Shown here one piece after another: positions 1 to 64,000 of a stretch of DNA of 64,000 bases (position 1 is the stretch's first letter; the number at the start of each line of letters is the position of its first letter). Origin of the DNA: a virus. Below the pieces are notes generated by a model, which saw nothing but the letters and a program-made list of their open reading frames with translations, was not told the origin of the DNA and searched no databases. The translations under genes were made by a program, and so were the position numbers. The stretch lies in the IMG/VR virus record IMGVR_UViG_3300037567_000704, positions 22,732 to 86,731 of that record. One strand, 5' to 3'.

Positions 1-1961
1 GTGCCACCCTTCAATTCACCTGCTGCTGTGAGATTACGGAAAGATGCTATATCCTTGTTTGAGTCAACTACCACTGCCCTGCTTGCTGTTACAGTCCCAC
101 CTGCTGTGGTGATGCCATCGAGGACACCCAACTCAGCAGTTACGAGAGTTGTTGAGTCAAGAGTGAGAGAGGTATCTCCGGTAATCGTGCCCGAAACCGC
201 CAGACTGGTTCCAACAATAGCACCGCCAGTCAGAGTGCCAGATGTGGAAATGGTCCCTGAGCCTACATCTATTGAAGTGAAACCTGATGTAATCGAGCCA
301 GCATTAAGAGCGCCTACTGTGACAAGAGAACTCGCTGTCGTGCCATACCAAGTGGTCGAGGTCAGTTTTGTGGTTCCACCGAAACTGAGATGGCCACTGG
401 TGATATCCAAATCGTTCGAGAACGTCCAACCGTTACTGGTGTCGTATTGAAGACTGTGCAACGATGTTCCGGGAACATAGATACCTGAAGTATCAGCAGT
501 GGCTTCAGTAGTATTTGCAGAGGAATGCTGCATGGTAGCGCCAGAGCCTACCGTGCCTGAAGTGCCGTGTGAATCCACTACAAATGTGTTAGTCGCCACA
601 CTGCTTACCGCATACACGCCGTCTGCAATACTGTTACCCATGTTTGAGACATAGACGTATTCACCGTTACTGAAACCATGAGAGGTTGATGTAACGGTGA
701 CCACAGCGCTGGCTCTGGCATACGTGGCATCTTCCATTCCACCAGCGACACCAAGCACTATCGTCTTATCCTCAGCAACTATTGCTGTGCTGTTAATTAC
801 TGTCTGGTCTCCGCTTATAGTGAGATTTCCTGTTATCGTCACATTGTCTTGGAAAGTGACTTCCGAAGTGCCATGACCGATTGTAATCGCAACGCCGCTA
901 TTCGCAGTTCCTATCGAGACGCTGGTTGCTGAGTCGAGAGTCAGTGCCCCGGATGCATCCAAGTCAAATGTTGAGGCATCGAAATCAACAGCCACATCTG
1001 CATCGCCACCGATTGTGATAGAACCACCATCAAGCGTAAGTGCCCCTGCTGCGTCTAGGTCTATTGTCCCATCAGCAGTGATTGAGATGAGTCCATTGCC
1101 ATCGCCAGAATTAGATGCGTTAATGGTCATCGTTTTGTTACTGGCATTGGCAGCAGTCATCGTGAGGTTGGTTGTGTCAGTTGAGTCCATTGTTAGGGTA
1201 GCCCCGTTCAAATCGAGATTACCTGCCGCATTGATACTCAACAATCCTGCGTTGTTTGTGGAGATATACTCACCACCTCCTACATCATAGAAATGTAGTT
1301 TCGCACTCTGACCTATCAAACCAAGAGTTGTTGCAGAAGAATCCCAATGGAGATAATTACCAGAATTAGCACTGTAAGCCCTCAAATCTGCTACAGCGCC
1401 GCTATTGACCCCTCCTCGTCCAATCGCTAAACCTGTAGCCGCGCCGTAGGTTAAATCCAAATCACCCTCCATAGCAGTAGTCCCAGTCCATACACCAACT
1501 TGGTCTGCTGCTGGTGTCCCAGTAATTCCGACACTACCAGAGCCAGAAGTGGATGTGATGAGCAAGTCAGTCCTTCCAGACCCTGCATTTGTAGAGGACG
1601 CAAGAGTGATACCGCTACCCGCTAAGAAGCCGAAGCCATCATCTCTACCGGGGCCGTATTGTGTAGAGAACACCAATGTCGCTCCGCCACTTGATGCGGT
1701 TTTGGGAAACCTGCTAACTTCTATTGATGGTACTCCTGAACTGTAACTCACCACATAGGTTTCTGGATGCAAATGAGCAGAAGTAACTAACATGCCTACC
1801 GCAATAGCAGCATTAGCAGAATCTAGCGTGACTGTAAAGTCAGATATGGAAGTAGTGCAATCAGCGATAGACAAAGCGACTCCGTCTGAGCCACCCCCAA
1901 GATGCAAGTGCTGTAAGTTTCCACCGATTTTTGTGCCATCAGAGTATGCAGGTGCTGCCAT
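1..1961 (-). CDS. Tail fibre/adhesin-like protein, runs off the left edge (absent from the ORF track)
   Basis: ATG at 1961 with GGAGGTGATG SD at 1966-1975. Hand translation gives MAAPAYSDGTKIGGNLQHLHLGGG... It contains the fibre motif VTITGNLTISGDQTVINSTAIVAEDKTIVLG and a VTVTSTSHGFSNGEYVYV beta module. Plus-strand shadow ORFs keep one consistent frame. Confidence 0.8.
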   Translation of the reverse strand, partial: MAAPAYSDGTKIGGNLQHLHLGGGSDGVALSIADCTTSISDFTVTLDSANAAIAVGMLVTSAHLHPETYVVSYSSGVPSIEVSRFPKTASSGGATLVFSTQYGPGRDDGFGFLAGSGITLASSTNAGSGRTDLLITSTSGSGSVGITGTPAADQVGVWTGTTAMEGDLDLTYGAATGLAIGRGGVNSGAVADLRAYSANSGNYLHWDSSATTLGLIGQSAKLHFYDVGGGEYISTNNAGLLSINAAGNLDLNGATLTMDSTDTTNLTMTAANASNKTMTINASNSGDGNGLISITADGTIDLDAAGALTLDGGSITIGGDADVAVDFDASTFDLDASGALTLDSATSVSIGTANSGVAITIGHGTSEVTFQDNVTITGNLTISGDQTVINSTAIVAEDKTIVLGVAGGMEDATYARASAVVTVTSTSHGFSNGEYVYVSNMGNSIADGVYAVSSVATNTFVVDSHGTSGTVGSGATMQHSSANTTEATADTSGIYVPGTSLHSLQYDTSNGWTFSNDLDITSGHLSFGGTTKLTSTTWYGTTASSLVTVGALNAGSITSGFTSIDVGSGTISTSGTLTGGAIVGTSLAVSGTITGDTSLTLDSTTLVTAELGVLDGITTAGGTVTASRAVVVDSNKDIASFRNLTAAGELKGG

Positions 1962-1976
1962 TCTTCATCACCTCCA

Positions 1977-3812
1977 TCATGAATTGAGACACACAGGCAT
2001 GCTTATGCCATTCATATTCACACCAAACGTCGCAGTTCTGTCAGTGCTGGATTTTTCTGCGTATATGCAGAACCCTATTGAAAGATATTTGTCACTCCCA
2101 TCATTGTAGAGACCTGCACAGAACTCTCCGGGCGGGTAAGCATTCAGACTATTCGTGAATCTCGTGTTATCTGTTCTAAACTCGACAGTGTTGCCATCGT
2201 AACAAGCGTATAATTTCTGAGACAACCATCGTGTCCTTACATTAGTTGATGTTATTTTCTCTTGGAAACCACACTCAACCTCTACTGCGTGATACTTGTT
2301 GTTGGAACTGTTGTCCAGATTTATGTATGCAATAGTATGGACAGAACCTGCACCGATTGCTGCGGTCACCGTATTGGTATCACTTGCTCTGAAGTTGCTG
2401 TTCTCCATGTTTATAGAAGTCAATTTAGTTCCAGAAAGCGCTATGACAGATATGTCTTGGTATATTCCTCCATCCTCTTTTGCTCTGATGGTAGCAGTGC
2501 TATGTAAATCTATACCTGTTCCTGCACTTGCTTGCTCAGTAGTGCTGTTGAATCCTCCACCGGACACTGTGCCTGTGGCATCCATTTTTCCTGTGACATC
2601 TATTCCTCCTGTCCCTACGACAACTTTCGTATTGGAGTTATACTTCAGGTTGATAACACCATCAGCATCAATGTTTAGGGGTGCTAGAAGACTTCCAGCA
2701 GCATCCACGGTTGCGATAGTTGATGCACCATGAGTAGTAGAAGTAATACTAAGTGTATCTCCTGTTGTTGGTGTCATCACAATCGAGTCATCCGTGATAA
2801 CTGTAGAGCCAATAGTGAAATCAGTAGTCGCATCAATGGTCGTGCCAGAAATTGTCCCACCTACTAATGCCGTAGAAGTGATTGAGGTAGCAGCAGATAC
2901 AGTTCCAAGATTGGCACATGTAACACCAGAAGCAGTCCAAGCACCATCTATGGTTCCTTGCCAAGTTCCAGCATTGATGTCAGCAGTTGTAACTGTGCCA
3001 AGGTCTGCGATAGTAGTGCCTGCGAAAGTCGTGTTCCTACCGAAGGTGAGGGTTTCAACATTAGTATTGAACACCATCCAGTCGTTTGTTCCATCTGTAA
3101 TGCTTAGAGCGTCTGCCATAGCATCTCTGAGAGTAATCACTCCAGTGCCAGTATTAGCAGCACTGAAATCCACATTGAGACCAGCGGCGGCAGCATCAAC
3201 ACTGATACTATCTGCATTGATGTCTCCAGCATTGGTGATGTTTCCCTCAGTCAAAGTCAGACTTGTGAGTGTTCCAGAAGTACCTGTTAGCGCGGCAAAT
3301 GTGCCAGCACGAGCAGTATCAGCACCTATAATACCATCAATGTTAGTGCCAATTAAATCTGTAGCAGTAATTGAGGTTGCAGCAGACACAGTGCCTAAAT
3401 CAGCAATGATGGTCCCATTAAATGTGGAGCCTCGACCAAATGTTATCTGCTCACTACCGTTTGTAGTAACCAGTTTGATGTATGAATGGTCACCAGTCTT
3501 GATATCCAAACCAGCAGCGACATTGTCTTTCACCTTCAAAATCGTTGAGTCAGCGGTTAGGTCAATCGTGTCTGCATCAATGATGAGGTCTCCAGAACCA
3601 TTGGGTGATAATTTGAGATTTCCGTTGGTAGGTGAAGAAGATATTAATGAGATATTAGGTGACCCTGCTACAATGCTCAACAGAGGACCATCGGTTACTC
3701 CTATCGTCCCTGAAGAGACCACTACGTTTCCAGTAGTCACAGCAACGCTTGTAGCCGATGCAGTTCCATCAACTACAAGCCCTTTTCTTACACGAAAATC
3801 TTTCTCTGCCAT
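1977..3812 (-). CDS. Tail fibre / receptor-binding protein
   Basis: 611 aa, G/T/S/A-rich with beta repeats (ADLGTVSAATSIT-like x3). N-terminus MAEKDFRVRKGLVV resembles marine phage fibre N-termini. Distinct C-terminal globular domain. Confidence 0.7.
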   Translation of the reverse strand: MAEKDFRVRKGLVVDGTASATSVAVTTGNVVVSSGTIGVTDGPLLSIVAGSPNISLISSSPTNGNLKLSPNGSGDLIIDADTIDLTADSTILKVKDNVAAGLDIKTGDHSYIKLVTTNGSEQITFGRGSTFNGTIIADLGTVSAATSITATDLIGTNIDGIIGADTARAGTFAALTGTSGTLTSLTLTEGNITNAGDINADSISVDAAAAGLNVDFSAANTGTGVITLRDAMADALSITDGTNDWMVFNTNVETLTFGRNTTFAGTTIADLGTVTTADINAGTWQGTIDGAWTASGVTCANLGTVSAATSITSTALVGGTISGTTIDATTDFTIGSTVITDDSIVMTPTTGDTLSITSTTHGASTIATVDAAGSLLAPLNIDADGVINLKYNSNTKVVVGTGGIDVTGKMDATGTVSGGGFNSTTEQASAGTGIDLHSTATIRAKEDGGIYQDISVIALSGTKLTSINMENSNFRASDTNTVTAAIGAGSVHTIAYINLDNSSNNKYHAVEVECGFQEKITSTNVRTRWLSQKLYACYDGNTVEFRTDNTRFTNSLNAYPPGEFCAGLYNDGSDKYLSIGFCIYAEKSSTDRTATFGVNMNGISMPVCLNS

Positions 3813-3823
3813 TATTCATTCCT

Positions 3824-6649
3824 CTATATTTTCAATCCTATCCATGCTATCTCTGTTGCGAAGGTTTTGTTACCCCCGCCAATCTGTAAATAGGAAATTG
3901 TAAGGTTCACATTACCACCGGATATGCTTGCACCATATGTGGCGACTGTGTCGCCATCGTTAATGGTTCCGTATGTTGTGATAGCAGTATTACCTGTTGA
4001 GCCATTTGTGCTATCATGGATAACTAGAACTTTAGTAGCCTCAAATGCGGAATCATCTGTTGCTTTACTTGATACTAGAACTTCGATGGACCGGAACTGT
4101 GCTGGAGTGCAAATACTCACTGTTGTAGTGTTGTTACTTGTCCCTCCTGCGACTGATTTATGTTCATAACCAGAACCCCCAACTTGTAAAGAAACTAATG
4201 GTGTTGCTTGATTAATCCCGACCTTAGCAGGATTGGTGGTATCAGTGTCTACTACGAAGTCATCTGTGTTGATTACCACATCTGCAGAACCAGTTATCGT
4301 AGTAGCAGAAATACTACCACCAGACTGGTCTCCGCTTAGATTTCCGCTTAGATTGGCCACCATAGTTCCAACAGCACCACTCATGAGCCCACTGCTATCA
4401 GTCGCATCTGGTATGTAGGTCAATGATGGGACACTTGCACTGGTTGATTCATCCAAGACAAGAGCAGCAATCTTAGCGGCACTACCAGTATGCCAGTGCA
4501 TTTTGAGTCCCAAATCCTTAACAGCATCTGCTGAAGGAGCAGCGCCATCACTCAATCCTATTTCGATAAGAGGCTGGTCCACATTCAGAGTCTCAACAGA
4601 TATTGAACTGGATGCACCATTGATAGTCAAGTCACCAGTAATAGTCACATCACCAGCAAAAGTGCTTACTTGAGAAGAGTCAATTGTCAATGCTGTTGTA
4701 AGTGTTGAACCAGTATGCGTGCTTAGAATCAATTTGCCTTTGGTATCACTGGCCGCTCCATGATGACTTCCTTGGATAGATGCTAGAGAGGCATTTGTAT
4801 GGTCTTCGAACAGTATGTTGCTCTCAGCACCGCCCTCAGTGTTTTCATCAATACTATTTTTGAGAGTAATAGTCGGACCATCAGCGGTTATCTGCAATTG
4901 GGTTCCGGGAGTAGTGTCTCCGATGCCTAGTCTAGCCGCACCTCCTAGAATCAAATCGTCTTGGCTCTGGTCCCAGAGCATGTAGGCACTAGCAGTATCA
5001 CCGAAGAACTTGACATCATACCCTGTGCCATCAACACCCACAGTGATTGTTCCATCTACGTCTAATATTGATTGGACATAGAGTGTGTCTACAGAGGCAT
5101 CCCAATGGATGAACTTGGAAGCAGTATCTCCGAAAGCCTTGAAATCTACTCCGTAGTTATCTGCTCCTAGAATGAGTGAGCCGTTTGTCTGGTCATCATG
5201 GTCCCACTTCATACCTACATTGTTAGCAGTTGCCGAGTGTAGAAGCAAGTCAGCGCCATTACCTGAGGCTCCTACTTCGAGTGTTACACCATCGAACTTG
5301 AGAAGCGCTTCTGCTTCTAATTCTGTAACAGTATTACCTATGGTAACGAGTTCGTTCTCAGTGGCGTTATTGACCGCTGTGACTGCTCCCGTAGACGATG
5401 CACTTGACGTGAACACCTTCCTCCAAGCAGACGCAGTCTTAACGAATATGGCATTCTCTTGTGCAGGAACTGAATGATTCAGTCCAGTGCTATCGAATGC
5501 TATAGCATGTCCTCCAGAGTTATTCTCGTTTCTCACCATGACTAGATGCCCTATGGGAAAATCAGTGCTGCTGTTGTCTGGGTTGAGAAGAGTGCTGCCT
5601 TGTTGCGGTTGTAAGACAAATATGTTAGGACCATCGAAAGTGAAGTAATTGGTAGTAGTGGAGAGAGAATCATCTACATGCACCTTTTCTGGCCCGAAGC
5701 GCATGGTCTTACGGCTCCCTCCCTCTTTATACGACAGAAATAGGACATCATCTCCGATTGCTCCTAATCTGGTTCCACCTGCAGTTATCTTGTCTGTGGA
5801 GTGCGACATCCATATTGCTCCGAAGGGAGAGGCATTCAAATCTCCAGTCTGCCCTGCATGTAAGGATTGGAGGTCTGTGGCGCTATTGACTGAATTGGCT
5901 GATGTGTAACTACCGACTGCCCCTTTGGTGACAGGGGAGAGATACATCGGTGTGGGTCTCAGAAAAATCCTCTTGTCGTTGATTTCAGTTATGGTAATCT
6001 CAAGGTCATTGTCACTATGTGCAGAGCCATTGTGAATCGCTCTTATGGTGGCGATGACCACTGTCTGTTTGACAGAATTAGCGCTTGGACTCTTGAGATA
6101 GACACTTGGAGAGGATGGGTATGTTCCTGCAGCAACTGGTATCACATCGCTTTGTTCCCAATATATGTGTTCGACATCGCTATCCGTCTCGCTTGACAGA
6201 TAGACGGTGAAGAGGCATTCCTCATCAGAATCCACTGTAGCGACATTTCCCACCTTGCTCTCATTATCAGTGGTGGTTCCCGGCTTATTGTCTGTAAGAT
6301 TTATCGTGAAGGTGTTAGGATTAGCGCCGTTGTAGCCATTAGCAAACGCATAGAGAGCGCCGTCCAATACGACATATCCTCCCTTGATTGAAATCTGGTG
6401 TGCGCTTGCTCCCTTGGAAACAGCGCCAGATAAATTGTCTGGGTTTAGTCTGTTACCGCCACCTATGGCTGTGTCATCAAGCAATAGGATTCCGTTATCG
6501 TGAACTCCTTCCAGCATATTGGTCAATGAGGCTGACAGTATCTGGTCTCCGTCTTTTAGACCGTCTACTCCCCTTCCTTGATTAGCACTGTAAGCAGTGT
6601 TGTAGTTAGCAGTGGTGTGTCCTGAGAGTATGTTACTTGCATCTGCCAT
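3824..6649 (-). CDS. Tail fibre / baseplate-attached fibre protein
   Basis: 941 aa with repeats DFKAFGDTASKFIHWD / DVKFFGDTASAYMLWD and a GDVTITGDLTING motif. C-terminal FRSIEVLV...KVLVIHD...TYG...ASISGGNVNL domain is typical of marine phage fibres. Confidence 0.7.
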   Translation of the reverse strand: MADASNILSGHTTANYNTAYSANQGRGVDGLKDGDQILSASLTNMLEGVHDNGILLLDDTAIGGGNRLNPDNLSGAVSKGASAHQISIKGGYVVLDGALYAFANGYNGANPNTFTINLTDNKPGTTTDNESKVGNVATVDSDEECLFTVYLSSETDSDVEHIYWEQSDVIPVAAGTYPSSPSVYLKSPSANSVKQTVVIATIRAIHNGSAHSDNDLEITITEINDKRIFLRPTPMYLSPVTKGAVGSYTSANSVNSATDLQSLHAGQTGDLNASPFGAIWMSHSTDKITAGGTRLGAIGDDVLFLSYKEGGSRKTMRFGPEKVHVDDSLSTTTNYFTFDGPNIFVLQPQQGSTLLNPDNSSTDFPIGHLVMVRNENNSGGHAIAFDSTGLNHSVPAQENAIFVKTASAWRKVFTSSASSTGAVTAVNNATENELVTIGNTVTELEAEALLKFDGVTLEVGASGNGADLLLHSATANNVGMKWDHDDQTNGSLILGADNYGVDFKAFGDTASKFIHWDASVDTLYVQSILDVDGTITVGVDGTGYDVKFFGDTASAYMLWDQSQDDLILGGAARLGIGDTTPGTQLQITADGPTITLKNSIDENTEGGAESNILFEDHTNASLASIQGSHHGAASDTKGKLILSTHTGSTLTTALTIDSSQVSTFAGDVTITGDLTINGASSSISVETLNVDQPLIEIGLSDGAAPSADAVKDLGLKMHWHTGSAAKIAALVLDESTSASVPSLTYIPDATDSSGLMSGAVGTMVANLSGNLSGDQSGGSISATTITGSADVVINTDDFVVDTDTTNPAKVGINQATPLVSLQVGGSGYEHKSVAGGTSNNTTTVSICTPAQFRSIEVLVSSKATDDSAFEATKVLVIHDSTNGSTGNTAITTYGTINDGDTVATYGASISGGNVNLTISYLQIGGGNKTFATEIAWIGLKI

Positions 6650-6650
6650 T

Positions 6651-6995
6651 TCATCTCACCTCGATTAGGATTTGAATCTTCATCTCATTCCCACTGTTCT
6701 TAGTCACTGGCGCTATCACATGTCGAGACATTGGTGTGAAACTGTCGCTTCCCTTGAATTGCACGTATACCTCTTTCAACGTCTCTGAGAATGAATGCTC
6801 TGTCCCAAGCGTTCCTTCGACCAATAATGTGGAATCATCTATCACAGTCACAGTTGGGGTGATTGTAATAGCCGGACGACCAGCAGCACCATCGCTGGAT
6901 GTTGAAGGAGTCCCATCGAATCCCAACGTCATCTCATTGATGTTAGATGCTATGGTGTCCAACACCAATCTTCTCATGTGGTCACTTGCTGGCAT
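6651..6995 (-). CDS. Small baseplate / fibre-attachment protein
   Basis: 114 aa, beta-rich, translationally coupled, between the hub-like gene and the fibre genes. Confidence 0.45.
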   Translation of the reverse strand: MPASDHMRRLVLDTIASNINEMTLGFDGTPSTSSDGAAGRPAITITPTVTVIDDSTLLVEGTLGTEHSFSETLKEVYVQFKGSDSFTPMSRHVIAPVTKNSGNEMKIQILIEVR

Positions 6996-8428
6996 CAGTC
7001 TTCACCCTTGAAAGTCAATGTATGCAATTTGTTCACTCCTATCACATTGTTGAGGCTTCGCCCGATGGTTGCACTACCCGCAGCGGGGCCGATGAGGAAC
7101 TTCGTATTTTCTACTTCTACCGCTCTTACAGAGATGATAGGAATGATGTTTATCTGAATGAAGGAGAATAATGAGAGATTTTCCTCTGTGGTTTGGGAAA
7201 TCTTATCTGGGTTATGAGGTGCTGAAGAGGCAATCATTCCCTCACTTACCCCATGCAACACTCCCTCTATACCTTTCTGCACAGTTAAGAAATTGAAGTC
7301 TGACATTCTGGTAGTAAGGGTGTGTCTTGATTCGGTGATTAGTCTTTTCACCCCTTTATACAGAGCCACTTTACCCGGTCTCATGTCCCAAGTATCTGGA
7401 TGACCACTGCTCCTCAATGAACCTCTGTGTATAGCGTTGGATTTCAGAATCTGTCTTGCTACTCTCTTAGCATCTGCTTTGCTCTTCACAGTCGCATCGA
7501 AAATATTCGTGACGTTCTCTTGTATATCCAAATCAAATCTTCCTTGTTGTCTCTCGGAATCACTTACAGTTACGCTTGCTACTTCATTCAAGGATATGGA
7601 ATTTCCCACAACTGTTATCTTGTTCTCGGTGTTGTCTATCGGATTGGTCTCCTCGTTACCAGTTCTCCCGAACTCTGAGATTTCTCTACTTGCTTCTGTG
7701 AAAACTAACGGTGTGTATAACAGATTAGCGAACCTGTCGAAGTATACGATATTAGAATCGTGTCTCGATGTGAACTTCAATGCGGATATCAACGTCACCC
7801 CGTAAAAATCCTGAGCGAGGAACTTAGTCGTATGCTTTCTTCTTCCTTCATTGGTATTGCTTGGGCTTCTCAAACTACCGAGAGACACGGATGTCAGAGT
7901 CCCAACCATATCAGTTCCCAATTTCATAGCGAGGTCACTCGTTCTGAAACCCACATCTATAGGGTCACCTAGATGGACAGCGTCTCCCTTGAGCCCTATG
8001 TCATTCAAAGACCTCCCCTTCATGTTTCTGAGATTCATTTTCACTCCATCTGTGGAAGCCTCTATAGAACTGAATGTGAGCCTCTTGGTGATATCAGCAT
8101 CGTTGTAGAGTAGTATTGGCTTCTTAGATGTAGGAGAAAGTGCAGAGTTTTGGTAAAAGGGTGCAATCTTGCTTGTGTAACCGTGCCCCCTCTTGTGAGT
8201 CAATTGAACGAAACCGTCTCCTTCTACCAATTCATAAGCATTTTCACTGAAGACATTGTAAGTGGCGTTATTCCTATTTTCTATGGTGACTTTCTGCTTG
8301 TTAGAAGTCTGACTTGAAACAAGACCATGATGCACTGCGTTGTCTACAAAAACTGGTTGTCTCGCTTCAGTCATGATTTCAACTACATCGAAATCAAACT
8401 TTCCAGCGCTCGCCATCAATTTAGTCAT
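6995..8428 (-). CDS. Putative baseplate hub / tail-tip protein
   Basis: 477 aa. C-terminal pattern ADAKRVARQILK...DMRPGKV...ITESRH resembles hub/Tal-type proteins. Position and start/stop overlap fit. Confidence 0.45.
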   Translation of the reverse strand: MTKLMASAGKFDFDVVEIMTEARQPVFVDNAVHHGLVSSQTSNKQKVTIENRNNATYNVFSENAYELVEGDGFVQLTHKRGHGYTSKIAPFYQNSALSPTSKKPILLYNDADITKRLTFSSIEASTDGVKMNLRNMKGRSLNDIGLKGDAVHLGDPIDVGFRTSDLAMKLGTDMVGTLTSVSLGSLRSPSNTNEGRRKHTTKFLAQDFYGVTLISALKFTSRHDSNIVYFDRFANLLYTPLVFTEASREISEFGRTGNEETNPIDNTENKITVVGNSISLNEVASVTVSDSERQQGRFDLDIQENVTNIFDATVKSKADAKRVARQILKSNAIHRGSLRSSGHPDTWDMRPGKVALYKGVKRLITESRHTLTTRMSDFNFLTVQKGIEGVLHGVSEGMIASSAPHNPDKISQTTEENLSLFSFIQINIIPIISVRAVEVENTKFLIGPAAGSATIGRSLNNVIGVNKLHTLTFKGED

Positions 8429-11400
8429 GCGGCATCACCACTATGGTCGCTAACATTGAACGTCACATCACCTTTGTGCCCCTTCGGATGTAACGCTTGA
8501 CTAAATCTAGGCTTGACAGAAAAGTCCATTCTTTTGATTTCACTCTCGTTTTCTGCTATTTGTCTTCTTCGAGGTGCATCTGAACGATAGTGTTGTAGTG
8601 TGTTTTCACTCATCACCAAACGTGTTACTGGACTCGTAATAGTCGTCTTGTCAAACTTGTCTACTCCCACTACTTCTGTTCCCAGAATCTTAGGTCCTTG
8701 ACTGGTAGGGGTGATGGTGGAAGAACCTGAAGCCATGTAGAAGACTGGGACATATGGAGCATTAGTGTTTGGAGCCGCCGAACTTGGAAAATTATTGGAG
8801 GCGACTCTCGGAGTAGTCACTTCGTAGGTGTATATACCGTATTTTCCTCCTGCAGATGCTCTGAAATAATCAGTAGGGGTGTTAGTTCCTTTATTGACTG
8901 TGTTGTTGTATTGGGGAGTTCCTGAAATAGTAGCGGGTAGGGTTCTGAACATCTCTACATGATTCTTATCTAGTAATCTCACAGGTCTGAGTAGCCATTT
9001 GATGCTCTTATCACTCTGATTATTTTTGATTGTTGTTCTATTGAAATCAACATTTTGATATGGGTTAGTGGTTTTCACTGCTCCCGAAAGCCCGTCATAA
9101 CCCCAACCTGTATCATCGAAAGGATTCCCATAGTTCCTAGTTTCCAAAATATAGTTACCTCCCAAAGGGCTCATGTTGCTCGTATGACTGAATCTAAGAG
9201 CAGAGCGAGGTTGCACACCGAAGGCCAAACTGGTCAAGTCGAGATGCGCTAGAGTCTGTGACCCTCCTAGTAAGCACCCATGCAAGATGGTTCTCTGTCC
9301 TACATTGCGGTCAGTATGCAGGCTGTGGGCCTCTGTATTGATTGCGATATGGTCCTTCTCCACACTTTCCACATTATGTCCGTCTATGCCTATTCTTGGA
9401 CTGTTTCGGCTTACTGCGTCCTTGTGGGGACTTGTCCCGATTATCTCCTCAACCCTATCGCTCACCACAGCATCTGGTTTCAGTAACCCATGTTCGGAGA
9501 TTTCGAGCCTCGCACTGATTCCTCTTGGTATTTCATCGGCCTGTAACACATCGTTACGGGGGCGTAACAGCCCTGTTACGGCTGGTGGCTCTGCCGTGTT
9601 ACTGCTCAAAACTAACCCTGTAGTGTGTATTGGTTCAGAAAGTTCCGTCAGAATATCTTCATTGAATTGAATTGGATATCTGACTCCTCTACCGTTGCCC
9701 ATGTCTCCTATCCTCATGGAATGAGTCGGCGCAAAAACATCCACCATAGTGTTGGTATCAGTGTTATTTACAGCGTTTGACCTACCGCATAGCAATGGTG
9801 GTTCGTTGTCCAGATTTCCAGAAGAGTCAATGACTGGGGCGCTGATGCCGGTGAGAACCTCGTAGATTGGTTTACCATAATTCCAGATTCTAGCGTGAGG
9901 AGTTCTATTGTTGGCTCTATCGTATTCGTAGACATCACCACAGTCCCATGCTGGTCTGATGCCAAATCCACGTACTGGAGCACGCCTTACGTCCTCTCCA
10001 CGCTCATTGCCCCACCAATCCACCAAATAATACTGCGCGGCCTCAGCGAGGCTGTAAATGCCCTTTCCTGCGACCTCCCCCCACCAGTCCTTATTCATGT
10101 TAGAATTAGAGAGTAGAGTTCTGATAGGCGTTCCGAACGGTCTGGTCATTCTTCTGCCTTCGCTATACTTCACTTGCCATTCTGGTTTGTCGCAACCTAA
10201 CATGCCTGCGAAATTAGTCTGTCTCTCCATTACACCGACATAGGTAGTAGTGTAAGAAACGTTAGACTGCGAGCCAGTATCTCCACCAGCATAAGCCCAT
10301 GTCATGGCCTCATGTTGAACGAGTGGGCCAGATGCGTAATCAACAGTGAAATTATTATCAGAAGAAGCATCGTCCTCCAGTTTTCCTCTACCTGTGAGAA
10401 TACCCCAAGTCGGTTTGTTACAGGCTTGACGCACAGCGATACGCCACCCATACGGATATTTTCTGTTATCACCACTATAACCTGAGCCCATAGCCGTGAA
10501 AGTGATTCCAGAAGAGCCCTGAGCATAGTTTTCATCCAACCCGTCTTCATCATTCCAGAAGTAGAAATCGTTGGAAGCATACTTTCTGGGTATATTCCAT
10601 GATATGCTTGCTTGTGTGTATAGGTCAAGCCTACTTGTGAGAGGCCCACCACGACTACCACATGGCCAGAACTTGCTGAACATTATTTTCTGACTATCGA
10701 AATTAGTTCCACCCTGTGCTTCGTACCCAGAAAATGCATGAATTTCAGCACCAGTGGATGCAACACCATCTTTATCTTCTGGATTAGGACTCTTCATTCG
10801 GAAATCAAATGGACCTAAACTCATTGCATATACTGAATCCTGATAATGTATGGTCTCAAAATGTTCAGGCATGCAATTATACGGTTTCTTATCTACTGCT
10901 CTATCAGATGTTAGATTACCCCAAGTACGAGAACTGTCGGAATAGAAAGTATGTGGCCTACCTAGATTGTAATGCCAGAGACATAAGTATGCATCTGGAA
11001 TATGTAATGCAGTTGTATCTCTAGTCCCCTTCTCCACTTGTGGAAGAATCATGGTGAAAATGCTATTATTCGTATCAGTCATCACTTTCCCTGCTGATAG
11101 GTTGTTGTATGGATGTGTCAGTCTGAGCGTTGTTTCGACCGAAGCGGCGAGTAATGCTGTTAGTTTAGTCCAGAAAGAGCCAGAGACTGTAGTTGATGTA
11201 AACTTCTTAGGTTCATTGATAGTTCCTATTTGCAATCCATACCTTCTGGTGTATGGTAGAGTCTGTATGTTACCATCTGCGTCGGTAAATTCTAACAATT
11301 GACCATATTGTGGGGTTTCTGGAAATGCACTTGCATCATCTACTGTGATTTCTCTAGTCCCACTACTTTCTGCATGTATAGTTTTGACTATACACTTAGG

Positions 11401-14400
11401 GTTTATCGAGGTATTCTGCAATACATGTGAGTATATCGCAGGGTATTTCGAAGGATATCCAGCAATTGTTAATTGCACTCCTATACTTCCGAAGGTACTT
11501 CTCTTCATCATGTAGTAGTTATCCAGACGATGGTGTGTTAAATGCTTGAAATTATTAGATGAACCATCATCTGGGGCTATTTTGTGAACTATGCTCCACC
11601 AAGGAATATTGAGAGTGTAGCCCGGTGTGGAATTACTGAACAGTTTTGGATGATAAGGAAGTGTTCTTCTGGTGAAAGCAGGTGATTCAGTGCCTTCTAC
11701 CCCAAACGGGTTGTAGAGTAACAAAGGAGGTATGTTGGTGAACTGTTCACCGTGGTCAGGATTGATATCCAGCATAACCTCATTGATGAAAATCTCACAA
11801 CCTCTTACATCTGCTTGAGTTGTTTGAGCCAATAAAAGGGCAACTGCGCCTGTGCCGCTTATTCCAGAAGTCGCTGGTTTGCGTCCTATGACTGTATTCA
11901 CCTGTTGTCCTGTTAGAGTATAACTGCCACCATCAACGTGATATCCGATTAATTGGTTGGAAAAAGTATTCGGCTGTATGACGATTTGATACGCTCCTAC
12001 TCTTGCTGGGTCTGGGAAAAAATCGTCCAATGTATAATTTCCAGAGGCTTCCAAAACTACGGTATGGCCTCCTTGTTGGTTGATTTTTCCAGCAACACCA
12101 GTAGATGCTAAAACCCCGTAACCATCGTTTTTCAGTTTACTTTCGAACATCAAAGTGAATGCTCCACCATGAATATCGCTTGGACCACTAGGCGCAGCAT
12201 TCAACGAACCGAATGCAATTTCTGCATCTTGTAGATGAAAATAATTAGATACTCCTGACGCTATATCACTTTTTTCTGTGGTCGCTGTCGTATTTTCTTT
12301 GAGTAGATTCCTATCTACAGAGCCTCGCAGTGATGCATTTTCTGCAAGATGACTACGATACAGTCCTTGGTATACAGGGTGAGCCCAATGACCCGGAAGC
12401 ATGGGCATGGTCGGTGTGACGAAATGATGCCCCATTCTCGGTAGAGGCATTGGTGTAATCACCGCTTTGTTGTAGATGTTGTAAGCGAGAGTCTCTGTAT
12501 TGATGGTCCCGTAGGTCCCTGTCGAATACTGGGTTTTTGCCATGTCTGGGGAATTTCCACTCACTTCAGCGTGGTCTCGTAAACGACGTGCTGCGAAGAA
12601 GCGATTGCTTCCTGCGGGGATGTAATAGGAAGGAACCACTTTCAGATTCGTAATAGTTTGAGCAGCCATGAAGTCTGTAAAATCAACGTCACCCACAACA
12701 CCAGTGAATGTTTGTCCACTTATTCCGGTATACGAAGCCACTACACTTTCTTCAGTAGATGAATTGTAGATTCTGATAAAACGCCTACCAGTCGTTGTAT
12801 GAGCCATTTCCTTGCTACCGAAATCAGCAGCAAAAATATCCGTATTAGTGGTCGGCATTAAAACTGCAGCATTGACTGTCAAAGTTGTCCCACTGAAAAT
12901 ACTCGCAGTTAAAATTCTTGTCTCTACACCATTTTCGTGTGAAAAAACTGTCGGATAACGGTGAGTGTGACTGTGCCCCATTTTCGTAACGTGGAAGTAG
13001 AGAGTCCTGTCATGCTGTTCGTAACTGGTTCTCAATGGAGCGTTGTCTGTGGTCTCTTTCCAACCAGCAGTAGTGCTGTCCTTGGTCAATGGGTCTATGT
13101 GTTCCCAGTTGTGGTCTTCGTATGTCGGTCCCTTTCTCGGACCAGAGACGCTGTTGTCGAACAAATTACCCAGATAATCCTCATTCAAATCAGCATGCAT
13201 CATTCCTCCTGAACCCATAGTTTCGTTCTGATAACCTTGCAGTCTATCGAATCCTGACCTCACGATGATGTTTCCGGGTATGCTGTTCGGGTCTGGTAGT
13301 TGTATTTTCAGATTGGGGGCTATACCACTGTTTGCAAGAGACGGGGACATTCCTTTGGCCTCTCTGTCAGTTACTTTGCTGAAACCTCGAATGATGGTCC
13401 CCAGTGGGCTACCGCCCTCGATTATGTGCTCTTGCCCGGAATCATCCTTGACGGTGATTTCCTCGAACTGCATTTCCTCGTTCGGAATATTCAACACGTT
13501 TCCTATCAACAGGGGATTTTTGCTCGCTAACTGAGGATGGGCTATTTCCTGTGCTTGTAGAATTGGTAGCATAGCACTGTTTGTAGTCTCGAAAGAAAAT
13601 CTCACATTCCCGAAAATCTTCTCTCCAGTAGTATACGCTACGCCGTTTTTCACCCTCGTCATCCAAGGGACAGCGCCAAGCCCTCGTGCGTTAATTGCAG
13701 GAAGACTGAGATTTCCGCCATCCATTCTCTTCCATACTATTTGTTCTACCGTGAAGTTTTTCGCAGGCGCTCTATCATAGAGGGCGTATGCATTCACATC
13801 TCCTGCCCAAAAATCATTGACTCTCAAAGTAGAACCGTTATCATATTCTGTCGTATAATCCACATCTTCATAGAAATCATCTGCAACATTGCGCGTCACT
13901 CCTGAGTCTTCCAAGAAGAAAGAGCCTATGGAGTGGTCAATATCGAAGAGCATATCTCCTGTTTTGTGCAATCCGGGTATGGCGTTTTCCACTGTGGTGT
14001 TGGTGGCGGCAGCCCCATGCAGGAAGTATTCGGCATTGAATGGCGCAGCATCTGCTCCATGCGTAGCGGAAAACGTGATTGAGGGAACAGTAGGAGTCTT
14101 ATGCACCAGCGCTTCTACATTAGGCCCAGCATTCGCAGGTGCGATGAAACGGTCTTGACCGTGGAACCTCTCGTCCCAACGTGTCGTGCCAGCATAATGT
14201 ATGGGATTTGAAACACTGTTAGCAGCCGCCCCTTTGACTTGTAACCAGTCTCCTAGAGCAGTTATGCCATCTCTGTCATATTTTGCTATGAGAGCGCTCT
14301 CGCACTCGTAACTCACGACGAGGAATGCTCGACCCAACACCCCTTGTGGATGAGTCATGAAATCCGGTAGTGTGGTATCAACGTAAATCGGGGGTTTTGA

Positions 14401-17400
14401 GTGGAGTGTGTCTGGCCCATCATTATCAGATGTTTTTCTCGCTCTGGTGTAACCTGTATCATGGGCCAATGTGAATCCTGTAGTATTGGCGTAAGGGACA
14501 TTCAGGAATCCCATGAGATTAACGCCAAGATTGTCTATTGGTGGTAGACTCTCAGGACTTCTGGGCATAGGAGCCACCACTGGTAGATTACCAAATGCAG
14601 TCATAGCAGAACTGGCACTGCCATAAGGAGAGAATCCTAACATCGGATGCCAAGCGCCTAGACCCCCAGCATACCCTTCTGTGCCCACTTTGAGGCTGTT
14701 CAAGTAGGAATAGCGCTCTCCGGCCCATCCTGCTGCTCCTATCGGTCTGGTGCGGTCTATGGCATCAACGATTCCAGAGAAGTGAGTCTGGCACATATGG
14801 TCGCGTGTTGCCGCTACTTCGTTGTTGTAACGATGAACTCCTGCTTTCGACCAGACATGTAACACATCACTAGCGCTTATGGCTGGGAAGTCACTGATAG
14901 TTCCATCAGTATCATACCAAGTGGTTCTGTCTTCAAACTTCATCTGCCCGCTTATCCTGTTAGGAGCAATGTAGAACCTCACTTTGAGAGTAGAGTCGTT
15001 ATTCACCTCTCTCGCATAGTAAGGAGCAAAGCCGCCAGCAGCAGTCCTCAGCCAGCCGCATGCCGGTATCTGTTCCAAACGGTCTCTATTGACTGTATTG
15101 TTAGCAGTATAGCCGCTCATTTCCACAGTGATGTGATTGTTGCTTGGCGTTGTATTTGAATTGGTGATATTGGTGCATTCGACTTCTACCCAACCATATC
15201 GGTCCTGTCGCATGGAATTACCCATAGACGGCATGTGTGTCCCTCCCATCGCTTTGAGCGCCCCTGCTCCGGGATAGGTGTTGATTGCCATACCCATCAC
15301 TGTGGCGAGTTCCTCTCCATTCTGGCATCTAGTCGCATCAACGATGATGTATTCCATATCCACATCAGCGCCTACCAAATCTCCTTCGGCTGCTGCATAA
15401 CCCAATACCTTCGTGGTTATTGGACCAGCGACTCTGTATGCGCTTGAGTGCAACTGTGTTGCTGCTCCCCATTTTTGCAGGATTGTATTGCTCTTGGGAT
15501 GAGGCGGGTTGAATGTGATTTGGTTGTCCATCCAGTGTCCTCCGGGATGGTAGCCTCCATCCATGTGGAAGACCATATCAGCAGCCATTGCCACACCATG
15601 CCCTATCACTGAGCAGTGCCTCATTGGATGGGCCCTGTCTAGTTCGTCGTTTATTCCGGATGTGGCTGTGTCTGCGTTGAAATGAGTCCCATACATCCTT
15701 CCTGACTCTGGTCCTTGTTTGAGTATAGCCACATTGGGCTTTCCTTGTGGTGGCTCCCAGTTGATAGTGGAACGCCAGTGGAATCTGCCTCTCGCCAATT
15801 GATATGTCGAGGACTCAGGCATGTAGAAGCCATCGTAGTTCTGTATGTGATTCGGTAGTTTAACCGTCCCAGACACTGGGACTTTGGACCAAGTGTTACC
15901 TATCGTCACCACTGCTCCGGGATGAGGCTGCTCTGTGTTAGCACCACTCATGTTAGCGCTATCTGCTATCTCTTGGGTGAACGGGAATGCCTGTCCGGGA
16001 CCGAAGACGATGTATGTGGTCTTGTTCTCCACATTGCTCGTGCCACTGCTGTTCTTGTGGTCCTCGTAACGCGCTGTGGGATGAGCGAATCTCAGTATGA
16101 GTGGGCTTGGTTTCTGAACTCTCACTCTGAGCGATGTCGTGGAGTGATTGTATGGGGAGGTATTACCGCTGTTGGGATGCCCGGTGTTTATCGTAGTCCC
16201 TGTCTTTGAGAGGTCCGGGGATAGGATGCTATCTTTGTTGAAGAACGGCGGTAGTATGCTGCCACGATGCTGATTGCAGAATGCAGCGCCGGGGAAGAAA
16301 GCGAACATCGCATTGCAGTCCAACAAAGCGAAACTGGTGGATATCTCGTTGGCATTCTGTATTCCTGAGGTCCCTGTGGGTCCGTTCGCATAAGGATGGG
16401 TATAGAATGTGGAGTAGTCATTCATAGTCCCGTCGTTTATATCGAGGGTCACACCGCTGAATCCACCACCGAAGAATAGTGGAACGCTGTGGTCCACACT
16501 GCCCTTCCCTCCTTTGAAATGAACTATGGGTTCTGAGAAAACACTACCGAGAGAACGAAGCCCGTCGAACTCCATTGTTCTCTTGATGTCTCCGAAATGT
16601 GAGAATGCAAGTGTGTCGTCTATATCAGCAGTAGGCCAATCCTCGGACCTGCCTTCCTCATACCATACCAATGTAGTCTTGTTAGTCACAAAAGAAGCAG
16701 TGCCGGGATTCAAACCCTCGACTACGATGAATTGCTTATCAGCCATGTAGATTGTCTTCTTCTCACCGAAGGATGGAACTCTGTCTGTGTTTCCCTCCTC
16801 CCCTGCCGGTATCAGGAAGTTCCACATCTCATGAGCCAAAGGGAACTGTTTGGTCGTTCCATCCCAATTATCACTATTTCCAGCAGAGTTGTCGTAAACA
16901 ACAATCGGGTTGTTTATCATCGGTAGGATGTGGTCACCACTGTGTCTGGTGAAACTCTCTCCTTTGAGGTTCCTTCTCCATTCATTGGTGTCCACCGGGT
17001 TGTTGAAGGAGTCCACGAGTAGTGGTGTTGCTGTATTGGTGTTCGGTCCTCTGCCTCTTGTTATGATTTGTAAGACTGTGTCGGGTATGTAACCACAAGC
17101 CATTCTCTTCTGATTTTTGATATCGGTATTTGAAAGGGCTCTAGATGTCCCGAAAGCCCAACCAGAACCAGTATTATCAGTCTTCTCAACCTCTCCTAAC
17201 TCTATGTGTGCTGCTTGTATTCCCATGTCCCGATGAAACGAGGCATAGAAGAAGTCAGAAAGGGGTTTGACTGGTTTCGTTGTGTCATAACTTCTGATTA
17301 TAATTGCGTCTGCAGCAACTCCCCATTCTCCAAACGTCCTACCATCTGTCGCATACATCTCTCTGCAATCGAATGCTAAACCCTTTGGATTGTTGATATC

Positions 17401-20400
17401 TGAATCATCAGCGTTGATTGCTGCGGTTGAGATTACTGCAAGCAACTCGTCAGTGACTATAGTGGTCCAGTTCAATAATGGTGAAATCAAATATGAATTA
17501 ACAAATGTGTCTCCATTCTGTGAACTCTTTATCCCGAAGAAAGTATGTGGTCCACTTTTGTTGTTCTGTGTTCTATGAGTATAGGAGAAGGTCATGCCCC
17601 CCTTTCCATCTTGAGAATCCGTGATTTGGATGACTCCATTCTTCAGAGGAAAGCCGAGATAACCGAGTATGTCATGATGTGCACAAGTGTCTCCGTTTTG
17701 AAACGGTCTCTCTAAACTCACAGTAAGACTTGTAGCATTAGCGCTCTTGCTTATAGTGCAATTCACCGCTATGCTAGGCGCACTAACCCCTCTCCACCTG
17801 TTGCCACAATAGGCTTGGTCTGTAATAGAAACAGCAGAGCCAGACCCTCCAGAAATGTCCAATCTACCAGAAGCGTCTCCACTACCATACATGTGTTTGC
17901 CCATAGTGAATCCACCAAGACCCACGTCTCTGTCGTCAATGAAAACACACACTTCGTTGGATATTGTGTCTGGCAGGGTGGTGTTCTCGTTTGCGAAGCC
18001 CTCACCCATAGTCCTGTAGATAAATCTCAGACCGTGTTTTCCTCCTCTGTGGTCCTCGAACTGCAGTCCATACAAAGAGGAGTTTCCCACTACATCCGAC
18101 TTCAAGTCAGAGGAATTGGTATGACTGGTATAAGAGACATCAGTGAGACTGCCGTATCTGCCTCTGAACTTTTGAGAGCCCTTCTTGCCGAATCCCCACA
18201 CACCTGCGTCTGGAGCCCAACCGGGAATGCCAGATGCTACAAGTCCACCGAAGTTCACTCTCCCTATCGCTCGCTTACCTACTCTCAGACCCTCTACCAA
18301 TACTGATGATGAGCCCTCAGTCTCGAAAGACTCGGTATTGACTGTATTGAACTGTTTACCACTACCCAAATGGTGAGATGTTCCCCTCAACACAGAGGCA
18401 TCTGCATCTGTTACATTATCATCGAAGGTCACGAAGTCGGTATTGCTCACTACATCTTCACCAGAGTCCTCTGGGGTGACGTATTGTGTGAGTGTGGTGA
18501 CAGGAGCGAAAGGTCTACCATGCTTGTTGAGAGGCATGGGAGCGGGATGCATGTTCTCTCCCTCCTTCTCCTCAGGCAATGCCCAGAAGTTCCTCCAACG
18601 TCCTCCATGTCCAATGAGGAACTCAGGCTGATAGACTGATTGTCCCTTGCTGTTATCCAGCCAAACGCAGAAGTTCCTACCACTCGCTCCCGGCACAGTG
18701 CTATGTATCACCACAGTGAATCCGATATTTCCGTTCTTGTCTTGCACCTCTCTGCCTATGTGTGCTCTGACATAGCCCATGTGAGTCCCTCGGTCACGAG
18801 TGGAGAACGCCTTGTCACTGTCCCACCAAGCAGTCGGGTCATGAGCACTGCCTGTAGTGTCCTTGTCCACTACTATCTGTCCCTTAGGCGCTCCTGCTTG
18901 GTTGATTTGACGAACAATCTCCAATGCAGCAGACTTTACAGATACCACTCCGTCCTTCTGAGCCACAGAGCCACAGTCTACCGTTAATCTCCTCACGAAG
19001 TCCATGTCCGTCCACTGTTTGAGGTGCTGCAAACGAGATTCCGAATGTGATGTAAGGTCGAGTGCATTTGCTCTTTTTCCTTTAAGGCAAAGGAAAGCAG
19101 GTATGACGCGAGTTCCGTCTGGGGTATCGAAGAACGTGGATGGGTCTCTGAGAGTATGAGAAATGCTAGTATCTGTCCTCAACTTGACTAGAGAGGTAGT
19201 AAAACTATCTGATACAGAGCGTTTCGTTCTTGAGAAACTGTGGTCTGGATTCGCTATGAGTGGATTGACTGTATTGTCGTTGGTTCTGAGTAAGACGCTG
19301 TCTCCTTCTGAGAAGGTCTGGTAAGCACCGTATATCGAATACCCATCATGGACGTGATGCCCATGAGCCTTTCCATATATGCCCGGAGACAAAGAGCCAC
19401 TTGCATAGTTGAACATGCTGTTCGGCAGAGTCCCGCTATTGAGTGAAGTAAGTAATCGAGTGGATAGGCTGTTCGCTATATCATGAGCATAGGCACTCTC
19501 GATGAACTTGGATTGCTGAACACTGCGTATGTATGGGTTCTCGCTTGGGAAGCCGTTAGCAACGTCTATCTGAGTAGTAAGCCAAGAAGGTCCTCCGCCA
19601 TTTAGTGTAGCGGCGTATTCCATCGTATCTGAGATTACATTGCTTGTACCAATCACCATCTTCTTAGGCCATCCAATCTTGACAGCATCAGCGCTAGTCT
19701 GAACCTGCATATGCAGGTCTTGGAATGCCACGAACTCCCTGTCATGGGCGACATCATAGAGAAGAACACGAGCATGTCCATCCTCTGAGAGATAGGGGTC
19801 CACATAAGCGACCTTGGGCGCTTGACTCGCTGTCAGACCGAGAACCTTGTAATTCTCCTCTACAGTCTTGTTCACATGCTGGGCGTAATTCTGTGCAGTT
19901 TCAAGACAGGTGTCTCCAATTAGGAAGTTTTCAAGCGGTATGCTCTCTCTCGGTCTTGTGGCTAATGCTCCCTTACCACCGTTGAACCCCGTCCACACTA
20001 ATGCCTCATTGAGAACCCCTCTGCTCTTAGAGAAGAGTCCCTCTATGGAATGTGGGTTGTTCATACTCATGTTGGCCCATATCGTATCGCCACTACGCAG
20101 TCCACCCGGAGCATATGGATAATTCCAAGTTTTGTTCAGGATTGCCTCATCATCATCTACCTGCGGCATTTCAATACGAAGAGGCTTGCTACTGGTATCG
20201 TTTTGGCAACTCCCAGTCAGAGTCACTGTGTAAGTTCCGTCATCATAGTCCTCTATATGAGACACTGTTCCGATATGTAGAATCTTACTCGCAGTTTCTT
20301 CTGAGTATATCGAATCCCCCTCTCTGAGGTTCAGACCCGATATTGTGTTCGAACCGGCCAATCTACCATTCCCATTGGTAATAGTGCAGGTTGAGACGAG

Positions 20401-23400
20401 AGTTGATGCTGAGATAGTCCAAGCATCATCTCCTGCTGGTTTGAAAGTCTTGGCGATAATCTCATTGTTAGCAGCCTTGGTTGTATTGCTTGGAGGAGCA
20501 CCACTTACGTTTCCGAATATGCTCCTCGTCTTCTTAGTGAGCGTTATCTCATTACCGGGCAGATTGGTAACCCAAGAAGGCTTACTGTTACCAGTATCAT
20601 AAAACACGAACATTAGAGTGTTGGCAGATACAACCTCATTAGAGGTGTTCTTGCTGATTCTTCCATAGTAATGCATGCTGCTCGGAGACAGAGAAGCACT
20701 TGCATCTGCTTGATAGAGATACTCTCCAGAACTGAAGGTATATGTATTCATATCATCATAATCTAAATCTGGGAACAGAGCCATATCCTCATCACTCATA
20801 GTTACAATTAATTCATGAATGAACTTAGAACTAGCGCCATCCAATACTGACCACTCTACGTTAGTCACTACGCCTGTGGCTCTACCACTCATCACTTTAG
20901 GCGCGTGAGGATTGCTTTCCGGTCCAGCCTTGAACTCCACCGCGCTGACATACTGTCTGATACCGTAATCCACATTGCCTCCCTGTGTCTTCGCGCTTGC
21001 ACTGTCATGGTAGTATTCACCTCTGTTCTCGAAATCAGAGGACGGGGTTATGCTGTCAGAGCCTATGGGTATGAGTCCCTCTGATAGAGAAGGGCCACCC
21101 GGTGAAACGGCTGCTCCCACTACAGCGCTTTCTACAAAACCGCTTGAGAAACCCCAATTGCTATCATTGGGTATTTTGAGATACCGTGTGCCCACCAATG
21201 GTATGTCTTCGTAATATGCCCATTCCCCATTAGCGAGGAACACCTTACGGTAGTTTCTCACGTTACTGCCGACGTTCTGGTATGATGCATCGCTCAGACT
21301 TACACTGTGGAACAACTCGCTATTGTCTGGGTGAAGGTGATAGAATGAGGCAACTAACTCGAACTTGTCAATACGGGTTATGGGCGTGAACTTCTTCTCC
21401 GCCTTGTTCATCGTGAAGGAAGACCTCGCCTCTCTATCTGCAGGCTCTACTCCCTTGTGTCTCCTACCTACAGGGCTGGGGTTGTATGTGTGTGCAGTCT
21501 GAGTAGCATCAACATGAATCTTGAAGGAGTTGTCTGGTCCGGGTAGAATACCCTTCTCAGGCTCATCGAAGAATTGGTTAGCAAAGAATGGAATCTCCAC
21601 TATCGCTCTCGTACTCGCGTATTGTGTTCCCAACTGGTAATCATGAGAGACATCGTTCATAGTCTGGAACATCCTGTCATTGACAGTGGTCCCATCCTCA
21701 GCAAGCGATGACTCATCGAAGAACTCGTCATTGAAGAACGACGTTGAGATATACATGTCGCTACCATTAGAGACTGCGCCTAATGCTGTCTCTGTTGCCT
21801 CCAACCATTGAAAGAAATTTTGGAACTCGGTTCCGTTCGCTAACAAGAACTTACCATCGCCAAAAGCGCTAGCAGCAGTGAATACGAACTCGTCTCCGTC
21901 CTTGGAATCGTAAAGAGCATTAGAACCGTCCTCCAAGTAGACTCTGCCCTTCATCGGGAATCCGTAAGTCCCCCAAGACGCAAGGTCGTCTGCTTCGTTG
22001 TTGAGTGGTTTGACGTAGATTTTACCACCATTAGTCGTAGTTGTGATTCGGTAACCAAGTGTAGCACAGTTCCTCCTCGTGGAGAAGGGCAAGCGTGCTA
22101 ACGGACTGGGGTCAAACGTCGGTTTGGTGTCCATAGCCCCTTGTCCGGGACCACCGAGAGTAACCGTGACGACAGGCGCATTGGGTTCTATCTCCTTGAC
22201 TATGTGAGAGTCCGGGCTGCCTTTACCTCTCACGCTCACGTTCCTGTTGGCTGTGGATTCTGACAGACCCACGCAATGGACAGAGGTGAAGTTCTCACCT
22301 TCCTTGTCTGACTCTTTGACAGAACGGACTCTGGCTCTCGACATGAGATACATGAGTGATACAAAGTTCGCCTCCTCACCATCACTAACGGAAGAACGTA
22401 TCTTTGCGAGTTGATTCACTCTTCTTCTGTCAGAAGGCTGTATGAACAAACGCATTCCTTCCTTGTTACCACTGATGGAACCATTGTCAATAATATCGAA
22501 CATCTCGTGAATATGTGTATTGGAAGAGGTGACCCCCTTGTCGAATTCACCGTTGGAAGGAGAATCGAGGACCACGCTAGGCTCCCTTCTGTGAAACTCC
22601 CCCTTGTCCGTCAAAGTCTGATTTTTGTCTCCATGGAATGTATCAATCACTATACGATGAAATACCGAATCATGACTTGTGCTCGGTGAATGGGAAGCGG
22701 TTATGATTTGTGGAGTAGTATTGGGATTTATGTTTGCAAGAACCCCTACATACAATTCCTCCCCATTGATTAGGGCAACTGCTCGATTCTCGTCCAATGT
22801 GATATCATTTCCTATTGATGCTATTATACCCACGAAAACCAGACTGGAGGTGTAGATAGTATCATCCACTGCGATATTGACGTTACCAGTTGTATTACCT
22901 GTTGTGGTTATCGTATTGCCGCCACCAGCATTCTGATTACCGCTAACAGTAATACCTGTAGGAGTCAGTGGTTTGTAGTTGATAGGAGTGAGACTCTCAT
23001 CCAACTCGTCATCAGACTCATAGCCTTCACTCGTATCTCCAACAAGAGAATGTGATTGTATCAGATTACCGACTAATTGCTGACCTTCGAATCTCGCTTC
23101 TATGTAACCTCCGGGAGCATAAAGGGTAGCAGTGATAGAAGCGCTGGTCACTGCAGTTTTTATCAATTCGTATATGGTAGTGGTTCCTGTGACCACTGTG
23201 GTCCCTGCAGGAACGGTCTTTTCCACCATCAACAGGGGTTGGATAGTGCCACTCATGCTTGCGCCAGTCAAATCAATAGCGTTGTAGTAAATTTTGACGA
23301 ATGGGGCTAAGTCGTAAGTAGAAAGTGCTGGAACATGTAATATGGCTACCCGACTCTCCTCACTTGGTCGTAAGTGATGCCTTCTGGTCTCAGCATTGAT

Positions 23401-25221
23401 ATTATCCAGATTGTCTGGAACTGGGCCTTTGAGCATGAAAGCCTTGTAATCGAAATTAACTCCACCTATCGCCAAGAGTTCCTTGTTCTCCTTGGTGAGA
23501 CCGTTGTTGAAGAGCGCCTCACATCTAGAGGAATTGACGACTTTATTGATTTCGAAAACATCTTGTTCTCTGAAGATGTCTACACGACTGTTCACTGATA
23601 TCTGTTCGCCTGCTCCCGTTCTTCCTACATCGTATATGATATCAATCAAATCAGCAGACCCGTCTATTCTCTGGTCAATTATTTCCTCGTTCGCTCTTGG
23701 TAACATTCTCAGGAACTCGTGCCCATCAACGTGATTGAGTATGTGTCTGCCACTATGTCCTATCTGAAAAGAAGTATCAACCGTAGCAGGCCAGACAACA
23801 GCGAAGGGATTATCACTGTCATCAGTGGTATTAGCCATGTTGCTTGAATAAACGAAACCGTGTTGAGCGAATGGGCTCTCGTCAATGACCATCTGACCCG
23901 TCCTGTCAATTATCTGTGTGGAGAAATGAGGGTCTTGGTATGGCTTTCCTGTAGCATTGTCGATGAGCAAGTCAGCGCCTATTACTACGAAGTGATTGTC
24001 CAATCCTGTTGTTCTGGTGTGTAAGGCGCTACGAAGCCCATTGCTGGAATTGGGAAAATCAAGATGGATGCTGGAAACTAGCATGTTTCCAGTGGTTGTG
24101 TTTATGTTATGGAGTCTGACCCTCTCTGGTGGTTTACCGTTCGGTTTGTGAGTGTCCAAGTCTATGCCCCCAGCATTGATGAGAAGATTGTATGGAGTGT
24201 GGGAAATGCTGTGCATCACCGGAGTGCCAGTTGATTGTTGGTAATCCACCACCTTGTAGTCCCCACCCGAATACTTGTGAGTCCCAGTGCTGTCCTTGGA
24301 AAAGACATAGTTACCTGATACCGTTGATAGTCCGGTCAGTTTCTTGGCCAGAGTAATAGCATCAGTTGTGGTTATTGTGATTTGAGATATGGTAACAGTA
24401 GCGCCATCCATAGTGGTGCTGTTGTTGGCAATGGCAGAGAACTTGTAGGTCCCTGAGATAGGAGCGATTGGCTCCTCGAACCTGTAAAGCAATAACGTAT
24501 TCTCGTTCCTGAGTGGTGCAGACCTGTCAATAGCCTCCTCTGAAAAATCGCTACTGATATGAAGGGCCTCCATCACACCTCTGAACTTGCCTCCTTTACC
24601 TCCTACATACAGATGTGAATCGTAATTCGCTATGGTTACATTCCTGTTCAACAAGGATTTTTGAACCATTAACACCCCATTGATGTAGAGGTCTATCGAG
24701 TTCGACCTTACAGTAGCCACAATGTGAATCAACGGCCTGTGGTCTATGTTCAAAGATGTTGCATCATCAGAAGAACCATCATACCTGTTGTAGGAATCAT
24801 GGATTCCTCTGAACTCTGCTGGAGGGTATACCGTTCCCTCGTAGCCTCTGCTGGTCACTGACTTTGCTGTAGAGAGAGTCTCGACTACAGTGCCGCTGTC
24901 AGAATTGAGATAGACTTCGAATACAGCAGGTCCGGGAGTATCAACATCTCCGATTTTCAATCTGAACTGCCCTTCCTTCTCTACTACAACGCCACCACAG
25001 TCAGGAACCACCCAAGCCTCGATGCACAACTGATTGTTGAGAGCACCAGACAAATTGCCGTGACTGCCTGCTTGGTTGTCTTCTCCTAGTATGTTACCTA
25101 CGCTCTTGGTCCCCTGTGTGGTTGCCTTGCCTAGTCTGCTCATTGCCCCTTGTGGGACGATTATACTGTCAGTCACCCCATCGAACATGAAAGCGTGATT
25201 GGAACGACTCATTACTGGCAT
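8425..25221 (-). CDS. Giant 5598-aa virion tail-tip protein with N-terminal LamG/concanavalin-like domain
   Basis: Uninterrupted 16.8-kb ORF. N-terminal LamG pattern FMFDGVTDSIIV...IEAWV...HIVAT...LYING...LYVGG...FRGVMEALHIS...LLLYRFEE. Repeated beta modules follow. Lies after the tape measure and Dit-like genes. Confidence 0.8.
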   Translation of the reverse strand: MPVMSRSNHAFMFDGVTDSIIVPQGAMSRLGKATTQGTKSVGNILGEDNQAGSHGNLSGALNNQLCIEAWVVPDCGGVVVEKEGQFRLKIGDVDTPGPAVFEVYLNSDSGTVVETLSTAKSVTSRGYEGTVYPPAEFRGIHDSYNRYDGSSDDATSLNIDHRPLIHIVATVRSNSIDLYINGVLMVQKSLLNRNVTIANYDSHLYVGGKGGKFRGVMEALHISSDFSEEAIDRSAPLRNENTLLLYRFEEPIAPISGTYKFSAIANNSTTMDGATVTISQITITTTDAITLAKKLTGLSTVSGNYVFSKDSTGTHKYSGGDYKVVDYQQSTGTPVMHSISHTPYNLLINAGGIDLDTHKPNGKPPERVRLHNINTTTGNMLVSSIHLDFPNSSNGLRSALHTRTTGLDNHFVVIGADLLIDNATGKPYQDPHFSTQIIDRTGQMVIDESPFAQHGFVYSSNMANTTDDSDNPFAVVWPATVDTSFQIGHSGRHILNHVDGHEFLRMLPRANEEIIDQRIDGSADLIDIIYDVGRTGAGEQISVNSRVDIFREQDVFEINKVVNSSRCEALFNNGLTKENKELLAIGGVNFDYKAFMLKGPVPDNLDNINAETRRHHLRPSEESRVAILHVPALSTYDLAPFVKIYYNAIDLTGASMSGTIQPLLMVEKTVPAGTTVVTGTTTIYELIKTAVTSASITATLYAPGGYIEARFEGQQLVGNLIQSHSLVGDTSEGYESDDELDESLTPINYKPLTPTGITVSGNQNAGGGNTITTTGNTTGNVNIAVDDTIYTSSLVFVGIIASIGNDITLDENRAVALINGEELYVGVLANINPNTTPQIITASHSPSTSHDSVFHRIVIDTFHGDKNQTLTDKGEFHRREPSVVLDSPSNGEFDKGVTSSNTHIHEMFDIIDNGSISGNKEGMRLFIQPSDRRRVNQLAKIRSSVSDGEEANFVSLMYLMSRARVRSVKESDKEGENFTSVHCVGLSESTANRNVSVRGKGSPDSHIVKEIEPNAPVVTVTLGGPGQGAMDTKPTFDPSPLARLPFSTRRNCATLGYRITTTTNGGKIYVKPLNNEADDLASWGTYGFPMKGRVYLEDGSNALYDSKDGDEFVFTAASAFGDGKFLLANGTEFQNFFQWLEATETALGAVSNGSDMYISTSFFNDEFFDESSLAEDGTTVNDRMFQTMNDVSHDYQLGTQYASTRAIVEIPFFANQFFDEPEKGILPGPDNSFKIHVDATQTAHTYNPSPVGRRHKGVEPADREARSSFTMNKAEKKFTPITRIDKFELVASFYHLHPDNSELFHSVSLSDASYQNVGSNVRNYRKVFLANGEWAYYEDIPLVGTRYLKIPNDSNWGFSSGFVESAVVGAAVSPGGPSLSEGLIPIGSDSITPSSDFENRGEYYHDSASAKTQGGNVDYGIRQYVSAVEFKAGPESNPHAPKVMSGRATGVVTNVEWSVLDGASSKFIHELIVTMSDEDMALFPDLDYDDMNTYTFSSGEYLYQADASASLSPSSMHYYGRISKNTSNEVVSANTLMFVFYDTGNSKPSWVTNLPGNEITLTKKTRSIFGNVSGAPPSNTTKAANNEIIAKTFKPAGDDAWTISASTLVSTCTITNGNGRLAGSNTISGLNLREGDSIYSEETASKILHIGTVSHIEDYDDGTYTVTLTGSCQNDTSSKPLRIEMPQVDDDEAILNKTWNYPYAPGGLRSGDTIWANMSMNNPHSIEGLFSKSRGVLNEALVWTGFNGGKGALATRPRESIPLENFLIGDTCLETAQNYAQHVNKTVEENYKVLGLTASQAPKVAYVDPYLSEDGHARVLLYDVAHDREFVAFQDLHMQVQTSADAVKIGWPKKMVIGTSNVISDTMEYAATLNGGGPSWLTTQIDVANGFPSENPYIRSVQQSKFIESAYAHDIANSLSTRLLTSLNSGTLPNSMFNYASGSLSPGIYGKAHGHHVHDGYSIYGAYQTFSEGDSVLLRTNDNTVNPLIANPDHSFSRTKRSVSDSFTTSLVKLRTDTSISHTLRDPSTFFDTPDGTRVIPAFLCLKGKRANALDLTSHSESRLQHLKQWTDMDFVRRLTVDCGSVAQKDGVVSVKSAALEIVRQINQAGAPKGQIVVDKDTTGSAHDPTAWWDSDKAFSTRDRGTHMGYVRAHIGREVQDKNGNIGFTVVIHSTVPGASGRNFCVWLDNSKGQSVYQPEFLIGHGGRWRNFWALPEEKEGENMHPAPMPLNKHGRPFAPVTTLTQYVTPEDSGEDVVSNTDFVTFDDNVTDADASVLRGTSHHLGSGKQFNTVNTESFETEGSSSVLVEGLRVGKRAIGRVNFGGLVASGIPGWAPDAGVWGFGKKGSQKFRGRYGSLTDVSYTSHTNSSDLKSDVVGNSSLYGLQFEDHRGGKHGLRFIYRTMGEGFANENTTLPDTISNEVCVFIDDRDVGLGGFTMGKHMYGSGDASGRLDISGGSGSAVSITDQAYCGNRWRGVSAPSIAVNCTISKSANATSLTVSLERPFQNGDTCAHHDILGYLGFPLKNGVIQITDSQDGKGGMTFSYTHRTQNNKSGPHTFFGIKSSQNGDTFVNSYLISPLLNWTTIVTDELLAVISTAAINADDSDINNPKGLAFDCREMYATDGRTFGEWGVAADAIIIRSYDTTKPVKPLSDFFYASFHRDMGIQAAHIELGEVEKTDNTGSGWAFGTSRALSNTDIKNQKRMACGYIPDTVLQIITRGRGPNTNTATPLLVDSFNNPVDTNEWRRNLKGESFTRHSGDHILPMINNPIVVYDNSAGNSDNWDGTTKQFPLAHEMWNFLIPAGEEGNTDRVPSFGEKKTIYMADKQFIVVEGLNPGTASFVTNKTTLVWYEEGRSEDWPTADIDDTLAFSHFGDIKRTMEFDGLRSLGSVFSEPIVHFKGGKGSVDHSVPLFFGGGFSGVTLDINDGTMNDYSTFYTHPYANGPTGTSGIQNANEISTSFALLDCNAMFAFFPGAAFCNQHRGSILPPFFNKDSILSPDLSKTGTTINTGHPNSGNTSPYNHSTTSLRVRVQKPSPLILRFAHPTARYEDHKNSSGTSNVENKTTYIVFGPGQAFPFTQEIADSANMSGANTEQPHPGAVVTIGNTWSKVPVSGTVKLPNHIQNYDGFYMPESSTYQLARGRFHWRSTINWEPPQGKPNVAILKQGPESGRMYGTHFNADTATSGINDELDRAHPMRHCSVIGHGVAMAADMVFHMDGGYHPGGHWMDNQITFNPPHPKSNTILQKWGAATQLHSSAYRVAGPITTKVLGYAAAEGDLVGADVDMEYIIVDATRCQNGEELATVMGMAINTYPGAGALKAMGGTHMPSMGNSMRQDRYGWVEVECTNITNSNTTPSNNHITVEMSGYTANNTVNRDRLEQIPACGWLRTAAGGFAPYYAREVNNDSTLKVRFYIAPNRISGQMKFEDRTTWYDTDGTISDFPAISASDVLHVWSKAGVHRYNNEVAATRDHMCQTHFSGIVDAIDRTRPIGAAGWAGERYSYLNSLKVGTEGYAGGLGAWHPMLGFSPYGSASSAMTAFGNLPVVAPMPRSPESLPPIDNLGVNLMGFLNVPYANTTGFTLAHDTGYTRARKTSDNDGPDTLHSKPPIYVDTTLPDFMTHPQGVLGRAFLVVSYECESALIAKYDRDGITALGDWLQVKGAAANSVSNPIHYAGTTRWDERFHGQDRFIAPANAGPNVEALVHKTPTVPSITFSATHGADAAPFNAEYFLHGAAATNTTVENAIPGLHKTGDMLFDIDHSIGSFFLEDSGVTRNVADDFYEDVDYTTEYDNGSTLRVNDFWAGDVNAYALYDRAPAKNFTVEQIVWKRMDGGNLSLPAINARGLGAVPWMTRVKNGVAYTTGEKIFGNVRFSFETTNSAMLPILQAQEIAHPQLASKNPLLIGNVLNIPNEEMQFEEITVKDDSGQEHIIEGGSPLGTIIRGFSKVTDREAKGMSPSLANSGIAPNLKIQLPDPNSIPGNIIVRSGFDRLQGYQNETMGSGGMMHADLNEDYLGNLFDNSVSGPRKGPTYEDHNWEHIDPLTKDSTTAGWKETTDNAPLRTSYEQHDRTLYFHVTKMGHSHTHRYPTVFSHENGVETRILTASIFSGTTLTVNAAVLMPTTNTDIFAADFGSKEMAHTTTGRRFIRIYNSSTEESVVASYTGISGQTFTGVVGDVDFTDFMAAQTITNLKVVPSYYIPAGSNRFFAARRLRDHAEVSGNSPDMAKTQYSTGTYGTINTETLAYNIYNKAVITPMPLPRMGHHFVTPTMPMLPGHWAHPVYQGLYRSHLAENASLRGSVDRNLLKENTTATTEKSDIASGVSNYFHLQDAEIAFGSLNAAPSGPSDIHGGAFTLMFESKLKNDGYGVLASTGVAGKINQQGGHTVVLEASGNYTLDDFFPDPARVGAYQIVIQPNTFSNQLIGYHVDGGSYTLTGQQVNTVIGRKPATSGISGTGAVALLLAQTTQADVRGCEIFINEVMLDINPDHGEQFTNIPPLLLYNPFGVEGTESPAFTRRTLPYHPKLFSNSTPGYTLNIPWWSIVHKIAPDDGSSNNFKHLTHHRLDNYYMMKRSTFGSIGVQLTIAGYPSKYPAIYSHVLQNTSINPKCIVKTIHAESSGTREITVDDASAFPETPQYGQLLEFTDADGNIQTLPYTRRYGLQIGTINEPKKFTSTTVSGSFWTKLTALLAASVETTLRLTHPYNNLSAGKVMTDTNNSIFTMILPQVEKGTRDTTALHIPDAYLCLWHYNLGRPHTFYSDSSRTWGNLTSDRAVDKKPYNCMPEHFETIHYQDSVYAMSLGPFDFRMKSPNPEDKDGVASTGAEIHAFSGYEAQGGTNFDSQKIMFSKFWPCGSRGGPLTSRLDLYTQASISWNIPRKYASNDFYFWNDEDGLDENYAQGSSGITFTAMGSGYSGDNRKYPYGWRIAVRQACNKPTWGILTGRGKLEDDASSDNNFTVDYASGPLVQHEAMTWAYAGGDTGSQSNVSYTTTYVGVMERQTNFAGMLGCDKPEWQVKYSEGRRMTRPFGTPIRTLLSNSNMNKDWWGEVAGKGIYSLAEAAQYYLVDWWGNERGEDVRRAPVRGFGIRPAWDCGDVYEYDRANNRTPHARIWNYGKPIYEVLTGISAPVIDSSGNLDNEPPLLCGRSNAVNNTDTNTMVDVFAPTHSMRIGDMGNGRGVRYPIQFNEDILTELSEPIHTTGLVLSSNTAEPPAVTGLLRPRNDVLQADEIPRGISARLEISEHGLLKPDAVVSDRVEEIIGTSPHKDAVSRNSPRIGIDGHNVESVEKDHIAINTEAHSLHTDRNVGQRTILHGCLLGGSQTLAHLDLTSLAFGVQPRSALRFSHTSNMSPLGGNYILETRNYGNPFDDTGWGYDGLSGAVKTTNPYQNVDFNRTTIKNNQSDKSIKWLLRPVRLLDKNHVEMFRTLPATISGTPQYNNTVNKGTNTPTDYFRASAGGKYGIYTYEVTTPRVASNNFPSSAAPNTNAPYVPVFYMASGSSTITPTSQGPKILGTEVVGVDKFDKTTITSPVTRLVMSENTLQHYRSDAPRRRQIAENESEIKRMDFSVKPRFSQALHPKGHKGDVTFNVSDHSGDAA

Positions 25222-25230
25222 TGCTTCACC

Positions 25231-26490
25231 TCAGATTGACCTATCTACTGGGATGAAGTTCATCACGAAACCATAGACGTTCTCACCGGCTTCGTATGTG
25301 ATATCCAGTTTCTGAACTACCCCCTTAATCCCTGCTCTGTTACCGTCTTTGGTCAGGTCTGCGCTCGCTACGAGAGTGTTCCCTGCACTAGACTTATCCG
25401 TAGGACTTTTACCCCAACCAGTAGGCATGATGAAGTTACGAGCGACATAGGTCTTGCCGTCTGACTGTATGGTGGAATTGTATGGAATCTGTATACCTAT
25501 GATGTAATCGCTACCCATTCCTGTGCCTTCTAACATCATACCAACTCCAGTAGCCGCTATTCCTCCAGTCATTCCTATGCCTACTACTCCTACACCAGTG
25601 CTCGCAAGTGCAACAGTGGCTACTCCACCAGTAAGAGCCATGAGGCCACCAGTAACAATCTTACCAGCGCCAGTCCTCTTCATATTGTTCATAAGACCAT
25701 ACAAATCCATGGCCTTGTCGCCAGCGGATTTCTTTACCACGGTTCTCCCTCCCACGAAATCAGAAGTGTATGGGGCGCTGAAACCAGCGCCCAAATACTT
25801 CCAATCCGGGGTCACGTTGTTACCTGCTTTCCCAGCAACGTCTTGTGATATCTTCACAGCGCCCGCAACTTGCTTTATCGTTGAATCAATAGCAGTAGCG
25901 GTGAATACAGCGGCCAACGTCGGTTCATTATTAATCAGACTGATGAAGCCATCGCGCAAGACTGTCGCAGTTATACTACTACTATCTGGATTGATACCCA
26001 TCACATACGACCCATTCGTCGTATTGGTGACTGTCCCGCTTGTCAGTTTTTTGAAGGATATCGTAAACTTAGTCCCATTTGAGGCTGCGAGACGAAGGAT
26101 AGTGAGACTGTATGTATCACCACTACTATCGTAAGTATTCTGAGTATTGAATAGATTTGCGAGATTATTTCTCGTTATATTTGTAGGACCATCTATGAAT
26201 GAAATAGTCGCATTAGCCCAGCCGACAGGATAAACAGACGTGAAATCAACTATGCTAGAAGCAAGACTGTCTGTTCCCACTATCTCCTTATCATCAGTGA
26301 AGACTCCATGGACGATTACAATGGCCTTCTGCATGTTCATATCCAAACCGAACCTCTGTCCACCAGAGAACGGGACTGCCATGCCGCCAGCCTTCCTGCT
26401 GGTAGTGAGAGTTATGCTTGTGGCATCCAATTCGATTAGACCGCCATTTTCTTGAACCAGACGAATCGGAACACCATTAGCCGCCACCAT
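25231..26490 (-). CDS. Distal tail (Dit-like)/baseplate protein with a Gly-rich hydrophobic segment
   Basis: Directly after the tape measure gene. C-terminus KGVVQKLDITYEAGENVYGFVMNF is a tube/Dit-like hairpin. Internal GGLMALTGGVATVALASTGVGVVGIGMTGGIAATGVG segment. Confidence 0.5.
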   Translation of the reverse strand: MVAANGVPIRLVQENGGLIELDATSITLTTSRKAGGMAVPFSGGQRFGLDMNMQKAIVIVHGVFTDDKEIVGTDSLASSIVDFTSVYPVGWANATISFIDGPTNITRNNLANLFNTQNTYDSSGDTYSLTILRLAASNGTKFTISFKKLTSGTVTNTTNGSYVMGINPDSSSITATVLRDGFISLINNEPTLAAVFTATAIDSTIKQVAGAVKISQDVAGKAGNNVTPDWKYLGAGFSAPYTSDFVGGRTVVKKSAGDKAMDLYGLMNNMKRTGAGKIVTGGLMALTGGVATVALASTGVGVVGIGMTGGIAATGVGMMLEGTGMGSDYIIGIQIPYNSTIQSDGKTYVARNFIMPTGWGKSPTDKSSAGNTLVASADLTKDGNRAGIKGVVQKLDITYEAGENVYGFVMNFIPVDRSI

Positions 26491-27299
26491 TATGCATACC
26501 TACCCTGTGTCGTTGTTCCTCCCATTCCTCTAGCCATTTCCTCTTGAATGAGTTGTCCCATCTCTCTTGCTACTGACCTCTTATCAGTTCGGTCAGTCAT
26601 TCCGCTAATCTCTATGTTCATAGTCATGTTCTGAGTGATTCCGCCTTGAATAGCAGTGCCCACAGTGGTAGTGGATTGAGTGTTCGTTCCTCCACCTCCA
26701 CCGTATATTTTATCAATCGCTTTTCCTATCACATTACTGATTGCATTCTTAATTTTCTTTATGATGGCCCAGACATATTCGAAAGGCACTTTTATCTTGT
26801 CGATAACACCCGTCATAACATCTTTCAGAGTGTCCTTAAGACTCAGCAGTTTGTCTTTAATCCCACCCATTTTGGCTTTCAGATTTTTGAGAGCCTTACC
26901 AATAGCCTCCTTGATAGCAAACGGTATTCCGAGTATGAAGTCCTTTACCCCACTAAGTTTCTCGATTATTCCATCTTTGAGATTTCCTAACTTCTCAGGA
27001 ATGGAGCCTATGGCTCCAGATATCTTCTCGACCAACCCCATGAAAAGGTCTTTGAATATTCCCAAAATCGTCTTTGCTCTTTCAATCCAAGGCTCAAGAA
27101 TGGGTGCTATATGTTCTTCCCATAGAGACTTTATTTTATCGAATGTCTCTTTAGCGGCACCACTGAACTTGCTCCAGATTTTACCTAAGAACTCACCAAC
27201 TTTACTTATTCCGCTTTGAATGCCCTCCATAGCACCACTGATGATTTGAGTAGAAGAGTTCACTGCAGAGAGACTGGTTAACAGCCCTGACAATGCCAT
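26490..27299 (-). CDS. Tail tape measure protein (unusually short, 269 aa)
   Basis: Amphipathic helical K/I/L/G-rich repeats with periodic aromatics. TMP-type C-terminus (ITQNMTMNIEISG...VAREMGQLIQEEM). Canonical position after the chaperone pair. Confidence 0.65.
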   Translation of the reverse strand: MALSGLLTSLSAVNSSTQIISGAMEGIQSGISKVGEFLGKIWSKFSGAAKETFDKIKSLWEEHIAPILEPWIERAKTILGIFKDLFMGLVEKISGAIGSIPEKLGNLKDGIIEKLSGVKDFILGIPFAIKEAIGKALKNLKAKMGGIKDKLLSLKDTLKDVMTGVIDKIKVPFEYVWAIIKKIKNAISNVIGKAIDKIYGGGGGTNTQSTTTVGTAIQGGITQNMTMNIEISGMTDRTDKRSVAREMGQLIQEEMARGMGGTTTQGRYA

Positions 27300-27580
27300 C
27301 AGAAGTCCTCCTGTTCTAAGAACGAGTAATCGAAAGTGATAATCTCATTACTATCAGTGCTCTCAGCGAATTTCTGACGAGCGACTTCCTTCTCTTGCTC
27401 TTCCTCTACAGCCAATGCCCAAACGAGCGATTGCGTGAAAATCTCCTCACTCATCTGATACACTTCCGTCAATGAAACACCGTAGTGTTTCGCTACCATA
27501 TAGGCAAACAGTTCTAGTTGCAGCGAGATGTCTTCAGGGGATTCTATTGTTTTCCTCTGAAGAAACTGCTGCACCTTCAA
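27299..27580 (-). CDS. Tail assembly chaperone, C-terminal (gpT-like) part reached by -1 frameshift
   Basis: Weak TTG start, in the -1 frame of the upstream ORF, and open from the G7 run. AYMVAKHYGVSLTEVYQMS resembles gpT-type helices. Confidence 0.65.
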   Translation of the reverse strand: MKVQQFLQRKTIESPEDISLQLELFAYMVAKHYGVSLTEVYQMSEEIFTQSLVWALAVEEEQEKEVARQKFAESTDSNEIITFDYSFLEQEDF

Positions 27581-27945
27581 CTGTTCGCTTTGGTAAACCC
27601 CCCCGACATGGCCTCTGCTAATTCATCAGGTTTAGGGAGGAGATTGGCCAACTGCTCCCCCACGTAAGCATTGAGTTGGGTTATTTCTTCTGCAGTCAAT
27701 TCCGGCTCGGTCCCCACTACCCAGTTTGTGAAGGCATACTTCCAGTATGCTTCGAGGTCAAGCGTTACACCCTCTCCTCCTACTACAAACATTGTCTGCG
27801 CGGCTTTCTGGACATCGAGATACGAAATCTCTCTTATCCACACCAATAGCATGCTGTCCGGGTTATCCGGGTCGGCACGTATCTCATACTGGTGGTCATT
27901 CTTCTTCGTCAATATTTTGTTCTTTTCCACTACTGTCATTTTCAT
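27577..27945 (-). CDS. Tail assembly chaperone (gpG-like)
   Basis: 122-aa acidic protein between tail tube and tape measure genes, ending in a slippery sequence. Confidence 0.65.
   Translation of the reverse strand: MKMTVVEKNKILTKKNDHQYEIRADPDNPDSMLLVWIREISYLDVQKAAQTMFVVGGEGVTLDLEAYWKYAFTNWVVGTEPELTAEEITQLNAYVGEQLANLLPKPDELAEAMSGGFTKANS
27595..27604 (-). other. Programmed -1 ribosomal frameshift site G GGG GGG TTT
   Basis: Minus strand reads ATG TCG GGG GGG TTT ACC AAA GCG AAC AGT TGA. A -1 slip gives GGG GTT TAC CAA AGC GAA CAG TTG AAG, which is open into the next ORF. Confidence 0.7.
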
Positions 27946-28537
27946 TCACTTCCTCGGTTGCAGCCGTATCTACGGGGGCATCCAATGATTCCTCGGCAGC
28001 CTCTTCCAAGGGGGCCTCGGTCTCATTTTCTGTCGGTTGTGCTTCTGTGATTCCATCATCGTCTCGTCGTAATCTGAGAACGACCTCTGCTTTGGTTCCA
28101 CGTATCGTAAGACCTCGTTGTCTGCATACATCTTGCAGTTCACGTATGGTATACGAATTGTAATCATTAAGGATGAATGGAGAGTCCACCAATTCTTCAG
28201 GTTCAGGCTCAGGTTCAGGCTCAGGTTCAGGCTCAGGTTCAGGCTCAGGTTCAGGTTCAGGCTCAGGCTCAGGTTCTGTTAGAACAATACCCTCATCATC
28301 AGAAGAATCAGTCCAATGAACTCCAGTCACGTCTATTGCCGCTTGAACCCATGTTGGCTCTTCTTCTTCCTCATAATGTAACAGAGTCTCAGCGAAAGCA
28401 TCAATCTCATGTCTTGAGCCCAGTTGGAGCATTTCCTCATCCATCTCTATACCAATCCTATCAACTAACCACATGACATAATCTGCTCTGCTGTTCCTGT
28501 TGTAGAATCGCGCTCTCATTCTTCCTCCCGGCAACAT
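27896..28537 (-). CDS. SAP-domain protein with (PE)n linker and acidic tail
   Basis: YNSYTIRELQDVCRQRGLTIRGTKAEVVLRLRRDD matches the SAP motif. It is preceded by about 13 EP dipeptides. Confidence 0.75.
   Translation of the reverse strand: MLPGGRMRARFYNRNSRADYVMWLVDRIGIEMDEEMLQLGSRHEIDAFAETLLHYEEEEEPTWVQAAIDVTGVHWTDSSDDEGIVLTEPEPEPEPEPEPEPEPEPEPEPEPEPEELVDSPFILNDYNSYTIRELQDVCRQRGLTIRGTKAEVVLRLRRDDDGITEAQPTENETEAPLEEAAEESLDAPVDTAATEEVNENDSSGKEQNIDEEE
28196..28277. repeat. Hexanucleotide tandem repeat TCAGG(T/C) encoding poly-(Glu-Pro)
   Basis: Directly visible tcaggt/tcaggc array of about 13 units. Confidence 0.95.
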
Positions 28538-28546
28538 AGTCTAACC

Positions 28547-30790
28547 TCATGAATGGAATAGTGTATCTGTGGCAATAACTCTCATTGACTTAGGAGCAAT
28601 CTTGAGCATACTTCGAATCGGCCCTTTGTCCTCCGGTATTGGCAAAGGAGCCTCTGTGATGAAGTAATCATCTATGATTATGTCAAGTGACTCCTTGGTC
28701 CCAGTGCCACCCTGTTTGGTGAAAGAGAGACGAATCATATCTGAATCAGTAGTATCTGTAGTAGTATCATCAAAGTTGTCCACTGCTCTCCTCATATTGT
28801 GATAGAAAACGGGGTCATCCACTATTATCTCCAAATCTAAGTCATAGGTGGTCTTACCTTCAACAGCAATGGTAGGATTACGAGCGCCAGCAAAGGGAAC
28901 TTGGTCGGTAACGGCACTATCCACGTTGGACCCTGTGATTGTGTAGAACTGCTGAACACCTGTAGTGCCTTTCAAAGTGAAACTAGTTACTTGCCCCAAC
29001 GTCACGCCCTTGACGGTTATGATTCCGTTGTAAAACATGAAGGGCTTCTGAGTCCTCTTGGCAATTCCTGACTTCTTCCTGTTGGCTTCAGTGTTAGCAG
29101 TGTCCTCGAAGAGCCTATGCGGGTCGTATCTGTCTCCCTTGTTACTCGTTTCCAATCTGCCTGTATCCGTGTAACAGAGAGCCGCATCGAAATTCACAGT
29201 CATTCTTAGAGCAGCATCAGTATCTGCCTTGAGAGAGAAGTCCTTGACCTTGCACCCACGATACAGCCTTGTGAGTTGCTTAGTATCAGCAGCACCTCCA
29301 GAGACATCTTCAGTAATATCAGTTCCAGTATCAGCAGTATCGTTTCTTCTGATACTGACTTCCATAGCGAAAGATGGGACTGTGGACCTTGAAAAGATGA
29401 GCCTCTGCACCGGATTTTGTAAAGTAGCATAAGAAGAACTGCCGGAAGTAGTAATGAGATGGGGGCTACCTTTGGTGTTATCACCATTGAACTGGGTGAA
29501 GAAGATTGCAGAAGCGCTGACATGACTAAAACAGAATGGGTCGTCTATCCATATCGAGGAGTCTTTGATAGCCGCTATCCTCCGTATCTCAGTCTTGTTG
29601 GCTCTACTGACTATGCTATCAGCGCCATTGACGGGCCATACACCGTCACTTGCAGTTTCTCTATGGACGTTTATGTCAGTAAGATTGTCATTACTAGCCC
29701 CAGCACCCTCTGGAATCCAGACGTAATCCCCCACACCCGGAACCACATTACCAGTCAGTTCAGCAGCAGGAGTTCCGGTGTATTTGAAGAAGGAGTCGCC
29801 GGGGTTGATTGTAGTTGTAGTCTTCACCACAGTAGCGGCATTGCACAAAGCGGCGGAACTATAGTAAAGAGCATCATTATTAGAAAGAGCCGTTTTTATC
29901 CCAGCACTGCAAGTAATGGTGCTACCGGCACCACTATCGCTCGCAGCAGTGATATGACCTACATACTGACCGTATTGATTGAAAATAGCATCTCCGGGGT
30001 CTAATCCCACAGGAACAGCAGTGATTGCTATTGCGCCTGTATATCCAACAGCCTGCGCCCCATTGCTATCCACAGCCGCAACAGCAGTCACTATCGGCAT
30101 CTTGACTACCTCATGACCAAGAGTGTAGTAGAACCAACGAGCGTTGTGTATGTTGGCTTCGAAAGAGCCACCTGTGTTGATGAACCTACCCGGAACTTGG
30201 ATTGCAACATCACGACCAAGACCCACTACATGAAATCTCTTCAAGTCCACTGTGGTCTCCGGTAATGCGACTGTGCCTACCACTCCCACGAATTGGTCAG
30301 TCAGAACCGATTCTGCTGCAGCATTAGCATTAGTAGCATGTTCCATGTTGATGTCCATCGTGGGGGTCTTGTAAGGCAGAATATGTAATTTACCTACATC
30401 ATTGGTAGCAGTAGTCACATTGGCAGTAGCACTGTGAGCAGTCCTCAATGCTGGTGTGAGGGTGAGTTCAGTGGCTGATTGTGCCACTATCGTGAAAGTC
30501 CTACCACTTTTTGAGTAGTTGTCGTCTGAACTGAAAGCAGCACCGAGGTCAGAGAAGACCACCTTACTGCCTACCAGCATCCCTTTTGGAAACATTATCT
30601 GCTCACTTGCATTGACGGGCAAACCGTCTTCCCCATCTGCGAAAATAATGACGCTGGTATCTGCAATCGAGTCTTTGGTATGAGCGACAATACGCAGATT
30701 ATTCGAACCCATACCGTTTTCTAACACTATCCCAGACTCGTGTCCGAAACTGATTTCGGACAAATCACCCTTGTAGACTGTGGACGGCAT
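28547..30790 (-). CDS. Major tail (tube) protein with inserted accessory domains
   Basis: 747 aa, between the terminator-like gene and the chaperones. Tube-like N- and C-terminal beta segments flank inserted modules. No sheath gene was recognised. Confidence 0.6.
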   Translation of the reverse strand: MPSTVYKGDLSEISFGHESGIVLENGMGSNNLRIVAHTKDSIADTSVIIFADGEDGLPVNASEQIMFPKGMLVGSKVVFSDLGAAFSSDDNYSKSGRTFTIVAQSATELTLTPALRTAHSATANVTTATNDVGKLHILPYKTPTMDINMEHATNANAAAESVLTDQFVGVVGTVALPETTVDLKRFHVVGLGRDVAIQVPGRFINTGGSFEANIHNARWFYYTLGHEVVKMPIVTAVAAVDSNGAQAVGYTGAIAITAVPVGLDPGDAIFNQYGQYVGHITAASDSGAGSTITCSAGIKTALSNNDALYYSSAALCNAATVVKTTTTINPGDSFFKYTGTPAAELTGNVVPGVGDYVWIPEGAGASNDNLTDINVHRETASDGVWPVNGADSIVSRANKTEIRRIAAIKDSSIWIDDPFCFSHVSASAIFFTQFNGDNTKGSPHLITTSGSSSYATLQNPVQRLIFSRSTVPSFAMEVSIRRNDTADTGTDITEDVSGGAADTKQLTRLYRGCKVKDFSLKADTDAALRMTVNFDAALCYTDTGRLETSNKGDRYDPHRLFEDTANTEANRKKSGIAKRTQKPFMFYNGIITVKGVTLGQVTSFTLKGTTGVQQFYTITGSNVDSAVTDQVPFAGARNPTIAVEGKTTYDLDLEIIVDDPVFYHNMRRAVDNFDDTTTDTTDSDMIRLSFTKQGGTGTKESLDIIIDDYFITEAPLPIPEDKGPIRSMLKIAPKSMRVIATDTLFHS

Positions 30791-30804
30791 GACTCTCTCT
30801 CACC

Positions 30805-31254
30805 TCATGGGATAAGTTCTGCAAAGATAACTACTTCGATTTGGAAGGTCGTTCTGAACAACATTTTGGACCTATCTGACAAATCTGTACGTGTTTTGAA
30901 TACAAGCCTGTCAAAATTAGTGCCATCTCCCTTTCTCTTGATGTGAATACATCTACGAACCTCGTTCTCCATGTTCTGCATGTGCTTACGACTCCTCATG
31001 GTCCGAGCATCAAGAGTGATATTAATGCGCGTCGTAACAAAATCATAGAGCATTTCAGGAGTCTCTTCGTTGTGCGCTGTCTCAAAGACCAAAACGTAAT
31101 CTCGATTTTTCATATCCAACCTCTTCCCGCGCTCTGGACTGATTTCAGCGATATCTATGATTACAGGCTTGTAGTTATTGGTATTACCTCGATTCCAATT
31201 CGTGTCTAAGACATCAATCAATACGTCTAACCCTTCGAGCCAAGTAGCAGTCAT
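30805..31254 (-). CDS. Putative tail terminator/completion protein
   Basis: 149-aa alpha/beta protein directly upstream of the tail tube gene. Confidence 0.5.
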   Translation of the reverse strand: MTATWLEGLDVLIDVLDTNWNRGNTNNYKPVIIDIAEISPERGKRLDMKNRDYVLVFETAHNEETPEMLYDFVTTRINITLDARTMRSRKHMQNMENEVRRCIHIKRKGDGTNFDRLVFKTRTDLSDRSKMLFRTTFQIEVVIFAELIP

Positions 31255-31589
31255 ACCTTCACCTTCCTGATAATCTTCATACCCACGTATTCGAAACCTA
31301 ACTCATTCATCATGGAATTACCTTCTGTGAGCATCCTCTCCTCAACTATCTTCAAGACGCCTTTTCCCTTCTCGAAGTCTATCGGTTGCTGGGTATTCTC
31401 ATCAATCATGACTCCGTCTTTCTGGATTATTCCCGCTTCTTCAAACTCTTCCCGCTCTTTAACTGCTCTAAGTGAGACAGGTTCCTGTGAAAAGAAAGCC
31501 CTCAATTCCTTCTGTGCGTTATCGTCCTTTTTGAATCCCTTATTGATTTCAAATAAGGTCTCTACAGCGAAATCATCCTTCTTAGCCAA
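31251..31589 (-). CDS. Hypothetical neck-region protein (start re-called to TTG 31589)
   Basis: GGAGGTGG SD lies 6 nt upstream of TTG 31589 (MAKKDDFAVE...). This start avoids the long overlap of the track start. Confidence 0.55.
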   Translation of the reverse strand: MAKKDDFAVETLFEINKGFKKDDNAQKELRAFFSQEPVSLRAVKEREEFEEAGIIQKDGVMIDENTQQPIDFEKGKGVLKIVEERMLTEGNSMMNELGFEYVGMKIIRKVKV

Positions 31590-33255
31590 AGGAGACCACC
31601 TCCAAGTAACGCGGCAGAGTCCTTTCCACATCTGCTTTGTAGAGTTGGATTTTGGAAGACAAGTCCACATTCTGAGTTCCTTCTGGTATCAGAACGCTAC
31701 GGTCATCACTCATCAGTAAATCAACCGCCACCATCTTGGTGCACATATCCTCTATACCTTTCTCAAGATAACGCTCTCCATAAATGTAAGCCACCTTGAT
31801 TGCATTCCACTCGAAGAACGGGTATGAGTTGTTGAAGTAAATGATACCCATCTCGTTGTCAATCCACCAATCTCGCAGTCTACCTCTATCACCAGAAGCA
31901 CTACCGCCCTGCAAATCAACTGACAAAAGGTATTGAGTGATTTCTACACCTGTGGTGTTCAAAGTAGTTAAAGGAGTTCCGCTGAGATTAACACACCCAG
32001 TGAAAGTTCCCCACGCTGTAACGGCTCCTGTATCAGGATGGAGCGTCGTTGCCGTCTTTCCAGTGTAAGAAACTACCTCGTTACCTACCTGTAATAGACC
32101 CTTTTCAACGAAACCAGCAGTCTTAGATGCAGTGGTAGTGGCTCCATTATCATCGAAAGTGTAACCAAGAGTCACTGTAGTTGAACTCACCGATGCGCTA
32201 TATGCAGTCGCTGAGGTAGTTTCACTCACCGTTATGTTGGTAGCATCACTTACTGCGATAGTGCAAGTCTCCCCGGCAGAAGTAGAACGCATACTAGTTA
32301 TCTTGACCACACCGCTACCATAATCAGAATTAGCGGTGGCGAGGAACTCGTTATGAACAGCAACAGCAGAAGTGCTACCTTCTAAAGTGAATGTAGTAGT
32401 AGAATCACTTTGGTCTGAAAGGAAATTGACGACAGTCTTACCGACTCTGTCTTCTTTATTGATTAGGTCAGCGAAATTCTGGGCTGTAGTAATTTTGTCG
32501 AAGTCTGACCTCCATTGGTTTGTTCCCGTCCCGATTTGTAATTTGGCAAAGAATCCGTTACCAGAAGATAGGAATACGCTATCAGAAGCGAGTTTGGTAT
32601 AGTCTGTTATTATGACTCTACATTCTGCAGCACCTATCTCTCTGTAATCGTCTCCTTGCCAGAGTTCCAATCTAAGAATCTGTTGAACGTTTCTGTATAG
32701 AAGAGGAGTGGTTCCCACATAATCAGTGTAGTATCGGCGGCGATAAGGTTTGTATGTATCGAAATTGATGTATTCTGCATTAACTAGATTGGGTCTCCAA
32801 GAGTTATGAGTTATGTTGTCTATCTTGTCCTGCATCCTCTTGATTATTTTCTCCACCTTGTCTTTGGTCATACCACGAGTCCTACCATTAGTGAAGGAAG
32901 CCGTGTTCTGGACATATGCATTGTCAGCGAATTGGTAGTTAGCATGAGTGATTGAGACAGCGAAGTTCAATTGGACACCGGGTGAGTTGGTTGTCACCGA
33001 GGTAATTGTTCTCTCTGTCCCCATGGGGTCTGCATCAGAATAGAGAAGAATGATATCATCTTTACTGAATCCTATGTTCCTATAGTCCGTCCCGGTGACG
33101 TATACTGCGTTCGCTGTGCTGTCTTGAGCGACAAGAACAGCATCCTGCGGTCCTATATCGAGTAGGTCAGCGACATTCTGCGCTGTGGTGTAGACAATGG
33201 CATCTGGGTCAAGAGGCCTTGTCTCTGCTTCACCCGGACTGAATACTTGTGGCAT
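31582..33255 (-). CDS. Head-tail adaptor/connector with inserted beta domains
   Basis: N-terminal YTTAQNVADLL and C-terminal IKVAYIYG...GIEDMCTKMVAVDLL match the gp6/gp15-type adaptor pattern. An inserted GLLQVGNEVVSYTGKT module lies between them. Confidence 0.6.
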   Translation of the reverse strand: MPQVFSPGEAETRPLDPDAIVYTTAQNVADLLDIGPQDAVLVAQDSTANAVYVTGTDYRNIGFSKDDIILLYSDADPMGTERTITSVTTNSPGVQLNFAVSITHANYQFADNAYVQNTASFTNGRTRGMTKDKVEKIIKRMQDKIDNITHNSWRPNLVNAEYINFDTYKPYRRRYYTDYVGTTPLLYRNVQQILRLELWQGDDYREIGAAECRVIITDYTKLASDSVFLSSGNGFFAKLQIGTGTNQWRSDFDKITTAQNFADLINKEDRVGKTVVNFLSDQSDSTTTFTLEGSTSAVAVHNEFLATANSDYGSGVVKITSMRSTSAGETCTIAVSDATNITVSETTSATAYSASVSSTTVTLGYTFDDNGATTTASKTAGFVEKGLLQVGNEVVSYTGKTATTLHPDTGAVTAWGTFTGCVNLSGTPLTTLNTTGVEITQYLLSVDLQGGSASGDRGRLRDWWIDNEMGIIYFNNSYPFFEWNAIKVAYIYGERYLEKGIEDMCTKMVAVDLLMSDDRSVLIPEGTQNVDLSSKIQLYKADVERTLPRYLEVVSFG

Positions 33256-33554
33256 TAGAGCCTCGCCCCCTCATCACGATGGCCGAGGTTGTATTCCATA
33301 GGCCTTTTGCAACTCCCACAATCTTTCTTCCACATGAAATGAAGAAGACCACAGTGCTTACAACGAGTGCCAGAGCCAATATTGAGAACGTCGCCTATAT
33401 CCTTGTTTCTCTGTCGCTGCTCAGAAATTACGCCCTCCAAGGGCTTCAAATCGTTGTATACCTCGCTTGTCCCTAAGGACTCAGCCAGTCTAACATTCTC
33501 TTTTTGAGCACGAGAGATGTCGTCAAAATCGAGAGTTTTTAACTCGAAACCCAC
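33255..33554 (-). CDS. Zinc-ribbon protein
   Basis: CKHC...CGSC motif. GTG start with SD. TAATG overlap with the adaptor gene. Confidence 0.65.
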   Translation of the reverse strand: MGFELKTLDFDDISRAQKENVRLAESLGTSEVYNDLKPLEGVISEQRQRNKDIGDVLNIGSGTRCKHCGLLHFMWKKDCGSCKRPMEYNLGHRDEGARL

Positions 33555-33569
33555 ACATCTCCCTCACTC

Positions 33570-33770
33570 TCATGCACTACCTGTGCCATATGTAGTTGTT
33601 ACAAAAATCCAAACATTACCAAGAATAGTATGCGGGTCAGCAGACACTATTGTGGCATTACCGGCAGCAGTAACTACGGCAGCCGCTATTGTCGTAACAC
33701 TGCTCGCGCCTTCTATGAAATCCTTAGGCGGGTAAGGCCCTAGTATTGTGCACGATGTTGTTGCTGCCAT
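33570..33770 (-). CDS. Small virion protein (hypothetical)
   Basis: 66 aa within the head operon, SD-like GGCGGT upstream. Confidence 0.55.
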   Translation of the reverse strand: MAATTSCTILGPYPPKDFIEGASSVTTIAAAVVTAAGNATIVSADPHTILGNVWIFVTTTYGTGSA

Positions 33771-33784
33771 TTAGATTACCGCCT

Positions 33785-34063
33785 TCAAGAACGGTTACCT
33801 ATCGCCATGAACTGGTAGTCGCCGCCAGACCCGCTAGTTATCGTAGCGAGATAGACCAACGTTCCGTCAATGGATGAGGCGGGTGCTGCCAAAGCGGTCG
33901 CCCCTACTCCGTTGATGAGGAAAGTATCTACGCTCGCTAGAAGGTCAGCAAAATCAATGTGACCGCTAGTTGCTCCTGAGTTAGTTAGTGTTCCAGTCAC
34001 CACAGCCTTGTTTCCAAATACTGTCGGTCTTGCGTCAAATGCTAATGTTGCTAGTAATGCCAT
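33785..34063 (-). CDS. Putative capsid decoration / head accessory protein
   Basis: 92-aa beta-rich protein ending YQFMAIG, downstream of the capsid gene. Confidence 0.5.
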   Translation of the reverse strand: MALLATLAFDARPTVFGNKAVVTGTLTNSGATSGHIDFADLLASVDTFLINGVGATALAAPASSIDGTLVYLATITSGSGGDYQFMAIGNRS

Positions 34064-34069
34064 TTCTAA

Positions 34070-34507
34070 TCACTCTTCTGTTTTTTCTGCCTCTTCCTTG
34101 GCTGGTTCTTCGACTATTTCCTCGATTACTTCTTCGACTATTTCCTCGACTACTTCTACTTCAGGTTCGACTACTTCTACTATCGGCTCAGGGGCGGGGG
34201 GATTTAGATGTTGCTCCACTATACCAAGTAGCGCACTCTTTGTTTTGTAACCCAGACCCAGAGATACACCCTGTTCGTCTAACCACGTTATGATATCAGG
34301 TCTTCGCCATCCAGAATCTGGAAGGCCATCCCCATCATCGTGAGTAGGAGCCTCATCTCCTTCGATTTCGAAATTCTCACCCATGTGGAAACGATTATCA
34401 TCCATCCACTTTTGAGATACATCTACCCATTGGGCCCTTGGAAAGACAACGTCCTTCCCAGCACTTCTGGTCTCGTAATGAGGACCCAAAAACCTAACCT
34501 GCGGCAA
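34070..34507 (-). CDS. HeH/Rho-N-like helical domain protein with acidic tail
   Basis: WRRPDIITWLDEQGVSLGLGYKTKSALLGIV resembles helix-extension-helix domains often encoded next to capsid genes. E/V-rich C-terminus. Confidence 0.55.
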   Translation of the reverse strand: MPQVRFLGPHYETRSAGKDVVFPRAQWVDVSQKWMDDNRFHMGENFEIEGDEAPTHDDGDGLPDSGWRRPDIITWLDEQGVSLGLGYKTKSALLGIVEQHLNPPAPEPIVEVVEPEVEVVEEIVEEVIEEIVEEPAKEEAEKTEE

Positions 34508-34516
34508 TTATACACC

Positions 34517-34939
34517 TCAAGAGACTATTGCCATGAAAAGAGTTCTGTTGTCCAATGTGCCCTCTGCGAGCATTGTGGCCGTTGCACTTCCGCCGGTAGT
34601 GAGGTTAGTCGTGCAAGTCAGAGACTTACCCGCTACACCCGAACCGCCGATTATCAGTCCGTGAATGGTATCTGCATCTCCACCAACTGTGAAGACGTTA
34701 GCGTTCTGCACTAGAGTGAGAACACCCATCACGAGTTTCAACCCTCGTCCTGCTGTATTTATCGTATCGTCGTTTGTTGCTTGGAATCCAGTTATAGCGC
34801 CGGGGTAAGCATCTGCTACTCCTGCCGCACCGTCTAACCAGCGCGTGCTACCTTCTAACGCTCCTGCATACATATCTATTTCAAAATCTACGGCCATTAC
34901 GCCGCCACTTCCTGTCGTTAAACTAAATGTTACTGCCAT
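34517..34939 (-). CDS. Putative capsid decoration/cement protein
   Basis: 140-aa G/A/T-rich beta protein right after the capsid gene, with GAGGTGA SD. Confidence 0.5.
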   Translation of the reverse strand: MAVTFSLTTGSGGVMAVDFEIDMYAGALEGSTRWLDGAAGVADAYPGAITGFQATNDDTINTAGRGLKLVMGVLTLVQNANVFTVGGDADTIHGLIIGGSGVAGKSLTCTTNLTTGGSATATMLAEGTLDNRTLFMAIVS

Positions 34940-34974
34940 TTTTTTTCACCTCTATCTCCTATAATTCTCCATCA

Positions 34975-36117
34975 TCACTTGATGTCTCGAATACTTCCTT
35001 GTCCTCCGAAGAAAGTGGTCCAGACCTCTCCCATTGTTCGGTAGAGTCCTTCCTGACCCAGTCTGTTGATGGCGAATGGGTCTCCAGTCTCGATGCCCGA
35101 CTCGAAATATTGTGTCGGTATCGCTGTGCTGAAGTATAAGTAATCTGTGTCTAGGTAATACATCCTGCTGATTCCATCAGAGTTGTAAACGTCCTTGGAT
35201 GGAATGATTGGAACACCGTTGTAAGTAGCCACGATGAACCCGGCCTCCATACCCGGAACACCCTTCACACCGTTGTAAGTGGGGGTGACCCTCTTCTCTT
35301 CCATGAACCTCTGCTGGCTCTGCAATAGTTGCTGCAGACGCATTAGAGTATCGTAGCCGGTCAGAATGACCTTCGGATTTCCACCACGAACCCAGACTTT
35401 CTGGAACAAATCATCCAGTTGGTCAAGACTCAGTGTGCGATTAGTTCCGCTTGTTGCAGCATTGCACTCAGAGTAGGACCAACCGTTGCCGCCCCCATTT
35501 CTGTTGATACTGTAGATATCTTCTCTGGTAGCCGTATAATGGGTTCCAGCAGTCATTGCGGTGGAATCACCACAAGTAATCCTGTCGAGAGATTCCAAGT
35601 TATTACCTGCTACAGTGTCTATGTCGCCAGTGAGCATCAAGTTCACCATCTCAGCGTGATGCTTGCCCATCTCTTCCTTGAGAACTTGTCGAATGTCTCC
35701 GAGGCCGTCGTCCTTGTCAGCGAGGAAAATCGCCACTTCGCTCATGTCGAATGAATGGGCGATAGTCTTGGGCTTTGCAGCAACGTGCTGGAAAGTCGGC
35801 TTGACCGTCTCAGGCAGAGTTGCATTCTCAGCAACACCGCCATGAACGGAGCCAGAGTTAGGCTTGTCTGTGATGACTCGCCATCCAGACCTGTCCCAAG
35901 GTTTCTTGGGCAGTATGCTGAAGGCATTGAATTCTTGATTCATCTGACTCCATACTTTGCGTCCGTAAATTGCTTGATAAGTCCCACCAGTAGATGAGAG
36001 CATTGGGCTGTCAGCCTTCAGTAATTCACTACCACTGTAGGTGTAACCCATTGCGTTCCCTGCGCCATAATAATAACGCTCCATGTCTGTTACTGTTCGA
36101 ATATAGTTTCTTGCCAT
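34975..36117 (-). CDS. Major capsid protein (HK97 fold)
   Basis: 380 aa directly after the protease gene. Motifs IYGRKVWSQMNQEFNAFSILPKKPW, GGVAENATLPET, KVILTGYDTLMRL and ATYNGVPIIPSKD resemble archaeal tailed-virus capsid proteins. SD GGAGTGATG. Confidence 0.88.
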   Translation of the reverse strand: MARNYIRTVTDMERYYYGAGNAMGYTYSGSELLKADSPMLSSTGGTYQAIYGRKVWSQMNQEFNAFSILPKKPWDRSGWRVITDKPNSGSVHGGVAENATLPETVKPTFQHVAAKPKTIAHSFDMSEVAIFLADKDDGLGDIRQVLKEEMGKHHAEMVNLMLTGDIDTVAGNNLESLDRITCGDSTAMTAGTHYTATREDIYSINRNGGGNGWSYSECNAATSGTNRTLSLDQLDDLFQKVWVRGGNPKVILTGYDTLMRLQQLLQSQQRFMEEKRVTPTYNGVKGVPGMEAGFIVATYNGVPIIPSKDVYNSDGISRMYYLDTDYLYFSTAIPTQYFESGIETGDPFAINRLGQEGLYRTMGEVWTTFFGGQGSIRDIK

Positions 36118-36135
36118 TCTTCATCACTCCTTTAT

Positions 36136-37548
36136 TCAGTCGCTCCTAAATGCTCTATTCGCTAAATTGTGAACCTCAGTCCACGACATTTCAGCAAGGT
36201 CTTCTGTTGAGGGGACCTCGAACACTGGGAGGGATTCGTTACTCTTCTGGATATTCTCGCCAATTTCGGCGGGAGTTCCGATATTCTCAATGCGCTCAGT
36301 TAGTGCAGCGATACTCTTCTGGATTTGGGCAAGTGGGCCACGAGCATCGAAGGCCTGTGCCTCGGCCTTAGTTACCTCATTAGTCCTCTCGTGCGCGTAT
36401 CGTGATGAGAAATTATTTTCCAAGGCACCCTTGAACTCTTGCTCAAGAGCAGCAGCCTTGTAGATTTCATATGCAGCCTCAACATCGCTCTCAGATACTC
36501 GGTCTGGAGTTAGGAAGTTACCCTTCTTGACTCCTCCGCCTTTACCAGAAAGGCCTGAAGCGGATAGAGCATTGGTAGAAGGCTTGCCGCTCTCGGTCGC
36601 TCGACCCTTAACTTGACCAGTCCTCTGTGGCAGACTCTGCTCCAATTCCTCAGGGGTGGAACCAGCGTTAGCCTTGGAGACATTATCGAAGTGTGAGCGT
36701 GCGGCTATTGTGTCCACGCCTGCACTCTTCAGACTTGTCTCCATCCAATCGAGATACTCAGAAGATATGACATCGGAGTATTCCGATTTCTTCTCAAACG
36801 GATTCTTTTCATCCTTATCCTTCTTGTCATCGCCATTGTCATCGTCGCTGCCTTTGTCATCGTCGTCGCCATTGCCGTTTTTCTTATCGTCCTTACCGTC
36901 TAACCAAGGAAGTCCTTTCTCCATAGAATCGAGCCTTCCTTCTAAACGACCAAGAACGTCAGTCATTTGCGTCATAACATTGTTGTCTTCTTCTGTCATT
37001 TTATTCACCTTGTCTTCTTTCAATATTCTAAATGTTGCTTCTGGATTGATTCCTTTTTCACAGATTGTTACTTCGTGTAGTTCAAGTTTGCTGATTTCTT
37101 GGTAATCGCCGTGCACTGGGTCTGATTTTCTGACTCGTTTGAATGCCTGCCCTCCGATACTGAAACCCCTTAATGCTCCTTTTCGGATTTCGGCAGCGAC
37201 TTCCTTTGCTTTTTCAATGTCGTTTCTGAGTTCTACTACTACAAACATCCCGACATCATCAACTTCGCTTTTCCACAACCTCCCTTCACTATCTGTATAA
37301 TTTGGAATCACTTCACCGACTTGTATGTTAGAATGCGCTAATTGCACGTTTCTGTATTTCGGGTCCCCCATGTATTTTTGGAATGCATCTTTGAGCGCTT
37401 CTTTGGTTATTTTATCCCCTTGCTTGTCTACTACTTCCACGCTCGCGTAGCCTGCAACGATGAGGTCTCCACCCTTGATGAGAGTGATTTTATGTTCTGA
37501 ACTGACTCGAAGAGGGGATAACACACTGGCTCTGAGTGTGGCCGCCAT
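36136..37548 (-). CDS. Prohead protease fused to a scaffold-like C-terminal region
   Basis: GYASVEVVDKQGD, QLAH (His), GFSIGG (Ser) and LHEVTICEKGINPEA are HK97-type protease motifs. A coiled-coil/acidic C-terminal part follows. Confidence 0.9.
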   Translation of the reverse strand: MAATLRASVLSPLRVSSEHKITLIKGGDLIVAGYASVEVVDKQGDKITKEALKDAFQKYMGDPKYRNVQLAHSNIQVGEVIPNYTDSEGRLWKSEVDDVGMFVVVELRNDIEKAKEVAAEIRKGALRGFSIGGQAFKRVRKSDPVHGDYQEISKLELHEVTICEKGINPEATFRILKEDKVNKMTEEDNNVMTQMTDVLGRLEGRLDSMEKGLPWLDGKDDKKNGNGDDDDKGSDDDNGDDKKDKDEKNPFEKKSEYSDVISSEYLDWMETSLKSAGVDTIAARSHFDNVSKANAGSTPEELEQSLPQRTGQVKGRATESGKPSTNALSASGLSGKGGGVKKGNFLTPDRVSESDVEAAYEIYKAAALEQEFKGALENNFSSRYAHERTNEVTKAEAQAFDARGPLAQIQKSIAALTERIENIGTPAEIGENIQKSNESLPVFEVPSTEDLAEMSWTEVHNLANRAFRSD

Positions 37549-37577
37549 ACTACTTTAATGAAGCGACACCAAAAATA

Positions 37578-40500
37578 TTACGTTTTAGGGTCATCTTTCT
37601 CGTCAGAATCGCTATACTGCAAGCCTTTCCTCTTTCTACGCTGCCGCTTTATATGCGGATATTCCTTTTCGGAATCCTCAGTTGGCCGAGCAATCATATC
37701 CCAATCTGGCATACTCTCTTCCCCCTCCAAATGAGTAGGACCTCTAGGACTCTCTGTCAGAGACCCGACATCTATCCCTAGACCCTTTGCTCCACCTGTG
37801 AATCCGAATTGATTCTTCTCCAATAAATCCAATGCCCTCTCTATGAGCGTAAGCCCCTCTTCCATCTTGGGTTTGAGCAACAAGTCCTCATCATCCAACT
37901 CTTCAGAGTCTTCTTCTATGTCCTCTTGTGAATCTTCTGATGGAATGGGGTCATCTACTCTCTCAATCTTACCCTTTAGAAGCATACTCACTACTTGCCC
38001 CCAAAATGGTTTCAAACTCTCACTCAGCATTATACTGTAGTTCCCTCCTCCCATATCACTGAGAATGGTATCAGGAGAATGGACCCAGAAACCGCCATGA
38101 GACTTCTCCAATGTGTAAGACACTTCGTCTTGGTATGGTATGAATACTACCACTTTATCATCAACCACTTTGACATCGTGTGGGAAATGAAGGTGCTTGA
38201 GTGACTTCGAAAGCATCCCAAGAGTTTCCATACTGACGCTGGATTCTCCTTCTCCTTCTCCTATCAATTTCATAGGAGTAAGACTGTAAACATCTCTACC
38301 ATCTATCTCTTGATGCTTTATCCCACTAACTTTCACCTCTACGATGTCTCCCTCTTCGAATGGCTTTGGGCTTGAGACTGTCCCTACGTCCAGATAGATA
38401 TCATTTTCAAATTCTACCGTTTTGTCTTCTATCCCATCATCATCAATCAATGGTCCTGCTCCAAGTCTGTAAGTGAACGGCTTCTTTCCTCTCTTATCCA
38501 ATATTTTGAGATTGATTGACTTGTTAGGTCTGAGAAGCACCCATTTGGGATGTCTTCTCTCACCTTTCATGTAAGTGCTCTTCCCATCTCTCAATAGCAG
38601 AGTCTTGTGCTCGTCTAAGAAATTATTGACCAAATCCTCCAATCCCTCTTCATCCGTGAGTTTAGTATCATGTGGTCCGGGTATGGTGACTTGCTCATAA
38701 CTATCGAACTGTCCTCTTAGAATTTTCAATCTCTCTTGCACACTCATGTCAGTCACATCGGTATCATCGTAGAAGGTGATGTCTATGACGTGTAATTCCT
38801 TTTTATCGAGAATCCCATCCAGAGTGCAATCCTTCTCTCCGAGGTTCTTGACCCCATTTTTAGCCCAATCCGGTATACTTCTCCGCCCTCCGCCTTCATC
38901 ATACCCGTTTATCTCGTCTCCCTTCTTGGTAACCACTATCCTTTCTCCATCATACCACTTAGAGACCACCCAAGTGCCGGTGAATCCACGAAGCCTCTGG
39001 AGGTCCTTGAACGAGAATATTCTGTGCATGGGTCTGATAGGCGGGACCCAAGAAGGGGAGTCGCCCTTCATCAAGAGGGAGTCTGGGTTCAAGAGGTAAG
39101 CAGCGTAATCACTCGGTTCGCTCCAAGTTCCGGATTCTTTGACCTCAGCAGGAATCATACTTCCTACTAATGGGTCTTCATACGGAGTGAACTGATTGGC
39201 TCCTCTCTCCCAAGTCATTGCCTCATCCTGCATTTGAACGGTATTGGCCACATCAAGGTCCCATAGACTCGATATAGCATCCATAGGAGCCGGACTAAAT
39301 GCCTCTTCTTGAGTGTGAGGTCCTAGAACTGGTTTCCCAGTGCCAAAATCCATACTGTGTGTAGGGACCCCTCTTCTATAATTAGAATATTCCAACAGTC
39401 CGGTTTTGTCGAATAAATCCATTATCGGCGTTCCTGTGGTCCCCATCGGGTGTATTTCCCTTCCGGGTCCGTCTCTAATCGTCTCAGTTGTGATATCCTT
39501 AGGCAAAGAAGACAAATCCACATTGGGGTCTTGGATGAAGACGTTCTTCATCTGATGCTCGATATTCCTTCCTGAGACTCTGAAGTTTCTGTTGCTGTGT
39601 CTACCTTGAATATGGATATCGCCATCTCCATCTTTTACGAGCATCGAATGTTTTCCTTTATCGTCAATTGTAGGAGCCGACATAGGAGTTATTCCCAAAG
39701 TAGCAAGACCCTCTTTCCCGAATTGTCTTCTTACATTGGTTTGGAAACCTAGTATAGCCTTTCTCATATCTTTCATTGGCTTCTGCCAACCTTTCACTGG
39801 CGACCCACCGTGAAACAATACTTCTCCGTCTCCGTCTTTTACATTTCTTTCGAATCCATACGTGTTGAAGAATTCCTCATCGCTTAAATGATTAAGATTA
39901 GGCGCTCTTCGAAGTTTTTGAACATGGTCTAGCACGTTTTCTACATCTTGATATTTATCGAAGAAGTTATCACCCTTTTCGGTGGATAATTGTGGATTAC
40001 TCCGTATCAAATGCTCCATTGACATAACTGTCCTATGGTCATCGTCATTCTTCAATCCACTTTGTATGGAAGTGAGCATGTTAGTAGCATGGGCTCGATG
40101 TGCTCCGTCTTGTGGATATTTCAAATAATCCATCAAGTCTTCAAAATCAGTCTCTCTAGTAACACGAAAGCCGTGTTCATCCATATGATTGTGGAAGTTA
40201 CCGAATCCTGTCTGGTGCAAAGGAAGTTTATCTTCGTCAATACCGTAACCACTCACTGTTATGCCAAGGTCTCTAATGTATTCAGCAGGGAGATGCTTCA
40301 ACGCTCTATTGGCTAGTTGGAATATTTTGTCTATGTCAATATTCAGATTGGGGTTGGAAGAAGTGAAAGTATCTTCTGGATACATCGGGGCCAAATGACC
40401 AACCACCGTGAGTATAGCGTTGTAATGAGATTCAATCATATTCTGCAGGTCATCGTATAATCTTCCTTCATGGCCCTTTCCAAGTTTCTTCTCTTGGATA

Positions 40501-43271
40501 GTTTTACCACCCCCCTTTTCTCTTGCAAGAGGCCCCCCAAGTTTCGTCTCTTTGACAGTCTCTCGCAAAGCCTTCGAATCTAACAGAAATGATTCAGCAG
40601 CGCTCCCCTCTGTTACATCCAAACCCTCCGGTCTGGCCCCGAAGGTAGCCTGACGTGTGGCTAAACTTGCTGGAGTCATTCGCATTATGGAAGACGGTCT
40701 TCCCCTTTCTCCTCTACCCATCATGCTATTGATAGTATGCGACATCAGAGACTGGTCTCGCGCTATCATGTCTGGTGTCCTGTTCTCTTTCTGCCGCGCG
40801 CCCAGTGGTTGCTGCTGTGTAAGTTCTAATGGGACTTCCACCGTTCTGCCGAACTCAGCGGTGATACCGGCACCAGCAATATCTATGGGCTTCTTGATAT
40901 TCCAATTGATACCTTTCCCATGAGGGGTCTTGACGTTGTGTTGACGTGATGAGTAACGAGGGTGAGTAATATCAAACTCTTTGTCATATTTTGCTTTAAT
41001 CTGAGACATGCTCAATCCTGAGATAGCGTTTACCACTCCGGGAAACAAAGAGGACAAACCGGCAAGAATCTGATTCTTGGGATTGCTCGCATCCTGATTC
41101 TCCGGGTTTTTGGAGTTATTGAAGCGAGAGAGCACAGCATGTGGGGTGTTGAATAAATCATGTCGAGCAGCGATATAGGGGCCCCAGAGCCCTATGTTAT
41201 TCTCATTGACAGTGATTCTACTCCCATCAGTGGACCCGATGTAACTGTTACCATCCCCATCGCTACTGTGGTCATGCAGCATTTCAATGAGAGTATGGGG
41301 ATTTCTCGAAAGTCCAGAGGAATATAACTGAGCAAACAAAGCAGCAGGAGTGTAATGTCCTCCATCCTCTATGCCCCACCCCTGCATCATTGCCAACTCT
41401 TCGTCAGTCGCTTCAGACTCATCGAACCATAATGGGCTAGTATGCAGGGTTTGTTGATTACGCAACTCCTTGCCTTGCGATGCAATAATTCTATGGATTT
41501 TCGCTCTTTTGAGCATAGAAGCCATATTCTCCTCTGAAATCAAAGGGCCTGAGTGATGCTCTGCCGGATAATAGGGATGCTCACCTGCAGGTATTGCGGC
41601 TCCGGTTTCCGGGTCATAACCAAGAGCGAGCATGATAGAACTCTTCTGTAGCCTCTTATCCTGATAACCAGAATCAATGATGTCTCCTATTGGATTATCA
41701 CTCCCAGAAAGTTGCTCGGCGGGAGAGATAACCATCCCCTCTGAATCCTTCTTCTCCTTTATCTCTGGCAGATTCCTGAACACTCTATGTTTCTTACCAT
41801 CAGTATCGAAATGATGCTTATTCCCGTCTTCATCTTCACCCAAATCTAACCCACCCAAGGCCTCTCTAAGATTGTCCTGTATCTCATCGCTCAACCCGTC
41901 CGAGTGAACGATATCATGCAGAGAGTCGAATAGCATATCCTGCTCATAGGCAGACAACTCATCATTGCTCTCCCTACGAGGTATGGCATTGCTGTTAGTG
42001 AAACCTGCCGTTCTACCACCCCAATCAGCAAGTCCTCCCATGACATGATGGAACGAGCGTTTGAGTCTACCAGCAGAGACTGTTGTCCCATCTGGGAGTT
42101 TGATGTCTTGGTTACTCGCTTTGTCAAGACCATCAAAAGCGGCCTCCAATATCGCACTTCTCTCCTTAGGAGAGAACCACTGTAGTTGATGAATCCAAGA
42201 CAGTTCACCTAGATTGTGACCATGTTCGATGATGCTCTGCTTTTCTGCCTCCTCAAAAGAAACCCCCTCTGGCGTACTTTGCCAATGTGCGTAAGCCTGT
42301 TCTGGAGTCGAATCTCCTTCTGCTACCTTCTCGCTTTTCTTCTCCAAATCTACAGCATCACTCATCCAACTTCTCGCTCTGTCGTCAGCGTGTAGTTTAC
42401 GGAGTTCCAATTCCTCCTCGGAATGGTCATGCCCACTTTGTATATCAGTAGAAAGTCCCATCGCCTTGACTCTCGCTATTGCATTAGACCTCCAATTACC
42501 ATCATGGTCCAAATCTTCAGTTTCTGAATTGATGCTTCTCCAGTCATCATCACCAGCGAGCCATCTCTCAAAGTCCCTGTCGTATGCTCCTCTGATTGAT
42601 GTGACATCAGAGCCCTTGATACCATCAAGAGGACCAATACCGTGATAGAATATATCACCATCCTCTTTCAACATACCAGTATGATGAAGGCTCTTCTCTT
42701 TCCTCATTATCCTGTCTTGCATTCTCTCTAAGGTCTCTACGGCTTTGGCGTGAGTAACGTCTTTGGTATGAGTAGGTAGAACCTGCTGTATGATTGTATC
42801 AAGTCTCGCTGTTCTCCCAGTGCCTGAGTTCATCACTTTAGAAGGGTCATAAATGGAACTGAAGGGATGGTCGTCCGATGTGCCATAGGGCGCAAGACCA
42901 TTTGGATTCACCTCTATATCATGCGCGTGAGAAGTAGGGTCACTACCCCTCGATTTCACTCTTTTCCTCCAAGGTTGTCTCTCAGAGAGATGATGATTGC
43001 TTTGTTCTGCTACCTGCCTTCTCCTCTCAGCATCAGAAATAAAAACCTCAGCGCCATGCCCTCCCTTGAGGATGCCCCCAATTTCACTCTTTACGAATGA
43101 ATCACAGATTCGCTCTCGCCAAGTAATATCAGGTTCAAAATTAGATGTTTTAAGATTGTTTTTAGCGAAGAGGTATTCCCCTACGCTATCATCAATATCA
43201 TTAGCATCTATGATGCTCAATAAGAGTTCATTACGTGCTTTTACAAACACCGAAACGGCATCATCAAGCAC
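37578..43271 (-). CDS. 1897-aa head-module protein with C-terminal degenerate ATP-dependent DNA ligase-like domain
   Basis: VVSKWYDGERIVV, TLDGIL, HVIDI, ERLKIL and LLLRDGKSTYMKGERRHPKWVLLR occur in ligase motif order, followed by an OB-like region. Key residues are substituted. Confidence 0.75.
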   Translation of the reverse strand: MLDDAVSVFVKARNELLLSIIDANDIDDSVGEYLFAKNNLKTSNFEPDITWRERICDSFVKSEIGGILKGGHGAEVFISDAERRRQVAEQSNHHLSERQPWRKRVKSRGSDPTSHAHDIEVNPNGLAPYGTSDDHPFSSIYDPSKVMNSGTGRTARLDTIIQQVLPTHTKDVTHAKAVETLERMQDRIMRKEKSLHHTGMLKEDGDIFYHGIGPLDGIKGSDVTSIRGAYDRDFERWLAGDDDWRSINSETEDLDHDGNWRSNAIARVKAMGLSTDIQSGHDHSEEELELRKLHADDRARSWMSDAVDLEKKSEKVAEGDSTPEQAYAHWQSTPEGVSFEEAEKQSIIEHGHNLGELSWIHQLQWFSPKERSAILEAAFDGLDKASNQDIKLPDGTTVSAGRLKRSFHHVMGGLADWGGRTAGFTNSNAIPRRESNDELSAYEQDMLFDSLHDIVHSDGLSDEIQDNLREALGGLDLGEDEDGNKHHFDTDGKKHRVFRNLPEIKEKKDSEGMVISPAEQLSGSDNPIGDIIDSGYQDKRLQKSSIMLALGYDPETGAAIPAGEHPYYPAEHHSGPLISEENMASMLKRAKIHRIIASQGKELRNQQTLHTSPLWFDESEATDEELAMMQGWGIEDGGHYTPAALFAQLYSSGLSRNPHTLIEMLHDHSSDGDGNSYIGSTDGSRITVNENNIGLWGPYIAARHDLFNTPHAVLSRFNNSKNPENQDASNPKNQILAGLSSLFPGVVNAISGLSMSQIKAKYDKEFDITHPRYSSRQHNVKTPHGKGINWNIKKPIDIAGAGITAEFGRTVEVPLELTQQQPLGARQKENRTPDMIARDQSLMSHTINSMMGRGERGRPSSIMRMTPASLATRQATFGARPEGLDVTEGSAAESFLLDSKALRETVKETKLGGPLAREKGGGKTIQEKKLGKGHEGRLYDDLQNMIESHYNAILTVVGHLAPMYPEDTFTSSNPNLNIDIDKIFQLANRALKHLPAEYIRDLGITVSGYGIDEDKLPLHQTGFGNFHNHMDEHGFRVTRETDFEDLMDYLKYPQDGAHRAHATNMLTSIQSGLKNDDDHRTVMSMEHLIRSNPQLSTEKGDNFFDKYQDVENVLDHVQKLRRAPNLNHLSDEEFFNTYGFERNVKDGDGEVLFHGGSPVKGWQKPMKDMRKAILGFQTNVRRQFGKEGLATLGITPMSAPTIDDKGKHSMLVKDGDGDIHIQGRHSNRNFRVSGRNIEHQMKNVFIQDPNVDLSSLPKDITTETIRDGPGREIHPMGTTGTPIMDLFDKTGLLEYSNYRRGVPTHSMDFGTGKPVLGPHTQEEAFSPAPMDAISSLWDLDVANTVQMQDEAMTWERGANQFTPYEDPLVGSMIPAEVKESGTWSEPSDYAAYLLNPDSLLMKGDSPSWVPPIRPMHRIFSFKDLQRLRGFTGTWVVSKWYDGERIVVTKKGDEINGYDEGGGRRSIPDWAKNGVKNLGEKDCTLDGILDKKELHVIDITFYDDTDVTDMSVQERLKILRGQFDSYEQVTIPGPHDTKLTDEEGLEDLVNNFLDEHKTLLLRDGKSTYMKGERRHPKWVLLRPNKSINLKILDKRGKKPFTYRLGAGPLIDDDGIEDKTVEFENDIYLDVGTVSSPKPFEEGDIVEVKVSGIKHQEIDGRDVYSLTPMKLIGEGEGESSVSMETLGMLSKSLKHLHFPHDVKVVDDKVVVFIPYQDEVSYTLEKSHGGFWVHSPDTILSDMGGGNYSIMLSESLKPFWGQVVSMLLKGKIERVDDPIPSEDSQEDIEEDSEELDDEDLLLKPKMEEGLTLIERALDLLEKNQFGFTGGAKGLGIDVGSLTESPRGPTHLEGEESMPDWDMIARPTEDSEKEYPHIKRQRRKRKGLQYSDSDEKDDPKT

Positions 43272-43282
43272 ACAATACCACC

Positions 43283-43627
43283 TTACTCAAGTTTAGGCGC
43301 GTCTCCACCTGCAAAATCTTCATGGCCCTTGTTCTGGTCATGAGTGTTTAATTTTCTACCCAAGGAATCTAAATCGGTTGTGGACTTATCTGCCCCTTTG
43401 TTCTTCACATCTTCTGATTCCAACAGGTGGTTATTGGTAGTATAATGGGCATTTCGAGTTAAACCGCCGCTTTCTGATTGAAGGGATATCTCATGAGGTG
43501 CGGTCTGGAATGCTACAGAATATCCCGGTTGAGACTTTTCTATCGCATCAATTCTCTTGTCAATACTCTTTGCTTTCTTCAAGAGGCTCATGACCTCTTT
43601 GGACACTTCTTCCTTTCTTGGTTTCAA
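43283..43627 (-). CDS. Hypothetical head-associated protein
   Basis: 114 aa, coupled in the operon, with LLKK/AIEKS motifs. Confidence 0.6.
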   Translation of the reverse strand: MKPRKEEVSKEVMSLLKKAKSIDKRIDAIEKSQPGYSVAFQTAPHEISLQSESGGLTRNAHYTTNNHLLESEDVKNKGADKSTTDLDSLGRKLNTHDQNKGHEDFAGGDAPKLE

Positions 43628-43977
43628 ACTACCACATCCGTGTCTCTACTCTGCTCTGCCATTTCATGAATCTCATCCCATGACATCTCGTGAATCTCTT
43701 CACTGCTCATTAGGCCTATTTCCATACTATCGGTTTTGAGAAGTGTAGCATCTCCAAGAGGTAAATCCCCTCTGAAAGGGTCCATTCTAATATCTTCGGA
43801 AAGAGGGGTAGTCATTGATACAAAACCCGCTCTTTTCAGAAGTTGTCCCGGATTGAGTAACATCTTCCTGAGTTCTCTATTCTCACTTTTGAGTTCACCT
43901 AATGAACCGTCCATACTCTCCATCTTGTTGATAAGAGCGTTCATCAAACGCTCAGTATTACTCTCGGCTTCTATCAC
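43624..43977 (-). CDS. Small coiled-coil protein with scaffold-like C-terminal motif
   Basis: N-terminal coiled coil. C-terminal EIHEMSWDEIHEMA parallels the protease/scaffold C-terminus DLAEMSWTEVHNLA. Confidence 0.6.
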   Translation of the reverse strand: MIEAESNTERLMNALINKMESMDGSLGELKSENRELRKMLLNPGQLLKRAGFVSMTTPLSEDIRMDPFRGDLPLGDATLLKTDSMEIGLMSSEEIHEMSWDEIHEMAEQSRDTDVVV

Positions 43978-43986
43978 AATAATTCC

Positions 43987-44343
43987 TCACTCTGGTCTGT
44001 AAGCCCTTCCATAGGTTCCAGTGTGAGGCCTCATTCTACCATGAGAACGAGCGGCAATAATAGTGCCCGGTAATTGACTATCCCGCTGAGAAGTATCAAA
44101 ATTGGTCCCACGCTCGTTGAACTTCATGATTGAACCAGTTGCAAGGTGGTTCTCAGGAGTATGCACTTCACTGGTCTTCTGCACTGTCTCTGTTAGGTCG
44201 TCATGTAGATAGTTACCAAATTTCAAAACTTCAGTGAGATGGTCTCTCGCCTCATCGGGTTTTCCATTTTCCAAAGCCTTGGAAAAAGCCTCCGTATGCA
44301 CATTCAATTTTCTCGCCATAGGGTCCATCTTGCTCAAATCCAT
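43987..44343 (-). CDS. Hypothetical head-associated protein
   Basis: 118 aa with ATG start and a TATA-like element about 30 nt upstream. Confidence 0.6.
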   Translation of the reverse strand: MDLSKMDPMARKLNVHTEAFSKALENGKPDEARDHLTEVLKFGNYLHDDLTETVQKTSEVHTPENHLATGSIMKFNERGTNFDTSQRDSQLPGTIIAARSHGRMRPHTGTYGRAYRPE

Positions 44344-44373
44344 GTTCGTTCAACTCTCTCGAAGTGGTGTTGG

Positions 44374-44383
44374 TTTAATTATA
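44374..44383 (-). promoter_or_regulatory. Putative archaeal TATA box (TATAATTAAA)
   Basis: About 30 nt upstream of ATG 44343, which has no clear SD. This fits a leaderless or short-leader archaeal transcript. Confidence 0.4.
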
Positions 44384-44384
44384 C

Positions 44385-46199
44385 TTACGCTCCACGAGGC
44401 CTTCTAGCATTCAAAAGGGCGTTAGAAACATTCTGTGCTAATCCGGGCTGTAAACCGTTCTGCTGAACGCTTGAAAAGGGAGAGCCTGCTCCCATAGATG
44501 CCCTTTGTTGAGGTCTCGCTGGTCCTTGTGGAGTTCTGATACCCACCCCTTCTCCGCCGGGTTGCGATGGAGGCATCACTTGTTGCATTACGCCCGGAGG
44601 CATTCCCGGAGGATGCATTCCGGGAGGCATACCACCCGGAGGCATACCACCCGGAGGCATTCCCGGAGGCATTCCCGGAGGCATTCCCGGAGGATGCATT
44701 CCGGGAGGCATACCACCCGGAGGCATACCACCCGGAGGCATTCCCGGAGGCATCATTCCACCGGGCGCTGGCGGTTGTTGCTGTTCCATTGGGTCAATCT
44801 TTCTGTAGACAAAGCGAATGTCCCTCTCCCCTTCTTCGAGAAGTTCCGGTTTGTAACCTAGCATCATCATACGTTGAGCAAGATTTGCTTCCATCTCATC
44901 TCTTCTGAGACGAGTAATCTCGTCTTCCTCCTCGTTCGGATAAAGAGTCATTTTCCAATCTTTGACACCCATCTCATTCAACATGCGCGGGAAAATGACT
45001 TCAGTGAATACCTTCTGCCCGTATTCAACAGCGCGATTAGTCACAAGAATTTGCATTCCCTCGTTATTGAGACCCCCGCTCTTGCCATTGTCAATCATGA
45101 AAACGGCACTCACCCCATAGAACGCCGCTATCCTGTTTCTCATCTCATCACGCACCGAGATATATTGCATCTCTTCCAATGTGTCCATGAACTTGACCCA
45201 ACTCACGCCTCCCCTGCCCGAAGCAGACTCTATCCCTACCTTGGGGATATAATGCGGGTCTCGTTCCATTTTTTCGTCTACTGTCTTCCAAAAGGACTTC
45301 ATTGATTCAAGATTGTCTGTAGTGACTGAGATTATACCCTTGGGACTTCTCCTCTTCTGATACGCTGTATACATGTAATTATCCATAGCAGTGAGAGTCA
45401 TGGCTTGTCTCCACATCGTATTGACAGGGCTCCTACCATACAATTTGGAGGGATTGTATTTGCTAACATGAATGATTTCACCTTTCAGATAATACTGGGT
45501 CTTCCCACTTCCAGCCATATTGACGTAATGAACATCGTCCATCTCGCTTCCGCATATTTGACAATCATCATCTTGACCGGGATATGAGATTTGGTCCCTA
45601 TGCAACGGGCACACTTTGTAACGACCGCCCCTCACTCCCCTCTTGTCTGATACTATACGCATGAATATGGGGTCACCGCGAATTACCTCTTTCACTCTGA
45701 AGAAAAGTATTTCAGAAGTCTCAGGGTCTACGTAGTATTCCTTTATCAGAATCAGGAAAGCGTCATCTATAATGTCCAAGTCCTTCTCAATCTCATAGAG
45801 GACGTGTATGAAATCCTGTTCCATAGAGTTCTGCTGTTTGAACAACCAGCGAGGATAGACCAATTCGTTAGGTTCTGGTGGTCTGACATCATAGCCACAC
45901 GTAGGGCATTCATCCACATCATGTTGAAACTCCTCTCCACATGTATCACATCGGAATCTGAACCTCTTCTCCCAATAATACCCTCTTCGGAATATCTCTT
46001 GTTGTAATTTAGATATCACAGTGCGAAGAATTAGATTCTCATGAGATACAGCATACAACGCTGGAAGCGTTATTCCTTGAGCCATAACGGGCTCTTGAAT
46101 ACCAGTAGTATGCAACGGCATCTGCGGTTGCGGAGTTGTGCGTCTTTTGAACGGATTTAGAGTGTCCAAGAATCTTCGAATCGGTCCCTCTTCTGCCAT
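44385..46199 (-). CDS. Portal protein with Zn-ribbon insertions and a Pro/Gly/Met-rich tail
   Basis: Portal motifs DLDIIDDAFLIL, EIIHVSKYNPSKLYGRSP and RNRIAAFYGVS. Cys clusters CDTC..CPTC and CPLH..CQIC. Located near terL. Confidence 0.88.
   Translation of the reverse strand: MAEEGPIRRFLDTLNPFKRRTTPQPQMPLHTTGIQEPVMAQGITLPALYAVSHENLILRTVISKLQQEIFRRGYYWEKRFRFRCDTCGEEFQHDVDECPTCGYDVRPPEPNELVYPRWLFKQQNSMEQDFIHVLYEIEKDLDIIDDAFLILIKEYYVDPETSEILFFRVKEVIRGDPIFMRIVSDKRGVRGGRYKVCPLHRDQISYPGQDDDCQICGSEMDDVHYVNMAGSGKTQYYLKGEIIHVSKYNPSKLYGRSPVNTMWRQAMTLTAMDNYMYTAYQKRRSPKGIISVTTDNLESMKSFWKTVDEKMERDPHYIPKVGIESASGRGGVSWVKFMDTLEEMQYISVRDEMRNRIAAFYGVSAVFMIDNGKSGGLNNEGMQILVTNRAVEYGQKVFTEVIFPRMLNEMGVKDWKMTLYPNEEEDEITRLRRDEMEANLAQRMMMLGYKPELLEEGERDIRFVYRKIDPMEQQQPPAPGGMMPPGMPPGGMPPGGMPPGMHPPGMPPGMPPGMPPGGMPPGGMPPGMHPPGMPPGVMQQVMPPSQPGGEGVGIRTPQGPARPQQRASMGAGSPFSSVQQNGLQPGLAQNVSNALLNARRPRGA
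44593..44764. repeat. 12/15-bp tandem repeats encoding MPPG/MPPGG/MHPPG with an 81-bp higher-order period
   Basis: ccggaggcattc, ccggaggcataccac and ccggaggatgcattc units are visible. A 27-aa period is duplicated. Confidence 0.9.
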
Positions 46200-47338
46200 T
46201 AAGCACCACCTTCCCCATTTGCGCCTCTAACAACCCGCTTGATTGTTTCCCTTTTCTCCAAGTCATTCGTATTCAGGTAAGATAAAACTCTCTCGACTTG
46301 TCCATTCTTATCTTTCACATACGGAGAGATTCCTTCCAACAACTTCCTTATCTCGTCTTCCTGATAGAATAAGAGTCTATGTATGATTATGTTATTGCTT
46401 TTCTGATTAAGTTGAAGAGAGCCACAATCGAGAGATTTGTGCAACTCTTCACAATGCGCTTTTCCTCTTTTCCCAGTAGCGATGAAACCAGCACGCGGTT
46501 CTCCTCTTTCGGTGATTGTGATGAACCCGTCCCCTTCCAAGAAATCTGCTGCATAAGACCAAGGGTCCTTGATGATAATACCATAATCAGACATTTTCAC
46601 GAATGTTCTTCTACCGCCTCCTGCTATGATATCAACTTCCTCGCCATACATCGAAAGTAGTTTAGACAATTTGGAAGGACTCATGCTCTTTTGCAAGAAA
46701 GAGGAATCCATCATCCTCTCTTGAAGCCTCCTACTGGTCAAGGCCCCCTCACTTTCAAGTATCTCAGAGGTCTTATTGAGTATATCCTTCTCCTTCTGTG
46801 TCAATCTGTCTATTTGATGAAGAGCAGTTTTCCACACTTTTATCGCATCAGTCTTCTGTGACATAGCATTGTGCCAAGCGTTCCTTTCCTCTTCATCCCA
46901 GACATCTTGGAAATCGTCCAACATCTTGAGAGCATTATCTGCTCCTTCCCAGAGATTACATGCCTGTATCAAACTCACACTTCTTGAATTACCGAACTTC
47001 CTGAGACTCCTCAAATCTTCGTCTGTGACTCCTAAACTCTTGATGATGTTACTTCTGTCTTTGGTCCAAGATAAGGAGGATAGGGTGGCTTTAATCTCCA
47101 AAGATTTGAGAGACTTGACATCTTCAATTATCGAATCCACTTCGGTTCTCACTTCCTCGTTGTCTTTTCCCATCTTCTGAAGTCTGTTTATGAAATCAGA
47201 AGAAGAACACCCTAAGTGAGTCTCGAACCAACCTCTTCCGGTGTTAGAGAACACATATTGAGGAGCCTCTACTTCCTTTTCCTCATTTATGGCTTTTTCG
47301 AAGATATTATCCTCTTCAAGAAAAGCGCTCGACCACAT
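46199..47338 (-). CDS. Helical + winged-HTH + single LAGLIDADG-like domain protein
   Basis: WSYAADFLEGDGFITIT...EELHKSLDCGSL...IRKLLEGISPYVKDK fits the LAGLIDADG fold. It is preceded by wHTH-like ILESEGALTSRRLQERM...SPSKLSKLLS. Confidence 0.7.
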   Translation of the reverse strand: MWSSAFLEEDNIFEKAINEEKEVEAPQYVFSNTGRGWFETHLGCSSSDFINRLQKMGKDNEEVRTEVDSIIEDVKSLKSLEIKATLSSLSWTKDRSNIIKSLGVTDEDLRSLRKFGNSRSVSLIQACNLWEGADNALKMLDDFQDVWDEEERNAWHNAMSQKTDAIKVWKTALHQIDRLTQKEKDILNKTSEILESEGALTSRRLQERMMDSSFLQKSMSPSKLSKLLSMYGEEVDIIAGGGRRTFVKMSDYGIIIKDPWSYAADFLEGDGFITITERGEPRAGFIATGKRGKAHCEELHKSLDCGSLQLNQKSNNIIIHRLLFYQEDEIRKLLEGISPYVKDKNGQVERVLSYLNTNDLEKRETIKRVVRGANGEGGA

Positions 47339-47407
47339 TCATTCAACTCCAAAGGGTAGTATTCAAATTGTTATCTTCAATATATGTTGTATTCATTATT
47401 CATCACC

Positions 47408-48892
47408 TTACGATATTAACCACGAATCCCCGTCTCCACTCCTAGGTTCGCCACTGAGCCATTCATCGAATCCCGGCATATAATCATCAAGCATAACTAC
47501 CGACCCTCTGAATTCCTTTGAGGCCCAATTTGCAAGAGCGAGACTCATCGCCAAATCATCATGAACACCAACGCTCTCTAACTTGCCGTTCTTCTGCATA
47601 CCAAAACGATTCAATTCAATTTCCAACTCGTGTGTATACTTCCTACTCTTCTCATTACCATACGGTAATTTGATTTGACCTTGCTCGAAAGCGAGCAAAA
47701 GACTCATGAAAAGAGACTCTTTCTTTGCACGAGTGGTCATGAATACTCTGATTGGCATATCTGCCCTCATTTCCCTCATCTCTTGTTCAAGCATGCGCTG
47801 GAAGTTATTACCCTCAAGTTCTATGAGTTCAGGAGAGAATCTGCTATTGAGTATCACCATCATCCTCTTCTGCGCCATTGAAGACATTCCACGCTCATGC
47901 ACAACGTGAACTATCTCTTTGAAATCCTCATTGGGTTTCTGTCGCATGACAGTCATAGCAGTGAAGTCAGCGTTCTTATCCGATGAAATTGCCGGGTCAT
48001 GCCCGATGAAATGCTGTCCGAACACACCATCTGCCTCCCCCTCTTCGTTGTAATTCGTCTCTGCTCTGTCAAGAAGAACGAGTTTGGTGTCTCTAGACGC
48101 TTCTAGTATGTCCATCGGGAACATACTAGCGACATCGTGAATCGGCTCACAGAGATACTCTCGACTGAACTGAATGGCTGGCATGCTCATTCTCCTCCGT
48201 TCTAAAGATTCCAAATCCCATCTACTGGGCCACAACGCCTCGCCTTCCGAGTTGATTGCTGGATAAGTGTCTACCACAAAGGTCTCTTTCTCCTCCAATT
48301 CTGCATACAGGTCATTGTAACTGAATGGCGTTCCTACCATCATTAGTTTACTACTGTGATGGAGAACCGGGAGAAGGACACCGTAGAACCAATCTGCTGC
48401 TCTCTGCAATTCGGTTCCCGTTGTGCCCCACAAGATATCGTCGCAAACAACAACATCAGGGTGGAATCCACGAGTGGCCCCTCCAACCGATTTAGCCATT
48501 ATTCGAGAGCCATTCGATAGTTCGAAGTATGACTTCGCCCATGGTCTGCCCTCTGGAATCAAAGGTCTCAAGATATTGTTGCCGTCTATGTTTTGCTTGA
48601 TGAAACGCATGTGCTCAAGAGTCTGTTCAAGGGAGTGAGAAAAAATCATGACATGTAATCCGGGATTAAAAGTGGCTAGCCACAAGGCATATGACATGAA
48701 GAAAACTGATTTACCATGGTCACGAGATGCCTTCACGCAGAAATACTGATGTTTGTCCAGACCTATCTTCCACTCGTCATGATGCCAGTTCATCTCGAAA
48801 CCCAGTATATCCATGAAGAAATACTCGAACGACTTCTTAGACATCTCGAAGTCCATCTGGTCAATGAATTCCTGCATGCTCTCATTAGTCAT
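47408..48892 (-). CDS. terL: Terminase large subunit
   Basis: Walker A ASRDHGKS, Walker B VVVCDD, coupling motif VGTP, RNase H-like IGHDPA..DFTA and HDDLAMSLALA. Confidence 0.95.
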   Translation of the reverse strand: MTNESMQEFIDQMDFEMSKKSFEYFFMDILGFEMNWHHDEWKIGLDKHQYFCVKASRDHGKSVFFMSYALWLATFNPGLHVMIFSHSLEQTLEHMRFIKQNIDGNNILRPLIPEGRPWAKSYFELSNGSRIMAKSVGGATRGFHPDVVVCDDILWGTTGTELQRAADWFYGVLLPVLHHSSKLMMVGTPFSYNDLYAELEEKETFVVDTYPAINSEGEALWPSRWDLESLERRRMSMPAIQFSREYLCEPIHDVASMFPMDILEASRDTKLVLLDRAETNYNEEGEADGVFGQHFIGHDPAISSDKNADFTAMTVMRQKPNEDFKEIVHVVHERGMSSMAQKRMMVILNSRFSPELIELEGNNFQRMLEQEMREMRADMPIRVFMTTRAKKESLFMSLLLAFEQGQIKLPYGNEKSRKYTHELEIELNRFGMQKNGKLESVGVHDDLAMSLALANWASKEFRGSVVMLDDYMPGFDEWLSGEPRSGDGDSWLIS

Positions 48893-49866
48893 CGTGCCGC
48901 CGCCTTCAGTAATCGGAATGCAATCTCCATAGGCTCACTCTTCGGCAATTGCACTCCGCCCGACAATATCTGCTCCAAATCCTCTTCTTCTGTTGGCAGA
49001 GGAGTTTCCTCCACCAACTGGGTATCTAAGACTGGAGTTTCAACATCAGCCATAGATTGGTCTCCCATAGATTGGTCATCCATATTCGGCATATCATAAT
49101 CCATATTATAATCTCGCACTTGCTCAGGTGCACTCGGCACATATCCACCCCCTTGGCTTGTAGCGCCAGTTGTAGTACCTGTAGTCGGAGACGATTGACT
49201 GACTGCGACTGGCGCGACTGGTGGTGGCGATATTGGTGCGCCCGAAGAAAGTGATGGGGTCGAAAGTGATGGAGATATTCTAGGAACAACGCTACCAGAA
49301 GAGGGGTTTATTGTGGTGGGGCTTCCGAATAAATCGGCGGTCTTCTTTCCAGTAGAGGGGTCATAGTGCCCCCCTCTGGTATCTGTAGCCCCTCCGGTAT
49401 TACCTAACTGAAAACCAGTAGGCACATTGAAACCTTGATTTCCCCATCTATTCCATTGACCTTGATTGGGCATACCTCCTCCTTGACCGGAAGGAGGACG
49501 AGCCGGAGCATATGCTGCTATCTGTTGTTTCCAACCACCCGGTCTGTGATATCCAATAGCCTGACCAACCCGGTCAGAAGGGTCAAGAGCATCTCCAGCC
49601 TTACCTGCTCCAGCCCCTGTCGCTGCACCATACGCCGCAGCAGAACCAGCCCCACTCACTATGTCTTGTTGATTCGCTCCGGCATCTGCAAGGCTGGTCA
49701 AGAACTGAAGAGCACCAAGACTGCCAGCAGCAAAGCCACCTAAACCAGTTTTCGGTTTTCCCATTAAATTCCCTAGCAATCCAGCGCTTAGACTTCCGCT
49801 ACCAGCGCCACTACCACCGCCACCGCCACCGCCACCGTTTGCTTTGACCAGAACCTTACCCATCAC
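48889..49866 (-). CDS. Gly/Ala-rich low-complexity protein, possible internal/ejection protein
   Basis: N-terminal VLVK then poly-Gly and hydrophobic Gly/Ala helices. C-terminal EPMEIAFRLLKA motif. Confidence 0.55.
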   Translation of the reverse strand: MMGKVLVKANGGGGGGGGSGAGSGSLSAGLLGNLMGKPKTGLGGFAAGSLGALQFLTSLADAGANQQDIVSGAGSAAAYGAATGAGAGKAGDALDPSDRVGQAIGYHRPGGWKQQIAAYAPARPPSGQGGGMPNQGQWNRWGNQGFNVPTGFQLGNTGGATDTRGGHYDPSTGKKTADLFGSPTTINPSSGSVVPRISPSLSTPSLSSGAPISPPPVAPVAVSQSSPTTGTTTGATSQGGGYVPSAPEQVRDYNMDYDMPNMDDQSMGDQSMADVETPVLDTQLVEETPLPTEEEDLEQILSGGVQLPKSEPMEIAFRLLKAAAR

Positions 49867-52040
49867 TGTCCCTCCAAAGATACCTTCACTGCTTTAACGA
49901 GAACAGGTTTTGTATTATACGCCTTCGCCACACGATTCCAATCCCCTTTGCTATGAGCGATTGCTCTAATGTCCTGCTTTTCAAGCCCCATCTTATCAGC
50001 CAAGAACGAATGACTATCTGTTGTGCCTGATGGGACTGTGGACACCCTCTTCAAGACTGCCACATCTTTCTTGGCATCTAACATCTGCAATCTCTCCATC
50101 GCTTTGATTAGCCTGTCTTCCACTGGTATCGTATCAAAACTGGCAGCCACTGGGTAATCTGGCAGAGTCTGTTGAGTAGTCTCCGACTTTTGCCTCTGGG
50201 CATTGATGAAACGCTGCGCTGCCATTTGTGGCGTGAACTCTTGCCCACTTTGCAATGCCTGAGTTTGAAGAGATGATTCATCAATAGCATGTTGAGGATT
50301 TTGTGTCTTGAAATGCTCGTATATCTGCGCTTGAGTCTCTGGGGAATAATTAGCGATGCGATTCCATATGTCAGAATCACCAGAGGGCGCTGGCGGAGCG
50401 AGTGGCGTCATCTCCTCATCAGAGTCAGGACCGGCCTGTGGTTGAGGGTGTTCCTGCCATTCTGGTATTAGTCTCTCAGCCAGATGCGGAGGTATAGGCA
50501 CTGGACCCATGTGTTGGTCCAACAGTCTGGGAAGAGTGACGTTGGAGTAGTCAGGAGCCTCTGTGGTTGCTCTTCTCGGTTGATGGCCATGAGCGTGAGA
50601 GATGGAATCAGCCACGATATTGAACAAACCGTCCTGCGCCTCTAAATCCGGGTGAGGCGGGAAGTGCTTAAGTGCGAACTCCTTCATTGATTCGGGTTCC
50701 ACATGGTGCGCTAGACCGAACAGTTTCTTTCCCATTTCATGACTGTTCCTGTCTTGAGCGCCGGGAGTCTTACCAGCAGTTATCCCCATCATGGTATTAT
50801 CGAGAGCCTTGGCTTCCTCAGGTGAGAGTTGTGAGAGCAACTGACTGTGCATCTCATCGAGGATGTGATTGGCCGCTCCCGCTTGGTCTGCATTCCCAAG
50901 CAGGAAAGCAAGAGCAGCGGGACTCTTCATCATCTGACCTGCCAATATTTTAATGCCAGTCTCATCTTGTAATGCCTGTCTCAGAGACATCTGCCCACCC
51001 TCTACATTTATTATCGGGGTGTCCAACAGTTCAGGAGGGGTTTTAGCAAGCATATTGGGAGCGAATTTAGCGAGTGCCTTTTCGTATATCACAGGACTGA
51101 ACGGCCTCCCTCCAGCCCTCTTACCCTCGAACTCCTTGAAAATCTGCTGCGCGTCAGGATGAGCGAGAATCGCTGGTAGGGCATGATACATCTCCCAACT
51201 ATGCACAGCCTCTTGGAAGGGTTGGACTTGGTTATCAGTAACACCAAGCGCATCAGCGATATGAGGAGGAAGCAAACCCTGAGGTGTGAGCGCCTCACCG
51301 AACTTACTCTTCAATCTCTTTGCTACTGGTATACCATTTTGGTCCCAACTGAGGTCTTCGCCAGATATGTAACCATGTGTGATTCCCTCTTCGTATGCCC
51401 CCTCAGGGAAGTCTATGCCGTATTTCTCTGCCAGCATTTGTTTGAGGATTGGGGCGAAACCTAGCCTGTATGACTCAGGATGATGAGCCAGTTTGAACTT
51501 GGCCTTGGACGCTTCCGGGTCAGAACTCATATTCAGTGTAGCGAAAGTGCCTCCTTTTCCGTTGTAGGGATAACTGAGAGCATCTTCTTCACTGTAAGAA
51601 GGACTGTAACCATGAGCCACTAACTTCCTCCAAGCGGCATCCTCTAGGCTGGGTATCTTCATAGCGTCGTTGGTGTGATTCTTATTGACGTGGTCAATGA
51701 CCTCTTGAATGAAATCATAAGGGTCAGGAACGCCTAACTCACCGAGTTTGTGTATCAACCCGTCAATGCCGTGCCTGTGAGTATGTCCGTATTCATCCTG
51801 CCAGACCATCTCCCCATGCTCGCCCTTCATCCACTGTCCACTTGGTGTCCGGTCTCCGAGATGAGCGTGTAGAGGCAAGTCAATCCCATAATGCAACGGG
51901 TTCTTCTCGTCGTCGTGGAATATCCCTTCGTGAGGCATCCCGATGTAGACTGGTTCACCAGTCTCCGGGTCCACTCGAAAGATTCCCTCTCCTTTTCTAA
52001 GCAACAGAGGAGAATTGAGAAGTGAAGATATCACGCTCAT
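49863..52040 (-). CDS. Hypothetical 725-aa protein (possible internal virion protein)
   Basis: Long coupled ORF. N-terminal PLLLRKG and an HTH-like C-terminus. Confidence 0.6.
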   Translation of the reverse strand: MSVISSLLNSPLLLRKGEGIFRVDPETGEPVYIGMPHEGIFHDDEKNPLHYGIDLPLHAHLGDRTPSGQWMKGEHGEMVWQDEYGHTHRHGIDGLIHKLGELGVPDPYDFIQEVIDHVNKNHTNDAMKIPSLEDAAWRKLVAHGYSPSYSEEDALSYPYNGKGGTFATLNMSSDPEASKAKFKLAHHPESYRLGFAPILKQMLAEKYGIDFPEGAYEEGITHGYISGEDLSWDQNGIPVAKRLKSKFGEALTPQGLLPPHIADALGVTDNQVQPFQEAVHSWEMYHALPAILAHPDAQQIFKEFEGKRAGGRPFSPVIYEKALAKFAPNMLAKTPPELLDTPIINVEGGQMSLRQALQDETGIKILAGQMMKSPAALAFLLGNADQAGAANHILDEMHSQLLSQLSPEEAKALDNTMMGITAGKTPGAQDRNSHEMGKKLFGLAHHVEPESMKEFALKHFPPHPDLEAQDGLFNIVADSISHAHGHQPRRATTEAPDYSNVTLPRLLDQHMGPVPIPPHLAERLIPEWQEHPQPQAGPDSDEEMTPLAPPAPSGDSDIWNRIANYSPETQAQIYEHFKTQNPQHAIDESSLQTQALQSGQEFTPQMAAQRFINAQRQKSETTQQTLPDYPVAASFDTIPVEDRLIKAMERLQMLDAKKDVAVLKRVSTVPSGTTDSHSFLADKMGLEKQDIRAIAHSKGDWNRVAKAYNTKPVLVKAVKVSLEGQ

Positions 52041-53512
52041 GCTGTTCTTCCACTCCTGCTGGTGTATATACCAACAGGGTCTGTCCCGAAATATCTGGGC
52101 TCGTTAGTAGGGTCTGATGTCCCGCCTTCGTTCCTATTGGTCTGTTTCGGCCCGTTAGCCGGATGATTGGGATGATGGGCATCTTTGCCTCCCTTGTCCC
52201 CCTTACCTTTCTTCTTGCTCTCCTTTTCCTCAAGCAGCCTCTTGACTTTATGCATCAACAATCTGATTTCCTGCTGTTCTCCCCAGTTATGCTTCTTCTG
52301 CAAATCACTTCCTGCAAAGATGTCGAAGGATGTAGCCATGCTTTGAGAAGACATGCTTCCTGAGAATGGATTAGAAGAACCGCCCATATTGAGACGAGGC
52401 CTTCCACTGATTGTAGGCGGAACTATTGGTGGAGGACGATGAGGCTTCAACTTAGGCTTCGGCATTCCCTTTGTTCCCATTGCTCCCATTGCTCCCGCTC
52501 CCGTTGCTCCCGCTCCCGTTGCTCCCAAGTTTCTCTCTGAAGGTAGCAATGATTGCAATCTACCACCGCCAGTTGCACCTGCGAAATATTTTCTTGGATT
52601 GCTCTTTGAAGGGCTGGCGGCAGTCACTCTGACGTTACCTTGCCTCTTTATCGCGTCCTGCTGTCCTAGATACTCTCGATAAGCAGCAGGGTCTTTCGAC
52701 TTAGGCTGCTTAACAGCAACTCCCCTGTGTTCCATCTCCACAGAAAGCGGGGCATTCATCATACCAGTCTTAGTGCCTCTACGAACTCCTCTCCTCTTGG
52801 CTTTGTAAGACCTCATAGTAGCACCAATACCACCCATCATTCCACCGGGAGGCTTCTTGAAAGTCCCAGTGCTTGGTCTCCATTTCTTACCTTCCTCTTT
52901 AGAACGACCTCGCTCTGTTTCTTTGGTTTCCTTGCCACGCAAGTCCAAAGGTCTCATCATCGAGATATCTGGATTATCCTCTGCTGAGAAAGACTTGAGC
53001 AACTGGAATGGTATCTCAATCAGTTCACTCATCTGAACTGGATGTCCATAGGCGAAACCCGGACCTCTCGCTTGAGTAGCAAGGCTGGTCAAAGCGCCGA
53101 GATTACCAGCAGGCCCAGTCTGGGCGTGTAATTCTCTATCTATGTCAAACTTGTCGGGCTCATTCTCCTCGTCATATTGCTCATCGGAACGCCACGGTTC
53201 ATCTTCATCATCATCTTCATCATCTGAGAGACCTGCTAACATGTCGAGCGTTATTTTGAAATGTTTACGCTCCCTCACTCTCTCATCTTGCTTATCTTGG
53301 TCATTCTGCCTCTTTTCCTTCTCAGCATCAGCATATCTTGGGTCAGACGGACTACGACCAGAATCAGGTGTTTCTGATTCATACCTGTCTTCTCCGTCAT
53401 TAGTACGGAACATAGAGGAAGATTCACTTCTCGGAGCATACATCCGAGTATCACTACCTCTTCCCATCATCCCTCCAGTCTTAATCAAGACAAAACCACG
53501 ACGAACTTTCAT
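52037..53512 (-). CDS. Disordered protein with acidic N-half and basic C-half
   Basis: D/E-rich then K/R/G-rich halves separated by ELIEIPFQLLKS. Confidence 0.6.
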   Translation of the reverse strand: MKVRRGFVLIKTGGMMGRGSDTRMYAPRSESSSMFRTNDGEDRYESETPDSGRSPSDPRYADAEKEKRQNDQDKQDERVRERKHFKITLDMLAGLSDDEDDDEDEPWRSDEQYDEENEPDKFDIDRELHAQTGPAGNLGALTSLATQARGPGFAYGHPVQMSELIEIPFQLLKSFSAEDNPDISMMRPLDLRGKETKETERGRSKEEGKKWRPSTGTFKKPPGGMMGGIGATMRSYKAKRRGVRRGTKTGMMNAPLSVEMEHRGVAVKQPKSKDPAAYREYLGQQDAIKRQGNVRVTAASPSKSNPRKYFAGATGGGRLQSLLPSERNLGATGAGATGAGAMGAMGTKGMPKPKLKPHRPPPIVPPTISGRPRLNMGGSSNPFSGSMSSQSMATSFDIFAGSDLQKKHNWGEQQEIRLLMHKVKRLLEEKESKKKGKGDKGGKDAHHPNHPANGPKQTNRNEGGTSDPTNEPRYFGTDPVGIYTSRSGRTA

Positions 53513-53940
53513 TCCATAACCTCCACTACTGGCCCCATAACCTCATAAGCAGATTCTTTGACCATTTCGGCCAGTTCTGCATAGAAGCCCTTAACAAAAG
53601 GAGGGCTTGTAAAACACTTACCCATACTCTTACACTCTTCCTCGAAATGAGGTAGAAGTGACTTGAGTTTCTCACGAACGGGAATCACTACAGCAGGCTC
53701 ATCTTCCTCGGTCAATGTCTTCAGAGCCTCCATTATCTCTATGAGATAATTACCATATTCCATGTTACCATGGGATTCTTCATTGATGTAATATTTGAAA
53801 CGCTGATAGATTAGAGAGACATAATCCAGAAAAGTAGGAAGTTGTTTGGGTGTTATCTTTGACTGCTGTTTCAAGAGGCGATATCCGGGATGCCCCATTT
53901 GCAGCAAATCACTGATAACTATCTGATTCAAAATACTCAC
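53509..53940 (-). CDS. Hypothetical helical protein (start re-called to GTG 53940)
   Basis: GTGA overlap with the upstream stop codon. Confidence 0.55.
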   Translation of the reverse strand: MSILNQIVISDLLQMGHPGYRLLKQQSKITPKQLPTFLDYVSLIYQRFKYYINEESHGNMEYGNYLIEIMEALKTLTEEDEPAVVIPVREKLKSLLPHFEEECKSMGKCFTSPPFVKGFYAELAEMVKESAYEVMGPVVEVME

Positions 53941-54611
53941 TCCACCTGTTCCAATAACTGACTCTTGATTCTCTTCCAACTATCAGGACTCTCCTTGGCT
54001 AATTCGACCTTGAGGATATTTATCGTCTGATTGATTTGAGTCCCTTCGGTCTCTGGACCCCACTTCTCATCCAATTTCACCAAATCCTTGATTGTCTCTC
54101 TCACCTCTTTGTGAAGAGAGACCGCATCTTTGACAAAACCGTCCTCATGGACACTACCATCCTCAAGTAACTCATTGAGTTTGTCGTTGAGTCTTTCAGC
54201 GTTGGAACGAAGGGCGTTCATCTCTTGACCAAGCGCTAGAGAGACCTCTATCGCCGCCGCCTTTCTTACAAGCGGTTGAAAATGGTGTTTCATGTGATGA
54301 TATACTGAAGATTCAGCACATTCCAATAACTCCGCTAACTCCTCGCTGGGAAGGCTTCCTTCAAAGTAAGCGGTCTCTAAATCACCGCGTTGCTCATGCG
54401 TGCAAATAAGACAAGAGGGATTCGCCGCCATGTGATAGTCCCCCATGTGATTCCTGTAATGACGGTCTGATGTGTTGGCCCTCCAACTCATCTCCTTATC
54501 TAGTTCCTTATGCGATATTTCACCACTCAATAAGGCCCCTTCCAAGGCCTCTCTCGTATCACTTTGACAAAAGGCGCAAGACCTCTTGACCACTTGCTCT
54601 CGCTCGGCCAC
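53937..54611 (-). CDS. Putative terminase small subunit with tandem Zn-finger/HTH domains
   Basis: Two repeats of CxxC...HTH...HxxxH (CAFC..HYRNH and CLIC..HMKHH), then a coiled coil and an INQTINIL tail. Upstream of terL. Confidence 0.5.
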   Translation of the reverse strand: MAEREQVVKRSCAFCQSDTREALEGALLSGEISHKELDKEMSWRANTSDRHYRNHMGDYHMAANPSCLICTHEQRGDLETAYFEGSLPSEELAELLECAESSVYHHMKHHFQPLVRKAAAIEVSLALGQEMNALRSNAERLNDKLNELLEDGSVHEDGFVKDAVSLHKEVRETIKDLVKLDEKWGPETEGTQINQTINILKVELAKESPDSWKRIKSQLLEQVE

Positions 54612-54660
54612 ACAAAGTCGGAGTTACAGATACCACATGAACGTTGTTGCATTATATGAT

Positions 54661-54924
54661 TTACATCCGATTTATCCGAGTGTAAATCCCGCCTAACAAC
54701 ATGATGGAGGCAAAGATGCCCATCATTATGAAAGAGGCATCCATCTGGTTAATCTCATTACCTTTGAGAGCGAGTATGAGCATAGAGCAGAGAATGGCGC
54801 TAATAAGTTGTATCATTACCATATCAATGATGACGCTGTGCTTAGGAGCCATCAGATTAAGAGACATACCTGCAAACTGCTTCGAACCGGGCATATTACC
54901 TCGCATACCCCCTCCACTAATCAT
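54661..54924 (-). CDS. Small membrane protein with two TM helices (start re-called to 54924)
   Basis: Hydrophobic segments VIIDMVMIQLISAILCSMLILAL and ASFIMMGIFASIMLLGGIY. GAGAGGT SD before ATG 54924. Confidence 0.65.
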   Translation of the reverse strand: MISGGGMRGNMPGSKQFAGMSLNLMAPKHSVIIDMVMIQLISAILCSMLILALKGNEINQMDASFIMMGIFASIMLLGGIYTRINRM

Positions 54925-54925
54925 C

Positions 54926-55567
54926 TCAACCTCTCCCGAATATTGACCTATTGATGAAACCGCCAGCCGCCTGTCCGACACCCTCTAACATTCCGGGGTC
55001 AGCAAGTGCACTGCTCAATGCTCCCTGTAACAAAGATTGGTCTGCCAACTGCAAAATCTGCTGTCTTTCTCCTTCCGCTTTTTGTATTATCTGCATGGAA
55101 GTATTCTGCAGAGAATTGAGTTGGGCGATGATATTCTCAGCACTCAATGTTTGTAGGTCACTAGGCATACTAGTAACATCCAAAGCCATAGTTCCCTCTT
55201 CATCCAAAGTGAATGTGCAATTCTTGAGAACATTGAGTATGGAGTAAGTAGTGAGATTGGAAAGCATCTCTATGAACACCGGCATATTCTGACTTATGAT
55301 GAATCTGTCAATAGGCTGAAGAGTGCCAAGCATGGCAGCGAGAACTTGAGTATCTGAAGGAGGCGCTATCGGCTGTTGATACTGTTGATACTGTTGAGCC
55401 GAAATTCCCGCTCCACCTAGAATACCAGCAGTGAAAGGAGAGGCCCCACCATAAGCGGTGTTATACTGAGCCCCATAATCACTTGATTCTGGTTGTGATT
55501 GCGGTGTTAATCCCAAACTGAGAGTGCTAGTCGGTGAGGCATTCATATTCGAAAGACCAAGCGTCAT
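54926..55567 (-). CDS. Gln-rich helical protein of the GTPase operon
   Basis: 213 aa with a low-complexity N-terminus, helical core and amphipathic Gly-rich C-terminus. ATGA-coupled. Confidence 0.6.
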   Translation of the reverse strand: MTLGLSNMNASPTSTLSLGLTPQSQPESSDYGAQYNTAYGGASPFTAGILGGAGISAQQYQQYQQPIAPPSDTQVLAAMLGTLQPIDRFIISQNMPVFIEMLSNLTTYSILNVLKNCTFTLDEEGTMALDVTSMPSDLQTLSAENIIAQLNSLQNTSMQIIQKAEGERQQILQLADQSLLQGALSSALADPGMLEGVGQAAGGFINRSIFGRG

Positions 55568-56592
55568 TGTGCTACCTCTTGATTTGTAACTACCGTTTGT
55601 GCTGCTTGAGCCACCACTGGAGGCGGTTGTATTACCGGAGCAGGGGCGAGTGTTTGAGTCTGTTGGTTGAGAACACTATTGAATGCTGCTTGAGCAGCCG
55701 CTTGGTATTCTTCCGCTTCTCTTTGAAACATCCTCATGTCAAATTGTATCATAGTTATATCGTTCATACCACTCTCCGGATTTGGTATGTGCCAAACATT
55801 GATGCCTTTGGTTTTATTGGAATCCTTCTCTATCTCTTGAAAGAATGGTTCGTATTTCTGAACCAATTCGGGCACTGAGACTGTATCATCAGTGCCCTGA
55901 ATAGCCGCTACAGGCACTGTGACTATACTGACTCCCTGTTTTATCTTGTCTCGGAACCTACTCGGTTTCATTTCATCTTCTTTATCTTGCTCATCCTCCC
56001 ATTTGCAGAGAAGATGATAGAGATGAAGATGTTCAGGACAATAAGTTCCTCGCATTAACCTACCACTTGTGACTCCTGTTCTCGCAAGGAATGCTTCGGT
56101 CTCACCAGAAATCGGATTCTGCCAATACATCTCCCAAAGGCTTCTACCCGACTCTTCATCTGTTATTCTCGCATAGAGATTGTCGTATTCTATGAGTTTC
56201 TTACAATCACACCCATCAACAACGCAAACCGCACTATCCTTGTTGTATCTGTAATTACTCCAAGCCCATCTACGAGGGTCGAGTAGAGAACGCTTCGTGG
56301 GTCTCAACAACTTGTATGCCTGCTTGATGTCATGCTTACGAGCCTTTCTTGGGTCTGCATGACGACTCGGATAGAAATTGACTTTAGGAACCTCCAAATT
56401 CTGTTGAACTGCATAACTCTGCATATACTGTTGAGCGGTGGCTTGTTCCATTATAGCCGCTTGATTGAATTGAGGATTACCTTGTTGAGCAAGACTCATC
56501 ACAGCGGCTTCACTCAGATTACTCAACGATTGTGATGGTAAGGGCGTTCTGGTTATTGTGCGATACATATTATCTGGGATGTCCAATACCAT
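55564..56592 (-). CDS. Cys/His-containing protein of the GTPase operon (start re-called to 56592)
   Basis: GGAGGA SD before ATG 56592. CVVDGCDC and YCPEHLH are possible Zn ligands. Q/A/P-rich termini. Confidence 0.6.
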   Translation of the reverse strand: MVLDIPDNMYRTITRTPLPSQSLSNLSEAAVMSLAQQGNPQFNQAAIMEQATAQQYMQSYAVQQNLEVPKVNFYPSRHADPRKARKHDIKQAYKLLRPTKRSLLDPRRWAWSNYRYNKDSAVCVVDGCDCKKLIEYDNLYARITDEESGRSLWEMYWQNPISGETEAFLARTGVTSGRLMRGTYCPEHLHLYHLLCKWEDEQDKEDEMKPSRFRDKIKQGVSIVTVPVAAIQGTDDTVSVPELVQKYEPFFQEIEKDSNKTKGINVWHIPNPESGMNDITMIQFDMRMFQREAEEYQAAAQAAFNSVLNQQTQTLAPAPVIQPPPVVAQAAQTVVTNQEVAQ

Positions 56593-56594
56593 GT

Positions 56595-56783
56595 TTAGTC
56601 CTCCAAAGGCGCAGGCGCTACGTGAATAGTCATTTTGCCATTTTGGGCCGATAAACTCCACTCCAATTTATTCCCAGCAGTCAATCCAAATTGATGGACA
56701 ATCCACATGGGAACTGTGGTTCTCAACGAATTACTACCCCCTCCAGTGGGAACCAAAGCAGTAGTCGTCTTACCTCTTGTCAT
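56595..56783 (-). CDS. AbrB/MazE/SpoVT-family swapped-hairpin DNA-binding protein
   Basis: SNSLRTTVPMWIVHQFGLTAGNKLEW fits the AbrB consensus. Likely ATG at 56783 after GAGGGGTG. Confidence 0.75.
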   Translation of the reverse strand: MTRGKTTTALVPTGGGSNSLRTTVPMWIVHQFGLTAGNKLEWSLSAQNGKMTIHVAPAPLED

Positions 56784-56818
56784 GTATGCCCGACACCCCT
56801 CTACATCAAAAAGGTCAC

Positions 56819-57532
56819 TCAAGTGGTCAATAATTCAATCATGGTTGATTCTACGTTCCAACCTATCCTTGTGGCCATGAAAGCACGTTTTGTGGGTAGT
56901 CTCGCCTTCTGAAGACGGATTAAGTCATCTCGGAAAGGGTCGAATAACTTGTGTTCGCCTATTCTTCCCTGCTGCCATAGTTCTGCAGCATTCTTATCAA
57001 AAAACCTATCAGCCTTGTTAGCAACTAACATCAGTAATCGAGGACTGTATTTCTTACCCCTCCATCTACTTTTGAGAGTTCTGTATCTATACCGCCGCTC
57101 TATGAGACTATCCACAAGATACTTGAAACCGGCAATTTGTTCCAATCCATCACCGCCGCCCTTGAAAGCGCGGTCATCGAACATGTAAACTATCACTTCA
57201 CACTGTCTAGCAACCATATCGTCAATCCAAAGATTCCAGAACCTCTCCTGTCCCCCAATATCAGCAGAATACACAACTCTCTTCTCTCCCTCCCAAGCGA
57301 TTCTCTTTCTCGTCGGTTTGGGAAGTAAATATCTACTCAGTATTTTATAATGTTCTGTCCTCTCGTCTTCTGGTATCTCTCCCATCTCACCGGGAGTAGT
57401 CATATATCTGTCAAGTGTGGTCTTACCAACCATTGTGCCACCATAGATTCCTACCCTCCTTGGTCTCCAAGAATGATAGACATTCTTGCCATACAGGGCT
57501 ACGCCTATCAGGACGCTACCCATTCCGACCAT
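56819..57532 (-). CDS. Small Ras-superfamily (Arf/Rab-like) GTPase with hydrophobic N-terminus
   Basis: G1 GGTMVGKT, probable G2 Thr in ERT, G3 DIGGQERF, G4 ANKAD, G5-like MAT. 237 aa. Confidence 0.85.
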   Translation of the reverse strand: MVGMGSVLIGVALYGKNVYHSWRPRRVGIYGGTMVGKTTLDRYMTTPGEMGEIPEDERTEHYKILSRYLLPKPTRKRIAWEGEKRVVYSADIGGQERFWNLWIDDMVARQCEVIVYMFDDRAFKGGGDGLEQIAGFKYLVDSLIERRYRYRTLKSRWRGKKYSPRLLMLVANKADRFFDKNAAELWQQGRIGEHKLFDPFRDDLIRLQKARLPTKRAFMATRIGWNVESTMIELLTT

Positions 57533-57535
57533 GAA

Positions 57536-57805
57536 TCAGACCGCCGCATCTATTTTACTATACAACCAATCAGCCAAATCTTGCGCTTGACCATAAGCCC
57601 ATTCTACAGTCCAACCCCAAAGCGAAAATGAAGAATTGGACTCAATGGCACTCACCAAGAGAGCGGCAACTACGGTTGCGATAATGGTCCTAATCCAACC
57701 AACACCCCACTCATAGGTGTTGTCCACAGTATTGGCGAGATGCATAGCGCGAAGAGTTTCCTCAACAGAATCATCTTTCGGAGTTTTGAAGATGCGTCCC
57801 ATCAA
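57536..57805 (-). CDS. Small membrane protein
   Basis: TM segment WGVGWIRTIIATVVAALLVSAI followed by a Trp-rich amphipathic helix. Coupled to its neighbours. Confidence 0.65.
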   Translation of the reverse strand: MMGRIFKTPKDDSVEETLRAMHLANTVDNTYEWGVGWIRTIIATVVAALLVSAIESNSSFSLWGWTVEWAYGQAQDLADWLYSKIDAAV

Positions 57806-58428
57806 TTACCGCTACCATTACCCTTGTATCTTAAGTCTGGGGTTCCATCTTTCTTCAATCTCACATTGAGGCTCGAAGGAACTCTCGGTCTTGGTATTAC
57901 TGGCGCGCTTTCCAATCCAAATGGTGTTTGCTCTGTGAGAGAATCCAAACCCATGCTCAATGGCCTTGCTTCTACTAAAGGAGGTGAAGATATCGTGTCT
58001 ATTCCTAAACCTTGCATACCGATATTTGAATGGGGAGGCGTTTGTCCGGGATTTTGTTGAATCCAATGCAACTCCTTCTCTAACTGCATCTCCTGCATCC
58101 TGAGTTCCATATCTGCTCTTCTCTGGTCATAGTTGAACTGCTGTTCCCTAAAGCGATAATCCCTCTGTCGCTGCAACTCAGATACTCTCACTTTGTCTTG
58201 CATCTGCTCTTCGAAGAACATCTTGAAGAGGTAGTAAGCCAAAATTTGAACAGCCAACGCTCCCATAGCGTAAGTTATCCCATTTACGTAATGCCCAGCA
58301 CTTTCTCCTCCCGGTAACCATATCCCTGCATCATAAACACCTACAGCCGCACCGATAAGTAACGATTGCGTGAGTATCAATCCAGTCAATCTCATCTCTG
58401 ATTTATCCATGGGGTCTTGCACACTCAT
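57802..58428 (-). CDS. Membrane protein: 2 TM helices, coiled coil, basic KDGTPDLRYK tail
   Basis: LTGLILTQSLLIGAAVGVY and GITYAMGALAVQILAYYLF, then a Q/E/R coiled coil. Confidence 0.7.
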   Translation of the reverse strand: MSVQDPMDKSEMRLTGLILTQSLLIGAAVGVYDAGIWLPGGESAGHYVNGITYAMGALAVQILAYYLFKMFFEEQMQDKVRVSELQRQRDYRFREQQFNYDQRRADMELRMQEMQLEKELHWIQQNPGQTPPHSNIGMQGLGIDTISSPPLVEARPLSMGLDSLTEQTPFGLESAPVIPRPRVPSSLNVRLKKDGTPDLRYKGNGSGN

Positions 58429-58465
58429 TATTATGACCTCTAAATAGACCCCGCGAGAGGGAAGA

Positions 58466-58476
58466 TGATAAGGGTT
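58466..58476 (-). promoter_or_regulatory. Putative BRE/TATA promoter (AACCCTTATCA) of the GTPase operon
   Basis: Euryarchaeal-type CTTAT box in the 63-bp intergenic gap, about 40 nt upstream of ATG 58428. Confidence 0.4.
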
Positions 58477-58491
58477 CTGTTTTTTCTGGAC

Positions 58492-60087
58492 TCAAATAGC
58501 GTGTCTCAACGTTCCTTTATCTTTGAAATGCCGAGCCCGATTGGAATGTATGCCTTCTAACGTCAGTTTCCCACCTTCCGTATGGCTGACATCCTTACCA
58601 CCACCTGTGCCGTAGATGCCTCTTCGTCTCCTCTCTCGATTCAAGTCCTCACGGTATTTCACCCTCTTCGGGTTCGACTCATATTTCGTATCATACTCCA
58701 GTTTGTGCTGTCTCGCCTCTGGTGACACTCTCTCCTTGAGCAACCGGAGGGCTATATCCATTGGTTCGCTTCTTTGCAGGTCTTGGAACTCTTCTGAAAA
58801 CGGATGTTCTTCATTAAATAGCGTGGGTTTTGACTCCAAATCCCTCAAGTTCATCTCCTGTTCCAATTCCCACCTGTCCGGGCCTGAATTAGGATGAAAG
58901 CGCACATGAGTTTCTCCATCGTCACTCAAAGGCACGGGGGCTATCCTGCCATCTTTATCACGGACATATTCCGGCATTCTCGATAACCACTCTCTTATCT
59001 GTGAATTGTCCTTGTCGGCGTGTGGGCGATTTTCCAAAGAGGTCAAAGATGGGGCATCGTAGTTCATCCTATCCACATTATCAATGATATTTCTTATGTT
59101 GCTTGACCTCATTTGGTCGAAGTCAGAACTATCTAACGGTGCGAACCTCGCATCCTTTATCGGAATGTCTCGGTATTCCCTTGCATCTCCATAAGTTTTC
59201 TCATATCTGAAGTTCGGGTCATGAAAATTACCGAAATCCTGTGGTACTTCTTTGAGCAACTGGAAGGCTATGTCCATAGGTTCAGATGCGTTCTTTCCTT
59301 GCCAACTGTCTCCGAATTGTGGTTCTTCTGCTGTTGGATTACTCATTGCATTGTCAAATGCAGCATCACGGCTTTCAGGGTGAAGACAACCTGTGCAGAT
59401 TCCTTGTTTATCATCCATAGGAACACCTTCACTGAAATTACGAATGTCTGCAGCACAGGTTCGGCATTCTCTTGGGAACATAACACTTGGGTCATGGTCG
59501 AATTGTTCTGGCGGCATCAATATACGATTCATTATAGAGTAGTCTTTGACACCGAAGTTCTTAGGTGGAGTTTCGTCCTCTTCTTTGAGCAACTGGAAGG
59601 CTATTTCCATAGGCTCGCCCATCTCAACGAAACCAGAACCGATAGGATTTGAAGTATACTGTCCATAGGCATATTTCTGCCCTGTAGGGAACTCAGTGTA
59701 AGCCGGTGGGTTTTTTTCTGTAAAACCGCCTTCCTCTAACCTACCTACAACTTCTCCATCTGGTTTCAAAAACTCAGTCTGTCCTGTTCCACTAGGAGAG
59801 TGAAGTATCGAGTCCTGTTTATGCTCTTCAGCAAGTCCTAGTATCTCAGGAATTAGAGGTTCAGGCACGTTAGATAGAGCAATAGAATTCTCAGGCCCCC
59901 ATTCTTCACTCTGTCCACGACCTGAGATGATTTTCATTTGCAGTTTATTTTCCAATTCCCCAATCTGAGACAACAACCTATCGTGTCTCTCACTTTGCTC
60001 CTTTTGACTCATCGGATTTTCGTCATTCACCCAATTTGGTTTGGAAGATATGAGTATATTGTGGGTTTCAGGGTCAAATAACTCCAT
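58492..60087 (-). CDS. Modular polyprotein-like protein: DUF3293-like domain, Zn finger, unknown module, C-terminal HNH-like domain
   Basis: Modules are separated by three EPM[DE]IA[FL][QR]LLKE copies. Contains LAEEHKQDSIL, CRTC..CTGC and GGGKDVSH...HSNRARH. Confidence 0.6.
   Translation of the reverse strand: MELFDPETHNILISSKPNWVNDENPMSQKEQSERHDRLLSQIGELENKLQMKIISGRGQSEEWGPENSIALSNVPEPLIPEILGLAEEHKQDSILHSPSGTGQTEFLKPDGEVVGRLEEGGFTEKNPPAYTEFPTGQKYAYGQYTSNPIGSGFVEMGEPMEIAFQLLKEEDETPPKNFGVKDYSIMNRILMPPEQFDHDPSVMFPRECRTCAADIRNFSEGVPMDDKQGICTGCLHPESRDAAFDNAMSNPTAEEPQFGDSWQGKNASEPMDIAFQLLKEVPQDFGNFHDPNFRYEKTYGDAREYRDIPIKDARFAPLDSSDFDQMRSSNIRNIIDNVDRMNYDAPSLTSLENRPHADKDNSQIREWLSRMPEYVRDKDGRIAPVPLSDDGETHVRFHPNSGPDRWELEQEMNLRDLESKPTLFNEEHPFSEEFQDLQRSEPMDIALRLLKERVSPEARQHKLEYDTKYESNPKRVKYREDLNRERRRRGIYGTGGGKDVSHTEGGKLTLEGIHSNRARHFKDKGTLRHAI
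58732..59616. repeat. Three dispersed 36-bp direct repeats (58732-58767, 59248-59283, 59581-59616)
   Basis: ttctttgagcaactggaaggctat(g/t)tccatagg(t/c)tc. The last two copies differ at 2 positions; the first is more diverged. Confidence 0.9.
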
Positions 60088-60148
60088 GATGCTCTCTGGA
60101 TTATAGGCGGGAAGCGTCTGTTGCGCTTTACGAACAAGAACTTTCTTC

Positions 60149-61429
60149 TCACTCTTGAAGGGCAGGCTTACCCCTCCTCGCTATCTCACTCTGCAAAGAT
60201 TGCCTTCTCTCACCCATCTCAGGTTTGTCCATCGAGAACTGAGGCATTTCTCCCTCAATTTCCGAAAGCCCATGCCAATCTTTCGCAGGCCATCTACTAC
60301 CTATCATTTCTGGCGACAAGCGGCGAGTCTCTTCTTCACCCATATCACTCATCTCATCCTCCATCTCAGGCCTCTTCATCCTGAATGGGTCTTGCAAATT
60401 ACTGAGACCTCTTGCCGGAGACCTCTCATCAGGATTTTCACCAAGCAATTGTAGTAATGCTTGCAAACCGTTTGGGTCATCACGGTATGTTTCGTCTATC
60501 AAAGACTCACCGCCCTCTTCCTCCTCTGGTTCTAGGTCTTCTGTTGGGGGGACCTGCTGATATACGCCTCCCGGCTGAGAATCTGAGTCTTCAGGAGCCA
60601 TCTGAGCGTATTTCCTCTTATTTACGAACTTGAGTAGCGACCAAGCATGATTGAGAGGCCCATCGAAGGACCTAGCGAAGATGTTCTTAGGTTCTCTACC
60701 CGATTCAAACTCAGCAATGGTGGAAGGCCCACCTATAACAGGTCGGCCCTCATCCGGAAACGGTTTTTTCTCATATGGTCTTTTAGGAGCAGGCAGAGAC
60801 CCCACATCAGCAGGAGAAGTCTCAGGCATCGGTGGGTCCACACCGGGCGGGCGGTTTCTCATTGGATTATAATGAGAATCACGAATAGCCGCTTGATTCA
60901 AAGCCTGTAAGAGTTGCAAATCCTGCGTTTTCGGACTACCAGAGGGTTCTGTCCTCATCTGTAAGTCTTGAGTTGATTGGCTCACAGGGCCGGGTTTAAT
61001 CTCAGCCCCAAAACGGTCAAGTTGTCGAAAGTCCTGCTCTTCTTGTGGGGCTTCTGCTAGTGCTTGACCCTCTTCAGATGCATCGAACTCCTCTCGCCTT
61101 CCCTTGGCTTGCCCCACACTACTGTTCATGCTGTCAATTATCCCCTGAAGACCGGGGTGGGCGGGTGGAGCAACACTTTCTCGTGGTTTTTCACCCATTC
61201 CCGCAGTCGCTTCAGGGATTGGGGCTTTCTTCACATCTGGCTTAGAGGTGTCTTCAGGATTCTTTGGGGACTTGCCGCCCACTGAGATGACCATTACCAT
61301 GCCCTTCTTGTTGTTCTTGTCAGAATCAGATGCCTTTCCGATACAATCTCCTTTGCAATCATCAGGGCAAACGCAACCCTTCGCACCACAACCACACGGA
61401 CACTTCTTCTTGTCGGAATCAGGCATCAA
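60149..61429 (-). CDS. Disordered P/E-rich protein with N-terminal Cys cluster and internal AWSLLK motif
   Basis: CPCGCGAKGCVCPDDCKGDC and GPLNHAWSLLKF. Confidence 0.65.
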   Translation of the reverse strand: MMPDSDKKKCPCGCGAKGCVCPDDCKGDCIGKASDSDKNNKKGMVMVISVGGKSPKNPEDTSKPDVKKAPIPEATAGMGEKPRESVAPPAHPGLQGIIDSMNSSVGQAKGRREEFDASEEGQALAEAPQEEQDFRQLDRFGAEIKPGPVSQSTQDLQMRTEPSGSPKTQDLQLLQALNQAAIRDSHYNPMRNRPPGVDPPMPETSPADVGSLPAPKRPYEKKPFPDEGRPVIGGPSTIAEFESGREPKNIFARSFDGPLNHAWSLLKFVNKRKYAQMAPEDSDSQPGGVYQQVPPTEDLEPEEEEGGESLIDETYRDDPNGLQALLQLLGENPDERSPARGLSNLQDPFRMKRPEMEDEMSDMGEEETRRLSPEMIGSRWPAKDWHGLSEIEGEMPQFSMDKPEMGERRQSLQSEIARRGKPALQE

Positions 61430-61448
61430 ACTCCACCTTTACTGTATC

Positions 61449-61916
61449 TCATCGCTCAACCCGTCCACGTGCATTATCAGAAGCGCTCCATTTGGGAGAA
61501 GGAGGAATCTCCTCCTCCTCGGCTGGGTCTTCAGCGGCGCCCAGAACCCCCACAGGGGCTGAAGGCTCTACTATTCCGGGCACTTCCTCCCTTCCAGTCG
61601 AAGACGGAATGTTTTCCATGTTCGAAAGATTGAATCGAGAATCAGGATGTCTTCTATCATCGGATATTTCATCTAATCGCCCATGCAATCCTTCGAATCG
61701 TTCTATTTCTGATGGATATAGGCTATCAAGTAGATTCTCCACGACCCATTCTGGATTATTGTCTATCATATGAATTCTTTTGGCCTTTCTTTGGTCATCA
61801 GTTACCTTATCTTGACCAGTTGGGAAAAAATCACGACCAGTTTCATCCCCCTCTCCTTCTGGAAATCTCTCCCAAGGTGCTTTGAGGAAAATCCAAGCAT
61901 TTTCAAAGGGATTCAT
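61449..61916 (-). CDS. Acidic protein with N-terminal FENAWIFLKA motif
   Basis: 155 aa. The motif is shared with neighbouring genes. Confidence 0.7.
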   Translation of the reverse strand: MNPFENAWIFLKAPWERFPEGEGDETGRDFFPTGQDKVTDDQRKAKRIHMIDNNPEWVVENLLDSLYPSEIERFEGLHGRLDEISDDRRHPDSRFNLSNMENIPSSTGREEVPGIVEPSAPVGVLGAAEDPAEEEEIPPSPKWSASDNARGRVER

Positions 61917-61917
61917 A

Positions 61918-62175
61918 CTATCTATTCCTGCTTACACGGACAAGGCCGGTCTGCCTACGCATCTTCGGACGTACAGTCCCCCTATCGAGGTTCCGCTTAT
62001 ATTTCTTCTTGGTCTTATCAGTCTGAACCTTACGAGAGAGGCGTTGAACTTTGGCTCTTGCGATTTTTCTAGGGCGCTCACTGATGTATGACTTCCCTTT
62101 ACCCCCGAACTGACCTTTGAGGAAGTCAAATGCAGCATCAATCTCACTCACGGCGGGGTCCCACCAGTAAGGCAC
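61918..62175 (-). CDS. Highly basic small protein behind a DAAFDFLKG motif
   Basis: The region after the motif is K/R-rich. Confidence 0.7.
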   Translation of the reverse strand: MPYWWDPAVSEIDAAFDFLKGQFGGKGKSYISERPRKIARAKVQRLSRKVQTDKTKKKYKRNLDRGTVRPKMRRQTGLVRVSRNR

Positions 62176-62219
62176 TTAAAGCGACACCATAATTAGTTTG
62201 CGCCCTTTCCCGTTCATTT

Positions 62220-62552
62220 GTGAGCGATGGAATAGTGAAGATTCTACCCGCGCTTCCAGCAATAGGAAGTGCAATTTCTGGTGCTCTAACAGCCGCGAGA
62301 GCCTCAAAAATAGGTCAAGCATTAGGAAAAGTAGGAGCACAAGGCAAAAAACTCGCAGCAGGAGCAGCAGGAATAGGAGCGGCAGGAGTAGCAGGTGCCA
62401 AAACAGCCCAAGAAAGCCCAATGGGACAGGCTTGGGGGCACTTACAGAACGCTTCTGCAGCAAATCAAGCAGCAAATCAGCAAATGACCTCCGAAGCGAG
62501 ACAATTATCGAGAGCCGGAGCAGGCACTGGCAGCACAACGATGGGGAACTAG
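62220..62552 (+). CDS. Gly/Ala/Gln-rich small protein, only probable plus-strand gene (DNA-pilot-like composition)
   Basis: Fills the gap between minus-strand genes with a convergent stop overlap at 62549-62552. Natural-looking sequence; the opposite-strand ORF looks like its shadow. Confidence 0.65.
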   Translation: MSDGIVKILPALPAIGSAISGALTAARASKIGQALGKVGAQGKKLAAGAAGIGAAGVAGAKTAQESPMGQAWGHLQNASAANQAANQQMTSEARQLSRAGAGTGSTTMGN

Positions 62553-62755
62553 ATTCTGTTATACTGAACGAAGAGGTTTTCACCATCTTCTTGCAGTCCC
62601 GTATCATTTGAGTTCATCATTTTGATGATTGTTCCGAGGATAAAGGACTTCTCCTCCTCAGTGAAAGACAAACCGACAGGTTGAGTCTTCAAAAGTAGCC
62701 AAGCGCGATTAAAAGCCGCACTTGGAGGTGTATTTGGACTATCTCCGATGACCAT
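62549..62755 (-). CDS. Small protein with AFNRAWLLLKT motif
   Basis: 68 aa with the shared motif. Confidence 0.6.
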   Translation of the reverse strand: MVIGDSPNTPPSAAFNRAWLLLKTQPVGLSFTEEEKSFILGTIIKMMNSNDTGLQEDGENLFVQYNRI

Positions 62756-62796
62756 TCTGGAAATTACGGTGATGGTGCTTTATTAAAAGACCTTCG

Positions 62797-63264
62797 TTAC
62801 TCTTGCACAACGGGATTATTGACCATTTCTTCATCATTAATTTGTGTAGACTGCAGATAATTGGGGTCAGCGGCCAATCTCCTTTGATGTTCGTCCCAAA
62901 TGGCTTTCCCATCATCGTTTTGAAAGAGGAAATCGGGAAATGACTTGAATGCTTCCTGCCCACCGGCATCTCTCATCTGATTGTCATCGAAAAACATACT
63001 CATTTTGTTCATCATTAACCTATACCACTCATCATCGGCCATTTCTTGTAGATTTATTCGCCCCTCGTGACCAGCAATACTCCCCTGTCGATAGTCTTCA
63101 GCCTCCATTTCCCTCGCATGAGCCCAAGGGGAGGCTATTTTGTATGCATCTACCTCTTTTTCCTCAGGTATTTCCTCTTCTAGTTTGGGTTTACCCCATC
63201 TAGTGGGCATACCGGGCCTCCTACTACCCTTGAGAAAGACCCAAGCGATGTCAAAAGCACTCAC
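62797..63264 (-). CDS. Protein with N-terminal SAFDIAWVFLKG motif (start re-called to GTG 63264)
   Basis: GTG AGT GCT TTT GAC gives MSAFDIAW, parallel to MSAFDKAW of 63537..63740. Confidence 0.7.
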   Translation of the reverse strand: MSAFDIAWVFLKGSRRPGMPTRWGKPKLEEEIPEEKEVDAYKIASPWAHAREMEAEDYRQGSIAGHEGRINLQEMADDEWYRLMMNKMSMFFDDNQMRDAGGQEAFKSFPDFLFQNDDGKAIWDEHQRRLAADPNYLQSTQINDEEMVNNPVVQE

Positions 63265-63291
63265 AATAGGGACGAAAGGCCTTCGGACTAT

Positions 63292-63471
63292 CAATTTTGA
63301 GCAAAATAAACCTTTTTTGAGCGTTTTTTGTTGCTTTTTGCCATTTTTAGAGCAAAATCAGTTAAAAAACCCGATTTTAAGCCCAAAAAGGCAGTTTTTA
63401 TCATTTTTCGAGCAAAAACCCAGTTAAACGAAATTAGGTGGACCATCATGGTTGCAGCCATCCGATGGTCC
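63292..63471. other. AT-rich non-coding element: phased A/T tracts, three GAGCAAAA repeats and a hairpin
   Basis: GAGCAAAA at 63299, 63350 and 63410. A/T runs recur about every 10 bp. Inverted repeat GGACCATC...GATGGTCC at 63440-63471. Confidence 0.7.
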
Positions 63472-63536
63472 TTAAATGGGTATTTTCAAGATTTGATTCT
63501 GAACTGAGCGTGACCAAATCCTCTGTTTCATCTTAA

Positions 63537-63740
63537 TCACTCTCCGTTTGGGTAATACCCAACAAACTCATACGAACCATCCGGCAAACGGTGAATCTTA
63601 CCTCTCCCGGCGGCTTCGTCTGCTTGTGCTTCTTCAAAAGTTATATCCGCAGAATTATCTAACAGTGTTCTTTCGCCTAATTGTGGCATAGGTTCATCGC
63701 CTTGCTTTAGAATCGCCCAAGCCTTGTCAAATGCACTCAT
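63537..63740 (-). CDS. Small protein with N-terminal MSAFDKAWAILKQ motif
   Basis: 67 aa with GGTGAG SD and the shared motif. Confidence 0.7.
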   Translation of the reverse strand: MSAFDKAWAILKQGDEPMPQLGERTLLDNSADITFEEAQADEAAGRGKIHRLPDGSYEFVGYYPNGE

Positions 63741-64000
63741 CTACTCACCTTCTAATGCTCTTCTTGACGCATCATTCTCAGCGTTGATTCTCGCTATCGC
63801 TTCAGGAGTCCATGACGGGTCCATGTCTGGTTGTGTATTTCCTTCCTGAATCTCTGTAGGCACATTTGGATTCACTTTAGCCATGGGTTGCATTCTCCCC
63901 TCCGTAACTGGGTCAGACATACTTTCCGGAAGCCATTTTTTTGGGGTTGGTTCAAAGTTTCCGTCAGATGGTCCCCCCGGAATCCACTTTTCTTTCGGAA
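63741..64000 (-). CDS. Partial hypothetical protein (C-terminus only; absent from the ORF track)
   Basis: Open frame from the right edge (...WTPEAIARINAENDASRRALEGE*). Its TAG abuts the next ATG. Confidence 0.55.
   Translation of the reverse strand, partial: PKEKWIPGGPSDGNFEPTPKKWLPESMSDPVTEGRMQPMAKVNPNVPTEIQEGNTQPDMDPSWTPEAIARINAENDASRRALEGE

What the first reader, a model, noticed from the sequence alone, without database searches (positions are those of the whole stretch)
48889..63740. Shared A[FW]xxLK peptide tag on at least nine unrelated proteins: candidate capsid-targeting / protease-cleavage address
Seen: MSAFDKAWAILKQ (63740), MSAFDIAWVFLKG (63264), AFNRAWLLLKT (62755), DAAFDFLKG (62175), MNPFENAWIFLKA (61916), LNHAWSLLKF (61429), EPM[DE]IA[FL][QR]LLKE x3 (60087), IEIPFQLLKS (53512) and EPMEIAFRLLKA (49866). 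The proteins are otherwise dissimilar and mostly disordered, and the tag is often N-terminal. Established: T4 internal proteins use a short N-terminal capsid-targeting sequence that the prohead protease removes. Inference: this amphipathic helix ending in Lys directs a variable cargo set into the prohead and is cleaved off. The released proteins could then be injected as host-takeover or anti-defence effectors.
Basis: partly seen in the sequence, partly recalled or inferred. Interest (0 to 1): 0.85.

Follow-up and report, generated by a model that had tools for sequence, protein, structure and literature searches.

The report
Shared peptide tag on magrovirus proteins
An uncultured ocean virus of archaea (a magrovirus) puts the same 10-11-residue peptide ending in Leu-Lys on nine otherwise unrelated proteins encoded next to its head genes; it most likely marks them for loading into the virus head and for cutting by the head protease, but neither step has been measured.

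Summary
Eleven copies of the peptide x-P/A-[MF]-[DE]-x-A-[FW]-x-[LF]-L-K lie in nine minus-strand proteins at 48.9-63.7 kb. Five are N-terminal, five internal and one C-terminal. A possible twelfth ends a 941-aa protein.

Chance gives about 0.04 copies. Conservation is at protein level, and with the tag masked the carriers share no similarity. The tag recurs in 80 related viral contigs: 142 gene-strand hits against 4 on the opposite strand. It was not found in 151 genomes of the presumed host order, in the virus's replication module or in halovirus HVTV-1. The scan has noted the same tag before, in at least nine other magrovirus genomes.

New here:
- The capsid protein carries an invariant Lys34 in L-L-K|A. 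It sits behind a floppy 34-residue N-terminal piece, at the position that maps onto the K103/S104 maturation cut of phage HK97.
- HK97's protease belongs to the family (S78) found here.
- The protease domain itself ends F-x-I-L-K|E-D.
- The tag's final Lys is kept in 55 of 58 copies when not imposed.

This indirectly supports cutting after Leu-Lys. Loading into the head, injection and effector roles remain untested. A capsid-tag docking prediction gave no verdict. Best reading: a T4-CTS-like address and cut label, confidence about 0.5.

The parts
63705..63737 (-). Tag copy 1, N-terminal (M-SAFDKAWAILK) of the 67-aa protein 63537-63740
   Evidence: PSSM 25.7 bits
63229..63261 (-). Tag copy 2 (SAFDIAWVFLK) of ORF 62797-63294; N-terminal if the GTG at 63264 is the start
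   Evidence: 29.3 bits
62687..62719 (-). Tag copy 3 (AAFNRAWLLLK), 12 residues behind the ATG of the 68-aa protein 62549-62755
   Evidence: 24.8 bits
62116..62148 (-). Tag copy 4 (SEIDAAFDFLK) of the 85-aa protein 61918-62175; N-terminal if the GTG just before it is the start
   Evidence: 20.1 bits
61881..61913 (-). Tag copy 5, N-terminal (M-NPFENAWIFLK) of the 155-aa protein 61449-61916
   Evidence: 26.3 bits
60629..60661 (-). Tag copy 6, internal (GPLNHAWSLLK, about residue 257-267) in the 426-aa protein 60149-61429
   Evidence: 22.4 bits
58492..60087 (-). 531-aa protein with three internal tags (59584-59616, 59251-59283, 58735-58767) that split it into four modules. The last module (residues 455-524) matches phrog_6437.
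   Evidence: The homologous module in cyanophage S-CBS2 gp045 has no tag.
52994..53026 (-). Weak tag variant (ELIEIPFQLLK), internal in the 491-aa protein 52037-53512. The same position in relatives carries the full tag (AMGEPMDIAFQLLK).
   Evidence: 15.9 bits
48904..48936 (-). Tag copy (EPMEIAFRLLK-AAAR-stop) at the C-terminus of the 325-aa low-complexity protein 48889-49866, directly upstream of the large terminase. Relatives keep this arrangement.
   Evidence: 32.0 bits
3830..3862 (-). Possible further copy (FATEIAWIGLK-I-stop) at the C-terminus of the 941-aa ORF 3824-6649 in the tail region. Its conservation could not be tested.
   Evidence: 19.3 bits. In one search no relative covers this C-terminus.
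36136..37548 (-). Prohead protease (S78 domain, residues about 25-183) fused to a scaffold-like C-terminal part. The protease domain ends in the conserved F-R-I-L-K|E-D (37012-37032). The conserved C-terminal motif is EMSWTEVHNL (36163-36192).
34975..36117 (-). Major capsid protein (HK97 fold). The candidate maturation site L32-L33-K34|A35 lies at 36013-36024.
47408..48892 (-). Large terminase. It marks the start of the head module directly downstream of the tagged genes.
44385..46199 (-). Portal protein

Best explanation
The peptide (consensus S/G-E-P-[MF]-[DE]-h-A-[FW]-x-[LF]-L-K) is a portable, virus-private label. It is carried by a fast-changing set of accessory proteins encoded in the head-assembly operon.

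Proposed mechanism:
1. The hydrophobic face of the short helix docks the carrier to a component of the assembling prohead. The receptor is not identified; candidates are the capsid protein's inner face or N-terminal piece, the scaffold, and the portal.
2. The S78 prohead protease then cuts after the terminal Lys. This is the same h-L-K| site it uses to remove the capsid protein's 34-residue N-terminal piece and, probably, to free itself from its scaffold part.
3. N-terminal tags are thereby removed, and multi-module proteins are cut at their joints.

Shown: the tag, its modularity, its conservation at protein level, its restriction to the virus and to the structural strand, and the matching L-L-K|A site in the capsid protein.

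Inferred: that K34|A35 is the maturation cut, that the tag is cut, that the tag binds anything in the prohead, and that the carriers travel in the virion.
For: Tag and modularity
- 11-12 copies against about 0.04 expected.
- Codon-position identities are 0.60 / 0.70 / 0.31.
- Carriers are unrelated once the tag is masked.
- In the genome plus 80 TerL-anchored relatives, hits >=12 bits number 142 on the gene strand against 4 on the opposite strand.
- Of the 113 hits >=14 bits in the 80 loci, 28 are N-terminal, 13 C-terminal and 72 internal.
- 125 tags in 113 carriers flank 187 modules, which fall into 45 sequence families, 28 of them singletons.
- The phrog_6437-like module occurs with the tag in front of it, both as a small separate gene and as the last module of larger proteins. 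In cyanophage S-CBS2 it occurs without the tag.

Placement
- All copies lie on the structural strand, from directly upstream of TerL to the contig end. There are none in the replication module at genome 1-16 kb.
- In four diverged magrovirus genomes a sister tag, M-[ST]-W-x-x-I-L-K, sits on 10-19 proteins each. All are on the strand that also holds portal and protease.

Not host, not general
- The tag's DNA pattern hits 4 times in this 87-kb genome. It hits 0 times in 4 and 0 times in 151 genomes of the order of a MAG titled Poseidoniaceae.
- There are no hits >=12 bits in 100 kb of halovirus HVTV-1.

Cleavage logic
- Pfam Peptidase_S78 matches at E 9.3e-10.
- The type member, HK97, cuts its capsid protein at K103/S104 (passage read in PMC10275583).
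- K34 is invariant in 40 of 40 magrovirus MCPs, and L32, L33 and A35 are kept in >=90%.
- In 143 diverse relatives that column holds K 118 times and R 13 times. Where it is K, P3 is hydrophobic in 110 of 118.
- In the AF2 model (pLDDT 85.7), residues 1-31 are of low confidence: a short helix at 9-17 followed by a Gly/Ser linker.
- Model residue 49 aligns with HK97 residue 119 (Z 17.4). HK97's mature N-terminus S104 therefore falls at about model residue 34/35.
- The two best structural matches, A-1(L) and Mic1, begin 13 and 10 residues before that first aligned residue.
- The protease domain ends F-x-I-[LVI]-K|[EQM]-[DN] in every distinct row printed of the 76-row alignment, bar one mis-picked ORF (L141).
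- Haloviruses HVTV-1 and HCTV-1 have [MV]-S-K|A-D in the MCP and V-S-K|A in the protease at the aligned places.
- Anchored only on P[MFIL][DEN]xA[FW], the tag ends in Lys in 55 of 58 unique copies.
Against: - No cut, loading or virion content has been measured for any magrovirus. I found no virion proteome; one search was a search listing only.
- The MCP Lys is the first residue of a conserved block (K-A-D-A-P-x-L-T-T-T-G). Its conservation could be structural and not a cut site.
- P2 does not co-vary strictly. In the related 69-kb virus G160 the MCP has E-I-A-K|S-D while the protease domain ends E-V-L-K|G-I. That virus showed no tag of the one pattern tried, W-x(2-3)-h-x-K.
- The C-terminal copy in front of TerL would lose only four residues, so cutting there has no obvious use. 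After cutting, internal copies would stay on the upstream fragment.
- If the 941-aa tail-region copy is real, it does not fit a head address.
- The tagged genes are the first genes of the leftward unit, next to the divergent replication module. An early, non-virion role is therefore not excluded.
- The residue after Lys is loose in tags (A, S, G, E, R, Q and others), whereas the MCP has A or S.
Confidence: 0.5

Rival explanations
1. Docking motif for a shared partner outside the capsid. The helix is a short linear motif that recruits many small, floppy viral proteins to one host or viral hub, as host-takeover factors. It has no role in the head.
For: - The tag looks like a short linear motif: 10-11 residues in low-complexity surroundings, at either end or inside carriers, with rapid turnover of carriers.
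- The tagged genes open the leftward unit beside the replication module.
- The C-terminal copy argues for binding independent of cutting.
Against: - No tag sits on any replication-module protein.
- The tag was not found in the host-order genomes searched, so it does not copy a host motif.
- It lacks the conserved Gln and the double aromatic of a clamp-binding box.
- Earlier notes of this scan put the magrovirus clamp hooks on other peptides. That is a lead I did not test.
- This reading does not explain why the tag's end equals the capsid protein's conserved L-L-K|A.
Confidence: 0.2
2. Processing signal only. The tag is the recognition element of the viral protease for cutting module arrays into separate proteins, as in a polyprotein, without any address function.
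For: - Internal copies sit at joints between unrelated modules; the 531-aa protein has three tags and four modules.
- The same module occurs separate and fused.
- The L-L-K end equals the MCP site.
Against: - Five of 11 copies here, and 28 of 113 in relatives, are N-terminal leaders. Removing them separates nothing.
- C-terminal copies would release only 2-4 residues.
- S78 proteases are known to act inside proheads (general knowledge of the family, not tested here), so the substrates must get there.
Confidence: 0.15
3. By-product of recombination. The shared 5' gene ends are a DNA cassette boundary (ribosome site, start codon, first codons), and the peptide itself has no function.
For: Copies 1 and 2 here share RTGAGTGCNTTTGAC.
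Against: - Third codon positions are only 0.31 identical, against 0.60 and 0.70 at positions 1 and 2.
- Ala, Leu and Lys use several codons.
- Internal and C-terminal copies have no gene start.
- Lys is kept in 55 of 58 copies.
Confidence: 0.03
4. Self-association or membrane-binding helix. The tag makes carriers oligomerise or attach to the host membrane.
For: The hydrophobic stripe M/F(-3), A(0), F/W(+1), L(+3), L(+4).
Against: - The acidic N-terminal half and single Lys are unlike known membrane-targeting helices (recalled, not tested).
- It gives no explanation for the match to the MCP site or for the restriction to the head operon.
Confidence: 0.05

Closest known systems
Capsid targeting sequence (CTS) of phage T4 internal proteins IPI-III and Alt
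   Same: A short shared peptide on otherwise diverse accessory proteins. In T4 it brings them into the scaffolding core and is then removed by the prohead protease at the motif also used on the capsid protein. It works on foreign proteins too (passages read in PMC3012670, and PMC5694885).
   Different: - The T4 CTS is always an N-terminal 10-20-residue propeptide. Here 6 of 11 copies are internal or C-terminal.
- The protease here is S78 (HK97 type) and not the T4 gp21 type.
- The cut would follow Lys. That the T4 motif ends in Glu is recalled, not read.
- The host is an archaeon.
- Loading and cutting are unshown here.
HK97 gp4 (Peptidase S78) maturation of the capsid protein at K103/S104
   Same: The same protease family by Pfam and the same capsid fold (Z 17.4). 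There is a Lys at the structurally matching distance before the N-arm.
   Different: HK97 removes a 103-residue scaffolding domain, whereas here only about 34 residues would go and the scaffold is fused to the protease. No family of tagged cargo proteins is known for HK97 (recalled).
Proteolytic processing of ejection and inner-head proteins in jumbo phages (phiKZ, 201phi2-1, SPN3US)
   Same: One prohead protease cuts many head-internal proteins at a short shared motif, and the propeptides are thought to target them into the prohead (passages read in PMC5694885).
   Different: The motif there is a 3-residue A/S-x-E with long, dissimilar propeptides. Here a whole 10-11-residue peptide is shared. 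The protease family also differs.
Phage P1 Dar proteins (DarA, Hdf, DarB)
   Same: Accessory proteins are built into the head on the capsid's inner face. The DarA N-terminus is removed by the prohead protease next to the MCP cleavage site, and the proteins are co-ejected (passages read in PMC12810830).
   Different: There is no shared portable peptide. Incorporation is hierarchical, through folded domains.
Encapsulin cargo-loading peptides
   Same: A short terminal peptide on unrelated cargo binds the inner face of an HK97-fold shell (recalled). Encapsulin shells are among the structural matches of this MCP (Z about 18).
   Different: Encapsulins have no portal, terminase or protease. Their peptide consensus is different and is not cut (recalled). 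The one capsid-tag docking prediction gave no verdict here.

Membership tests
T4-type capsid targeting sequence | One short peptide shared by otherwise unrelated proteins of one virus | tested here: met
T4-type capsid targeting sequence | Always an N-terminal propeptide of 10-20 residues | tested here: not met
   5 of 11 copies are N-terminal here; 28 of 113 in relatives
T4-type capsid targeting sequence | Ends in the cleavage motif that the prohead protease also uses on the capsid protein | tested here: inconclusive
   The tag ends h-L-K and the MCP has an invariant L-L-K|A at the HK97-equivalent place. That this is a cut site is inferred.
T4-type capsid targeting sequence | Carriers are present in virions and the tag is sufficient for loading | not testable with these tools
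   The virus is uncultured and no virion proteome was found (listing only)
T4-type capsid targeting sequence | Protease of the T4 gp21 family | tested here: not met
   Pfam Peptidase_S78 and PHROG head maturation protease families of the HK97 kind
Substrates of an HK97-type (S78) prohead protease | An S78 protease is encoded beside an HK97-fold capsid protein | tested here: met
Substrates of an HK97-type (S78) prohead protease | Cleavage after a basic residue at the border of the N-arm | tested here: inconclusive
   The column holds K or R in 131 of 143 MCPs, and its position maps to HK97 K103/S104. There are no protein data.
Clamp-binding (PIP-box-like) motif | Q-x-x-h-x-x-aromatic-aromatic, or a related hook, on replication enzymes | tested here: not met
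   No conserved Gln and only one aromatic. No tag on PolB, the clamp-loader-like ORFs or other replication-module ORFs.
Encapsulin cargo-loading peptide | Shell without portal, terminase and protease, and a peptide that is not cut | tested here: not met
   Portal, TerL and protease are present
Scaffold C-terminal capsid-binding motif (mimicry) | The tag is similar to the conserved scaffold C-terminus E-M-S-W-x-E-V-H-x-L | tested here: not met
   hhalign probability 0.2%. The window's A-W tags score below background with a scaffold-motif matrix. The sister tag M-S-W-x-x-I-L-K of other magroviruses shares M-S-W with it, but my test of that was biased.

The most novel reading that the evidence does not exclude
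Magroviruses run a plug-in cargo system. Any protein module that acquires the 10-11-residue helix ending in Leu-Lys is taken into the prohead and then cut free by the capsid protease at the same h-L-K| code that matures the capsid protein. A swappable array of dozens of unrelated modules, including enzymes such as a soluble PAP2-type phosphatase in sister genomes, would thus be delivered into the archaeal host with the DNA. This would be the first protein-delivery address code known for an archaeal virus, and a ready-made handle for loading foreign proteins into such capsids.
Probability: 0.4. Interest if true: 0.78.

Novelty: new variant of a known kind. Interest (0 to 1): 0.6.

Why it matters
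Magroviruses are among the most abundant viruses of the surface ocean, yet most of their genes have no known function (Philosof et al. 2017, PMC5434244, passages read).

The tag assigns a common fate to about a fifth of the genes in this window (9 of 45). It does the same for 45 module families across relatives.

It also turns an open question, what these genes do, into concrete experiments: a predicted mature capsid N-terminus (Ala35), a predicted protease specificity (h-L-K|), and a portable peptide that can be tested on a reporter.

If the reading holds, it extends the T4-type internal-protein strategy to archaeal viruses with an HK97-type protease.

Tried and rejected
- **Docking prediction, capsid protein with tag.** MCP (143-row alignment) plus a 32-residue tag segment (55-row alignment). 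No verdict: score 0.00 in two runs, controls not run, and the partner's own fold was uncertain. This counts neither for nor against binding.
hhalign probability was 0.2%. A matrix built from 31 scaffold motifs scores the window's A-W tags at a median of -25.5, against -22.4 for other Trp-centred peptides. The sister M-S-W tags reach about the 91st-95th percentile, but N-terminal tags were scored over fewer positions, which favours them. I draw no conclusion from that.
- **Strict co-variation of P2 between the MCP site and the protease-domain end.** It holds for magroviruses (Leu/Ile) and two haloviruses (Ser). It fails in G160, which has Ala against Leu.
- **First MCP fold, with 40 close relatives.** pLDDT was 41 and the model was unusable. 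I repeated it with 143 diverse rows.
- **Whole-record search with the tag profile.** It found nothing even in genomes that hold sister tags, so the method is too insensitive for a 10-residue motif. It was replaced by fetched sequence and scripts.
- **Function of carriers.** There was no Pfam hit at E<=0.01 for the nine window carriers. PHROGs gave only phrog_6437, of unknown function. Of 37 of the 45 family representatives scanned (the other 8, all window modules, were not re-scanned), only DUF6321, DUF5872 and a weak zinc-finger match appeared. The 531-aa protein has no tblastn match in 50,697 phage records.
- **Conservation of the 941-aa protein's C-terminal copy.** None of the 14 loci recovered covers that end.
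- **Mature N-terminus of the HVTV-1 capsid protein.** The paper most likely to hold it (J Virol 2013, PMC3592136) is not held. The reviews read do not give it.
- **Closest MCP representative P0125.** Only a 3.4-kb contig was found, which is of no use.
Full report
**What the window is.** The window is bases 22732-86731 of a single 86,731-base viral contig. CheckV rates the contig 80% complete. Nearly all long ORFs lie on the minus strand.

Profile searches give a tailed-virus head module:
- large terminase, 47408-48892;
- portal, 44385-46199;
- an S78 prohead protease fused to a scaffold-like tail, 36136-37548;
- an HK97-type major capsid protein (MCP), 34975-36117.

The MCP's only named relatives in 50,697 phage records are archaeal tailed viruses: Haloarcula viruses HVTV-1 and HCTV-1/5 at 31-32% identity, and two methanogen-associated viruses. 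The first 16 kb of the contig, outside the window, hold a plus-strand replication module that, on my reading of lengths and end sequences (no family search was run), includes a family-B polymerase and a thermosome-like chaperonin. This is the gene content described for magroviruses of marine group II archaea (PMC5434244, passages read).

**The observation.** I verified the coordinates of the 11-residue cores by translation. There are 11 copies in 9 proteins between 48.9 and 63.7 kb.
- Five are at or near an N-terminus. Two of those need a GTG start, which the shared M-S-x-h-D-x-A-[FW] pattern favours.
- Five are internal: three in the 531-aa protein, one in the 426-aa protein, and a weak Pro-for-Ala variant in the 491-aa protein.
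- One sits four residues before the stop of the 325-aa protein that overlaps the terminase start.

A further good match (19.3 bits) ends the 941-aa ORF 3824-6649 in the tail region. Two weak matches (12.5 and 13.9 bits) are probably chance.

**Controls.**
- The regex [DEN]xA[FW]xxLK hits 10 times in 20,080 residues, against a mean of 0.044 in 1000 shuffles.
- The copies are 0.60 / 0.70 / 0.31 identical at codon positions 1 / 2 / 3. Selection therefore acts on the peptide and not on a DNA repeat.
- With the tag masked, the ten carriers give no BLASTP cross hit at E<=0.01.

**The tag in relatives.** I fetched 80 IMG/VR loci through the terminase (69-99% identity).
- The strict pattern A[FW]xxLK occurs 63 times on the gene strand and 6 times on the other strand in 1.39 Mb.
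- From 62 unique copies the consensus is x-[GS]-E-P-[MF]-[DE]-[IL]-A-[FW]-x-[LF]-L-K.
- An 11-column matrix gives 142 gene-strand against 4 opposite-strand hits at >=12 bits. The matrix was trained on these copies, so the strand contrast and the regex shuffles are the independent controls.
- Of 113 hits >=14 bits in the loci, 28 are N-terminal, 13 C-terminal and 72 internal.
- A one-residue-longer form, A-W-S-x-L-L-K, is common.
- When the search is anchored only on the front half, P[MFIL][DEN]xA[FW], the peptide ends in Lys in 55 of 58 unique copies. The Lys is therefore truly conserved and not an artefact of my pattern.

The 125 tags in 113 carriers flank 187 modules of >=40 residues. These fall into 45 families, 28 of them singletons. 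Nine of the window genome's 14 modules are singletons.

The module that follows the third tag of the 531-aa protein (phrog_6437) occurs in relatives as a small gene with the tag at its start, and also as the last module of different larger proteins. Its homologue in cyanophage S-CBS2 has no tag. So tag plus module behaves as a unit, and the tag is an add-on.

**Where the tag is absent.**
- No copy lies in genome bases 1-22,731.
- HVTV-1 has no hit >=12 bits in the 100,000 of its 102,319 bases that I fetched.
- A degenerate DNA pattern for the tag hits 4 times in this genome. It hits 0 times in four MAGs reached through thermosome homologues, three of them titled Poseidoniaceae or Poseidoniales. 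It also hits 0 times in 151 genomes sampled from the order of one of them.
- These are samples, and the pattern catches only a third of the viral copies. The right wording is 'not found in those searched'.

**Sister tag.** Four diverged magrovirus genomes (MCP 44-46% identical) carry 10-19 proteins each with M-[ST]-W-x-x-I-L-K. All are on the strand that holds portal and protease. Their tagged proteins include, in two genomes, a soluble PAP2-type phosphatase with the full K-x6-R-P / P-S-G-H / S-R-x5-H-x3-D signature. Most have no match.

**New evidence on cutting.** While collecting MCPs for a fold I saw that all magrovirus MCPs share an N-terminal layout: a short conserved helix (T-h-x-D-h-E-R-x-x-Y-G), a variable Gly/Ser linker, then h-[LI]-K-[ASG].
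- In a 40-row alignment K34 is invariant, and L32, L33 and A35 are kept in >=90% of rows, inside an otherwise variable stretch.
- A profile search of 1.84 billion representatives gave 578 relatives.
- In a 143-row alignment the K34 column holds K 118 times and R 13 times.
- Among the 118 rows with K, P3 is hydrophobic in 110, P1' is Ala in 80, and P2' is Asp in 80. P2 is free, and Leu there is largely a magrovirus trait.
- With this alignment AlphaFold2 gives a confident HK97 fold (pLDDT 85.7). Residues 1-31 are of low confidence apart from a helix at 9-17.
- The structural alignment puts model residue 49 on HK97 residue 119 (Z 17.4, rmsd 3.7, 254 aligned). HK97's mature N-terminus Ser104 therefore falls at model residue 34-35.
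- The two best matches, cyanophages A-1(L) and Mic1, begin 13 and 10 residues before the first aligned residue.
- HK97 is cut at K103/S104 (PMC10275583, passage read). Its protease founds the Pfam family found here (the link of PF04586 to HK97 gp4 is recalled).

The protease domain itself ends in the conserved G-I-N-P-E-A-x-F-x-I-[LVI]-K, followed by acidic residues and a variable linker. That is where a protease-scaffold fusion would be expected to cut itself. The haloviruses have [MV]-S-K|A-D in the MCP and V-V-S-K|A at the aligned protease position.

So the tag's last three residues match the two places in the head proteins where cuts are expected. This is indirect. The Lys also opens a conserved K-A-D-A-P block that may be structural. 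In the related virus G160 the two sites differ at P2 (I-A-K against V-L-K), and no tag of the one pattern I tried, W-x(2-3)-h-x-K, was seen there.

**Binding.** I could not identify a receptor. See 'tried and rejected' for the docking job and for the scaffold-mimicry lead. The scaffold's conserved C-terminal motif (E-M-S-W-x-E-V-H-x-L; W invariant and M >=90% in 35 rows) shares M-S-W with the sister tag. It shows no measurable likeness to this window's tag.

**Reading.** The best-supported model is a combined address and cut label, working like the T4 capsid targeting sequence but with an HK97-type protease and a Lys-ending code. It is used at the starts, joints and ends of modules. I put it at about 0.5.

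The main rivals are:
- a docking motif for a partner outside the capsid (0.2);
- a pure processing signal (0.15).

What weighs against the main model is set out in the Against line. The chief points are the C-terminal copies, the possible copy on a tail-region protein, the position of the tagged genes at the head of the transcription unit, and the complete lack of protein data.

**Novelty and literature.**
- In Philosof et al. 2017 (PMC5434244), 'motif' occurs 0 times.
- In Prabhu et al. 2025 (PMC11706807), 'motif' occurs only for helix-turn-helix.
- A search for 'magrovirus' found 22 papers.
- A search for 'magrovirus' plus 'proteom' found 8. None is a virion proteome by title or abstract, which is all I read.
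- I did not see supplements.

The scan itself has noted the tag before in at least nine other magrovirus genomes and reached the same reading without protein evidence. That repetition is not independent support.

The new points in this report are:
- the match to the capsid protein's conserved h-L-K|A site and its mapping onto the HK97 cut;
- the protease-domain end;
- the host-genome control;
- the unforced conservation of the Lys;
- the negative results on scaffold mimicry and P2 co-variation.

Noticed in passing
window 8425-25221 (-): A single 5,598-aa ORF in the tail region. Scanned in three pieces, Pfam gives only a sub-threshold Laminin_G_3 / concanavalin-like match near the N-terminus. 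It may be a giant fibre or adhesin.
   Followed up: partly
window 37578-43271 (-): A 1,897-aa protein between portal and protease with a sub-threshold match to the ATP-dependent DNA ligase adenylation domain at residues 1493-1577. HVTV-1 has large proteins of other annotation at the same place.
   Followed up: partly
window 27896-28537 (-): A 213-aa protein in the tail module with a SAP (DNA-binding) domain, E 3.4e-9, behind a Pro/Glu-rich repeat.
   Followed up: no
window 36163-36192 (-) and loci L084-L163: The scaffold part of the protease ends in a strongly conserved E-M-S-W-x-E-V-H-x-L motif (W invariant in 35 rows). In the related virus G160 both a separate 131-aa scaffold-like protein and a 149-aa protein behind the portal end in [SD]-W-x-[DE]-h-H-x-h. 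HVTV-1 and HCTV-1 have K-S-W-E there. This is a likely capsid-binding element, shared by more than one protein in G160.
   Followed up: partly
L184:12147-12983 (-) and L191:5172-6005 (+): Sister magroviruses encode a soluble PAP2-type phosphatase with all three catalytic signature blocks, an N-terminal M-W-Q-x-I-L-K tag, a second tag-like S-W-E-N-I-L-Q inside, and a Cys- and Lys-rich tail.
   Followed up: partly
L202, L203 (genome contigs): Two contigs of a MAG titled Parvibaculum carry thermosome genes 52-54% identical to the viral one. That is closer than the Poseidoniaceae MAGs, which are at 43%. They may be magrovirus contigs binned into a bacterial MAG.
   Followed up: no
window 56819-57532 (-): A 237-aa protein with a P-loop-like G-G-T-M-V-G-K-T-T motif and no Pfam or PHROG match. 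It sits among the untagged genes between the two groups of tagged genes.
   Followed up: no
window 60149-61429 (-), residues 10-30: The 426-aa tag carrier starts with a Cys-rich cluster (C-P-C-G-C-G-A-K-G-C-V-C-P-D-D-C-K-G-D-C). Several carrier modules in relatives hold CxxC pairs, and one gives a weak DnaJ zinc-finger match.
   Followed up: no

Follow-up and report, generated by a model that had tools for sequence, protein, structure and literature searches.

A conserved gene cassette of magrovirus-type archaeal tailed viruses encodes a divergent Arf-like GTPase and membrane proteins

A gene cassette of magrovirus-type archaeal tailed viruses encodes a very divergent small GTPase, with the Arf family as its nearest neighbours, alongside membrane proteins and soluble orphan proteins. 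We propose, with a probability of about 0.4, that it provides a virus-own, membrane-anchored Arf-like GTP switch that would act with its partners to open or deform a membrane late in infection, most likely for virion release. If so, a tailed virus that infects abundant ocean archaea carries an Arf-type GTP switch of its own in a conserved membrane-protein block, and the cassette is a candidate for how magroviruses act on, or exit through, the host membrane. We found no paper describing it, in line with the initial annotation, which knew of no equivalent in tailed viruses.

Gene content and start signals of the cassette

The cassette occupies positions 54661-58428, on the minus strand, of the window, the 64,000-nt stretch analysed here (positions 22,732 to 86,731 of IMGVR_UViG_3300037567_000704). 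The source is a magrovirus-like tailed virus with RFC, PolB, thermosome and HK97-type head genes. A tightly coupled seven-gene unit had been annotated, and all seven ORFs (g1 to g7) were recovered, with every junction within -4 to +3 nt. Read from the sequence, g1 and g2 overlap in TGATG; a 3-nt spacer separates g2 from g3, g3 and g4 overlap in TTGA (g4 starting with TTG), and g5 and g6 overlap in ATGA. The ATG at 56592 leaves a 2-nt spacer between g4 and g5, and that at 54924 a 1-nt spacer between g6 and g7. Since both give tight junctions, g5 is likely 342 aa long (55564..56592; listed as 55564-56661, 365 aa) and g7 likely 87 aa (54661..54924; listed as 54661-54981, 106 aa). Short gaps of 63 nt (upstream) and 49 nt (downstream) flank the cassette. 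The seven genes do not hold together as a fixed operon in all clades: a core of five genes (g1, g2, g3, g5 and g6) joined by the clade-specific extras g4 and g7 is the better description.

The suggestion that the unit has a promoter of its own is borne out at the level of a candidate element. A TATA-like box (CTTATCAT; 58465..58472, minus strand) precedes the g1 ATG by 44 nt and fits the pattern [CT]TTA[TA]N[AT]T. Of 66 distinct upstream regions from relatives, 37 have a box of the same pattern in the corresponding position; among 3300 control windows the number is 80 (2.4%). In this genome, 15 minus-strand gaps reach 25 nt or more, and no other of them has a TATA-like box at that offset. Between this candidate archaeal promoter element and the gene, the word GAGGT (58436..58440, minus strand), 8-12 nt before the ATG, reads as a putative Shine-Dalgarno sequence; an SD-like word was present in 43 of the 66 upstream regions.

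A divergent Arf-like GTPase and its hydrophobic N-terminal helix

The g3 product (56819..57532, minus strand, 237 aa) is a genuine small GTPase, though a very divergent one. As first annotated, it has intact G1, G3 and G4 motifs: GxxxxGKTT (G1), DIGGQ within switch II DIGGQERFWNLW, and NKAD (G4). Among 124 distinct relatives, GKTT is kept in 120 and NKxD in all. Its AlphaFold model (mean pLDDT 88.2, pTM 0.85) has a G-domain fold, and the matches listed by Foldseek against the PDB were small GTPases throughout, the best 26 rows being Arf-family entries, at about 15-19% identity to the solved structures. A profile of 18 family members compared with the PDB retrieved 8oun_A (E 1.6e-5), Arl8A (1.2e-4), Rab33B (1.3e-3) and HRas (0.023). 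The first of these is labelled just 'GTP-binding protein' in that search, and 8OUN is cited in the preprint on Asgard ArfR (bioRxiv 10.1101/2024.02.28.582541). In the ESM-Atlas, the nearest clusters other than the protein's own are assigned to PF00025 (Arf). Profile, model and ESM-Atlas neighbours thus agree in indicating the Arf family (Arl8, Asgard ArfR). The protein nonetheless falls under every Pfam threshold: hmmscan returned Roc at E 0.04 and no Arf match at E <= 1, and in the genome search PF00025 scored 9.7 bits, short of the 22.3-bit cut-off. Eight of the 18 family members matched PF00025, all below threshold (best E 0.0048). An insert of about 30 residues separates G1 from the second strand. 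Judging by motifs and model, we are highly confident that g3 is a nucleotide-binding Arf-like protein.

The hydrophobic N-terminal helix claimed at the outset is present in the model at residues 2-22, ahead of the first strand. In all 121 usable distinct relatives, about 30 residues precede the P-loop and include a 12-residue stretch with a Kyte-Doolittle mean of at least 1.0 (at least 1.5 in 115). The window helix is hydrophobic and Gly-rich and not clearly amphipathic (moment 0.15-0.32). From these predicted features, association of g3 with a membrane appears well supported.

Partner proteins and their conservation across virus clades

Across the entire 86.7-kb record, few small proteins have strong TM segments, and the g1, g2 and g7 products are three of them. 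Near its N-terminus, the g1 product (57802..58428, minus strand, 208 aa) has one hydrophobic 19-residue window (Kyte-Doolittle >= 1.6) and a second, weaker segment seen by eye at about residues 50-70, followed by a charged coiled-coil-like stretch and a Pro-rich basic tail. It has no Pfam or PHROG family and is homologous to proteins of L085 (BLASTP 5e-7) and L170 (hhalign 97%). The single-TM protein g2 (57536..57802, minus strand, 88 aa; listed as 57536-57805, 89 aa) has one hydrophobic window of this kind, an N-terminal soluble part of 35 residues that is strongly conserved, and a weak hhalign match in L085 (38%, E 3.3e-4). Neither g1 nor g2 gave a significant comparison with L097, of the P0151 clade, where the place of g2 holds a protein of equal size and topology; the counterparts in that clade are positional and topological analogues only. 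The extra gene g7 encodes two hydrophobic windows and a short basic C-terminus, is holin-like in topology only and has no PHROG or Pfam family. In L170 and L179, a protein of g7-like topology comes after g6 (BLASTP E 0.77, not significant).

The other extra gene, g4 (56595..56822, minus strand, 75 aa, TTG start), had been called an AbrB-like regulator. Thirteen of 14 family members do match the SpoVT/AbrB-like family MazE_antitoxin (PF04014), but all fall below the cut-off (best E 4.2e-5; window protein 15.3 bits against 24.7), and a PDB profile search gave no match. The g5 product is an orphan without a known fold, encoded in every case directly after the GTPase, or after g4 where g4 is present. 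Homologues occur in all four clades (L082, BLASTP 1e-39; L097, hhalign 92.7%; L170, hhalign 99.85%). The Cys/His motif from which it was first described is found in most members, but the P0129 clade lacks it and L085 keeps only part of it, which weakens the analogy with a zinc-finger GAP. The Gln-rich g6 (54926..55567, minus strand, 213 aa) is conserved in its central part and Gly-rich at the C-terminus, and has hhalign matches to L085 (87%) and L097 (43%). It also gave the only PADLOC match in the block, to PDLC01103 Cas8g (E 0.039, 11.3 bits), a weak match that we regard as due to chance; no PADLOC defence model matched the other cassette proteins.

Synteny was retained in both related and distant viruses. 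In the window clade, g3, g5 and g6 were found in 80 of 80 loci, g1, g2 and g7 in 78 and g4 (by tblastn) in 50; g4 was absent from the other three clades. The five core genes keep the same order in the L082-L085 clade and in 71 of 80 loci of the P0151 clade, the remaining nine being cut by contig ends; the P0129 clade keeps the order with one inserted acidic gene. This core is thus common to four diverged clades, across which GTPase identity falls to about 30-36%. The flanks vary: L082 has thermosome and tail-fibre-like genes there, L097 a SAP-domain protein. The block therefore moves as one unit.

Possible roles and comparison with known systems

We consider it probable that the GTPase works at the membrane jointly with its neighbours. 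The hydrophobic helix would place it on the host cytoplasmic membrane, where its nucleotide state would govern how g1, g2 and, in viruses that have it, g7 assemble with the soluble orphans g5 and g6. Once assembled, the complex might open or deform the membrane late in infection and, most likely, time or perform virion release. Late timing is inferred solely from the place of the cassette in the morphogenetic arm. Egress is one plausible role among several, and release or lysis as the actual purpose is possible but doubtful.

A membrane-level take-over of the host that involves no release is a rather unlikely alternative. The module would then mimic or override a host Arf/ArvA-type switch, with aims such as a block of division, superinfection exclusion, altered vesicle traffic or a membrane compartment for replication or assembly. 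It would fit an Arf-like GTPase with a predicted membrane helix, and precedents exist in euryarchaeotal ArvA, which controls vesicle formation with two operon partners (as described in PMC10927574), and in the Arf-family GTPases of Asgard integrated mobile elements (bioRxiv 10.1101/2024.03.22.586370). A compartment could also serve the near-complete replisome that magroviruses are described as having (PMC5434244). However, the replication genes lie on the arm opposite the cassette, family similarity to ArvB or ArvC was not found, and no close cellular relative suggests mimicry of a host protein.

The genomic position raises another alternative. The cassette is part of a long minus-strand arm, where it sits some 5.8 kb upstream of the genes for large terminase, portal, protease and capsid and falls between genes whose products share an A[FW]xxLK tag; an assembly role is therefore conceivable. 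The GTPase and its partners might organise virion assembly with no breach of the membrane, for example by tethering proheads or packaging machinery to it or by timing head or tail assembly. Like structural genes, the cassette belongs to the core set of the lineage. Against this, the tag is found in none of g1-g9, no cassette protein matches a PHROG or Pfam structural family, and the block adjoins different genes in other clades. We consider a role as morphogenesis or packaging helper unlikely.

A further question concerns mechanism and fits any of these roles: g3 might be a slow or non-hydrolysing nucleotide-binding scaffold, GTP-dependent or constitutive, with no switch cycle. The residue after DxGG is Q in 64 of the 124 distinct relatives, E in 46, D in 9 and H in 5, and DIAGE was read at four further loci. 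The catalytic Gln is thus replaced in about half of the relatives, so fast intrinsic hydrolysis may not be a family property, and the block contains no GAP-like or GEF-like family. On the other hand, the window protein itself has Gln at this position, Sar1 and SRbeta use His there, and the P-loop, DxGG and NKxD are near-invariant, as expected if nucleotide binding and gamma-phosphate contact matter. We regard a pure scaffold as quite improbable.

Archaea commonly have small GTPases, and the thermosome gene is an example of host genes acquired by magroviruses (as described in PMC5434244), but a host GTPase captured recently, with no functional tie to its neighbours, is practically excluded because no close cellular homologue was found and because the neighbours are fixed in four clades despite the divergence of the GTPase. 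A phmmer search with g3 over 1.84 billion cluster representatives gave just 76 matches, with identity down to about 30% and no recognisable canonical cellular small GTPase among them. The sole match in 185,579 species genomes was an 8.8-kb contig bearing g1-g10, the whole cassette included, a mis-binned viral fragment.

Among known systems, g3 is close to the Arf family (Arl8, Arl3, Arf1/6, Arl1, Sar1, SRbeta and Asgard ArfR, PDB 8OUM/8OUN/8OUK), with which it shares, besides the G-domain fold, the GKTT P-loop, the DxGGQ...W switch II and a helix before the first strand. Membrane binding of ArfR depends on this helix, and the Arf interswitch toggle couples nucleotide state to its release, as described in bioRxiv 10.1101/2024.02.28.582541. 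In contrast to these proteins, g3 comes from a tailed virus whose host is a non-Asgard archaeon, has low identity and the insert after G1, carries a Gly-rich rather than amphipathic N-terminal segment and belongs to a family in which the catalytic Gln is often replaced.

A cellular parallel, likened by description, is the euryarchaeotal operon ArvA-ArvB-ArvC (OapABC), in which a small Arf-like GTPase likewise has a hydrophobic helix at its N-terminus and small operon partners, one of them Cys-rich. According to the account in PMC10927574, genetic evidence links this system to membrane vesicle formation, driven by ArvA, in Haloferax; ArvB (DUF2073) is encoded directly downstream, and ArvC (DUF2072 zinc ribbon) within two genes. 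However, g4, g5 and g6 match neither DUF2073 nor DUF2072 (Pfam, E <= 1), not all g5 homologues have the Cys/His motif, and the viral block has integral membrane proteins, whereas that account reports none for ArvB or ArvC.

Putative holins have been proposed for Adrikavirales viruses of Poseidoniales, for Vyasavirus only in the account of PMC11706807, whose section 4.4 does not discuss a Magrovirales egress system. The cassette resembles the holin lysis cassettes of tailed phages in its small proteins of one or two TM segments with charged ends, which are clustered, tightly coupled and upstream of packaging and head genes. By topology alone, g7 (two TM, basic end) and g2 (one TM) are of holin type. 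In contrast to such cassettes, the core here includes the GTPase and two large orphan proteins. As in the initial annotation, no holin or endolysin was recognised: a search of the seven cassette proteins and two neighbours against Pfam (E <= 1) and the PHROG lysis category gave no match to either, to a lysis PHROG, or, among cassette proteins, to ArvB or ArvC.

Ras-superfamily genes on mobile genomes have precedents, since giant viruses carry Rab/Ras-type GTPase genes. Asgard integrated elements also bear them; there, the Arf-like genes cluster with cellular Arf groups and are viewed as transferred eukaryote-signature genes in the account given in bioRxiv 10.1101/2024.03.22.586370. The viral g3 family differs from these in lacking close cellular relatives and in its fixed place within a membrane cassette of several genes in a head-tailed virus.

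The viral GTPase and its family

The third gene of the cassette (window 54661–58428, minus strand) encodes a 237-aa GTPase (g3) whose sequence, searched singly, yielded only a sub-threshold match to Roc (E 0.04), chance matches in the PDB and no match in the 'phages' collection. Its family comprises 513 proteins in a 90%-clustered collection, of which the 120 listed are 71–91% identical. A search of 1.84 billion clusters (50% identity) matched only 76 representatives, with identities as low as about 30%; many of these are fragments, and no canonical cellular GTPase was recognisable among them. An 18-member alignment confirmed that the G1, G3 and G4 motifs read as intact in the initial annotation are conserved, along with a G5-like element (SA/AT-x-x-G-x-N-V-E), and showed some 30 inserted residues following the first helix. 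Against the PDB, the profile built from this alignment matched 8oun_A ('GTP-binding protein', E 1.6e-5), Arl8A/B (about 1e-4), Rab33B (1e-3) and Ras (0.02). The entries 8OUM and 8OUK, from the same deposition series as 8oun_A, are titled as Asgard Arf GTPases. NCBIfam returned only the generic small_GTP model, in nine of the 18 members. The designation 'Arf-like' is retained on the agreement of three partly independent lines, although it does not extend to formal Pfam membership.

The loci yielded 124 distinct relatives for residue counts, 121 of them with a complete N-terminus. In all 121, about 30 residues precede the P-loop and include a hydrophobic stretch of 12 residues, and this hydrophobicity is kept despite diverging sequence. 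The segment forms a helix in the predicted model, in keeping with the hydrophobic N-terminal helix originally described; in the window GTPase it is hydrophobic and not clearly amphipathic. Because the residue after DxGG varies among the 124 relatives (64 have Q, 46 E, nine D and five H, and four further loci read DIAGE), the switch may be independent of the Arf-type catalytic Gln.

The GTPase nature of this protein is already machine-annotated: JGI labels it 'GTPase SAR1 family protein' and the Atlas cluster is named 'putative GTPase domain-containing protein'. We found no paper describing the gene or the cassette; supplementary gene tables may list the gene. The word 'GTPase' is absent from the main texts of PMC5434244, PMC11706807, PMC10160649 and PMC8651126. 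Judged by title and abstract, the papers found on Arf GTPases and archaeal viruses included none on a tailed-virus GTPase, and those found on small GTPases and marine group II viruses none of relevance. With only 76 clusters among the 1.84 billion, and absence from cells as far as searched, the GTPase is a sharp marker gene that could be used for tracking these viruses.

Cassette structure and conservation

The IMG/VR record is 86.7 kb long and an estimated 80% complete (the window being its bases 22732–86731). Within the window are genes for an HK97-type capsid protein, prohead protease, portal and large terminase, and the preceding part of the record encodes a clamp-loader ATPase, a family B DNA polymerase, a DNA methylase, a PD-(D/E)XK nuclease and a thermosome subunit. 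Magroviruses are described in PMC5434244 as combining an archaeal-type replisome with a head-tail module; groups A and D also have a thermosome. The gene content of the record is magrovirus-like, since its replisome, head-tail genes and thermosome agree with that description. The assignment of Marine Group II archaea as host is from the literature. Compared with the 'phages' collection, the terminase has distant phage relatives only (<30% identity). The tail region contains a single ORF of 5598 aa (window 8425–25221, minus strand), which takes up about one-fifth of the genome record. Twenty of 24 listed sequencing runs contained close relatives of the cassette DNA, and these 20, drawn from 17 studies, are all marine metagenomes of DNA type; none of the 24 was an RNA-type run containing the stretch.

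The cassette was initially annotated as a tightly coupled seven-gene unit, and this holds: seven minus-strand ORFs occupy 54661–58428, and consecutive genes overlap by TGATG (g1/g2), TTGA (g3/g4) and ATGA (g5/g6) and are otherwise separated by 3 nt (g2/g3), 2 nt (g4/g5) and 1 nt (g6/g7), spacings that assume ATG starts at 56592 (g5) and 54924 (g7), both favoured by the alignments. In the 63-nt gap 5' of g1, a TATA-like box precedes the ATG by 44 nt and GAGGT by 8–12 nt. Of 66 distinct upstream regions from relatives, 37 have a box of this pattern at the corresponding position, compared with 80 of 3300 random windows; in this genome, no other of 15 minus-strand gaps has one at that offset. The promoter-like box first noted is therefore positionally conserved; because it is conserved upstream of g1 and absent before the other gaps, it is a candidate promoter that makes a separate transcription start for the cassette plausible.

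Synteny was checked across related viruses, and the core order (g1, g2, g3, g5 and g6) recurs in four clades. In the window clade (80 IMG/VR loci, GTPase 54–81% identical), order and strand are unchanged throughout. All 80 loci contain g3, g5, g6 and g8, a gene outside the seven; 78 contain g1 and g2, the two misses beginning at a contig end, 78 contain g7 and 50 contain g4. The L082–L085 clade, named after two of its loci, keeps the gene order with a GTPase only 32–35% identical (BLASTP); g1 and g5 were recovered by BLASTP, g6 by hhalign (87%) and g2 weakly (38%). Its flanks differ: upstream lie a thermosome gene and a tail-fibre-like one, and the gene downstream encodes an 808-aa protein. 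For the clade of the divergent GTPase representative P0151, 140 relatives were found and 80 kept. The five core genes stand in order in 71 of these loci, the other nine being cut by contig ends. Compared with the window by hhalign, g5 scored 92.7% and g6 42.9%, and g1 and g2 are analogues in place and topology only. In one locus of this clade (L097), three genes upstream of the cassette, a 164-aa protein (3487–3981) has a C-terminal SAP domain (E 4.4e-10).

The fourth clade, that of P0129, comprises 11 metagenome loci, with ORFs read in two. Its order is g1, a small TM protein, an inserted acidic protein, the GTPase, g5, a Gln-rich protein and a two-TM protein; hhalign gave 97% for g1 and 99.85% for g5, and the two-TM protein had no significant BLASTP match to that of the window. 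The inserted gene (L170 4229–4999, L179 4217–4999) separates that of the small TM protein from that of the GTPase; its product has about 256 aa and a long poly-Asp/Glu tail. P0129 was found in metagenome contigs and not in viral contigs, and P0164 in neither. These clade contexts leave out P0160, P0127 and P0123. The cassette behaves as a unit whose inner order is kept while its surroundings change, since the same core order is found in four clades with differing surroundings.

A search of species genomes gave a single match, an 8.8-kb contig (NZMJ01000140.1) from a bacterial MAG labelled Maricaulis sp., in which g1–g10 are colinear at 35–74% protein identity. Given this colinearity, the contig is most likely part of a magrovirus that was assigned to the wrong genome in binning.

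Proteins encoded around the GTPase

By hydrophobicity scan, g1 has one strong TM segment (with a weaker second by eye), g2 one and g7 two, so that the cassette holds three of the record's few small proteins with strong TM segments. The sole other small coding-strand membrane protein, outside the cassette, is a 143-aa protein (window 62176–62607, minus strand) with the most hydrophobic TM segment of the genome (Kyte-Doolittle 3.18). No Pfam or PHROG family could be assigned to g1, g2, g6 or g7. The soluble N-terminus of g2, 35 residues long, is strikingly conserved and is likely, from this conservation, to be a protein contact site. A lone weak match of g6 to Cas8g in a defence-model search (E 0.039) was taken as chance.

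The 342-aa protein g5 had no match in Pfam, PHROG, PDB sequences, fold searches or the ESM Atlas, and a PDB profile match to NUDIX (E 0.27) was also taken as chance. Its model is confident only at about residues 71–210. The Cys/His character ascribed to it is borne out in a 19-member alignment, where two Cys are invariant and a C-P-E-H-L-H-L-Y-H motif is nearly so, but not in the P0129 clade, in which the second Cys and both His are lost. Complex prediction for the GTPase with g5, using two alignments, scored 0.00 against a mark of 0.32, which weighs neither way on binding. For g4, described as AbrB-like, a SpoVT/AbrB-type domain is probable from profile matching: 13 of 14 members match it, but every match is sub-threshold, and a PDB profile search returned nothing below E 0.3.

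Adjoining the cassette end, a minus-strand gene (window 53937–54611) encodes a 224-aa Cys/His-rich protein, kept in all 80 window-clade loci and not in the other clades, with only weak HTH_20 and HNH-PHROG hints. A short alternative ORF with a CxxC start (54527–54652) overlaps its start region.

The tag A[FW]xxLK occurs three times in the 531-aa gene (58492–60087) and once each in the 491-aa (52037–53512), 426-aa (60149–61429) and 325-aa (48889–49866) genes, all on the minus strand, and in several upstream genes. Tag-bearing genes flank the cassette on both sides, and none of g1–g9 carries the tag. In its longer form, acidic-x-A/P-[FW]-x-x-L-K, the peptide recurs nine times or more across proteins that are otherwise unrelated (48889–63740, minus strand). 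If the tag is a capsid address, the cassette proteins would not be addressed to the capsid, which would fit action in the cell.

Proposed role and relation to known membrane GTPases

The mechanism we propose is based on the Arf-like G domain, whose hydrophobic N-terminal segment is conserved, on the tight coupling to integral membrane proteins and on deep co-conservation with g5 and g6. The viral GTPase would sit on the membrane and would gate the assembly of g1, g2, g5 and g6 (plus g7) into one structure, which might bend or open the membrane. We give roughly one chance in four to a reading of the cassette as a self-contained, GTP-timed machine for membrane remodelling, in which a helix-anchored Arf-type switch recruits viral membrane and scaffold proteins for release. 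In such a machine, the archaeal membrane would be budded, tubulated or opened for virion release.

That the role is release or lysis, held tentatively and at well below even odds, is put first because every lytic virus needs such a function and because the block precedes packaging genes, a position common for the lysis cassettes of lambdoid phages. A further reason is that section 4.4 of PMC11706807 discusses egress for Vyasavirus only and, in that section, proposes nothing for Magrovirales. No holin or endolysin was detected in family searches that took in 38 distinct proteins (two from the related loci L097 and L082) and not every window ORF. The cassette might alternatively help in assembly, or serve host take-over or form a compartment. 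Should the release machine be real, it would be a non-holin, GTPase-controlled egress system in a prokaryotic head-tailed virus.

We regard the cassette as a membrane GTPase module of the Arf/ArvA type, whose five to seven genes form a concrete set open to expression and testing. It may address how a tailed virus of archaea affects the membrane, whether Arf-type N-terminal-helix switching works beyond eukaryotes and Asgard archaea, and which partners such a switch has where known GEFs and GAPs are absent. GTP-bound Arf-family proteins are described as binding membranes via the N-terminal helix and recruiting effectors, and membrane binding by the archaeal ArfR as requiring that helix (bioRxiv 10.1101/2024.02.28.582541). 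In Haloferax, vesicle formation is reported to be driven by ArvA with two operon partners (PMC10927574). The proposed machine, if it exists, would be an Arf-like one that evolves in viruses of non-Asgard archaea.
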